From Clostridia bacterium (lineage in GTDB: Bacteria > Bacillota > Clostridia > Christensenellales > Aristaeellaceae): a stretch of DNA of 22,979 nt. The first letter of the stretch is position 1. The number at the start of each line of letters is the position of its first letter. The position numbers and the translations under genes are program-made. The notes beneath the pieces were generated by a model, which worked only from the letters and a program-made list of their open reading frames with translations, had not been told where the DNA came from and made no database searches. Below are positions 1 to 22,979 of this stretch, piece by piece. The stretch spans positions 1 to 22,979 of the forward strand of contig JAKSQG010000008.1 of NCBI GenBank assembly GCA_024404275.1. Reading direction: 5' to 3'.

Positions 1-504
1 CCTCGTTGGCTTCCTTGTCAGCGGTGAGGGAGGCAATGGCAGCCTCGCTGGCCTCCTTGTCGGCGGTGAGGGAGGCGATGGCGGCCTCGTTGGCTTCCTT
101 GTCAGCGGTGAGGGAGGCAATGGCAGCCTCGCTGGCTTCCTTGTCGGCGGTGAGGGCGGCGATAGCAGCCTCGCTGGCTTCCTTGTCAGCGGTGAGGGAG
201 GCGATAGCAGCCTCGTTGGCTTCCTTGTCGGCGGACAGGGCAGCGATGGCGGCCTCGTTGGCTTCCTTGTCAGCGGACAGGGCAGCGATGGCAGCCTCGT
301 TGAGTTCCTTGTCAGCGTACAGGGCAGCGATGGCGGCCTCATTCGCTTCCTTGTCATCGGTGATGGAGGCAATGGCCGATTCGTTGGTCTCCTTGACCGC
401 AGTCAGGGCGGCGATGGCGGCTTCATTGGCTTCCTTATCGGCGGACAGGGCAGCAATGGCAGCCTCGTTGGCTTCCTTGTCGGCGGTGAGGGCGGCAATT
501 TCAG
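1..504. repeat. 42-bp tandem repeat, 12 consecutive units (encodes the 14-aa coiled-coil repeat on the minus strand)
   Basis: Units start at 1, 43, 85, 127 ... 463. Consensus is cctcgttggcttccttgtcagcggtgagggaggcaatggcag. Units 1-42 and 85-126 are identical. The repeat degenerates after about 504. Confidence 0.95.
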
Positions 505-694
505 CCGCGTTTGCTTCGTTGGCGGCGTTCAGCTCGGCAATGCGCGCCGTATCGGCGGTACACTGTTCACTCAGCTGCCGCACTGTGGTCTCGGCATCCG
601 TGCGCTTGTTTTTTTCATCGATAAAAAAGTACGCAAGAACACCGCCGACCGCAATCATAATGGCCAGCAGAATTGCCAGTACCTTCTTTGCCAT
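1..694 (-). CDS. Membrane-anchored coiled-coil repeat protein, N-terminal part only (gene runs off the left edge of the window)
   Basis: Absent from the ORF track because it has no stop in the window. Minus-strand ATG at 694-692, GGAGG (revcomp of 703-707) 8 nt upstream. Hand translation: MAKKVLAILLAIMIAVGGVLAYFFIDEKNKR (one TM helix), then a 14-aa unit AAIA(A/S)LTADKEANE repeated to the window edge. The frame stays open down to position 2. Confidence 0.8.
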   Translation of the reverse strand, partial: MAKKVLAILLAIMIAVGGVLAYFFIDEKNKRTDAETTVRQLSEQCTADTARIAELNAANEANAAEIAALTADKEANEAAIAALSADKEANEAAIAALTAVKETNESAIASITDDKEANEAAIAALYADKELNEAAIAALSADKEANEAAIAALSADKEANEAAIASLTADKEASEAAIAALTADKEASEAAIASLTADKEANEAAIASLTADKEASEAAIASLTADKEANE

Positions 695-748
695 GGTCAG
701 GACCTCCGTTTTTTTCAGCGGAATACAAGGAAGCGGGGGAGAGGGGAA

Positions 749-1495
749 TTATTCCTCCTCTTCCTCCTCGGGCAGCTCGGCGTTGTGGTACACATCGGCC
801 ACATCGTCGTTGTCATCCAGCATATCCAGCAGCTTCTGGATCTTGGTCAGGGTTTCCTCATCGGCGATGGCGACGGTGTTCTGGGGGATCATCTTCTTGT
901 CGGCAGACAGGAAGGAGAGACCCTGAGCTTCCAGCGCTTCACGCACGGCGGAGAAATCGTTGGGAGCGCTGTAGATTTCAAACACATCGTCCATGGCCTT
1001 GACGTCTTCGGCACCGGCTTCCAGCGCCATCATCATCATTTCATCCTCGTCCATGGCGGGGGTGCGCTCGACGATGAACTGGCCCTTGTTGTCAAACATG
1101 TAGGCAACGGAACCGGGGGTGCCCAGAGAGCCGCCGTTCTTTTCAAAAATGTGGCGAACGTCGGCAGAGGTGCGGTTGCGGTTATCGGTCACGATATTGC
1201 AGATGATGGCGACGCCGCCGGGGGCATAGCCTTCATATACGATCTCTTCGTAGTTGACGCCGGTGCCTTCGCCGGAAGCCTTCTTGATGCTGCGCTGAAT
1301 GTTATCGTTGGGCATGTTGTTGGCCTTGGCCTTGGCGATAACGTCACGAAGCTTACCGTTGCTTTCGGGATTGGCGCCGCCTTCACGTACGGCGATGGCG
1401 ATTTCACGGCCGATCTTGGTAAAAATCTTGCCGCGGGCAGCGTCGGCCTTGCCCTTCTTAGCCTGAATATTATGCCATTTGGAATGTCCGGACAT
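749..1495 (-). CDS. yebC: YebC/PmpR family DNA-binding transcriptional regulator
   Basis: Hallmark N-terminus [16 protein letters not shown]. The ATG at 1495 is preferred over the ORF-track start because GGAGGG lies 6 nt upstream. Stop TAA. Confidence 0.93.
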
Positions 1496-1527
1496 AAATA
1501 ACCCTCCAAAAATCAATATACGAAAGA

Positions 1528-1556
1528 ATTATAGCACAACCGCCTGCCCTCGTCAA
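1528..1556 (-). promoter_or_regulatory. SigA-type promoter for yebC (-35 TTGACG, 17-nt spacer, TGn-extended -10 TATAAT)
   Basis: On the minus strand: TTGACG (1556-1551), 17 nt, TGC TATAAT (1533-1528). Confidence 0.6.
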
Positions 1557-1646
1557 ATGAAAAGGCCTCCCGAAATGGCTCCCGCAGACAAATTTTTTAA
1601 TCATTTCTTCATATATTGATAAAAAAGGGAAAATCAACGGAAGGTG

Positions 1647-1675
1647 TGGCAATCGCATGCACATTGTGCTATAAT
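1647..1675 (+). promoter_or_regulatory. Candidate promoter for alr (weak -35 TGGCAA, 17 nt, TGn-extended -10 TATAAT)
   Basis: tgcTATAAT at 1667-1675. The -35 matches the consensus at only 3 of 6 positions. Confidence 0.45.
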
Positions 1676-1715
1676 GTATCCGGAATCCTATGCATTGCAG
1701 AAAGAGTGAAAATTG

Positions 1716-2831
1716 ATGGCAGTACAGCCGGACAGCCGCGGAACGTGCATCAGGGTCAACCTGACAGCCCTTGCCGAAAACGCCGCGGCACTGAAAAAAG
1801 CCGTGGGCGCCGTTCATATGATGGCCATTGTCAAGGCCAACGCGTATGGTCATGGCATGGTGCAGGTAGCCCGCGTCGCGTTGGAGAACGGCGCTGATTT
1901 TCTGGGCGTGGCGACCCCGTAGGAGGGTCAGGCGCTGCGTGAGGCGGGCTTGACCGCCCCGGTGCTGGTGTTGGGCAATACCGGCATCGATGGTGCGCGC
2001 ATTTGCGCCGCAAACGGCATTACCCAGGCGGTCTGCGATGCAGACGGCGTAAGGCGCATGCAGCGCGCCTGTGAAGAACTTCAGATGACGGCGTAGGTAC
2101 ATCTCAAGTGCGATACCGGCATGAGCCGCATCGGTGTGAGAAGCGAGGAAGAGGTACAGCAGGTACTGGATGCGTTGAACGAGTGTCCTGCTGTGAAGCT
2201 CACCGGCGCGTTCATGCATTTTGCGGCGGCAGACGGCGACGAAGCCTTTGCCCGCAAACAGTTTGACACCTTTATGCGTCTGACGGCACCGCTGCCGGCG
2301 GGCATTGTGCGCCACGCGGCGGCCAGTGACGCTTCCATCCGCTTCCCCTGGGCACGGCTCGATATGGTCCGCGAGGGCATTTCGCTCTACGGCTGCCCGG
2401 GCGTGCAGAGTGGGATCACGCTGCGTTATGCCATGAGCTTTGAAACACGGGTGGAATTTATCAAGACACTGCCTGCGGGCGAAACGGTGGGCTACGGCCG
2501 CACCTGGACGGCTCCGCGGGAAACACGTGTGGCGACCCTTGGCGTGGGCTATGGTGACGGCTATCTGCGTTCCGCCTCCGGCAAGGCACAGGTGCTGATC
2601 GGGGGACAGCTGTGCCCCGTGATCGGGCGTGTATGCATGGATCAGATCATGGTGGATGTGACCGATGTGCCCGGTGTGCAGGAAGGCGACTGCGCTGTAT
2701 TGATGGGGCGTCAGGGCGAAATGGAGATCACCCCCGATCAGCTGGCTGCCTGGGCGGGCACCATCAGCTATGAGGTCATGCTCTCTCCCCATCCCCGCGT
2801 ACCCGTCCTATATTATGAGGAAGGAAAATAA
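1716..2831 (+). CDS. alr: Alanine racemase, full length (371 codons) only if two in-frame TAG codons are read through
   Basis: One continuous frame: 1716 to TAG(1920), to TAG(2094), to TAA(2829). PLP-lysine motif MAIVKANAYGHG lies before the first TAG. VHLKCDTGMSRIG follows immediately after the second. Further downstream come VGYGRTW, GVGYGDGY, GRVCMDQIMVD and ISYEV. No frameshift. Confidence 0.9.
1920..1922 (+). other. In-frame TAG codon 1 in alr (context acc ccg TAG gag ggt)
   Basis: 1920-1716=204, divisible by 3. Protein context GVATP*EGQALREAGL. Confidence 0.95.
2094..2096 (+). other. In-frame TAG codon 2 in alr (context acg gcg TAG gta cat)
   Basis: 2094-1716=378, divisible by 3. Protein context ELQMTA*VHLKCDTGM. 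Confidence 0.95.
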
Positions 2832-2837
2832 CCCGGA

Positions 2838-3641
2838 ATGAAGAATAAAAACAACGGAGCAAAGCCGATCTACAAGCCCTACCTGAAGGGCAATGTCATC
2901 AGCGGCACGGCGGCCAAACGCGGCCTTTCCGTGCTGGGCATGGAAGTGCTTTTTGCTTTTATGTTTGTGCTGATCGCCACCATGGCTACGGGCGGCGCGC
3001 ATTGGATCACCGTATCGGTCAACGTGCTGCTGGTGTTGGGTGCGGCGTTTGCCATGTATAATGCCGGTGCGGGCAAGGGCGAGGGCGATGTGGGCTTTGC
3101 TGAAATCGCTCAGGCGCGGCTGGACAGCGGCAAAAACGTGCCCGACAGCGAAAAGGACCGCTGCTACAATGCATTGAAAGGCTTTTTTTCGGCGGCAGTT
3201 GGTGCACTGCCGGTGTTTGCGATAGCGCTGCTGTTTTCCCTGATCGCGCATCGTCAGCTGGTTTCCATGGGTGTGCTGCCTTCCTGGGTGGCGGCCTATG
3301 AGCAGCATGAGGACATCGGTGCCGCCCTGGCGTGGTACAGCGAAGTGTCACCTGTCACGCTGGAGGATATCCTGCGCATTATCATGCGCGTGTTTGTGTT
3401 CCCGTTTGTCAACATCGCCGGCGCGGATAACTACGATGCCATGTATCTGGTGGACCGTCTGAGCCCGCTGCTGGTGCTGATCATGCCCTTCTTCTACGGT
3501 CTCGGTTATCTGCGCGGACCGCATCTGCGTGCCATGGTGCATGGCAACATCCGCCAGAACCGCCGCCGCCATAACCGCAAGGAACGCCGCGCCCGTGAAA
3601 AGCGCGCCCTTGAGATGAAGCAGAAAAAGGAACTGGTGTAA
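2838..3641 (+). CDS. Multi-pass membrane protein of unknown function with a highly basic C-terminal tail
   Basis: 267-aa ORF starting 7 nt after alr. Several hydrophobic segments. C-terminus RQNRRRHNRKERRAREKRALEMKQKKELV. Stop TAA. Confidence 0.7.
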   Translation: MKNKNNGAKPIYKPYLKGNVISGTAAKRGLSVLGMEVLFAFMFVLIATMATGGAHWITVSVNVLLVLGAAFAMYNAGAGKGEGDVGFAEIAQARLDSGKNVPDSEKDRCYNALKGFFSAAVGALPVFAIALLFSLIAHRQLVSMGVLPSWVAAYEQHEDIGAALAWYSEVSPVTLEDILRIIMRVFVFPFVNIAGADNYDAMYLVDRLSPLLVLIMPFFYGLGYLRGPHLRAMVHGNIRQNRRRHNRKERRAREKRALEMKQKKELV

Positions 3642-3643
3642 GT

Positions 3644-4231
3644 ATGCGCATCATCGCGGGGGAAATGCGTTCCCGAACGATTCTGGCGCCCAAGGGCAGT
3701 GAGACGCGGCCCACGCTGGACAGGACCCGGGAATCGCTGTTCAATATCATTGCCGCGGAATGCCCGGGGGCCCGGGTACTGGATCTGTACGCCGGCAGCG
3801 GCGCCCTTGCGCTGGAGGCCATCAGCCGCGGCGCGGACAGGGCTGTGCTGTGCGACTGCTCACGCGAGGCAGCGGCTGTGATCCGGCGCAACATCGAGTC
3901 GCTTAAGGTGGACGACAGGGCGGAGCTTTTGTTCATGCGTGATGAGCTGGCCATCCAGACGCTGGCAAAACGGCAGGAAAAGTTTGACCTGATCTTTCTG
4001 GACCCGCCCTACCGCTGCGATACCGCGCCGGCGTGCAGGCAGCTGCTGGAAGCCGGTGTGTTTCTGCCGGGTGCACTGGTGATTATTGAACATCTGGAAA
4101 CCGTGACGCCGCAGGTATCGGCCGCCTTCCGTCAGACGGATCGCCGTCGCTACCGTGATACGGCCATTACATTCTATCGGATCGAGGTGAACGAAAATGC
4201 CGAAGGTGTGGATCTTTCCGGGCAGCTTTGA
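3644..4231 (+). CDS. rsmD: 16S rRNA (guanine966-N2)-methyltransferase RsmD
   Basis: MRIIAGEMRSR...TRPTLDRTRESLFNII, SAM motif LDLYAGSGALALEAISRGA, and DPPY. Stop TGA. Confidence 0.9.
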   Translation: MRIIAGEMRSRTILAPKGSETRPTLDRTRESLFNIIAAECPGARVLDLYAGSGALALEAISRGADRAVLCDCSREAAAVIRRNIESLKVDDRAELLFMRDELAIQTLAKRQEKFDLIFLDPPYRCDTAPACRQLLEAGVFLPGALVIIEHLETVTPQVSAAFRQTDRRRYRDTAITFYRIEVNENAEGVDLSGQL

Positions 4232-4685
4232 CCCGGCAACGCGGGGACATGAAGATCTGATCCACCGTGCTTCGCTTCTGTGCGATGAATTGATCGTAGC
4301 GGTGCTGATCAACCCCGATAAAAAGGGCCTGCTGCCCTTCAAAAAGCGCATCGAGATTCTAAAAGCGGTCTGTGCCGACCTGCCCAATGTGCGGGTGGAC
4401 AGTCATAACGGCTTGCTGGCGGATTATGCGCGGCAGCAGAATGCCGCTGCCGTGGTGCGCGGCGTGCGCTCCGGCACAGAGATGGATTCCGAGCTGCCGT
4501 GGTCCACGTTCAACCGCGCGCTGTACGAGAATTTTGAAGCGGTCTATCTGCCCGCACGGCCCGATCTTCGGGATGTGTCGAGCAGCATGGTGCGTCAGCT
4601 GGCTGCCTTCGGCGGCGATATCACGCCCTTTGTGCCCGAAAAAGGGGCGGAGCTGATCCGCAATTATCTGGAACATCATATCTGA
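4197..4685 (+). CDS. coaD: Phosphopantetheine adenylyltransferase
   Basis: PGSFDPATRGHEDLI (T/HxGH nucleotidyltransferase motif). GAGGTG RBS 7 nt upstream. Overlaps the rsmD 3' end by 35 nt. Stop TGA. Confidence 0.92.
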   Translation: MPKVWIFPGSFDPATRGHEDLIHRASLLCDELIVAVLINPDKKGLLPFKKRIEILKAVCADLPNVRVDSHNGLLADYARQQNAAAVVRGVRSGTEMDSELPWSTFNRALYENFEAVYLPARPDLRDVSSSMVRQLAAFGGDITPFVPEKGAELIRNYLEHHI

Positions 4686-4698
4686 GGAGGATATTCAC

Positions 4699-5358
4699 AT
4701 GGCGATGAAAGTTTTCAACATCATCAGCAACATCCAGGGTGTGCTTGAGAATTCGAAGACCAACCTTTTCTCCGGCGGCCGTGTGCTGGTGGACCGCAAG
4801 AATCTGGAAGAGCTGCTCCGCGAGCTGTCCGACAGCATGGAGCCCGATCTGGTGGCGGCCCGTGATCTGCTGGCGCAGACGGATGAAATCCGTGCACAGG
4901 CCGACGACTACAAGCGCAAAACGGTGTCGGAAGCCAATGCCGAGGCGGAACGCGTCAAGCGTGAATCCGACATGAACCTGGCCAAGGCGCAGAATGATAC
5001 CGAAAAGACCTGCCGCGACATGCTGGAGCAGGCTACGGCCAAGTCCAACGAGATGATGAATCAGGCTGCCGAGCATGCCAACCGCCGTGTGGCGGCGGCC
5101 GATGAAGAGGCCAAGCGTCTGGTCAGCACCAACGAGATCACCCTGCGCGCCCAGGCCCGCGCCGCCGAGATCGAAGAAAAGGCGAACCGTGAGGCCGATG
5201 AGCTGCGCCGCCGCACCATGCAGGAATTGTCGGATGTGCTGCTGCAGGCGGAAAACGTGCTGGGCGGTCAGCTGAACGGTCTGCGTTCTGCCCGTCAGCA
5301 GCTGGCGGGCGGCTATGCCGCCCCGGAGGCCGAATACCCCGAAACGGTGCAGCAGTAA
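4699..5358 (+). CDS. Coiled-coil protein of unknown function (Ala/Glu/Arg-rich)
   Basis: 219-aa ORF with GGAGG 8 nt upstream of the ATG. Composition suggests long alpha-helices. No family confidently recognised. Stop TAA. Confidence 0.75.
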   Translation: MAMKVFNIISNIQGVLENSKTNLFSGGRVLVDRKNLEELLRELSDSMEPDLVAARDLLAQTDEIRAQADDYKRKTVSEANAEAERVKRESDMNLAKAQNDTEKTCRDMLEQATAKSNEMMNQAAEHANRRVAAADEEAKRLVSTNEITLRAQARAAEIEEKANREADELRRRTMQELSDVLLQAENVLGGQLNGLRSARQQLAGGYAAPEAEYPETVQQ

Positions 5359-5453
5359 GGGCGGTCAGCGGGCTTTTTGTGCCTTTGAAATGCACGGGAG
5401 GGCGTCCGTTTGATACAAAACGGTTAAATATTGAACACCCCGCTCAAAAAAAC

Positions 5454-5482
5454 TTGACAGCCCGATGGAATAACGATATAAT
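5454..5482 (+). promoter_or_regulatory. Consensus SigA promoter upstream of rpmH (TTGACA, 17 nt, TATAAT)
   Basis: TTGACA at 5454-5459, exact 17-nt spacer, TATAAT at 5477-5482. About 90 nt upstream of the rpmH ATG. Confidence 0.8.
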
Positions 5483-5577
5483 GTTAAAGCTGTTTTGATG
5501 GGTTTTTCCCGGAAAAACATAACGTGATGAACAGCGCGATTAAAAGCGTGCAGTCATTATTTTAAGGAGTGAATACG

Positions 5578-5712
5578 ATGTTCCGTACCTATCAGCCGAA
5601 GAAGCGTCAGCGCAGCAAGGTGCATGGTTTCCGTGCCCGTATGTCCACCAAGAACGGCCGCAGAGTACTGGCTGCCCGCCGCCGTCGTGGCCGCAAGGAA
5701 CTGACGGTCTGA
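5578..5712 (+). CDS. rpmH: 50S ribosomal protein L34
   Basis: Too short for the ORF track. Hand translation: [53 protein letters not shown] upstream. Stop TGA. Confidence 0.97.
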
Positions 5713-5760
5713 CACACTTCCGACCGCGCACGGCGCGGCCAATGAAGAAGCATGGCTCAA

Positions 5761-5803
5761 CCCGCCCCGGTGCCTGCCATCGAGCATTCCCGGGGCGGGT
5801 TTT
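5761..5803 (+). terminator. Hairpin plus T-run between rpmH and rnpA (likely partial terminator or attenuator)
   Basis: cccgccccgg (5761-5770) pairs with ccggggcggg (5790-5799), with a 19-nt loop, followed by tttt. Confidence 0.5.
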
Positions 5804-5830
5804 CCATGCCGCTTTGAGGGCGGAAAAGAC

Positions 5831-6190
5831 ATGCAGAAAGCGTTAAGACTGCGTAAAAACGGTCAATTTCAATATGTTTTCCGAAAAGGCAAGGGGATGG
5901 GCACACGCCTGGTCTCCTTAACCTACGTGCGTGCCAATCGGCTGCAGGTAGGTTTTTCGGTGAGCAAAAAAGTAGGCCATGCCGTGGTGCGCAATCATGT
6001 GAAGCGCCGTCTGCGGGAGATCATCCGCTTGCAGGCTCCTCAGCTCAAAAACGGTTACTACATCTTCGTGGCCAGGCCTGAGGCCGCGGAAGCATCCTAC
6101 ATGCAACTGGAGAAGGCCGTCAACAGCCTTCTGCGCAGACAGAATCTGTACAAGGAACATAGCACTGAGTCAGGGGACGAGCAGTCATGA
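5831..6190 (+). CDS. rnpA: Ribonuclease P protein component
   Basis: LRLRKNGQFQYVFRKGK and the RNR-type motif VVRNHVKRRLREI. Synteny after rpmH. Stop TGA overlaps the yidD ATG (ATGA). Confidence 0.93.
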   Translation: MQKALRLRKNGQFQYVFRKGKGMGTRLVSLTYVRANRLQVGFSVSKKVGHAVVRNHVKRRLREIIRLQAPQLKNGYYIFVARPEAAEASYMQLEKAVNSLLRRQNLYKEHSTESGDEQS

Positions 6191-6438
6191 AGCGGTTCAT
6201 GCTCGGCACGCTGCGCTTCTATAAGCGGAATATCAGTCCGCTCCTGCCGCCCGCGTGCAAATATGTTCCCACCTGTTCGGAATACGCCCGCATCGCCATA
6301 GAGCGCTACGGCGCGGCCCGCGGCGGCATGATGGCCGCCGGCAGACTGTTGCGCTGCAATCCCTTCGCCAAGGGCGGGTACGATCCCGTCCCCGAGGCAG
6401 AATCCATTGACCAGGAAGGACGGAGAATGAAAGAATGA
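6187..6438 (+). CDS. yidD: Membrane protein insertion efficiency factor YidD
   Basis: YKRNISPLLPPACKYVPTCSEYARIAIERYG...LLRCNPFAKGGYDPVP. ATGA overlaps with both neighbouring genes. Confidence 0.93.
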   Translation: MKRFMLGTLRFYKRNISPLLPPACKYVPTCSEYARIAIERYGAARGGMMAAGRLLRCNPFAKGGYDPVPEAESIDQEGRRMKE

Positions 6439-7481
6439 CCGCTTGGTTCAAAAGCATCCTCGAATGGATCTACGGAGTGGTGGGCAGCTACGGCATCGCC
6501 GTAATGATCTTCACCGTAATGTTCCGCGTGATCCTCACCCCGTTTGAAGTTTCCTCCCGTAAGGGCATGCGCAAGATGGCGGCAATTCAGCCCAAGCTCA
6601 ACGAGCTGCAGAAAAAGTACGCCAACGATCAGGCCAAGCTGCAGCAGAAGCAGTCCGAGCTGATGCGCAAGGAACACTATAATCCCCTGTCGGGCTGCCT
6701 GCCGATGCTGCTGCAGTGGCCCATCCTGCTGATCATGTTCTACGCGATGAGAGACGTGGCCAGCGAAAAGCTGATCGGTCAGGCCATTTCGCTGCTGACC
6801 GGTGAGACCCCCAAGTACGAAAGCTTCCTGTGGATCAAGAACGTATTTATGGCCGACTCTCCCTTTACCGCCATTGCCCCCGATGCTACCGGCCTGATCG
6901 CCGCGGGTCAGGGCGTATGGCAGGGCGTGTTCAACGGTCTGTCCGAGCTGCAGAAGACCAACCTGCTGACGGTGATTCAGCAGTATGTGCCTGCTGCCGC
7001 CGGTCTTGGCTTTGAAGAGGTATTCAACTTTGCCTCTTCCGCCACCCTGAGCACCACCATCAACACCTATGTGATGCCCGCGCTGCAGCAGATCCCCGCT
7101 TACGTGGCGGATGTGGCTGCCGTGCCCGGTTGGAAGAACGTGGGCTTCCTGCTCTTCAGTGTGACTCTTTTCCAGAACTTCAACGGTCTGCTGATCTTGC
7201 CTCTCCTGTCCGGTGTGACCCAGTGGGCCATGACCAAGTTCAACCCTGCCATGCAGCAGCAGCCCCAGCCGGCTGGCCAGCAGAAGGGCATGGGCAACTT
7301 CATGACCTGGTTCTTCCCCATCTTCTCTGTGTTCATCTGCTTGAGCAGCAACGCCGGTTTTGCCCTGTACTGGGTAACCATCAACATTTTTGCGACTGTG
7401 CAATCTATCCTTATCAACAAGTATCTTGAGAGCAAAGACGCCAAACAGAAGGCGCTGACAGAAGGGAATACCGCCAAATGA
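6435..7481 (+). CDS. yidC: YidC/Oxa1 family membrane protein insertase
   Basis: IAVMIFTVMFRVILTPF...KMAAIQPKLNELQKKY...NPLSGCLPMLLQWPILLIMFYAMR. Synteny. Stop TGA overlaps the jag ATG. Confidence 0.92.
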   Translation: MTAWFKSILEWIYGVVGSYGIAVMIFTVMFRVILTPFEVSSRKGMRKMAAIQPKLNELQKKYANDQAKLQQKQSELMRKEHYNPLSGCLPMLLQWPILLIMFYAMRDVASEKLIGQAISLLTGETPKYESFLWIKNVFMADSPFTAIAPDATGLIAAGQGVWQGVFNGLSELQKTNLLTVIQQYVPAAAGLGFEEVFNFASSATLSTTINTYVMPALQQIPAYVADVAAVPGWKNVGFLLFSVTLFQNFNGLLILPLLSGVTQWAMTKFNPAMQQQPQPAGQQKGMGNFMTWFFPIFSVFICLSSNAGFALYWVTINIFATVQSILINKYLESKDAKQKALTEGNTAK

Positions 7482-8575
7482 GCAAATCGATCGAAGTAAA
7501 GGGCAAGTCCCGCGAAGAGGCCATTGAAAAAGGCCTTCAGGAACTGGGGCTGACCATTGCCGAAGCCAAAGTGGAAGTGGTGACCGAAGGCAGCAAGGGC
7601 CTGTTCGGATTCTTCGGAAGCCGTGAATGGGTGATCCGTGTGACCTCCACCGAAGAGGAAAAGCCCCTTTTTGATACGCATTCCCTGTTTGAGGATGCGC
7701 TGGACAATACTCCCCGCGCCAAGAAAGCGCCCAAGCCCGCTGCCGAAAAACCCGTAAAGTCCGAAAAGACTGCCGAGAAGGCCCCGAAGGCCGAGAAGCC
7801 TGCTGAAAAAGCCCCGAAGGCCGAGAAGCCCGCTGCTGAGAAGGCTCCCAAGGCTGAAAAGCCTGCGAAGCCCGCCGCGGAGAAGGCTCCCAAGGCCCCA
7901 AAGCCGGCCAAGCCCGCTGCCGAAAAGGCGCCCAAGGCTGAAAAGGACCCCGCTCAGCCCAAGCCCAAGGCTGAAAAGAAGCCTGCCGCTCCCGTTGAGA
8001 AAAAGCCCATCGTGCCGGCTGAACAGGCCGATCCCGCTACCAGCGCCGGCAAGGCGCAGAGCTTCCTGCAGGAACTGACCCGCCTGATGGGTGTGGAAGT
8101 CTCCGTTGCCGTTGCTACCGATGAGGAAGGCAATGTGCGCGTCAACATGGAAGGCGATGGTCAGGGCATTCTGATCGGCCGCCATGGCGAAACGCTGGAT
8201 GCGCTGCAGTATCTGACCAGCCTGCAGGTCAACAAGGGCCGCGGTGAGTATACCCGCGTCACGCTGGATACCGAGGGCTACCGTGCCCGCCGCGAGGAAG
8301 CGCTCATCCGTCTGGCCAACCGCATGGCCAACCGTGCCATCAAGACCGGCCGCCGCGTTTCCCTCGAACCCATGAATCCCTATGAGCGCCGTGTGCTGCA
8401 TTCCGCTCTGCAGGGAAATGAGGCAGTGACCACCCATTCGGAGGGCGAGGAACCCAACCGTCATGTGGTCATCACCGTGAACAAGCCTGCCCGTGCTCCC
8501 AAGGCCGCAAAGCCCCAGGAGGCCCCCGCTGAGGCGACGGAAGTCAAGAACGAAACGGCTTCTGAAAACGAATAA
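7478..8575 (+). CDS. jag: Jag/KhpB RNA-binding protein (Jag_N, KH and R3H domains) with a long PAEK-rich linker
   Basis: N-terminus SIEVKGKSREEAIEKGLQELG. C-terminus GRHGETLDALQYL (KH domain) and EPMNPYERRVLHSAL (R3H domain). Synteny after yidC. Stop TAA. Confidence 0.9.
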   Translation: MSKSIEVKGKSREEAIEKGLQELGLTIAEAKVEVVTEGSKGLFGFFGSREWVIRVTSTEEEKPLFDTHSLFEDALDNTPRAKKAPKPAAEKPVKSEKTAEKAPKAEKPAEKAPKAEKPAAEKAPKAEKPAKPAAEKAPKAPKPAKPAAEKAPKAEKDPAQPKPKAEKKPAAPVEKKPIVPAEQADPATSAGKAQSFLQELTRLMGVEVSVAVATDEEGNVRVNMEGDGQGILIGRHGETLDALQYLTSLQVNKGRGEYTRVTLDTEGYRARREEALIRLANRMANRAIKTGRRVSLEPMNPYERRVLHSALQGNEAVTTHSEGEEPNRHVVITVNKPARAPKAAKPQEAPAEATEVKNETASENE

Positions 8576-8587
8576 TACGCTTCTGAC

Positions 8588-8612
8588 AGGACGGCTTCGG
8601 CCGTCCTTTTTT
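8588..8612 (+). terminator. Rho-independent terminator after jag
   Basis: aggacggc ttcg gccgtcct followed by tttttt. Confidence 0.85.
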
Positions 8613-8633
8613 GTCAAGAAAGGAGAAAATCAA

Positions 8634-9590
8634 ATGATGCTCGATCCCATTTTGATGCTTCCCGCTTTCCGTTACGGTGCGATGACCCCCTGGGGTGGAC
8701 GCGGACTGGAAAAGATCGGCAAGACGATCCCCGATGAGCGTACGGGTGAAAGCTTGGAGGTATCCGTGCTTCCCGGACTGGAAAGCCGTACCGTGAAGGG
8801 CGAAACGCTGACCGAGCTGCTGCAGCGTTATGGTACTGCGCTGCGGGGCGAAAAGGTGAGCGAGACCTTTCCGCTGCTGCTGAAGTTTATTTCCTCCGAA
8901 GAGAGCCTGTCTGTGCAGGTGCATCCCGATGATGCATATGCCGGAAAATATGAAAACGGCAAGCTGGGCAAGACGGAAGCATGGGTCATTCTGGATTGCT
9001 GTGAGGGCGCGCAGATCGTGTTCGGCACTGCTCCGGGCATGACCCGCGAGAAGCTGACAGAAGCCTGCGCCAAGGGCGGCGAAACGCTGCGCAGCAGTCT
9101 GCGTTTTGTGGATGTCAAGCCGGGTGATGTGTATTTTATTCCTGCCGGCATGCTGCATGCCATCGGTGCGGGCATTACGCTGATGGAGATTCAGCAGAGC
9201 AGCGATGTGACCTATCGCTTCTACGATTGGGACCGTGTGGATAAAAACGGCAAGCCGCGTGAGCTGCACATCAAGAAGGGTCTGGATGTGACAGCACTGG
9301 ATCTTTGCAGTGAGGCGACACAGGCGGAAGAAAAGGACGGCGTGGCGACTTATATCAACGAAAAGGCTTTTTCGCTGGATAAATGGTTTGTGCGAGGCGA
9401 GAAGCAGCTTTCCGCAACGCCGGAAGCTTTCCGCATTCTGTGCCCGATGCAGCCGATGCGCCTGGAGTGGGCGGATGGTGCGCTGGATCTGAAGCTGGGT
9501 GACAGCGTGCTGCTGCCTGCCATGATGAAGGATGCCGTGCTGAAGGGCGAAGGAGCAGCTTGGGTAATGAGCCCCGGGGCGGAAGCATGA
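8634..9590 (+). CDS. manA: Mannose-6-phosphate isomerase, class I (cupin type)
   Basis: SVQVHPDD, KTEAWVIL and FIPAGMLHAIGAG. Start moved to the ATG at 8634 (AGGAGA RBS, just after the jag terminator). Stop TGA. Confidence 0.85.
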   Translation: MMLDPILMLPAFRYGAMTPWGGRGLEKIGKTIPDERTGESLEVSVLPGLESRTVKGETLTELLQRYGTALRGEKVSETFPLLLKFISSEESLSVQVHPDDAYAGKYENGKLGKTEAWVILDCCEGAQIVFGTAPGMTREKLTEACAKGGETLRSSLRFVDVKPGDVYFIPAGMLHAIGAGITLMEIQQSSDVTYRFYDWDRVDKNGKPRELHIKKGLDVTALDLCSEATQAEEKDGVATYINEKAFSLDKWFVRGEKQLSATPEAFRILCPMQPMRLEWADGALDLKLGDSVLLPAMMKDAVLKGEGAAWVMSPGAEA

Positions 9591-10600
9591 TTCGGCTGGC
9601 GTTTGTAGGCTCCAGCTTTATTGCCGACCGGCTGATGAACGGCCTCAAGCTGGTGGAGGGCTGGCAGCTGACGGCCTGTTATTCCCGCGATGCCGTCCGC
9701 GCGGCGGAAAACGCCGTTCGATGGGGAGCAGAACACTCCTATGGTGACTGGGAAGCCTTCTGTAAAGCCGATTGCTATGACGCCGCGTATGTGGCGACGC
9801 CCAACATCTGCCATTTTGAGCAGACGCGGGACCTGCTGTGCAGCGGCAAGCATGTGCTGCTGGAAAAGCCTGCGACGCTGACGGCGGCGGAGTTTGCCGA
9901 GCTGATGAAAACGGCAGAGCAGCATGGCGTTTGCCTGATGGAGGCCATGCGCCCCATGCATCTGCCCGACCTTCCGCTGATCGAAGCTGCGATGGAGCGG
10001 CTTGGCGTGATTCGCTATGCTGATTTTCCGTATTGCCAGTATTCTTCCCGTTACGATAAATACCGTGTGGGCATTGTGGAAAACGCCTTCAAGCCCGAAT
10101 TGGCAGGCGGTGCGCTGATGGATATTGGCTGTTATGCGGTCAGTTGGATGGAGCGGCTGCTGGGGATGCCCAAAACGCTCCGGGCAGATACCATCTATCT
10201 GCCCGGCGGCATTGACGCGGTGACCACGCTGATGGCAGCCTATGAGAATTGCATCGCGGTGGTCAGCGGCTCCAAGGTGCATCAGAGTATCCGCCCCTGT
10301 GTGATCGAGGGGGAAAAGGGCACCCTGACGCTGTCACCCTTCCCGATGCCAAACAAGATGCGTCTGGAGCTGCGGGACGGCACGGTGGAAGAACAGCCCA
10401 TCCGCTGCTGTGCGGCAGATATGTGCTATGAAGCGGAGGATTTTCTGGCCCTGTGCCGTGGTGAACGGGATGGTGCGGACGACCTGCGTCATTCGCTCCA
10501 TGTTATGCGCCTGATGGATGAAGCCAGAAGGCAGACCGGCATTGATTTTACCCGGGAGCAATCCGAAAAAGCACACAGGGAGGAAATGCTATGGCGGTAA
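9587..10600 (+). CDS. Gfo/Idh/MocA family oxidoreductase
   Basis: Rossmann N-terminus MIRLAFVGSSFIA and ...GKHVLLEKP. The ATG overlaps the manA stop (ATGA). An alternative TTG start at 9560 with AAGGAG 4 nt upstream cannot be excluded. Stop TAA. Confidence 0.85.
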   Translation: MIRLAFVGSSFIADRLMNGLKLVEGWQLTACYSRDAVRAAENAVRWGAEHSYGDWEAFCKADCYDAAYVATPNICHFEQTRDLLCSGKHVLLEKPATLTAAEFAELMKTAEQHGVCLMEAMRPMHLPDLPLIEAAMERLGVIRYADFPYCQYSSRYDKYRVGIVENAFKPELAGGALMDIGCYAVSWMERLLGMPKTLRADTIYLPGGIDAVTTLMAAYENCIAVVSGSKVHQSIRPCVIEGEKGTLTLSPFPMPNKMRLELRDGTVEEQPIRCCAADMCYEAEDFLALCRGERDGADDLRHSLHVMRLMDEARRQTGIDFTREQSEKAHREEMLWR

Positions 10601-10914
10601 CAGTCTATCACAAGCTGGTACGGGACCGCATCCCGGAAGTCATTGCGGCGGCGGGAAAGACCTGCGTGACCGAAGTGCTGCCGCAGGAAACATATATCGA
10701 GATGCTGGATGCCAAGCTGAATGAAGAGCTGGCGGAGTATCAGGAAAGCAAATCGATGGAAGAATTGGCCGACCTGCTGGAAGTGGTGCGGGCGGTGGCT
10801 GCCGCAAGGGGAAGCTCCATCGAAGAGGTGGAAAAGATCCGCTGCGAAAAGGCTGCAGCCCGCGGCGGGTTTGAAAAGCGCCTGCTGCTGACCGAGGTAC
10901 GGGACGAAACGTGA
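10591..10914 (+). CDS. MazG-like all-alpha NTP pyrophosphohydrolase family protein (PRA-PH-like)
   Basis: YHKLVRDRIPEVI...EELAEYQES...EELADLLEVV, typical of small house-cleaning NTP-PPases. GGGAGG RBS. Overlaps the upstream stop by 10 nt. Stop TGA. Confidence 0.75.
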   Translation: MAVTVYHKLVRDRIPEVIAAAGKTCVTEVLPQETYIEMLDAKLNEELAEYQESKSMEELADLLEVVRAVAAARGSSIEEVEKIRCEKAAARGGFEKRLLLTEVRDET

Positions 10915-10931
10915 TCACAAGGGAGAAAAGG

Positions 10932-11639
10932 ATGCGCGTACTGGATATCGATCTGGATTTTTTCCTGGCAGATTGCTGCCCGTTGGCAGACGAGGGACAG
11001 CGTCCTGAACTGCAAGGGCATGAACCATGGGAAGAGGCGGAGGTCATTCGCTTCCTCGAGGAGCATTGCGGATTGAACGCCGAAGCACCTATTCCGGGGC
11101 GTGTGTTTGAGACGCATGACGAGGCGCTGCTGTTCTGGGAGGAACAGATAGCAAAAGGTACGCTGACACCGCCCTTCCACGTGACGCATGTGGATGCGCA
11201 CAGTGACCTTGGCATCGGCTATCCCGGTCCCGGTTTTGTGCTGTACAATGTGCTGTCCATGAAGCCGGAAAAGCGCTTGAATCTGCAGGCATTTTATGAC
11301 CAGTGCAAGCTGGACGAAGCAAACTATTTGTTGTTTGCTCTTGCCATGCGCAGGGTTTCATCACTGGACAACGTGCGTAACCCGAAGTCCCGCCCGGACA
11401 TTCCCAAGGAGCTTCTGAATGCGGATGGGGATATCCAAATGCAAAGCCTGACCTCACGCATGTTTGAAAAGCAGAACGGTCCCGAACCGGTCATCCCCTT
11501 CAGTGTCTATGATGACTGGAAAAGCTTTCATGCGCGGGAGCCTTATGACTTTGTCACACTGGCCATTTCACCCCGCTACGCGCCGCGGGAAGCGGACGCG
11601 CTGGCACCGGTTATCGAACGCTATATCAAAAAAATATGA
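10932..11639 (+). CDS. UPF0489 family protein
   Basis: N-terminal RVLDIDLDFF and HVDAHSDLG resemble the UPF0489 family as I remember it. The ATG at 10932 with a GGGAG RBS is preferred over the GTG at 10911. Stop TGA. Confidence 0.7.
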   Translation: MRVLDIDLDFFLADCCPLADEGQRPELQGHEPWEEAEVIRFLEEHCGLNAEAPIPGRVFETHDEALLFWEEQIAKGTLTPPFHVTHVDAHSDLGIGYPGPGFVLYNVLSMKPEKRLNLQAFYDQCKLDEANYLLFALAMRRVSSLDNVRNPKSRPDIPKELLNADGDIQMQSLTSRMFEKQNGPEPVIPFSVYDDWKSFHAREPYDFVTLAISPRYAPREADALAPVIERYIKKI

Positions 11640-11644
11640 TAAAA

Positions 11645-11680
11645 CAAAGCCTCTGCAATGATCTGCAGGGGCTTTGCTGT
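11645..11680 (+). terminator. Candidate terminator after the UPF0489 gene
   Basis: 13-bp stem caaagcctctgca / tgcaggggctttg (one G-U pair), 6-nt loop, weak T-run. Confidence 0.5.
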
Positions 11681-11699
11681 ATGAAAGTCAATACGGGAC

Positions 11700-11729
11700 A
11701 AAAAAAGAGGCGGGCAATGTGCCCGCCTC
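11700..11729 (-). terminator. Rho-independent terminator for the minus-strand gene 11741..13099
   Basis: gaggcgggc aatgt gcccgcctc. On the minus strand the stem is followed by TTTTTTT (A-run 11700-11706). Confidence 0.85.
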
Positions 11730-11740
11730 AAATAGGTTGA

Positions 11741-13099
11741 TTATTCGCCCATCAGGGAGTTGATCAGCACGGTCATGGCTTCGGGAGCAACGTTGCCGAT
11801 GGCACCAATCAGGGTGAAGATGTTGTTCTGGATATCCGCCATCACGGCCTGATATGCTTCGGAACTTTCATCCGCCAGATCTTCAATGTTCACAACGGTC
11901 AAGCCGCTCAGGTCAACGCCCTCCGCGGTGGCTTCGGTTTCGCTGCAGCTCATATACACGGTGACGATATCCATGCCCATCGCGGGATCGACGGTCAGAG
12001 CCATCTCAACGCCGTTTTCGTTGGGAACGAGGCTGCAGGTGGACTTGATGACATCGCCGGCAGTATACAGGTAAGCCGCGGCGCCCACAGTGCCGCCCAT
12101 GCTGGCGGACTCGATGTGGAAGTAGATGTCGCTCAGGTTGCTGCCGCTGGCGATGGCGGTAACGGCAGCATTCCAGTCGCCGCTGTACTGCGCCATGGTA
12201 TCGGTTACGATATCCAGCGAGATGGCGGCGTCCTCACCGCTCTCCATGACCTCAACGGTTACATACAGGGTATCGGTAGACAGGGCAATGGCGTTGTCGC
12301 CTTCGGACTCATAGGTGCTTACAACGGCCAGCAGCTGGTTTTCTTCGGCAGGAGCGGCTTCGAACTCCGCCAGCAGCATGGGCAGCACGTCTTCGGCGGT
12401 GAGGGTCACACCGGCCTGGGCGCTGATCTCATCCAGCAGCATCTGCATGACGGGGGCCAGCAGTTCATCGCTGAAGGCACGGGTCAGCACGGCGGCAGCC
12501 ATGGCGTTGATATCGTTGGAGGTGATGTAGTAGCTGGTGACGTTGCCTTCCTGTTCAGAGACCATGTTTTCCAGCACGGCGGCGATATCGCTCACGTAGC
12601 CCATCACGTCCAGCATGATGGCACCCATCAGCTCTTCATCGCCCAGCACGCTCTCGATGGAACTGAAGAAAGCTTCGGGGTCAACGGATTCATCGTTTAC
12701 AGTGGTGGTCACGCCAAGAGTGGTGTAGATATTATCCATATCCAGCTTGATGGCATAGGAGGGGAAGAGGGAGCTGACGAGGTAGATATCCTCGCCTTCC
12801 ATGGCGCCGGCAAGGCTCAGTACGGGGGCTACGCTGCCGTTGCCGTCATCCAGACCAATCAGCACGGTACCGGCGGTTTCGCTGACATTGACGGACAGGA
12901 CGGCCTTTTCCACCAGGGTCAGCAGCGCGGCGGTCAGCTTGGCTTCGGCATTGGCTTCCGCATCGTCGAGGGCGGGCAGGTCTGCCAGCAGGGCGTCGTT
13001 GATATCCACACGCAGTACCATCTGCTGCGTTTCAGCCAGACCGCTTACGCAGGACAGAAGCATCAGCAGGGACAGAAGAATGGCAATTGTCTTTTTCAT
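11741..13099 (-). CDS. Secreted or lipid-anchored acidic protein of unknown function
   Basis: 452-aa ORF. Signal peptide MKKTIAILLSLLMLLSC with a possible lipobox LLSC. Acidic, Ala/Val/Thr-rich. Has its own promoter and terminator. Stop TAA. Confidence 0.8.
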   Translation of the reverse strand: MKKTIAILLSLLMLLSCVSGLAETQQMVLRVDINDALLADLPALDDAEANAEAKLTAALLTLVEKAVLSVNVSETAGTVLIGLDDGNGSVAPVLSLAGAMEGEDIYLVSSLFPSYAIKLDMDNIYTTLGVTTTVNDESVDPEAFFSSIESVLGDEELMGAIMLDVMGYVSDIAAVLENMVSEQEGNVTSYYITSNDINAMAAAVLTRAFSDELLAPVMQMLLDEISAQAGVTLTAEDVLPMLLAEFEAAPAEENQLLAVVSTYESEGDNAIALSTDTLYVTVEVMESGEDAAISLDIVTDTMAQYSGDWNAAVTAIASGSNLSDIYFHIESASMGGTVGAAAYLYTAGDVIKSTCSLVPNENGVEMALTVDPAMGMDIVTVYMSCSETEATAEGVDLSGLTVVNIEDLADESSEAYQAVMADIQNNIFTLIGAIGNVAPEAMTVLINSLMGE

Positions 13100-13134
13100 G
13101 TGAGCAGGTTTCCTTTCATTATTTTATTGACTGT

Positions 13135-13163
13135 ATTATAACACAAAAGGCGTGGGCCTTCAA
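13135..13163 (-). promoter_or_regulatory. SigA-type promoter for 11741..13099 (TTGAAG, 17 nt, TGn-TATAAT)
   Basis: On the minus strand: TTGAAG (13163-13158), 17-nt spacer, tgtTATAAT (-10 at 13140-13135). Confidence 0.6.
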
Positions 13164-13167
13164 CCTG

Positions 13168-14595
13168 TCAATTGAGGCATCCGATCAGGCGGGCGAGGAT
13201 TTCGGACATGACGGACTGCAGCTCTTCGGCATTCATGCTGTCCAGCACCCGCGCAGAAGAATCTGCTTTTTGCAGGTTGATGGGGGCCCCTGTACGAGAG
13301 CTGTAGTACAGCGTGATGTCGGTGCCGCCTGTCAGGTCCTGCCACATGAGACTGCCTTCCAGATAGGAGGGACGGTCGTCAAACTCGCCCAGCGGCCAGG
13401 CGTGGGCGCACAGGTTGACGGTCAGCAGCTGGGCGTGAAAATCGCTTTGCTCATCGGGCTGCAGCACCAGCACCAGCATGGCATCCTGACGGCGGGCGTA
13501 GCGGGTATCTTCCTCTGATACGACCAGGCCGCCGAAGCTGCCGCTCAGGGCGAAGGTGCCGCCGGAGTGTCCGCCATCGGTGCTGTCGGAGGAAAAGCTG
13601 CCGCTCAGCGCCAGACTGTCGGCCTGCTCATTGTCAAAACGGATCGCGGTCACGCGCTCGGGGGTGGTCAGGAGCACTTCGGTATGGGGGAGGGCGGTGA
13701 GGTTGCGTGTGGTGATCAGCACGGAGATATTGCCCGCAAACGGCAAAAAAAGCTCCCAGGAATCCATATAGCCCGAGGAGTCATAGTCTCTTCGCAGCGT
13801 CAGGGGGGCGGTCATGCCGCTGTTGTACAGTGCGGACATCAGCACAGGCAGCATACCGGGCGTCAGGAAGGCGTCTTTTTCCGCTTCGGTCAGGGAAGCT
13901 CCCAGCGCTGTCATCAGCGCTTCGTCGGCATAGAGCTTGCTCAGCAGCCGCACAGCCATGGAAGAAAGCGCGTCGGGGGCAATGACGGAATCGGCACGCA
14001 TCGAGTAGGTTCCGTTTTCGGCACGGATGACGCTGATCTGCGTGTAACCGGCAAGCCATTCGGAAATATCGGCGTAATAAGGGCTGAGCAGGTTTTCCGG
14101 CAAGCCGTCCGCGGTAACGTTTATCAGCGCGTGGATCAGCGAGGGCCAGCTTTCTCCCTGCAAGGCATAGAGCATATCCCACACGCCGTTCTCTCCGCGC
14201 GGCAGGCTGAGCGCGCTGCCTTCGGTCAGACCGGAAAGAATGGTGCGGTCGCCGATGCCGGTGGCAACAGCGGTCAAAAGGTCGGTCTCTTTTTCTGTCA
14301 GTGTCAGACGGAGCTGGGATTGCCCGAAGGTGGCTTTGGCGCGGGAGAGAACATAGGAGCCGGACAGCTTCAGACCGGCGGATTTTTGCTTGAGCAGCCC
14401 CCACATCTCGGGGTCCATGCCAAAGGGGGCGGCGCCGCCCAGGGTAGCGGTACATTCAAAATGATAGGTGGAGTTGGCGTGGATCTGCCGCCTGATCAGG
14501 GCATAAACATCATAATCCGGTACCTCGGCGTGAGCGGGAAGGATCAGCCCCGGCAGCAACAGCAGGCACAGGAACAGGGAAAAGCATTTTTTCAT
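13168..14595 (-). CDS. Secreted protein of unknown function
   Basis: The ORF-track ORF is trimmed to the ATG at 14595, with GGAGGA upstream. Signal peptide MKKCFSLFLCLLLLPGLILPAHA/EV. 475 aa. Stop TGA. Confidence 0.8.
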   Translation of the reverse strand: MKKCFSLFLCLLLLPGLILPAHAEVPDYDVYALIRRQIHANSTYHFECTATLGGAAPFGMDPEMWGLLKQKSAGLKLSGSYVLSRAKATFGQSQLRLTLTEKETDLLTAVATGIGDRTILSGLTEGSALSLPRGENGVWDMLYALQGESWPSLIHALINVTADGLPENLLSPYYADISEWLAGYTQISVIRAENGTYSMRADSVIAPDALSSMAVRLLSKLYADEALMTALGASLTEAEKDAFLTPGMLPVLMSALYNSGMTAPLTLRRDYDSSGYMDSWELFLPFAGNISVLITTRNLTALPHTEVLLTTPERVTAIRFDNEQADSLALSGSFSSDSTDGGHSGGTFALSGSFGGLVVSEEDTRYARRQDAMLVLVLQPDEQSDFHAQLLTVNLCAHAWPLGEFDDRPSYLEGSLMWQDLTGGTDITLYYSSRTGAPINLQKADSSARVLDSMNAEELQSVMSEILARLIGCLN

Positions 14596-14644
14596 CGGGT
14601 TCTTTCCTCCGCAAGCGGCGGTTATATCACCGCTGTGCCTTTCT

Positions 14645-14673
14645 ATTATATATGAAAGCCGCGGTTTTGAAAA
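14645..14673 (-). promoter_or_regulatory. Candidate promoter for 13168..14595 (TTTTCA, 17 nt, TATAAT)
   Basis: On the minus strand: TATAAT at 14650-14645, -35-like TTTTCA at 14673-14668. Confidence 0.4.
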
Positions 14674-14709
14674 GACCTTGACCGCCTCTCCGCTCCCTTC
14701 CCGCTTGCC

Positions 14710-14738
14710 TTGACAGTTGTGCGCGGATGTACTAAAAT
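14710..14738 (+). promoter_or_regulatory. SigA-type promoter for the VanW gene (TTGACA, 17 nt, TAAAAT)
   Basis: TTGACA at 14710-14715, 17-nt spacer, TAAAAT at 14733-14738. About 35 nt upstream of the ATG. Confidence 0.65.
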
Positions 14739-14774
14739 ATACTATGGTATATTGGTGGCAAAGGAGAACGTTGT

Positions 14775-16508
14775 ATGCAGTCAGAACCCGAAAGATTCCG
14801 CCGCTCCGCGCAGGGAGCCGGTCAGCGCCGTCCGCAGTATCCGGATGAGGCGCCTTCTTCGGGTGCGCAGAATTCTCCCGCCTATCCCGGACAGAATTAT
14901 GGCCCTCAGGGCGGCTACGGCACCTATCGTGCGCCCGAGCAGGGCAATTACGGCTACAGGGATTATCGGTCTGACATGCCCGAGCCCCGCGGCCGCCGCT
15001 CCGGCGGAGACAAAGAGAGACGCTCCCATGACAAAAAGGGGCATCCCATCGTTTGGCTGCTGGTATGCATCGTCTGTATCGTACTGCTGCTGGTCGGCTG
15101 GCTGAATGTACAGGCACTTTCCACGGTGTATACGCCCGCATTCAATCAGAAGATGACCTATCTGGCAGGGAATACCTTTTATAACGGCGTGCATGTGGAC
15201 GGCATCCACATCGGCGGCATGACCTATGATGAGGCGCATGCCGTGCTGTCCCAGAACGCGGCGTATTCCAACCAGTTTTTCTCGCTGGCGGTCACCATTG
15301 ACGGCATGACCTGGCACATTACGCAAAATGAGCTGCCCCTTGAGCGCAACATTGACGCGATGCTGGAGGAGGCCATGAGCATCGGCCGTCAGAGCGATTC
15401 CGCCACGGTATACTCCGGCCTGACGCCCTTTGAACAGCGCTATCAGCAGATGTGGGCGGCCAACCAGAACGGCGCTTACCTCAACACTTCCATCACTTAT
15501 GACAAGGCGACGCTGCGCTCCCTGTGCGAGACGCTCTCTTCCCGCGTGGGCACGCATCCGGAAGACGCCATGATCTATTCGTTTGATTTCAAGACCCGCT
15601 CTTTTACCTTCCAGAGCGAAAAGCTGGGCACCGCCCTTTCGGCGGAGGAAATCTACAACGCCGTGGCTCCGCAGCTGGACGCCCATAACTATAATGCTTC
15701 CGTCAGCCTGCAGACGCACCCGATCGAGCCCGCGGTGACGGTGGCTTCCCTGCAAAGCTCTTACGGCCTGATTGGCACCTATACGACCTCGACCGAGGGC
15801 CTGACCGGCTATAACCGTACCAAAAACATTGAACTGGCCTGCGCCGCCATCAGCGGAACGGTGGTGCGGAGCGGTGAGACCTTCTCCTTCAATAATGCCA
15901 CCGGCATGCGTACCGTGGATAAGGGTTATCTGCCCGCCGGCGCCATCGCGCAGGGCGCCAGCATTGAAGAGGTTGGCGGCGGTGTGTGTCAGGTGTCTTC
16001 GACCCTGTTCAATGCCGTGGCGCTGGCTGGTATGGAGATCGTATATTCTTCGCCCCATGCCTGGCCCAGCAGCTATGTAGAGCCCGGACGTGACGCCACC
16101 GTGGACTGGCAGTACGGTCAGACGCTGGCCAAATCGCTGGACTTCAAGTTCAAAAACAATTCCAATTTCCCGCTCTATATCGTCGCCTATCTGGATTCGT
16201 CCAGCAACTACAACAAGACACGAAAGGTGACCGTGGAGGTGTACGGCGCTTCTTTGGGACAGGGCGTGACCGTCAAGCTGATCACCGATTGCTATGAATA
16301 TACGCCGGCACCGGCGGAGCCGAGGCTGACCTATGATCCCACGATGGAGTATGGCACCGAGACTGTGGTGGTCAAGGCGCGCGACGGTTATAAGTATCAC
16401 ACCTACCGTGTATATTATTACAACGGTACCGAGACCAAGCGTGAGCTGCTGCGCAACTCCACCTACAGGGTCTATCAGCAGGAGATCAAGTACAACGGCA
16501 CGCGCTGA
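14775..16508 (+). CDS. VanW family protein: disordered N-terminal tail, one TM helix, C-terminal G5-like domain
   Basis: AAGGAG RBS. P/G/Y/Q-rich N-terminus. TM helix IVWLLVCIVCIVLLLVGWL. VanW core GGGVCQVSSTLFNAVALAGMEIVYSSPH. C-terminus TYDPTMEYGTETVVVKARDGYKYHTYRVYYYNG. Stop TGA. Confidence 0.88.
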   Translation: MQSEPERFRRSAQGAGQRRPQYPDEAPSSGAQNSPAYPGQNYGPQGGYGTYRAPEQGNYGYRDYRSDMPEPRGRRSGGDKERRSHDKKGHPIVWLLVCIVCIVLLLVGWLNVQALSTVYTPAFNQKMTYLAGNTFYNGVHVDGIHIGGMTYDEAHAVLSQNAAYSNQFFSLAVTIDGMTWHITQNELPLERNIDAMLEEAMSIGRQSDSATVYSGLTPFEQRYQQMWAANQNGAYLNTSITYDKATLRSLCETLSSRVGTHPEDAMIYSFDFKTRSFTFQSEKLGTALSAEEIYNAVAPQLDAHNYNASVSLQTHPIEPAVTVASLQSSYGLIGTYTTSTEGLTGYNRTKNIELACAAISGTVVRSGETFSFNNATGMRTVDKGYLPAGAIAQGASIEEVGGGVCQVSSTLFNAVALAGMEIVYSSPHAWPSSYVEPGRDATVDWQYGQTLAKSLDFKFKNNSNFPLYIVAYLDSSSNYNKTRKVTVEVYGASLGQGVTVKLITDCYEYTPAPAEPRLTYDPTMEYGTETVVVKARDGYKYHTYRVYYYNGTETKRELLRNSTYRVYQQEIKYNGTR

Positions 16509-16520
16509 GGAGGAGACCGT

Positions 16521-17231
16521 ATGCGAAAAGGCGAATTGCGCCGTCAGGCGCTGCTGGACGTGGCGCGGCAGCTGTTTTATGAAAAAGGCTACCGCGAGAC
16601 TTCGGTGGATGATATCCTGCAGGCGCAGGGCTGCAGCAAGGGCAGCTTTTATCACTGCTTTGATACTAAACTGGATGTGCTGACCGCCATCAGCGAGGAA
16701 AAAGCCGCGGAATGGTTTGATCTGTACTGCAAGACGCCGTGTGCCACCTCGCTGGACCGGCTGAACGCGCTGCTTTATTGCATGCATCCCTTCCGGCAAA
16801 GGGAAGAGCAGTTTTTATCCACTCTGCTGGAGCTGCGCTCCCGATAGGAAAGCGCGGCTGTGGAGGGGGCGCTGCGGGATGCGGAACGCAGACTGTTCAA
16901 GTCCGAAATGGAAAAGATCGTCATGATGCTGTGCGCTTCGGATACGGCGCGTGTGGCGCGCACAAGGCTGGACGCGTTGGTGTTTGAAGCCTTTACCGCG
17001 TTTTATGATGAGATGCTGCTGACCATTGACCTGTGCCGCAAGGACCCGGAAGAGGTGTATTCTCTGCTGCCGCCGGTCATTGATTCCGCACGTTTTTTGT
17101 GGGAGCGTGTGCTTGACCTGCCCTACGGACGATTGGAGATCGTGCGGCCCGAGGAAGCATTGCCCCTGATTTATCGTTTGCTGACAACCGGCACCGACGC
17201 CGGTCAAAACACGGAGGTAACCGAATCATGA
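16521..17231 (+). CDS. TetR/AcrR family transcriptional regulator, full length (236 codons) only if one in-frame TAG is read through
   Basis: HTH motif GYRETSVDDILQAQGCSKGSFYHCFDTKLDVL. ORFs 16521..16847 and 16860..17231 share one frame, separated only by TAG at 16845 plus 4 sense codons. GGAGGAG RBS. Stop TGA overlaps the next ATG. Confidence 0.85.
16845..16847 (+). other. In-frame TAG codon in the tetR-family gene (context tcc cga TAG gaa agc)
   Basis: 16845-16521=324, divisible by 3. Protein context LELRSR*ESAAVEGAL. Confidence 0.9.
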
Positions 17232-17920
17232 ACACCGTTCTTGCTGCCCTGGACCTGAACAAATACGGCTCCAGCGATTTCTGGACAAGCCAGTTTTCCA
17301 ACTTTACCCCGGCTACCGTGGCGCTGTGCCTGGTGCTGGCGTTGGTGACGGGCCTGCTCATCTCCTTTGTTTACAAAATCACCTACCGCGGCGTGCTCTA
17401 CAGCCCCCAGTTTTCCATGGTGCTGATCATGCTGACGCTGATCACCGCCCCTGTGGTGATGGCCATCGGCAGTGACGTGGCGCTGTCCATGGGCATGGTG
17501 GGTGCTCTGTCCATTGTACGTTTCCGTACCGCCGTCAAGGAGCCGCTGGATACCTGCTATATGTTCTGGTCCATCACGATGGGTATTCTGCTGGGCGCCA
17601 AGCAGTACGCCATCTCGCTGGTTGTGGCGGTGGGAATCGGCATTATTCTGATCCTGCTTTCCTTTGTCAAAATGCGTCATCCCAACGCTTACCTGATGGT
17701 GGTGCATTATGATCCCTTTGCCGAGCCCGATATTCTGGATGAGGTGCGCCGTCATGACGCCCGCTCCCGTGTGCGCTCCAAGACCGTGACCCGCAGCGGT
17801 GCCGAGATCACCATTGAGCTGCTGCTGCGCAACCGCACGGACATTGTCGGCCATATGCTGGACCTCAAGGGCGTGCATGACGCCACGCTGGTCGCCTGCC
17901 AGAACGAAACCGGAGCTTAA
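17228..17920 (+). CDS. DUF4956-like multi-pass membrane protein
   Basis: 230 aa with several TM segments. The motif SIVRFRTAVKEPLD and pairing with a VTC-domain gene are typical of DUF4956 as I remember it. Translationally coupled to the tetR-family gene (ATGA). Stop TAA. Confidence 0.75.
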   Translation: MNTVLAALDLNKYGSSDFWTSQFSNFTPATVALCLVLALVTGLLISFVYKITYRGVLYSPQFSMVLIMLTLITAPVVMAIGSDVALSMGMVGALSIVRFRTAVKEPLDTCYMFWSITMGILLGAKQYAISLVVAVGIGIILILLSFVKMRHPNAYLMVVHYDPFAEPDILDEVRRHDARSRVRSKTVTRSGAEITIELLLRNRTDIVGHMLDLKGVHDATLVACQNETGA

Positions 17921-17922
17921 CA

Positions 17923-18627
17923 ATGGCTGTACCGCTTCGACATGAGCTGAAGTTTTTCATCTCGCCCATCCAGTATCAGGTGTTATCGCGAACGCTCAAG
18001 GCGACGCTCAACCCCGATCCCAACGGTGATGAGAATAATCAGTATCACATCCGCTCGCTGTATTTTGACACGGTGTTTGACGATGCGCTGATGGACAAGA
18101 TCGGCGGTACCGCCAACCGTGACAAGTACCGCATCCGCATTTATAACTTCAGCGATAAAATGATCCGTCTGGAGTGCAAAAGCAAGTTCAGGGACCTGAT
18201 CTCCAAGCGCAGCGTGCGCATCAGCCGTGACCTTGCCGAGCAGCTCATTGCCGGTGACCCCACGGGACTGGAAAATACACGTTCCGGTCTGATGAGCGAT
18301 ATGTACCGGGAGATGCGCACCAAGCTGCTGCATCCCGTGGTCATTGTGGACTATCTGCGTGAGGCGTATCTGCACCCTGTGGAAGAGGTGCGCATCACCT
18401 TTGATATGCAGCTGCGCAGCGGCGTGGGCAGTAAAGACCTGTTCAATCCGCATGTGCCCACGGTGGCGCCGTTTGACCATGATGAGATTATTCTTGAGGT
18501 CAAGTATAACGAGTGCCTGCCGCCGTACATTGCCAACATCCTCACCTATGCGCTGCGGGACGGCGCCTGCCGCTCGGCCATCAGCAAGTATGTGTGGTGC
18601 CGCCGGTTTGAATTCAAGGACTTCTGA
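17923..18627 (+). CDS. VTC-domain (polyphosphate polymerase-like, triphosphate-tunnel fold) protein
   Basis: Alternating charged beta-strand motifs RHELKFFI, IRSLYFDT, KYRIRIY, IRLECKSK and IILEVKYN, typical of a CYTH/VTC tunnel. Starts 2 nt after the DUF4956 gene. Stop TGA. Confidence 0.8.
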   Translation: MAVPLRHELKFFISPIQYQVLSRTLKATLNPDPNGDENNQYHIRSLYFDTVFDDALMDKIGGTANRDKYRIRIYNFSDKMIRLECKSKFRDLISKRSVRISRDLAEQLIAGDPTGLENTRSGLMSDMYREMRTKLLHPVVIVDYLREAYLHPVEEVRITFDMQLRSGVGSKDLFNPHVPTVAPFDHDEIILEVKYNECLPPYIANILTYALRDGACRSAISKYVWCRRFEFKDF

Positions 18628-18644
18628 GAACGAAGGGATTTGAG

Positions 18645-18690
18645 GGGGAGAGGTACGCTTTACGATGCCGAAAAGCATACCTCTCCCCCC
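18645..18690. other. Perfect 12-bp GC-rich hairpin (gggggagaggta / tacctctccccc) just after the VTC gene
   Basis: Arms at 18645-18656 and 18679-18690. No clear T-run follows, so it is only a weak terminator candidate. Confidence 0.6.
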
Positions 18691-18728
18691 TTGACTCTCT
18701 CTTGGAGAAAAGGCGGTCAAAGGTAATA

Positions 18729-18779
18729 AAAAAGCACCCTTGCATTGATGAAAGTCATCAGACATCAAAGCAAGGGTGT
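18729..18779 (-). terminator. Rho-independent terminator for udk (minus strand)
   Basis: 16-position stem, 15 pairs and one mismatch: cacccttgcattgatg (18736-18751) with catcaaagcaagggtg (18764-18779). On the minus strand it is followed by TTTTTT (A-run 18729-18734). Confidence 0.7.
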
Positions 18780-18817
18780 GATATTGTGCGAAAAACTGCC
18801 CTTTCTCGGGTGGGGTT

Positions 18818-18862
18818 TGGGGCGACCATGCTTTCAGGCTCTGAAAGCGTGGTCGCCCCAAC
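18818..18862. other. 21-bp near-perfect hairpin with a 3-nt loop, 6 nt beyond the udk stop
   Basis: ttggggcgaccatgctttcag gct ctgaaagcgtggtcgccccaa, with one G-U pair. No flanking T-run on either strand. Confidence 0.7.
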
Positions 18863-18868
18863 AAAATC

Positions 18869-19483
18869 TTATTCGTTTTTGCTCAGCTCGCTGCGCAGAT
18901 AGCCGGCAAGAATCTCCACGATACGGGCATTCTTGCCGCCGCGGGTGACGATCACATCGGCATCATTGGCATAGTTGCGGATGTATTTTTCATACATCGG
19001 TTTGACCGTGGAACGGTACTGCTCGGAAATGTCCTCGATCTGGCGTCCTCTGTCACGGATGTCGCGCTTGATGCGGCGCAGCAGGCAGATATCGGGCTCC
19101 ACATTGATGTACAGCTTGAGGAACATCTTGTCCCGCAGACGGTCATCAAAGAAGGCATGAATGCCTTCCACCACCACTACATCGGCCGGCTGCAGCATCT
19201 GTGTGGAGGCGGTGCGGCGGTGCTGGGAAAAGTCATACGCCTTACGGGGCACGCTCTTGCCCTCCATCAGGGCACACACATCCCGGTAGAGCAGGTCATG
19301 GTCAAAAATATAAGGCTCATCATAATTGAGCCGGGTACGCTCCTCAAAGGACATATCGGGATGATCCAGATAGTAGGCGTCCTGATTGATCATCACGCTG
19401 GTGGCGCCCACCGCGTTGCAAAGCTCTCTGGCCAGCGTGGTCTTGCCCGAGCCGCTGGCGCCGCAGATTCCGATAATTATCAT
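18869..19483 (-). CDS. udk: Uridine kinase
   Basis: P-loop GICGASGSGKTTLA and ...VVVVEGIHAF...RRIKRDIRDRGR. GGGAGG RBS 9 nt upstream. Stop TAA. Confidence 0.93.
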   Translation of the reverse strand: MIIIGICGASGSGKTTLARELCNAVGATSVMINQDAYYLDHPDMSFEERTRLNYDEPYIFDHDLLYRDVCALMEGKSVPRKAYDFSQHRRTASTQMLQPADVVVVEGIHAFFDDRLRDKMFLKLYINVEPDICLLRRIKRDIRDRGRQIEDISEQYRSTVKPMYEKYIRNYANDADVIVTRGGKNARIVEILAGYLRSELSKNE

Positions 19484-19564
19484 GGCATTCTGCCTCCCTT
19501 ATGAAAACAGGATACATTATCCTGCCGCTTCTGTCAAGCACGGCATTTTTCTTCCATATTGCGC

Positions 19565-19593
19565 TTGAAAACAGGGCGTGATGATGCTATAAT
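19565..19593 (+). promoter_or_regulatory. SigA-type promoter for mscL (TTGAAA, 17 nt, TGn-TATAAT)
   Basis: TTGAAA at 19565-19570, 17-nt spacer, tgcTATAAT with the -10 at 19588-19593. Confidence 0.7.
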
Positions 19594-19625
19594 TCCTTTT
19601 AGTAATGAAAGGAGTGTTTACACTT

Positions 19626-20084
19626 ATGAAAAAGATGCTGAAAGAATTCAAAGCCTTCGCGATGCGCGGCAACGTGCTGGATATGGCGGTCGGCGTCATC
19701 ATCGCCGGTGCCTTCGGCAAGATCGTGACCTCTCTGGTCAATGACATCTTCATGCCCTTCATCGGTCTGCTGACCGGCGGCACCAACGTGTCCAAGATGT
19801 TCTTCCTGCTGGGCAAGGCTCCCGAAGGCGTGGAGATCACCAGCCTGGAGCAGGCGACCGAACTGGGCATCGCCACCATGAACTACGGCGTGTTCATCCA
19901 GACCATCATCGACTTCATCCTGGTGGCGCTGTGCATTTTCTTCGTGGTCAAGCTGTTCAACAAGATGGCCCCCAAGAAGCCCGCTGCTCCCGCCAAGGAT
20001 CCCCGCAAGTGCCCCTACTGCTTCTCTGTCATCGATGACAAGGCGACCCGCTGCCCCCACTGCACCAGCGAGCTCAAGCAGTAA
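19626..20084 (+). CDS. mscL: Large-conductance mechanosensitive channel MscL with a C-terminal CxxC...CxxC zinc-ribbon tail
   Basis: FKAFAMRGNVLDMAVGVIIAGAFGKIVTSLVNDIFMP. Start taken at the ATG at 19626, downstream of AGGAG. C-terminus CPYCFSVIDDKATRCPHCTSEL. Stop TAA. Confidence 0.92.
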   Translation: MKKMLKEFKAFAMRGNVLDMAVGVIIAGAFGKIVTSLVNDIFMPFIGLLTGGTNVSKMFFLLGKAPEGVEITSLEQATELGIATMNYGVFIQTIIDFILVALCIFFVVKLFNKMAPKKPAAPAKDPRKCPYCFSVIDDKATRCPHCTSELKQ

Positions 20085-20101
20085 TCCATTCGTTCTTATT
20101 C

Positions 20102-20130
20102 CGGCTCGGGTGCATACCCGGGCCGTTTTT
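20102..20130 (+). terminator. Rho-independent terminator after mscL
   Basis: cggctcgggt gcat acccgggccg (one G-U pair) followed by ttttt. Confidence 0.75.
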
Positions 20131-20150
20131 CATCCCGAAAGGACAGTAAA

Positions 20151-21140
20151 ATGAAATTCAAGCATTTTTTCTGGGATTTTGACGGCACCCTGTTTGATAC
20201 CTACGGACGCATCGCCCGTGCGGCACAAAAATCGCTGCGGGATCATGGCGTTGACGTCACGATGGAAGAGCTGATGCCCGCTGTCAAGGTGTCGATCCCC
20301 CACGCGTGGAAGACCTTTGCTCCGCAGTTTGAGCGTAAGGAGCTGTCATCGACCTATCATCAGTACGCCGAAGAGGAAGGCTATGACACCATGCAGCCCT
20401 ATCCCGGGGCCATTCGCATGCTGGAAGCGGTGGTGGAGAACGGCGGCTGCAACTATCTGTATACGCTGCGCGGAAAAAGCGCCCTTGAAGCGCTGGATTA
20501 TTATGGCTTGAAGGGTTTGTTTCGTGATTGTGTGACCTCGCTGGACGGCTTCCCCGGAAAGCCCGCCCCCGACGCGCTCAATCATCTGGTGGAAAAATTC
20601 TCCCTGGATACCAAGGAGTGCATCATGATGGGCGACCGCGATATCGACCTCAATGCCGGCTTCAACGCGGGCATGAGCGCGGCTTTATTTGACCCCGAGG
20701 GATGGTATACCGATTTTCCCATTGATCGCCGCTACAATACCTTCTTTGACATGACCGCCGACCTGGTGTGGGAAAAGTGCGAGAAGAACCTGCAGGTGCG
20801 TGACCTGTTTGACATGCAGGAAAGGCTGCAGAAGCAGTTTGAGTCCAAATGGGGCGGCATAACGCCCAAGCGCGGACGGGAGCAGACGCTGTGGATGGTG
20901 GGGGAGATCGGTGAGGTCATTGACATCATCAAAAAGAACTCCGCTGAAAAGATCATGACGCGTCCCGAGCTGAAGCGTCTGCTGGCGGAAGAGCTGGCCG
21001 ATGTGAGCATGTATCTGTATGATGTGCTGCTGTGCTACGGCATCACGCCGGAGGAGTTTGCCGAGGTCTATCTGGAAAAACATCTGCACAACATGGGACG
21101 CGATTATCATCGTGAGCATGTTGAAAAGTACGGAAAGTAA
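20151..21140 (+). CDS. Fusion protein: HAD-superfamily phosphatase (N-terminal) plus MazG-like NTP pyrophosphohydrolase domain (C-terminal)
   Basis: HAD motif I FWDFDGTLFDT and motif IV MGDRDIDLNAG. C-terminal half has VGEIGEVIDIIKK and EELADVSMYLYDV, the acidic helices typical of MazG or dimeric dUTPase-like enzymes. Stop TAA. Confidence 0.8.
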   Translation: MKFKHFFWDFDGTLFDTYGRIARAAQKSLRDHGVDVTMEELMPAVKVSIPHAWKTFAPQFERKELSSTYHQYAEEEGYDTMQPYPGAIRMLEAVVENGGCNYLYTLRGKSALEALDYYGLKGLFRDCVTSLDGFPGKPAPDALNHLVEKFSLDTKECIMMGDRDIDLNAGFNAGMSAALFDPEGWYTDFPIDRRYNTFFDMTADLVWEKCEKNLQVRDLFDMQERLQKQFESKWGGITPKRGREQTLWMVGEIGEVIDIIKKNSAEKIMTRPELKRLLAEELADVSMYLYDVLLCYGITPEEFAEVYLEKHLHNMGRDYHREHVEKYGK

Positions 21141-21143
21141 ACC

Positions 21144-22979
21144 ATGCTGAGTGCAAACCTGAAAACCAAGATATCGATGCTGCCCGACAGCCCCGGCTGC
21201 TACCTGATGAAGCACGAGGGCAAGATCATTTATGTCGGCAAGGCTGTCAACCTCAAAAACCGTGTGCGCAGCTATTTTTACTCCAAAGAGCACACGCCCA
21301 AGGTAGCGGCCATGGTGGCGCAGATCGATGATTTTGATATTCTGCTGTGCAGCACCAATCTGGAAGCGTTGGCGCTGGAATGCAACCTGATCAAGCTGCA
21401 CATGCCGCATTACAACATCCTGCTCAAGGATGACAAGCACTACCCTTATGTGCGCATCGACAAGCGGGAGGCGTTTCCGCGGGTCACCATTGCACGGCGC
21501 ATGGTCAAGGATGGCGCGCAGTATTTTGGTCCGTATATCGGTGCCTCGGCGGTGCGGGATGCGCTGGAAGTGATCCGCAAGGCCTTTCCCATCCGCACCT
21601 GCACCCGTAAGCTGCCCAAGGAGCGCCCGGCCCGTCCCTGCGTGAACCATGAGATCGGACGTTGTCTGGGTCCGTGCTGCGGATTGTGCTCGGCGGAGGA
21701 TTACGGCAAGGTCATTGACGGTGTCATCGCCTTTTTGAACGGCAACAACAAGGAGATCATTGAGCGGCTGAAAAAGGAAATGTGGGACGCTTCCGCTGCC
21801 TATAACTTTGAGCTGGCAGCCATGAAGCGTGATGCCATTCACGATATCGAAGGACTGATGGAGCAGCAGAAGGCCATTCAGACGCGTGACAGCCAGCAGG
21901 ATGTGATCGGTCTGGCACAGGATGGACTGGATGCCATGGCGCAGGTGCTCATCATCCGCGATGGACGCATGATCGGCGGCGAAAGCTTTGCACTGCCGGG
22001 AGAGGGCTCGTAGCCGCGTGAAAACGTGCTGACATAGTTTACGCTGCGCTATTATGCCGACCGCATGCCCCCGAAGGAGATTCTGTGTCCCCTGATGGAG
22101 GAGCCGGAAGTGCTGCAGGAGCTGCTGCGCGAAAAGCGGGGCGGCGCTGTCAATATTCAGATTCCGCAGCGCGGGGATAAGCGCGCGCTGGTGCTGATGG
22201 CGGAGCGCAATGCCTGCGACGCACTGGAAAAACGCAATGCCCGTGCGCAGATCAAGGAAGAACGTACCGTTGGTGCTGTCAGGGAGCTGGCGCAGGCACT
22301 GGGCATGAAAACCGTGCCGAGGCGCATTGAGGGCTTTGATATTTCCAACACACAGGGTGTGCTGTCTGTCGCTTCCATGGTGGTGTTCATCGATGGTGAG
22401 GCAGCGCACAGCGAATACAGGCATTTTCGCATCAAGACGGTGGAGGGCGCCAACGATTTTGCCTCCATGAACGAGGTGCTGGGGCGGCGCTTTGAGCGTA
22501 CGCTGCGGGAGGATCCTGCCGAGCGCTGGGTAATGCCCGATATGGTGCTGATCGACGGCGGTCCCGAGCAGCTGCGCTTTGCACTGGAAGCGGTGCATGC
22601 GCTGGGGCTGGAGGTGCCCATGTTTGGTCTGGCAAAGGAGGAAGAAGCCATCTGGCTGCCTGACCGTGAGGAACCCATCCTGCTGGATCATCACACGCCC
22701 GCGCTGCATCTGATTCAGCGCATCCGCGATGAGTCGCACCGCTTTGCCATTTCGTATCACCGCAGCCTGCGCGGAAAGGCGGCGACGCATTCCACGCTGG
22801 AGGATATTCCCGGCATTGGTCCTTCCCGCAGGAGAGCGCTGCTGGCGCACTTTGGTTCCATTCGCAAGATGAAGGAGCTGGATGATCCCGAAGCGCTGCT
22901 GGTGGTCAAGGGGATGACACGCCCCGCGGCGGAGGCGGTCTTTGCCGCGCTGCATCCGAAGGACGAAGAAGAGAAATAA
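21144..22979 (+). CDS. uvrC: Excinuclease ABC subunit C, full length (611 codons) only if two in-frame TAG codons are read through
   Basis: GIY-YIG motif GCYLMKHEGKIIYVGKAVNLKNRVRSYF and the UVR domain lie before the TAGs. RIEGFDISNTQG, IDGGPEQL, IRDESHRFAI and the HhH motif LEDIPGIGPSRRRALL lie after them. One frame throughout: 22011-21144, 22035-21144 and 22065-21144 are all divisible by 3. Stop TAA. Confidence 0.92.
22011..22013 (+). other. In-frame TAG codon 1 in uvrC (context ggc tcg TAG ccg cgt)
   Basis: Protein context ALPGEGS*PRENV. Confidence 0.95.
22035..22037 (+). other. In-frame TAG codon 2 in uvrC (context ctg aca TAG ttt acg)
   Basis: Protein context ENVLT*FTLRYYADRMPPKEIL. 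Confidence 0.95.

Follow-up and report, generated by a model that had tools for sequence, protein, structure and literature searches.

In the papers that could be searched, all stop-codon reassignments described in bacteria involve UGA (PMC8629427; PMC13462651; gTranslate preprint), and they are expected to arise when a tRNA acquires a mutated anticodon and the release factor for the same codon is lost (PMC13462651; PMC8629427). Sense use of UAG is known only from pyrrolysine, from phages, from some archaea and from eukaryotes. In gut phages, the codon is read by a suppressor tRNA carrying a CUA anticodon (PMC10607447; PMC12386605). A sequence-only reading of the locus described here had stated that sense use of UAG is not known from housekeeping genes of a Clostridia-like bacterium. 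In our search of the literature, we encountered no bacterial case of UAG reassigned to a standard amino acid in searchable papers and no report of the clade under study or of a bacterial UAG-to-Glu code.

The locus, subsequently referred to as the window, is a stretch of 22,979 nucleotides whose content is of chromosomal core character (rpmH, rnpA, yidD, yidC, jag, coaD, alr and uvrC), from a genome with a G+C content of ~58%. It belongs to a genus-level group of uncultured Clostridia that comprises at least three species-level lineages, the first containing the MAG of the window (GCA_024500545.1, 'Clostridia bacterium') and an ENA strain (L019), the second a strain from Logan SRR27361835 and the third the MAG GCA_045599485.1. 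Related samples of traceable origin are apparently metagenomes from the ruminant gut. For comparison, we used contigs from a second MAG (L001 and L002, with respective nucleotide identities to the window of 90% and 91%), from an ENA MEGAHIT assembly (L019, 97%) and from a Logan assembly (L017 and L020, latter with 94% identity), the clade sequence examined amounting to ~60 kb in total. The synteny around uvrC and yebC is not kept in the nearest relatives, and the columns of orthologous TetR and Alr positions were thus taken from protein searches. A sequence scan of JGI metagenomes with a 27-nucleotide context of an alr TAG gave no match, and the clade is thus apparently absent from them.

Four genes are located on the minus strand in our gene map (Table 1), which thus departs from what a naive reading of the plus strand would give. 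In 24 tallied coding sequences encompassing 6,909 codons, with rpmH left out, we find five in-frame TAGs but no TAA and no TGA, and there are no frameshifts, as had been claimed. The positions of these TAGs and the lengths of the three affected genes upon read-through were reproduced exactly. The same holds for the terminators of the 25 coding sequences ending within the window, which, despite the four genes on the minus strand, are distributed between TAA (12) and TGA (13), with TAG being absent.

Table 1. Coordinates of genes and codons in the window, with the state of each codon in related contigs.
Feature	Position	Strand	Description
yebC	749-1516	-	
alr (alanine racemase)	1716-2831	+	371 codons, TAA end, two in-frame TAGs
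TAG, alr codon 69	1920-1922	+	TAG also in L001 and L020
TAG, alr codon 127	2094-2096	+	GAG in L020, AAT in L001
CDS	11741-13099	-	
CDS	13168-~14637	-	
tetR-family regulator	16521-17231	+	236 codons, TGA end, one in-frame TAG
TAG, tetR codon 109	16845-16847	+	TAG also in L002 and L019
udk	18869-19483	-	
CAG, udk codon 98	19190-19192	-	TAG in strain L019, GAA in L002
uvrC	21144-22979	+	611 codons, TAA end, two in-frame TAGs
TAG, uvrC codon 290	22011-22013	+	TAG in L019, GAA in L002
TAG, uvrC codon 298	22035-22037	+	TAG in L019, GAG in L002
GAG, uvrC codon 475	22566-22568	+	TAG in sister genome L002

The continuation of conserved domains beyond the TAGs is evident from single Pfam matches that span these codons in alr and uvrC. 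In Alr, the uninterrupted stretches of Ala_racemase_N (residues 14-227) and Ala_racemase_C (239-366) account for both positions, and in UvrC, which also contains GIY-YIG, UvrC_RNaseH_dom and HHH_5 domains, both TAGs are located within UvrC_RNaseH (252-363). The product of the tetR-family gene contains a TetR_N domain at residues 11-57, and its full-length homologues of 220-250 amino acids align through the TAG. Beyond the TAG-bearing genes of the window, in-frame TAGs are found in udk of L019, in an ABC permease and an AAA_18 kinase of L002 and in PrkC of L017. Together, ten distinct sites were identified in the clade, all of them in genes for which the Pfam domain matches extend over the TAG (alr, tetR, uvrC, udk, prkC, the permease and the kinase).

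The sequence-only reading had put the chance that five random nonsense mutations would all yield TAG at (1/3)^5. This argument is overstated, since the genes of the window contain 1119 codons that are one substitution away from TAG, compared to 640 for TAA and 267 for TGA, thus placing the chance at ~0.55^5 or about 0.05. Such modest significance within the window alone would be compatible with nonsense mutations in decaying genes or with consensus or assembly errors of the MAG, as would the fact that every TAG is a single substitution away from a sense codon and that the NCBI annotation of the genes describes truncated proteins. This explanation is contradicted by the comparison of related genomes. 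TAG accounts for all ten of the clade's nonsense sites (p ~0.003), and identical TAGs are found in independent assemblies that originate from different samples and different assemblers: a UvrC fragment of exactly 289 amino acids, ending at the TAG, was recorded from NCBI, Logan and ENA, and Alr fragments of either 236 or 293 amino acids from about ten Logan and ENA assemblies. At two sites, Alr69 and TetR109, TAG was retained across lineages, between genomes that are 3-12% apart in their DNA with dS values of 0.18-0.37, the upper value being that of alr between the window and L001. Moreover, when the window is compared with the second MAG, alr, tetR and uvrC agree in length and are free of indels and of in-frame TAA or TGA codons, and purifying selection is undiminished downstream of the TAGs, with dN/dS values between the window and L001 or L002 (0.016-0.16) that are as low as upstream. 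The values for the whole gene and for the part downstream of the TAGs are 0.12 and 0.11-0.16 for alr (compared to L001), 0.11 and 0.09 for tetR (compared to L002) and 0.03 and 0.016-0.04 for uvrC (compared to L002). The TAGs are genuine and inherited, and the genes containing them experience purifying selection both before and after these codons. We regard decay or error as their cause to be extremely improbable.

As an argument, the absence of TAG from the terminators carries less weight than its correct count had suggested, since neighbouring lineages also rarely use this codon, with about 2-3 TAG terminators in ~65 genes (L003, L006, L009, L010, L013, L015 and L018). In relatives without in-frame TAGs, TAG constitutes about 3-5% of the stops, and at a background of ~4%, its absence from 25 gene ends would be expected 36% of the time. 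Similarly, TAG does not terminate any of ~42 non-orthologous clade genes, an absence that is not significant in light of the 3-5% found in relatives. Avoidance of TAG as terminator is thus not specific to the clade and its absence is not significant in a sample of this size. The central proposal that TAG serves as a sense codon, by either reassignment or constitutive suppression, is supported by the independent assemblies, the retention across lineages and the low dN/dS, together with the lack of TAG at the ends of the ~42 genes, and the case became strong only once the comparative data were added.

The contexts of the five TAGs contain no common motif, as had been noted from the sequence, and the sites turn over between strains, being gained in some and lost in others. 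Both observations led us to reject programmed site-specific readthrough. A base-calling or DNA-modification artefact was likewise rejected, in view of the lack of a shared motif, the origin of the TAGs from both G-to-T and C-to-T changes and the polymorphism of sites between strains.

The inserted residue had been considered unreadable by eye due to the variability of the aligned positions. Such variability was found for Alr127 (Q43, D29 and E15; n=119) and, in distant homologues, for TetR109 (P7, E6, A3 and Q3), but not for Alr69, where all 119 homologues contain a glutamate and solved alanine racemases either Glu or Asp, or for UvrC290, with a glutamate in 118 of 120 homologues. Taken together with the alternation of codons between strains, the columns do point to a specific residue, which most probably is glutamate. 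At UvrC298, Glu (54) and Asp (56) are about equally abundant, with the closest homologues all containing Glu (53/53). The same is the case for the three closest homologues of the AAA_18 kinase (3/3), and UvrC475 aligns predominantly with Glu and Gln (E67, Q47; n=120), the closest relatives containing Glu. The columns of the permease and PrkC sites are variable, as is that of Udk98 in solved uridine kinases. Between close strains, TAG alternates with GAG or GAA at four sites (Alr127, UvrC290, UvrC298 and UvrC475), GAG constituting only 23% of the sense codons that are one step away from TAG. Neither Alr127, which is encoded by AAT in L001, nor Udk98, where TAG alternates with both GAA and CAG, is specific for Glu. 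In a crude column likelihood calculated for six sites, Glu is preferred to Gln by a factor of ~10^7.7, a value whose size is inflated by the non-independence of homologues but whose direction is clear. As judged from these alignments, the clade probably reads TAG as glutamate, using it as a rare synonymous codon that accounts for ~1% of the Glu codons of the window, while its genes end in TAA or TGA only.

If UAG were instead assigned to glutamine, a tRNA-Gln(CUA) would be needed, which could emerge from tRNA-Gln(CUG) by a single G36-to-A transition, as exemplified by E. coli supE and by TAG-recoded phages. The CAG of the window at Udk98 is a one-step transition away from the TAG of L019 and glutamine is common at Alr127 (43/119) and UvrC475 (47/120), in line with such a scenario, but there is no site where TAG alternates with CAG alone compared to the four alternating with GAG or GAA, and the near-invariant glutamates at Alr69 and UvrC290 and the described likelihood add to the evidence that makes this assignment distinctly unlikely. 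Its appeal as the customary reassignment of the amber codon elsewhere, in phages and in eukaryotes (for latter PMC8629427), is thus opposed by the residues found at the aligned positions. We have also rejected a phage-type recoding of UAG to Gln, since the locus consists of chromosomal core genes and the aligned residues are Glu. Pyrrolysine, inserted at UAG throughout the genome as in the archaeal 'code 34' or in specific genes as in some Firmicutes, provides the sole described natural route for decoding UAG in bacteria. A genome-wide UAG-to-Pyl code is known in archaea (bioRxiv 10.1101/2024.09.30.615893) and users of pyrrolysine are typically depleted of TAG at their terminators, but the residue is a bulky derivative of lysine, whereas conserved residues of acidic character are found at the positions of the TAGs, with GAG or GAA taking the place of TAG between strains. 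No pyl gene and no methylamine methyltransferase gene was found in the ~60 kb of clade sequence, a sample that is too small to exclude them, and we consider pyrrolysine to be very improbable.

If UAG encodes glutamate, the decoding tRNA would contain a CUA anticodon and might have originated by the change of C36 to A in tRNA-Glu(CUC). Its charging could be carried out by a non-discriminating GluRS, as is typical of Firmicutes lacking GlnRS, an enzyme that already tolerates either C or G in position 36. RF1 would have disappeared or be out-competed, corresponding to either full reassignment in its absence or efficient suppression in its presence, and UAG would be gained and lost by substitutions between GAG or GAA and TAG. 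The scarcity of TAG terminators throughout the family may have eased such a change of the code. Searches with ARAGORN and Rfam revealed no tRNA gene of any kind in the window, L001, L002, L017, L019 and L020; MAGs often lack tRNA genes. The RF1 gene prfA is absent from the contigs examined, all of which were reached through proteins encoded in the window. We also scanned for a tRNA-Glu-type anticodon-arm pattern containing CTA (GACRCCGCCYTCTAANGGCGGNARC), which did not identify a match from the clade in the genome collection, JGI metagenomes or viral contigs, a weak negative in light of the possible absence of the MAGs from the genome collection and the potential deviation of the arm from the pattern. 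Within the genome collection, the pattern matched only two Lachnospiraceae genomes. In Lachnoclostridium phytofermentans KNHs2131, a gene for a tRNA(CUA) adjoins that of tRNA-Glu(CUC), from which it differs solely at position 36, and this tandem may be viewed as precedent for the derivation of a CUA anticodon from tRNA-Glu.

As an alternative to a dedicated suppressor tRNA, RF1 might be lost or weakened, with UAG being read ambiguously by near-cognate tRNAs and the mixed products being tolerated in genes of low expression. The failure to find a CUA tRNA in the window, in the clade contigs and by the pattern scans would comply with this possibility, as would the presumed weak expression of the TAG-bearing genes (alr, tetR, uvrC, udk, prkC and the permease) and the absence of TAG from genes of the ribosome and the secretion machinery in the window. 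In RF1-deficient E. coli, the near-cognate products at UAG are mainly Gln, Tyr and Lys rather than Glu. Near-cognate reading also leaves the concentration of TAG at invariant Glu positions unexplained, and the long-kept TAG in alr, a gene of cell-wall biosynthesis (dS 0.37), argues for decoding that is efficient and accurate. We thus find this possibility unlikely.

Returning to glutamate, we are inclined to believe that UAG has been reassigned from stop to Glu in a genus-level clade of gut Clostridia, which would be the first reassignment of the amber codon to a standard amino acid in bacteria and the first of a stop codon to Glu in prokaryotes, captured at an early stage. The presumed early stage is suggested by the still low share of UAG among Glu codons, by its synonymous turnover and by sister lineages that are nearly purged of TAG terminators. 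If true, a new bacterial genetic code with UAG as Glu codon would operate in a free-living bacterium of ~58% G+C, and it would imply that bacteria can abandon RF1-dependent termination. Engineered RF1-free strains of E. coli illustrate that this mode of termination is dispensable. With relatives containing almost no TAG terminators being available for comparison, the clade would offer a young case for distinguishing between codon-capture and ambiguous-intermediate models, and a natural pair of tRNA-Glu(CUA) and GluRS may be of interest for genetic code engineering. There are also consequences for annotation, where genes of these MAGs are currently described as truncated fragments. With UAG accounting for ~1% of Glu codons, the coding density under table 11 barely falls, and screens based on coding density would thus miss and not flag UAG-to-Glu genomes. 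A similar failure of density-based detection was described for UAG-to-Pyl (gTranslate preprint).

The proposed code shares features with several described systems. The bacterial reassignments of UGA to Trp (table 4) or Gly (table 25) in Mycoplasmatales, reduced endosymbionts, MAGs of Eggerthellaceae, Absconditabacteria and Gracilibacteria resemble it as clade-wide conversions of stop to sense that are apparent from in-frame stops at conserved positions of housekeeping genes. They differ in the codon, which here is UAG instead of UGA, in the release factor concerned, which would be RF1 instead of RF2, and in the residue, which would be Glu; the G+C content of ~58% also contrasts with the low G+C of the Eggerthellaceae MAGs reading UGA as Trp (PMC13462651). 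With the archaeal 'code 34', it shares the use of UAG as sense codon throughout a prokaryotic chromosome, the terminators TAA and TGA and a sporadic and shallow distribution (bioRxiv 10.1101/2024.09.30.615893), but latter is found in archaea, employs Pyl and requires pylTSBCD, whereas in this bacterium the aligned residues point to Glu. Crass-like and Lak phages of the gut with UAG-to-Gln codes similar to table 15 also display in-frame TAGs in intact genes (PMC10607447; PMC12386605), but their recoding is thought to time the expression of lytic genes, whereas here the locus is chromosomal (rpmH-rnpA-yidD-yidC-jag, alr and uvrC) and the residue probably Glu instead of Gln. The reading of a stop as Glu has its counterpart in the UAR-to-Glu code of Blastocrithidia nonstop, where it involves tRNA-Glu with stop-matching anticodons (PMC12153298). 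Codes of this type are found in eukaryotes, which contain a single eRF1, and concern UAA and UAG together, whereas in our case only UAG would be affected, with TAA still ending 12 of 25 genes. Finally, amber suppressor strains and the L. phytofermentans pair exemplify how a CUA anticodon is obtained by the change of a single base, but in suppressor strains RF1 is retained along with many TAG terminators, and in-frame TAGs inherited across species do not accumulate in their housekeeping genes.

The five in-frame TAG codons that led the sequence-only reading to propose TAG as a sense codon are real. All of them are found at their claimed positions in alr, the tetR-family gene and uvrC, where Pfam domain matches span them as single stretches, and a tally over 24 CDS (rpmH being left out) returned five TAG, no TAA and no TGA within 6,909 codons. 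Likewise, the 25 genes of the window end with TAA in 12 and with TGA in 13 cases, and none with TAG. The statistical weight initially placed on the window by itself was overstated: since codons one step from TAG (1119) exceed those one step from TAA (640) and TGA (267), the finding that all five nonsense-type codons are TAG has a p of ~0.05, and the absence of TAG terminators, although correctly counted as 0 of 25, is unremarkable at the background rate of relatives.

The window (22,979 bases, G+C ~58%) makes up nearly the entire length of a contig (23,024 nt) in the MAG GCA_024500545.1 (proteins MCQ2453146-173). It contains the core chromosomal genes yebC, alr, rsmD, coaD, rpmH-rnpA-yidD-yidC-jag, udk, mscL and uvrC, together with genes for a Gfo/Idh/MocA-family oxidoreductase, a VanW-domain protein, the tetR-family regulator, DUF4956 and VTC-domain proteins, a HAD hydrolase and, by a weak Pfam match, a type I mannose-6-phosphate isomerase-like protein. 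Long plus-strand ORFs facing its four minus-strand genes were rejected as artefacts of high G+C. At its start, the window holds part of a large protein that is broken by the contig end and extends beyond 874 residues in the related contig L001; this protein contains coiled-coil-like tandem repeats, which give rise to spurious long plus-strand ORFs, and a C-terminal DUF6273.

An artefactual origin of the TAG codons is ruled out by the recovery of the same truncated products from independent NCBI, Logan and ENA records. In exact-sequence look-ups, a UvrC fragment of 289 residues that stops at the first TAG was found in all three sources, and Alr fragments of 236 residues (both TAGs) or 293 residues (first TAG only) occur in ~10 independent Logan/ENA assemblies. 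The codons are also shared by related contigs, with TAG found at alr codon 69 in the window, L001 and L020, at tetR codon 109 in the window, L002 and L019, and at uvrC codons 290 and 298 in the window and L019. If the interrupted genes were pseudogenes, an alr truncated at codon 69 would not hold 300 downstream codons constrained across species. When the window is compared with the second MAG (GCA_045599485.1), alr, tetR and uvrC are of equal length with zero indels at a dS of 0.18-0.48, their dN/dS amounts to 0.12, 0.11 and 0.03, respectively, and the segments 3' of each TAG (dN/dS 0.016-0.16) are as constrained as those upstream. We thus reject the pseudogene explanation.

Within ~60 kb of non-redundant clade sequence, we find ten distinct in-frame TAG sites, which are gained and lost from strain to strain. 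All ten nonsense-type sites of the clade are TAG (p ~0.003 under random nonsense) and TAG terminates none of ~42 non-orthologous genes. A site-specific readthrough signal is ruled out by this turnover and by the absence of a common sequence context at the five window TAGs, the latter as described in the sequence-only reading. The behaviour of TAG instead fits that of a rare synonymous codon, which would account for 5 of 531 putative Glu codons in the window (0.9%). UAG is thus very probably translated, and the comparative data support its proposed role as a sense codon and sharpen it to UAG encoding Glu, for which we infer the decoding machinery.

The assignment of the residue draws on alignments of homologues obtained in protein searches. 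The column of Alr69 contains Glu in 119 of 119 homologues (solved alanine racemase structures show Glu or Asp) and that of UvrC290 in 118 of 120. UvrC298 shows Glu in each of the 53 closest homologues and Glu or Asp overall. At UvrC475, Glu (67) is found besides Gln (47), and the closest homologues have Glu; at the AAA_18 site, Pro (27) is found besides Glu (15), the latter being the residue of the three closest homologues. The columns of TetR109 and Alr127 are variable. Within the clade, TAG interchanges with GAG at Alr127 (GAG in L020; AAT in L001), UvrC298 and UvrC475, with GAA at UvrC290 and with CAG and GAA at Udk98. Since no more than 23% of the sense codons that a single step separates from TAG are GAG, this excess of Glu cannot be put down to mutational chance. 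By a crude likelihood calculated over six columns, Glu leads Gln and Asp by ~10^7.7, a value inflated in size by the relatedness of the homologues and clear in direction. The residue inserted at UAG is probably Glu.

In the nearest lineages (UvrC 77-79%, Alr at most 65% and yebC DNA 86% identical), genes are full-length with Glu codons at the TAG positions, no core gene is split and some genes do terminate with TAG, so the change seems to be limited to one clade of genus rank, which comprises at least three lineages at species level. Across seven loci from neighbouring lineages (L003, L006, L009, L010, L013, L015 and L018), TAG ends ~2-3 of 65 genes (about 3-5%) and is thus very rare as terminator despite a G+C of 53-60%, and in-frame TAGs are absent. 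A family-wide purge of TAG terminators could have preceded the reassignment and eased it. The sample names of sister contigs (XIEF21, TONG22, SAYO22) appear to refer to ruminant-gut MAG studies.

Two further observations concern these relatives. Over 12.9 kb, the ENA contigs L013 and L014 of a sister lineage share 99.985% identity. Their few mismatches include at least one in which GAG in L013 stands against TAG in L014, within a sigma-factor-like gene that terminates with TAG in both; the difference may be a simple nonsense mutation, or it may hint at tolerance of TAG in place of Glu codons in the sister lineage. In L009 (MAG GCA_017390435.1), a HAD hydrolase, which is unsplit with 216 residues in sister contigs, is broken up into a pair of overlapping ORFs (98 and 147 residues). 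The break appears to stem from a frameshift and not from a TAG, and it illustrates ordinary gene damage or assembly error in the group.

With respect to decoding, no tRNA genes or Rfam matches were found in any fetched clade locus, and scans for a tRNA-Glu-type anticodon arm bearing CTA returned nothing from the clade. A genome scan identified a precedent in Lachnoclostridium phytofermentans KNHs2131, where a tRNA(CUA) gene adjoins tRNA-Glu(CUC), to which it is identical over its 72 nt except for C36 to A. With a similar tRNA in a Lachnospiraceae MAG, natural tRNA-Glu-derived amber suppressor genes thus occur in two genomes of Clostridia. In Firmicutes that lack GlnRS, a non-discriminating GluRS accepts both YUC and YUG anticodons and tolerates variation at position 36, while amidation by GatCAB is restricted to tRNA-Gln bodies. 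It is therefore plausible that a tRNA-Glu body with CUA as its anticodon would insert Glu at UAG, and we lean slightly towards a dedicated tRNA-Glu(CUA) as the route. The same data are equally compatible with full reassignment with loss of release factor 1 (RF1) and with efficient suppression with RF1 retained.

The sampled genomes also share an intergenic repeat of ~230 nt, present in two or three places per genome (window, L002, L019) between convergent genes and 3' of uvrC. It is predicted to form three long GC-rich hairpins (consensus fold -112 kcal/mol) with compensatory changes at 9 of 79 pairs, has no match in Rfam and may be a REP-/MITE-like repeat or a compound terminator.

Loci and features of the clade and its relatives; TAG sites are named by protein and codon number
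Feature	Locus	Coordinates	Strand	Remark
Alr69	window	1920
Alr127	window	2094
TetR109	window	16845
UvrC290	window	22011
UvrC298	window	22035
TAG sites UvrC475, ABC permease, AAA_18 kinase	L002
TAG site Udk98	L019
TAG site PrkC	L017
Clade contigs	L001, L002			second MAG GCA_045599485.1; DNA identity 90-91%
Clade contig	L019			ENA MEGAHIT contig; 96.9% identical
Clade contig	L020			Logan SRR27361835; 93.6% identical to window
Clade contig	L017			Logan SRR27361835; 88.5% identical to L002
Minus-strand genes	window	749-1516; 11741-13099; 13168-~14637; 18869-19483	-
Large repeat protein	window	2-748	-
Large repeat protein	L001	3-2624	-
GAG/TAG mismatch region	L013 vs L014	17253-17297 vs ~12267-12269		integrated element by tRNA-Ser(CGA) and integrase
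Split HAD hydrolase	L009	2142-2791	-
tRNA(CUA) and tRNA-Glu(CUC) pair	L007	4658-4870	-	KNHs2131, NZ_JPOF01000002.1
tRNA-Glu-like CUA tRNA	L008	5401-5474	+	Lachnospiraceae MAG JAJBTQ010000002.1
~230-nt repeat	window	18628-18868
~230-nt repeat	L002	4937-5203
~230-nt repeat	L002	9316-9551	-
~230-nt repeat	L019	2722-2974
~230-nt repeat	L019	7086-7328; 9588-9830	-

A non-exhaustive literature search found nothing on these MAGs. In the papers found, bacterial stop codon reassignments concern UGA only (PMC8629427; PMC13462651; gTranslate preprint 10.64898/2026.05.24.727570), whereas in the clade described here the codon is UAG, whose recoding is known from phages (PMC10607447; PMC12386605). Genome-wide translation of UAG as pyrrolysine is, in the same literature, restricted to archaea (10.1101/2024.09.30.615893) and thus differs in both host and residue from a bacterium where Glu is favoured. 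Finally, the UAR-to-Glu code is found in eukaryotes only among these papers (PMC12153298), in contrast to the bacterial clade, for which UAG-to-Glu is the favoured assignment.

What the first reader, a model, noticed from the sequence alone, without database searches (positions are those of the whole stretch)
1920..2096. alr carries two in-frame TAGs flanked by catalytic-core motifs
The first TAG sits in GVATP*EGQALREAGL. The second sits one residue before the highly conserved VHLKxDTGMxRxG strand. The PLP-binding lysine motif (VKANAYGHG) is upstream of both. The second-subunit catalytic tyrosine region (VGYGRTW) and GRVCMDQ are downstream. A product truncated at codon 69 would lack most of the barrel, so without read-through the gene would be dead. 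From memory, the Geobacillus Alr has VAFLDEALALR and IHFHLKMDTGM at these places, and both aligned positions vary between homologues.
Basis: partly seen in the sequence, partly recalled or inferred. Interest (0 to 1): 0.7.

Follow-up and report, generated by a model that had tools for sequence, protein, structure and literature searches.

The report
Gut bacterium reads TAG as glutamate
The two "stop" codons inside this alanine racemase gene are real and conserved, and together with similar ones in neighbouring genes they indicate that this uncultured gut Clostridia lineage translates TAG as glutamate, a genetic-code change not yet described in bacteria.

Summary

It is not specific to alr. In the same 23-kb window, uvrC has two in-frame TAGs (22011, 22035) and a tetR gene has one (16845). 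There are no in-frame TAA or TGA codons.

Independent assemblies of the same clade (two NCBI MAGs, plus Logan and ENA contigs at 90-98% nt identity) keep alr TAG#1, the tetR TAG and, within the window's species, the uvrC TAGs. Other sites swap TAG with GAG or GAA. Window uvrC TAG/TAG reads GAA/GAG in the sister species, and that species has TAG where the window has GAG. alr TAG#2 is GAG in another strain.

In homologues the TAG columns are Glu: alr-69 is E in 30/30, uvrC-290 is E in 118/120, and uvrC-298 is E or D.

dN/dS is 0.07-0.16 on both sides of the TAGs, and Pfam domains run across them, so these are not pseudogenes.

The best explanation is a clade-wide reading of UAG as Glu, presumably through a tRNA(CUA) charged with Glu and a lost or altered RF1. 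Neither could be checked here. No bacterial UAG-to-Glu code was found in the literature searched.

The parts
1716..2831 (+). alanine racemase gene (371 codons), intact if TAG is read as sense
   Evidence: Ala_racemase_N covers residues 14-227 and Ala_racemase_C covers 239-366. TIGR00492 scores 323 bits against a cut-off of 168. dN/dS is 0.07-0.16 in all segments.
1920..1922 (+). in-frame TAG #1 of alr (codon 69)
   Evidence: The column is E in 30/30 close homologues. It is GAG or GAA in all 11 closest standard-code relatives. The TAG is conserved in L001, L002/L082 and L083.
2094..2096 (+). in-frame TAG #2 of alr (codon 127)
   Evidence: This is a variable column (Q10, E9, D5 and others). It is GAG in strain L083, GGG in L001 and AAT in the sister species. 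It is GAG in the closest standard-code relative L003.
1833..1835 (+). PLP-binding lysine codon (K40 of VKANAYGHG), upstream of both TAGs
2493..2495 (+). catalytic tyrosine codon (Y260 of VGYGRTW), downstream of both TAGs
   Evidence: It is an invariant column. It aligns with the SYG tyrosine of Geobacillus Alr.
16521..17231 (+). TetR-family regulator gene with an in-frame TAG at 16845-16847 (codon 109)
   Evidence: TetR_N lies before the TAG. Full-length homologues of 226-236 aa align across it. The column is D in the closest homologue, then G33, S14 and E11. The TAG is conserved in L092 and in the sister species L094.
21144..22979 (+). uvrC (611 codons, true stop TAA at 22977-22979) with in-frame TAGs at 22011-22013 (codon 290) and 22035-22037 (codon 298)
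   Evidence: UvrC_RNaseH domain 252-363 runs across both TAGs. The columns are E118/D2 and E54/D56. The TAGs are conserved in L092 and L093. They are GAA and GAG in sister species L094.
22566..22568 (+). GAG (Glu475) of uvrC, which is TAG in the sister species
   Evidence: The column is E67/Q47 in 120 homologues.
19190..19192 (-). CAG (Gln98) of udk, which is TAG in strain L092, where standard gene calling splits udk into 97 + 103 aa
   Evidence: The column is variable, with E the plurality at 39/147.

Best explanation
The window comes from an uncultured Clostridia MAG (NCBI GCA_024500545.1, contig of 23,024 nt). In its small clade UAG is translated as an amino acid, most probably glutamate, rather than ending translation. 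alr, uvrC and tetR are therefore ordinary full-length, functional genes, and standard-code annotation has cut them into fragments.

Shown here:
- In-frame TAGs occur in several unrelated housekeeping genes.
- They sit on Glu columns.
- They are conserved, or exchanged with GAG/GAA, between strains and sister species.
- The coding sequence downstream of them is under purifying selection.

Inferred mechanism:
- A tRNA with anticodon CUA, charged with Glu, decodes the codon. The shortest route would be one anticodon change, C36 to A, in a duplicated tRNA-Glu(CUC).
- RF1, the only bacterial factor that reads UAG, has been lost or narrowed to UAA. RF2 would handle TGA and TAA, which end every gene seen here.
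- The ancestors used TAG as a terminator rarely (4.5% in relatives), which would have made the change cheap, as in the codon-capture model.
- TAG then arose from GAG by drift, as a synonymous G-to-T change.
For: 1. Number and spread of sites. The window has five in-frame TAGs in three genes and no in-frame TAA or TGA. Clade relatives add four more sites: udk in L092, and uvrC-475, an ABC permease and a kinase-like gene in L094.
2. Column identity. alr-69 is E in 30/30. uvrC-290 is E118/D2. uvrC-298 is E54/D56, with E in the 44 closest. uvrC-475 is E67/Q47. udk-98 has E as the plurality. A Codetta-style posterior over six columns gives E 0.99999.
3. Exchanges within the clade. Window TAG/TAG is GAA/GAG in the sister species, and window GAG is TAG in the sister species. 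alr TAG#2 is GAG in L083.
4. Conservation. alr TAG#1 is present in four independent assemblies with dS up to 0.47. The tetR TAG is present in both species. The fragment clusters each hold 4-11 distinct member sequences from NCBI, Logan and ENA.
5. Selection. dN/dS is 0.07-0.16 before, between and after the alr TAGs, and 0.00-0.06 in uvrC.
6. Continuity. Pfam domains and homologue alignments run through the TAGs without gaps.
7. Clade limits. None of the 78 other genome loci has a stop in alr or in the neighbouring genes.
8. Terminators. Every gene call ending in TAG in the clade is one of these split fragments. All true gene ends are TAA or TGA.
9. Context. There is no common sequence context or downstream structure.
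Against: - No tRNA(CUA) gene and no information on prfA (RF1) could be obtained. No tRNA lies in any clade locus, and the rest of the genomes could not be reached.
- TAG sense use is rare: 5 of 7,063 codons, about 1% of Glu codons.
- Not every site points to Glu. udk exchanges TAG with CAG. alr-127 exchanges with GGG and AAT as well as GAG. The tetR column is mostly G. The permease column is Q in MalG.
- The lack of TAG terminators in about 40 genes is not significant, because relatives use TAG for only 9 of 199 stops.
- A random-nonsense model gives only P about 0.05 for five of five stops being TAG.
- All the sequence comes from metagenome assemblies. There is no protein-level evidence.
Confidence: 0.8

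Rival explanations
1. Leaky amber suppression rather than full reassignment. The clade carries a suppressor tRNA but keeps RF1, so UAG is ambiguous: partly stop, partly amino acid. Genes with TAG are then expressed at reduced level, possibly as a form of regulation.
For: TAG sense codons are few. The absence of TAG terminators is not statistically informative. Nothing is known about RF1.
Against: An essential cell-wall gene carries two TAGs and uvrC carries two, which would multiply the loss of product. The TAGs persist over dS 0.2-0.47 and move freely to and from GAG/GAA, as neutral synonymous sites do. No true gene end in the clade uses TAG.
Confidence: 0.12
2. UAG is read as glutamine by a supE-like tRNA-Gln(CUA). 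This is the commonest natural amber suppressor type and the usual meaning of recoded TAG in gut phages.
For: udk exchanges TAG with CAG. uvrC-475 has Q in 47 of 120 homologues. alr-127 has Q in 10 of 30. The permease column is Q in MalG.
Against: Q never occurs at alr-69 among close homologues (0/30). It never occurs at uvrC-290 or uvrC-298 (0/120 each). Four of the seven exchanges within the clade are with GAG or GAA and only one is with CAG. The log-odds are E +10.5 against Q -5.3.
Confidence: 0.05
3. Genome-wide UAG to pyrrolysine, as recently described for some archaea.
For: Pyl is the only natural sense reading of UAG known in bacteria. Genome-wide Pyl codes exist in archaea (papers read).
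Against: The TAG sites fall on nearly invariant acidic positions of unrelated enzymes. They exchange with GAG/GAA, not with Lys codons. No methylamine methyltransferase or pyl gene is in the roughly 40 kb of clade sequence seen.
Confidence: 0.02
4. alr, uvrC and tetR are pseudogenes inactivated by GAG-to-TAG nonsense mutations, or the TAGs are sequencing or assembly errors.
For: In-frame stops in pseudogenes do align with specific residues, as the Codetta paper cautions. Five of five stops being TAG has P about 0.05 under random nonsense mutation.
Against: There are no frameshifts. dN/dS is 0.07-0.16 downstream of the stops. The same TAGs appear in assemblies from different samples, projects and assemblers. 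There are reciprocal TAG/GAR swaps between species. No single sequence motif surrounds the TAGs that could cause a systematic base-calling error.
Confidence: 0.01

Closest known systems
UGA reassignment in bacteria (code 4: UGA=Trp in Mycoplasmatales, some endosymbionts and Eggerthellaceae; code 25: UGA=Gly in Absconditabacteria/Gracilibacteria)
   Same: It is a clade-limited stop-to-sense change in bacteria. It is detected as in-frame stops at conserved columns of housekeeping genes. In those lineages it comes with a cognate tRNA and loss of the matching release factor (RF2).
   Different: A different codon is involved (UAG rather than UGA), with a different amino acid (Glu) and a different factor at stake (RF1). 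According to the papers read, all known bacterial stop reassignments involve UGA.
UAR or UAG = Glu in eukaryotic nuclear codes (peritrich ciliates, Blastocrithidia nonstop, and a ciliate with UAA=Lys and UAG=Glu; PMC10553269, PMC12153298)
   Same: The codon-to-amino-acid pairing is the same. Those cases use tRNA-Glu with anticodons matching UAR.
   Different: Those are eukaryotes with a single eRF1. Here it would be a bacterium with a two-factor system, and only UAG is affected, since TAA still terminates genes.
TAG-recoded gut bacteriophages (code 15, TAG=Gln; Borges et al., bioRxiv 10.1101/2021.08.26.457843)
   Same: TAG is read as sense in the gut ecosystem, with suppressor tRNAs.
   Different: Those are phages, predicted to infect standard-code hosts, and the inferred residue is Gln. 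Here the recoding is in chromosomal core genes (the rpmH-rnpA-yidD-yidC-jag neighbourhood) and the inferred residue is Glu.
Genome-wide UAG=Pyl in archaea (Kivenson et al., bioRxiv 10.1101/2024.09.30.615893)
   Same: Every TAG is sense, and coding density hardly changes, so standard pipelines miss it.
   Different: That is in archaea, with a 22nd amino acid and dedicated pyl genes. Here the columns point to a canonical Glu.

Membership tests
Alanine racemase (Alr, PLP fold type III) | Full-length match to the Alr family models | tested here: met
   TIGR00492 scores 323 bits against a cut-off of 168 with E placed at the TAGs. Ala_racemase_N covers 14-227 and Ala_racemase_C covers 239-366.
Alanine racemase (Alr, PLP fold type III) | PLP-binding Lys and second-subunit catalytic Tyr are present | tested here: met
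   K40 sits in VKANAYGHG and Y260 in VGYGRTW. Both align with the corresponding residues of solved Alr structures.
Alanine racemase (Alr, PLP fold type III) | Racemase activity of the read-through product | not testable with these tools
   This needs complementation of an E. coli alr dadX strain or an enzyme assay.
Stop-codon reassignment (changed genetic code) | In-frame stops of one kind in several unrelated conserved genes | tested here: met
   alr x2, uvrC x2 and tetR in the window. udk, uvrC-475, a permease and a kinase-like gene in clade relatives. No in-frame TAA or TGA.
Stop-codon reassignment (changed genetic code) | One consistent amino acid at the aligned columns | tested here: met
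   E dominates, with posterior 0.99999 over six columns. Three columns are variable or uninformative.
Stop-codon reassignment (changed genetic code) | Phylogenetically coherent: shared by a clade and absent from its neighbours | tested here: met
   It is present in two species-level genomes and many strain contigs. It is absent from 78 other loci.
Stop-codon reassignment (changed genetic code) | The codon is no longer used as a terminator | tested here: inconclusive
   There are 0 true TAG terminators in about 40 genes. Relatives use TAG for only 4.5% of stops, so the probability of seeing none is about 0.16.
Stop-codon reassignment (changed genetic code) | Cognate tRNA with anticodon CUA | not testable with these tools
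   There are no tRNA genes in the window or in any clade locus. The rest of the genomes could not be reached, and JGI metagenomes lack the clade.
Stop-codon reassignment (changed genetic code) | Loss or alteration of the matching release factor (RF1, prfA) | not testable with these tools
   This needs the complete MAGs.
Pyrrolysine decoding | pylT and pylSBCD genes, with TAG in methylamine methyltransferases | not testable with these tools
   None is present in the roughly 40 kb of clade sequence seen. Acidic columns and GAR exchanges argue against it.
Pseudogene | Relaxed constraint (dN/dS near 1, frameshifts) after the first stop | tested here: not met
   dN/dS is 0.07-0.16 in every alr segment and 0.06 in the uvrC C-terminal part. 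No frameshifts.
Programmed, context-dependent read-through or recoding (SECIS/PYLIS-like) | A shared sequence context or downstream RNA structure at the recoded stops | tested here: not met
   The base after TAG is G, G, G, C or T, and the flanks are unrelated. Downstream folding z-scores are -2.4, -1.4, +0.6, -0.4 and -0.1.

The most novel reading that the evidence does not exclude
This uncultured gut Clostridia clade uses a fourth bacterial genetic code. UAG is fully reassigned to glutamate, decoded by a tRNA-Glu-derived tRNA(CUA), and RF1 has been lost, leaving a natural RF1-free bacterium. It would be the first reassignment of UAG to a canonical amino acid in any bacterium.
Probability: 0.6. 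Interest if true: 0.92.

Novelty: new variant of a known kind. Interest (0 to 1): 0.85.

Why it matters
- **Genetic code.** The papers I read list only UGA reassignments (to Trp or Gly) for bacteria, and say that three codes are known in bacteria. A UAG=Glu lineage would add a new code. It would show that RF1 can be dispensed with in nature, as RF2 is in UGA-recoded lineages. It would also offer a test case for codon capture: the clade's relatives already use TAG for only about 5% of stops.
- **Annotation.** Standard-code annotation has split alr, uvrC and tetR into fragments in GenBank (MCQ2453147.1/149.1, MCQ2453173.1, MCQ2453166.1/167.1). Gene content, completeness estimates and protein databases for this clade are therefore wrong.
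- **Phage-host interplay.** A host that reads TAG as sense alters the picture for the many TAG-recoded gut phages.
- **Tools.** A natural amber-decoding tRNA/GluRS pair and an RF1-free background would interest people working on genetic-code expansion.

Tried and rejected
- **Source contig look-ups.** Exact-protein look-ups with yebC, mscL and HAD found nothing, probably because of start-codon choice or strain differences. yidD, the uvrC N-fragment and cluster member P0493 did work.
- **tRNA search.** ARAGORN found no tRNA in the window or in the 6 clade loci, and no tRNA-Glu or tRNA(CUA) in 50 relatives' loci. I therefore had no template for a tRNA-Glu(CUA) pattern search. I did not run a blind pattern scan, because hits could not be tied to this clade.
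- **JGI metagenomes.** A scan with uvrC found no clade member.
- **Rfam.** Nothing in the window reached a gathering score.
- **Terminator argument.** I dropped the argument that TAG is never a terminator here, after relatives turned out to use TAG for only 4.5% of stops.
- **Methylation-motif or base-calling artefact.** Rejected, because the flanks of the five TAGs differ and short-read assemblies from other samples show the same TAGs.
- **Split genes with re-initiation.** Rejected, because the residues between each TAG and the next possible start codon are conserved with homologues: EGQALREAG in alr, and PRENVLT and FTLRYYADR in uvrC.
- **Homologues for the two extra sister-species sites.** PDB searches for the permease and the kinase-like gene gave only distant alignments or none at those sites.
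- **Literature.** Searches found no report of this code.

Full report
**Observation.** The alr-like ORF starts at ATG 1716 and ends at TAA 2829-2831. It has TAG at 1920-1922 (codon 69) and at 2094-2096 (codon 127). The PLP-lysine motif VKANAYGHG lies upstream of both. VHLKCDTGMSRIG follows the second TAG directly. VGYGRTW and GRVCMDQ lie downstream. With E placed at the TAGs, the protein passes NCBIfam TIGR00492 (323 bits against a cut-off of 168). With the TAGs left as X, Ala_racemase_N matches residues 14-227 without a break across both of them.

**Not only alr.** I mapped the window with Pfam. It is a chromosomal core region: yebC, alr, rsmD, coaD, rpmH, rnpA, yidD, yidC, jag, and further on vanW, tetR, a VTC-domain gene, udk, mscL, a HAD hydrolase and uvrC. 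Two more genes are interrupted in the same way.
- uvrC (21144-22979) has TAGs at 22011 and 22035, inside the UvrC_RNaseH domain, which matches residues 252-363 continuously.
- A TetR-family gene (16521-17231) has a TAG at 16845, between its DNA-binding domain and its C-terminal half.

In 24 genes (7,063 codons) there are five in-frame TAGs and no in-frame TAA or TGA. All 24 genes end in TAA or TGA.

**What the TAG columns hold in homologues.**
- alr-69 is E in 30/30 close homologues. In the non-clade loci of the wider genome set (78 loci) it is E 56 and D 13 of 79 alignments. It is E or D in solved Alr structures. The codon is GAG or GAA in all 11 closest standard-code relatives.
- alr-127 is variable: Q10, E9, D5.
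- uvrC-290 is E in 118/120. uvrC-298 is E54/D56, with E in the 44 closest.
- tetR-109 is D in the closest homologue, then G33, S14 and E11.
- A Codetta-style calculation over six columns gives E a posterior of 0.99999 and log-odds of +10.5, against D -0.7 and Q -5.3. The homologues are not independent, so the number overstates certainty, but the direction is clear.

**Independent assemblies of the same clade.**
- The source is NCBI MAG GCA_024500545.1 ('Clostridia bacterium', contig of 23,024 nt). GenBank annotates alr as fragments MCQ2453147.1 and MCQ2453149.1, the uvrC N-fragment as MCQ2453173.1, and tetR as MCQ2453166.1 and MCQ2453167.1.
- A sister species, GCA_045599485.1, is about 90% identical in DNA (L002/L082 and L094).
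- Strain-level contigs come from Logan and ENA assemblies of several unrelated runs (L001, L083, L084, L092, L093; 92-98% identical).

Codon-by-codon comparison gives the following.
- alr TAG#1 is kept in all four alr-bearing sequences.
- alr TAG#2 is GAG in L083, GGG in L001 and AAT in the sister species.
- The tetR TAG is kept in L092 and in the sister species.
- The two uvrC TAGs are kept in L092 and L093, but are GAA and GAG in the sister species.
- The sister species has TAG at uvrC codon 475, where the window has GAG. That column is E67/Q47 in homologues.
- L092 has TAG in udk where the window has CAG. That column is variable, with E the plurality.
- The sister species also has in-frame TAGs in an ABC permease and in a kinase-like gene. 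For these I could obtain only distant alignments or none.

That makes nine TAG sense sites in the clade. Of the seven exchanges with sense codons, four are with GAG or GAA.

**Not pseudogenes, not errors.**
- dN/dS against three relatives is 0.10-0.14 before TAG#1, 0.14-0.16 between the TAGs and 0.07-0.11 after TAG#2. For uvrC it is 0.00 and 0.06 on the two sides.
- There are no frameshifts.
- The residues between each TAG and the next possible start codon are conserved with homologues, so split genes with re-initiation do not fit.
- The flanks of the TAGs differ: the next base is G, G, G, C or T. There is no shared downstream structure, with z-scores from -2.4 to +0.6. That argues against a motif-linked sequencing artefact and against a SECIS- or PYLIS-type element.
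- The feature is limited to the clade. None of the 78 other genome loci has a stop inside alr. The few stops inside HSPs of neighbouring genes are ordinary gene ends.

**Weaker points.**
- TAG is a rare terminator in the relatives too (9 of 199, 4.5%). Its absence from about 40 true gene ends in the clade is therefore expected about 16% of the time and proves little.
- Under random nonsense mutation, 55% of one-step opportunities give TAG, so five of five has P about 0.05.
- No tRNA gene lies in any clade locus. The clade is absent from JGI metagenomes. The decoding tRNA and the state of RF1 are therefore inferred, not shown.

**Mechanism.** The evidence supports sense decoding of UAG as Glu across the clade. 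I infer a tRNA(CUA) charged by GluRS. The shortest route would be a C36-to-A change in a duplicated tRNA-Glu(CUC). I also infer that RF1 has been lost or narrowed, with RF2 terminating at TGA and TAA. Near-cognate reading alone would be expected to insert mainly Gln, Tyr or Trp (general knowledge of RF1-deficient E. coli), which does not fit the Glu columns. The low ancestral use of TAG stops would have lowered the cost, and TAG then appears from GAG as a neutral G-to-T change.

Rivals, with my estimates:
- Leaky suppression with RF1 retained: 0.12.
- Gln insertion: 0.05. Q never occurs at the three conserved columns among the close homologues aligned.
- Pyl: 0.02. The sites are acidic columns that exchange with GAR codons.
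- Pseudogenes or sequencing error: 0.01.

**Comparison with what is known.** The papers I read state that all known bacterial stop reassignments involve UGA (Codetta paper; KACI preprint). They also say that three codes are known in bacteria (Kivenson preprint). The only genome-wide UAG sense code in prokaryotes that they mention is UAG=Pyl in some archaea. UAG=Glu is known from eukaryotic nuclear codes (abstracts listed). TAG-recoded gut phages read it as Gln. My searches found no report of UAG=Glu in a bacterium. I rate this a new variant of a known kind, namely stop-codon reassignment. Interest is high, pending the tRNA and RF1 check and protein-level proof.

Noticed in passing
window 18638-18862 (between the VTC-domain gene and udk); L092 7094-7312 and 9600-9822; L094 9325-9544: An intergenic repeat of about 225 nt, 80-91% identical between copies, sits at different gene ends in the clade. 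It carries two strong G+C-rich hairpins, for example GGGGCGACCA...TGGTCGCCCC. It has no Rfam match and no tRNA. It could be a mobile terminator-like or MITE-like element.
   Followed up: partly
window 13168-15141 (-) and 14775-16508 (+): The 657-aa ORF on the minus strand overlaps the 5' end of vanW by 367 nt. Its first ~130 residues are Arg/Cys/Pro-rich, like antisense sequence. It differs from the sister species by 56 synonymous and 68 non-synonymous changes. Its start is probably mis-set, or part of the ORF is not coding.
   Followed up: partly
window 1920-1990: A stable stem-loop (GGUCAGGCGCUGCGUGAGGCGGGCUUGACC) begins 6 nt after alr TAG#1. The 120-nt fold has z = -2.4. The other four TAGs have nothing comparable, so I did not treat it as a recoding signal. 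No covariation test was possible, because the peptide here is highly conserved.
   Followed up: partly
window 1-748 (-) and L002/L082 3-2624 (-): There is a large gene (>874 aa) for a coiled-coil, SMC-like 'helix-rich' protein upstream of yebC. It has an internal repeat: window 140-412 matches a second place in L002 (2154-2426) at 75%.
   Followed up: no
relatives L003-L081 (loci around alr): Standard-code relatives of this clade use TAG for only 9 of 199 gene ends (TGA 104, TAA 86). This is a possible pre-adaptation for reassigning TAG.
   Followed up: yes
GenBank records of GCA_024500545.1 and GCA_045599485.1: Standard-code annotation has deposited fragments of alr, uvrC, tetR, udk, a permease and a kinase-like gene as separate proteins, for example MCQ2453147.1, MCQ2453149.1 and MCQ2453173.1. 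These pollute protein databases and clusters.
   Followed up: partly
L094 10298-13602: The sister species has a sugar ABC transporter cassette (a substrate-binding protein and two permeases) inserted between the DeoR regulator and the FAD oxidoreductase. Strain L092 lacks it.
   Followed up: no
window about 5578-5712 (+): The small rpmH gene (ribosomal protein L34, 44 aa) lies upstream of rnpA. It was below my ORF length cut-off and was found only through the gene calls of L082 and L083.
   Followed up: partly

What the first reader, a model, noticed from the sequence alone, without database searches (positions are those of the whole stretch)
22011..22037. uvrC carries two TAGs eight codons apart, in the linker before the endonuclease domain
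The sequence GEGS*PRENVLT*FTLRYYADRMPPKEIL lies between the UVR domain and the RNase H-like / HhH C-terminal half. The second TAG directly precedes the F-x-x-(Q/R)-Y-Y motif that I recall from E. coli (ETFVGQFY) and B. subtilis (LTFIGQFY) UvrC. Everything downstream is intact and in frame (RIEGFDISNTQG, IDGGPEQL, IRDESHRFAI, HhH). Two amber codons this close with a fully preserved downstream domain argue for efficient decoding rather than rare leaky read-through.
Basis: partly seen in the sequence, partly recalled or inferred. Interest (0 to 1): 0.7.

Follow-up and report, generated by a model that had tools for sequence, protein, structure and literature searches.

The report
Amber codon read as glutamate
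The two in-frame TAG "stop" codons in this bacterium's uvrC repair gene are real and are almost certainly translated as glutamate, part of a lineage-wide change of the genetic code (TAG = Glu) that is not among the bacterial codes listed in the papers I read.

Summary
The same two TAGs occur in at least three independent assemblies.

They are not gene damage.
- The reading frame, Pfam domains and residue-by-residue homology continue across them.
- Sequence downstream is under strong purifying selection, dN/dS 0.02-0.06, including between strains that both carry the TAGs.

The phenomenon is not confined to uvrC.
- In this window, alr has two in-frame TAGs and a tetR gene has one.
- Sister strains add TAGs in uvrC (codon 475), udk, deoR, an ABC permease and prkC. 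That makes ten sites in seven genes, all TAG.

The encoded residue is most likely glutamate.
- Outgroup genomes have GAG at all three uvrC sites, and the sister MAG has GAA and GAG at codons 290 and 298.
- Homologues have Glu in 33/33 (uvrC-290) and 47/47 (alr-69) sequences.
- Over six columns, Glu beats any other residue by 10^4.8 to 10^8.

Two sites are shared by two lineages that differ by about 10% in DNA, so the decoding is old and stable.

The decoding tRNA and the status of RF1 could not be examined. Surveys from 2021 to 2026 list no TAG sense reassignment in bacteria.

The parts
21144..22979 (+). uvrC coding sequence, 611 codons, read through two TAGs, ends in TAA
   Evidence: Four Pfam domains lie in one frame. 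dN/dS against L001 is 0.031 (codons 1-289), 0.016 (291-474) and 0.041 (476-611). dN/dS against the TAG-bearing strain L002 is 0.061 for codons 291-611.
22011..22013 (+). In-frame TAG, uvrC codon 290; inferred Glu
   Evidence: TAG in the window, L002 and L003. GAA in the sister MAG L001 and GAG in outgroups L008 and L011. Homologue column is Glu in 33/33. It lies in the loop before helix 292-303 of the first RNase H-like domain.
22035..22037 (+). In-frame TAG, uvrC codon 298; inferred Glu
   Evidence: GAG in L001, L008 and L011. Homologue column is E16 D12 A3 G2, and the eleven closest homologues printed all have E. It lies inside helix 292-303 and directly precedes the invariant F299.
1716..2831 (+). 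alr (alanine racemase) coding sequence with two in-frame TAGs
   Evidence: Pfam Ala_racemase_N spans both TAGs and Ala_racemase_C follows. dN/dS for codons 128-371 against L012 is 0.108.
1920..1922 (+). In-frame TAG, alr codon 69; inferred Glu
   Evidence: TAG in the window, L004, L012 and L137, so it is shared by both sub-lineages. Homologue column is Glu in 47/47. Solved alanine racemases have E or D here.
2094..2096 (+). In-frame TAG, alr codon 127; inferred Glu
   Evidence: GAG in strain L137 and AAT in L012. P0277 has E and P0121 has G. The column is variable: Q17 E9 D8 and others.
16521..17231 (+). TetR-family regulator coding sequence with one in-frame TAG
   Evidence: Pfam TetR_N. dN/dS for codons 110-236 against L001 is 0.096.
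16845..16847 (+). In-frame TAG, tetR codon 109
   Evidence: TAG in the window, L001, L002 and six further Logan assemblies L138-L143. Homologue column is G31 E11 S7, and the closest homologue has D.

Best explanation
In this uncultured Clostridia lineage the amber codon UAG is a sense codon read as glutamate. The lineage comprises MAGs GCA_024500545.1 and GCA_045599485.1 and related strains.

The two TAGs in uvrC arose from ancestral GAG codons by single G-to-T changes, which are synonymous under this code. UvrC is therefore made as one full-length 611-residue protein with Glu at positions 290 and 298.

Shown here:
- TAG is translated in frame as one residue in seven genes.
- The residue is Glu-like.
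- The state is inherited and under purifying selection.

Inferred from how every known stop-codon reassignment works:
- A tRNA with anticodon CUA, most simply a copy of tRNA-Glu(CUC) mutated at position 36, is charged with Glu.
- If this lineage, like most Firmicutes, lacks GlnRS, its GluRS is the non-discriminating type. That enzyme already tolerates C or G at position 36, which would make acceptance of A36 plausible.
- Release factor 1, which reads UAG, is lost or weakened. TAA and TGA, read by RF2, end all 38 or so genes seen.
For: In-frame TAG with homology on both sides:
- uvrC-290 and uvrC-298, alr-69 and alr-127, and tetR-109 in the window.
- uvrC-475, deoR-9 and a MalG-type permease in L001.
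- udk-98 in L002 and prkC-366 in L144.
- Pfam domains span the sites.

Identity of the residue:
- Outgroups have GAG at all three uvrC columns.
- Strain partners of TAG are GAA, GAG, GAG and GAG, plus CAG twice.
- Homologue columns are uvrC-290 E 33/33, alr-69 E 47/47, uvrC-298 E16 D12, uvrC-475 E19 Q11, alr-127 Q17 E9 D8, tetR-109 G31 E11.
- The joint likelihood puts Glu ahead of the runner-up by 10^4.8 to 10^8.1.
- Even the udk-98 column has E as its commonest residue.

Translation downstream of the TAGs:
- dN/dS is 0.016-0.108 at dS 0.2-0.57.
- dN/dS is 0.061 within the clade that carries the uvrC TAGs.

Age and reproducibility:
- alr-69 and tetR-109 are TAG in both lineages, which are 90-91% identical in DNA.
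- The sites recur in independent assemblies from NCBI, ENA and Logan.

Other points:
- No shared downstream RNA structure exists at the TAG sites.
- No in-frame TAA or TGA occurs in any of these genes.
- All gene ends seen are TAA or TGA.
Against: - No tRNA gene of any kind was found in the lineage DNA I could reach. That DNA is roughly 40 kb non-redundant and roughly 95 kb across strains, my estimate from the locus lengths.
- A scan of JGI metagenomes for a tRNA-Glu-like anticodon arm with CUA found nothing relevant.
- RF1 could not be examined.
- The absence of TAG terminators is not significant. It is 0 of about 38 genes here, but only 4 of 65 in related standard-code genomes, giving P of about 0.1.
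- Two strain partners of TAG are CAG (udk-98, deoR-9), so some Gln decoding, or mixed decoding, is not excluded.
- TAG is rare: 5 in 6,948 codons, about 1% of presumptive Glu codons. It has so far been seen only in genes I would expect, from general knowledge, to be weakly expressed; this was not tested. That could mean decoding is less efficient than for ordinary codons.
Confidence: 0.8

Rival explanations
1. Partial amber suppression. The lineage carries a suppressor tRNA but keeps RF1, so TAG is ambiguous. Most ribosomes stop and a fraction read through, and full-length UvrC is a minor product.
For: TAG is rare (5 in 6,948 codons). It has been found only in genes I would expect to be weakly expressed (uvrC, alr, tetR, udk, deoR, permease, prkC). 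The lack of TAG terminators is not statistically significant. RF1 status is unknown.
Against: Two TAGs in one gene would square any inefficiency, yet uvrC and alr each carry two. alr is normally essential (general knowledge), although a second racemase gene elsewhere in the genome cannot be excluded. TAG at alr-69 and tetR-109 has persisted across dS 0.1-0.4 instead of reverting to GAG. New TAGs keep arising at Glu codons in different strains, as expected for a nearly neutral exchange.
Confidence: 0.12
2. TAG is read as glutamine, as in TAG-recoded gut phages (code 15) and classical supE suppressors. The Glu-to-TAG sites would then be Glu-to-Gln replacements.
For: Two strain partners of TAG are CAG (udk-98, deoR-9). 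Q is common in the uvrC-475 and alr-127 columns. A CUG-to-CUA anticodon change in tRNA-Gln is the commonest natural route to an amber suppressor (general knowledge).
Against: uvrC-290 and alr-69 are Glu in 33/33 and 47/47 homologues with no Gln. Solved alanine racemases have only E or D at alr-69. Outgroup codons are GAG at all three uvrC sites. The joint likelihood of Gln is at least 10^5 lower than that of Glu.
Confidence: 0.05
3. The genes are pseudogenes or split genes. UvrC would be made as a Cho-like 289-residue N-terminal nuclease and, separately or not at all, a 304-residue C-terminal half. NCBI annotated it this way.
For: Gene callers and NCBI annotate the fragments: MCQ2453173.1 is 289 aa. 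An ATG lies 10 codons after the second TAG.
Against: No Shine-Dalgarno sequence precedes that ATG. The 17 codons that a split gene would leave untranslated, including the invariant F299 and Y304, show 6 synonymous and 0 non-synonymous changes. dN/dS downstream equals that upstream. Only TAG occurs, never TAA, TGA or frameshifts, in seven genes.
Confidence: 0.02
4. Sequencing or assembly artefact, for example G-to-T damage errors.
For: Three of the uvrC changes are G-to-T at the first base of GAG.
Against: The same TAGs occur in independent assemblies from different samples and pipelines. The TAG sites differ between strains in a phylogenetically consistent way.
Confidence: 0.01

Closest known systems
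UGA stop-codon reassignments in bacteria: table 4 (UGA to Trp; Mycoplasmatales, some endosymbionts, Eggerthellaceae) and table 25 (UGA to Gly; Absconditabacteria and Gracilibacteria)
   Same: A stop codon becomes a sense codon across the chromosome of a bacterial clade. It is recognised by in-frame stops in conserved housekeeping genes that align with one amino acid. It is expected to work through a tRNA with a matching anticodon and loss of the matching release factor.
   Different: The codon here is UAG, not UGA, so the factor to lose is RF1, not RF2. The amino acid is Glu. The genome is GC-rich (57.6%), not AT-rich or reduced. The papers I read list only UGA changes among bacterial stop codons (PMC8629427; bioRxiv 10.64898/2026.04.02.715157; PMC13462651).
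UAR to Glu nuclear codes of eukaryotes: peritrich ciliates (table 30) and Blastocrithidia nonstop (table 31; PMC12153298)
   Same: UAG is read as glutamate, presumably through a tRNA-Glu with a stop-matching anticodon.
   Different: These are eukaryotic nuclear genomes with a single eRF1. UAA is reassigned together with UAG. Here only UAG changed, and TAA remains a frequent terminator (12 of 25 genes in the window).
TAG to Gln recoding in gut phages: code 15; Lak, crAss-like and others (bioRxiv 10.1101/2021.08.26.457843; PMC10879173)
   Same: The amber codon is used as a sense codon in prokaryotic-type genes from gut or animal microbiomes. Gene callers split the genes in the same way.
   Different: Those are phage genomes that carry their own suppressor tRNA and infect standard-code hosts, and the residue is Gln. 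Here the context is a bacterial chromosome (rpmH, rnpA, yidD, yidC, jag, alr, coaD, uvrC) and the residue is Glu.
Pyrrolysine decoding of TAG, including archaea with all TAG read as Pyl (bioRxiv 10.1101/2024.09.30.615893; PMC12626013)
   Same: TAG is read as an amino acid in a prokaryotic cell.
   Different: Pyl is tied to methylamine methyltransferases and the pyl gene set. Pyl sites do not align with invariant Glu. Here the sites are ordinary Glu positions of housekeeping proteins derived from GAG.
Laboratory amber suppressor strains and RF1-free recoded E. coli (C321.deltaA; PMC4434889; PMC11903333)
   Same: This is the mechanism I infer: a CUA-anticodon tRNA decodes UAG, and RF1 becomes dispensable once few or no genes end in TAG.
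   Different: Those are engineered or selected in the laboratory. This is a natural lineage in which the state has lasted long enough for two sub-lineages about 10% apart in DNA to inherit it.
Sporadic conserved in-frame stop codons attributed to read-through in bacteria (PMC7918605)
   Same: In-frame stops in intact-looking bacterial genes, conserved between related genomes.
   Different: That survey found all three stop codons, dN/dS of 0.66-0.82 around them, and no single amino-acid meaning. Here the stop is TAG only, dN/dS is 0.02-0.1, and the sites point to Glu.

Membership tests
Clade-wide stop-codon reassignment (alternative genetic code) | One stop codon occurs in frame in many unrelated conserved genes, with homology continuing on both sides | tested here: met
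   Ten TAG sites in seven genes (uvrC x3, alr x2, tetR, udk, deoR, permease, prkC). Pfam domains span or flank them..
Clade-wide stop-codon reassignment (alternative genetic code) | The sites align with one specific amino acid in homologues | tested here: met
   Glu in 33/33 and 47/47 at the two conserved columns. The joint log10 odds for Glu over the runner-up are 4.8-8.1 on six columns. Outgroup codons are GAG.
Clade-wide stop-codon reassignment (alternative genetic code) | Sequence downstream of the codon is under purifying selection | tested here: met
   dN/dS is 0.016-0.108 downstream of the TAGs and 0.061 between two TAG-bearing strains.
Clade-wide stop-codon reassignment (alternative genetic code) | The state is inherited within a clade | tested here: met
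   alr-69 and tetR-109 are TAG in both MAG lineages, which are 90-91% identical in DNA. Relatives with 77-79% identical UvrC show no in-frame TAG in 29 kb.
Clade-wide stop-codon reassignment (alternative genetic code) | The codon is no longer used to end genes | tested here: inconclusive
   0 of about 38 genes end in TAG, but relatives use it in only 4 of 65, so P is about 0.1.
Clade-wide stop-codon reassignment (alternative genetic code) | A tRNA with the matching anticodon (CUA) is present | tested here: inconclusive
   No tRNA gene in any lineage locus. One metagenome scan for a Glu-type CUA anticodon arm found nothing relevant. The whole MAGs could not be scanned.
Clade-wide stop-codon reassignment (alternative genetic code) | The cognate release factor (RF1, prfA) is lost or altered | not testable with these tools
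Pyrrolysine system | TAG lies in methylamine methyltransferase genes and the pylTSBCD genes are present | tested here: not met
   The TAG sites are in uvrC, alr, tetR, udk, deoR, a permease and prkC, at Glu columns. The pyl genes could not be searched genome-wide.
Phage-type TAG to Gln code (code 15) | TAG columns are dominated by Gln, in a phage genome context | tested here: not met
   The two invariant columns have no Gln. The gene content is chromosomal, around rpmH-rnpA-yidC-jag.
Pseudogene or split gene | Mixed stop types or frameshifts, relaxed constraint downstream, and an independent start for the second half | tested here: not met
   Only TAG occurs. dN/dS is at most 0.11. No Shine-Dalgarno sequence precedes ATG 22065.
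Context-dependent recoding (SECIS- or PYLIS-like element) | A conserved RNA structure lies next to the recoded stop | tested here: not met
   The folding energy of the 60 nt after each window TAG has z from -2.07 to +1.54 relative to 192 GAG sites. Both uvrC sites are weaker than average. There are no Rfam hits.

The most novel reading that the evidence does not exclude
A natural bacterial genetic code in which amber UAG is a dedicated glutamate codon. It would be shared by at least two sub-lineages, about 10% apart in DNA, of an uncultured GC-rich Clostridia genus. It would run on a tRNA-Glu-derived CUA tRNA and an RF1-free termination system. This would be the first reassignment of UAG to a standard amino acid in a cellular prokaryote and the first stop-to-Glu change outside eukaryotes.
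Probability: 0.65. Interest if true: 0.92.

Novelty: new variant of a known kind. Interest (0 to 1): 0.85.

Why it matters
The papers I read list only UGA among bacterial stop-codon reassignments (to Trp or Gly). Amber had been seen as sense only in phages (Gln) and with pyrrolysine. A free-living, GC-rich gut-type Clostridia lineage that reads UAG as Glu would matter in several ways.

- It would add a new bacterial code.
- It would show that UAG can be captured in a genome without AT pressure or genome reduction. Here the ancestors already used TAG for only about 6% of gene ends.
- It would give a natural counterpart to RF1-free recoded E. coli, including the question of whether such a host resists standard-code phages and mobile elements.

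There is also a practical consequence. Public annotation of these MAGs with table 11 cuts genes into fragments (UvrC 289 aa, Alr 236 aa, TetR 108 aa). That lowers apparent genome quality and adds truncated proteins to the databases.

A natural tRNA(CUA) and GluRS pair would also interest genetic-code engineers.

Tried and rejected
tRNA hunt
- ARAGORN on the window and all lineage loci found none. Rfam found nothing in the window.
- A scan of JGI metagenome contigs for CCKCCCTCTAACGGMGG (a Glu-type anticodon arm with CUA) gave 116 stretches. Only one was tRNA-like, in an unrelated 1.1-kb contig.

Extending the locus
- Exact-protein look-ups gave only short contigs of 18 kb or less.
- Going through cluster members worked once more and produced L144 with the prkC site.

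Tests that came out weak
- "All in-frame stops are TAG" is only moderately significant, because TAG is the most reachable stop with this codon usage (55-62% of nonsense paths).
- "No gene ends in TAG" is not significant, because relatives also rarely use it.

Other negatives
- There is no shared sequence context or downstream hairpin at the TAG sites.
- The PDB holds no solved structure for the UvrC segment that carries the TAGs, so an AlphaFold2 model of a homologue was used instead.
- Five full-text literature searches found no report of a bacterial TAG-to-Glu code. The one supplementary file held for the 2026 KACI preprint does not mention these assemblies.

Explanations rejected: pyrrolysine, Gln decoding, split genes, sequencing error and structure-dependent recoding. 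The reasons are given under the rival explanations and the membership tests.
Full report
**The observation**

uvrC occupies window 21144..22979 on the + strand. It has 611 codons and ends in TAA. There are in-frame TAGs at 22011-13 (codon 290) and 22035-37 (codon 298), seven sense codons apart.

Pfam finds GIY-YIG, UvrC_RNaseH (PF22920, residues 252-363), the catalytic UvrC_RNaseH_dom (384-536, E 1.7e-51) and HHH_5, all in a single frame.

The one error is the word "linker". PF22920 covers both codons. In an AlphaFold2 model of the 79%-identical homologue P0001, residue 290 lies in the loop after strand 275-283 and residue 298 lies inside helix 292-303. No solved structure covers this segment.

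**Not an artefact**

- The window comes from a 23,024-bp contig of NCBI MAG GCA_024500545.1, annotated as "Clostridia bacterium". There UvrC is annotated as a 289-aa protein.
- The identical 289-aa product is found in ENA ERZ27247129 (L002) and Logan ERR6929691 (L003), and both TAGs are present in that DNA. Two more Logan assemblies carry a 289-aa product.

**Not confined to uvrC**

- In the window, alr (1716..2831) has TAG at codons 69 and 127, and a tetR gene (16521..17231) has TAG at codon 109. Pfam domains run across or beside these sites.
- A sister MAG, GCA_045599485.1, supplies contigs L012 and L001, which are 90-91% identical in DNA to the window. It shares TAG at alr-69 and tetR-109.
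- The sister MAG has GAA and GAG at uvrC-290 and uvrC-298. It has its own TAG at uvrC-475, where the window has GAG.
- Further TAG sites: deoR codon 9 and a MalG-type permease in L001, udk codon 98 in L002, and prkC codon 366 in L144.
- The total is ten sites in seven genes, all TAG, with no in-frame TAA, TGA or frameshift.
- The tetR TAG recurs in six more Logan assemblies.

**The codon is translated**

- Homologues align across each site with exactly one residue and no gap.
- Against the sister MAG, dN/dS is 0.031 for uvrC codons 1-289, 0.016 for 291-474 and 0.041 for 476-611, at dS 0.42-0.57. It is 0.108 for alr 128-371 and 0.096 for tetR 110-236.
- Between the window and L002, which both carry the two uvrC TAGs, codons 291-611 have 31 synonymous and 6 non-synonymous differences, giving dN/dS 0.061.
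- A split gene would leave 17 codons untranslated. Those codons show 6 synonymous and 0 non-synonymous differences, and ATG 22065 has no Shine-Dalgarno sequence.
- There is no common downstream RNA structure and no Rfam element.

**Which amino acid**

- Outgroup genomes with 77-79% identical UvrC have GAG at all three uvrC sites.
- Strain partners of TAG are GAA, GAG, GAG (uvrC) and GAG (alr-127 in L137). Two are CAG (udk-98, deoR-9), and AAT or Gly also occur at the variable alr-127.
- Homologue columns:

| Site | Residues in homologues |
|---|---|
| uvrC-290 | E 33/33 |
| alr-69 | E 47/47 |
| uvrC-298 | E16 D12 A3 G2 |
| uvrC-475 | E19 Q11 |
| alr-127 | Q17 E9 D8 and others |
| tetR-109 | G31 E11 S7 |
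| udk-98 | E14 T8 A6 K5 Q3 |

- Solved alanine racemases have E or D at alr-69.
- A Codetta-style likelihood over six columns puts Glu ahead of the next residue by 10^4.8 to 10^8.1, depending on the pseudocount.
- The two CAG partners sit in variable columns. They are most simply Gln-to-Glu replacements by a C-to-T transition. Mixed Glu and Gln decoding cannot be excluded.

**Mechanism**

Shown: in-frame decoding of TAG as a Glu-like residue, inherited across two sub-lineages and still spreading to new GAG codons.

Inferred from how all known reassignments work:
- A CUA-anticodon tRNA is charged with Glu. The simplest origin is tRNA-Glu(CUC) with C36 changed to A.
- If this lineage, like most Firmicutes, lacks GlnRS, its non-discriminating GluRS already accepts two different bases at position 36. 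This is established knowledge for such enzymes and was not tested here.
- RF1 is lost or weakened.

I could not find the tRNA or examine prfA. All of the roughly 38 gene ends seen are TAA or TGA. Relatives use TAG at only 4 of 65 ends, so this is not significant. It does suggest that the ancestor was already TAG-poor, which is the condition for codon capture.

**What is weak**

- The sample is about 40 kb of non-redundant sequence (my estimate from the locus lengths).
- TAG is rare, 5 in 6,948 codons.
- All-TAG has P of only about 0.003-0.009 (from the fractions).
- Decoding efficiency was not measured.

**Comparison with what is known**

- Shulgina and Eddy (PMC8629427) state that all known bacterial stop-codon changes affect UGA.
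- A 2026 survey of 2.7 million assemblies lists the same known set and adds only sense-codon changes.
- A 2024 preprint counts three codes in Bacteria.
- UAG to Glu is known in peritrich ciliates and Blastocrithidia, where it comes together with UAA. UAG to Gln is known in phages. UAG to Pyl is known in archaea and some bacteria.
- The case here works like tables 4 and 25 but with a different codon, a different release factor and a different amino acid, so I rate it a new variant of a known kind.

**Verdict**

My confidence is 0.8 for the explanation as a whole. Confidence is higher that TAG is translated and lower for the tRNA and RF1 details.

Noticed in passing
window 2..748 (-); L012 3..2624 (-): The N-terminal part of a membrane-anchored protein built from tandem repeats of about 13 residues (AAIAALTADKEANE...). 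It is 874 aa in the sister contig. Contigs of this lineage tend to end in it.
   Followed up: partly
window 21144..22013, 2121..2831, 16521..16847: The public NCBI annotation of the source contig calls TAG-truncated fragments as proteins: UvrC 289 aa (MCQ2453173.1), Alr 236 aa (MCQ2453149.1) and TetR 108 aa (MCQ2453166.1). Table 11 mis-annotates this MAG.
   Followed up: yes
L144 4286 (Logan SRR27361835): prkC has an in-frame TAG at codon 366, in the first PASTA repeat. The kinase half and the PASTA half are called as two separate genes.
   Followed up: partly
L001 10488..13586 versus L002 7329..8232: An ABC sugar-uptake cassette (binding protein plus two permeases) lies between deoR and the FAD oxidoreductase in L001 and is absent from L002. 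Its second permease carries the in-frame TAG at L001 13443.
   Followed up: partly
L013 9753..11251; L014 4736..6234; L019 3474..4806; L017 6514..6602: In relatives with at least 90% identical YebC, a tRNA-Ser(CGA) gene follows yebC. In three of the four it is followed by a phage-type integrase and a mobile element, which looks like an integration hot spot. Three of the four TAG-terminated genes seen in relatives are in L013, two of them inside this mobile region.
   Followed up: no
L017 2142..2791: The HAD hydrolase is called as two overlapping fragments in one relative. This looks like a frameshift rather than a stop codon.
   Followed up: no
L042 354..425 (JGI Ga0180110_1284393): A 72-nt tRNA-like gene with anticodon CUA on a 1.1-kb metagenome contig, unrelated to this lineage. 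It turned up in the anticodon-arm scan.
   Followed up: no
window 20685..22955 (-): A 756-codon stop-free ORF lies antisense to uvrC. It is a shadow ORF of the kind GC3-rich genes produce and is not a gene.
   Followed up: no
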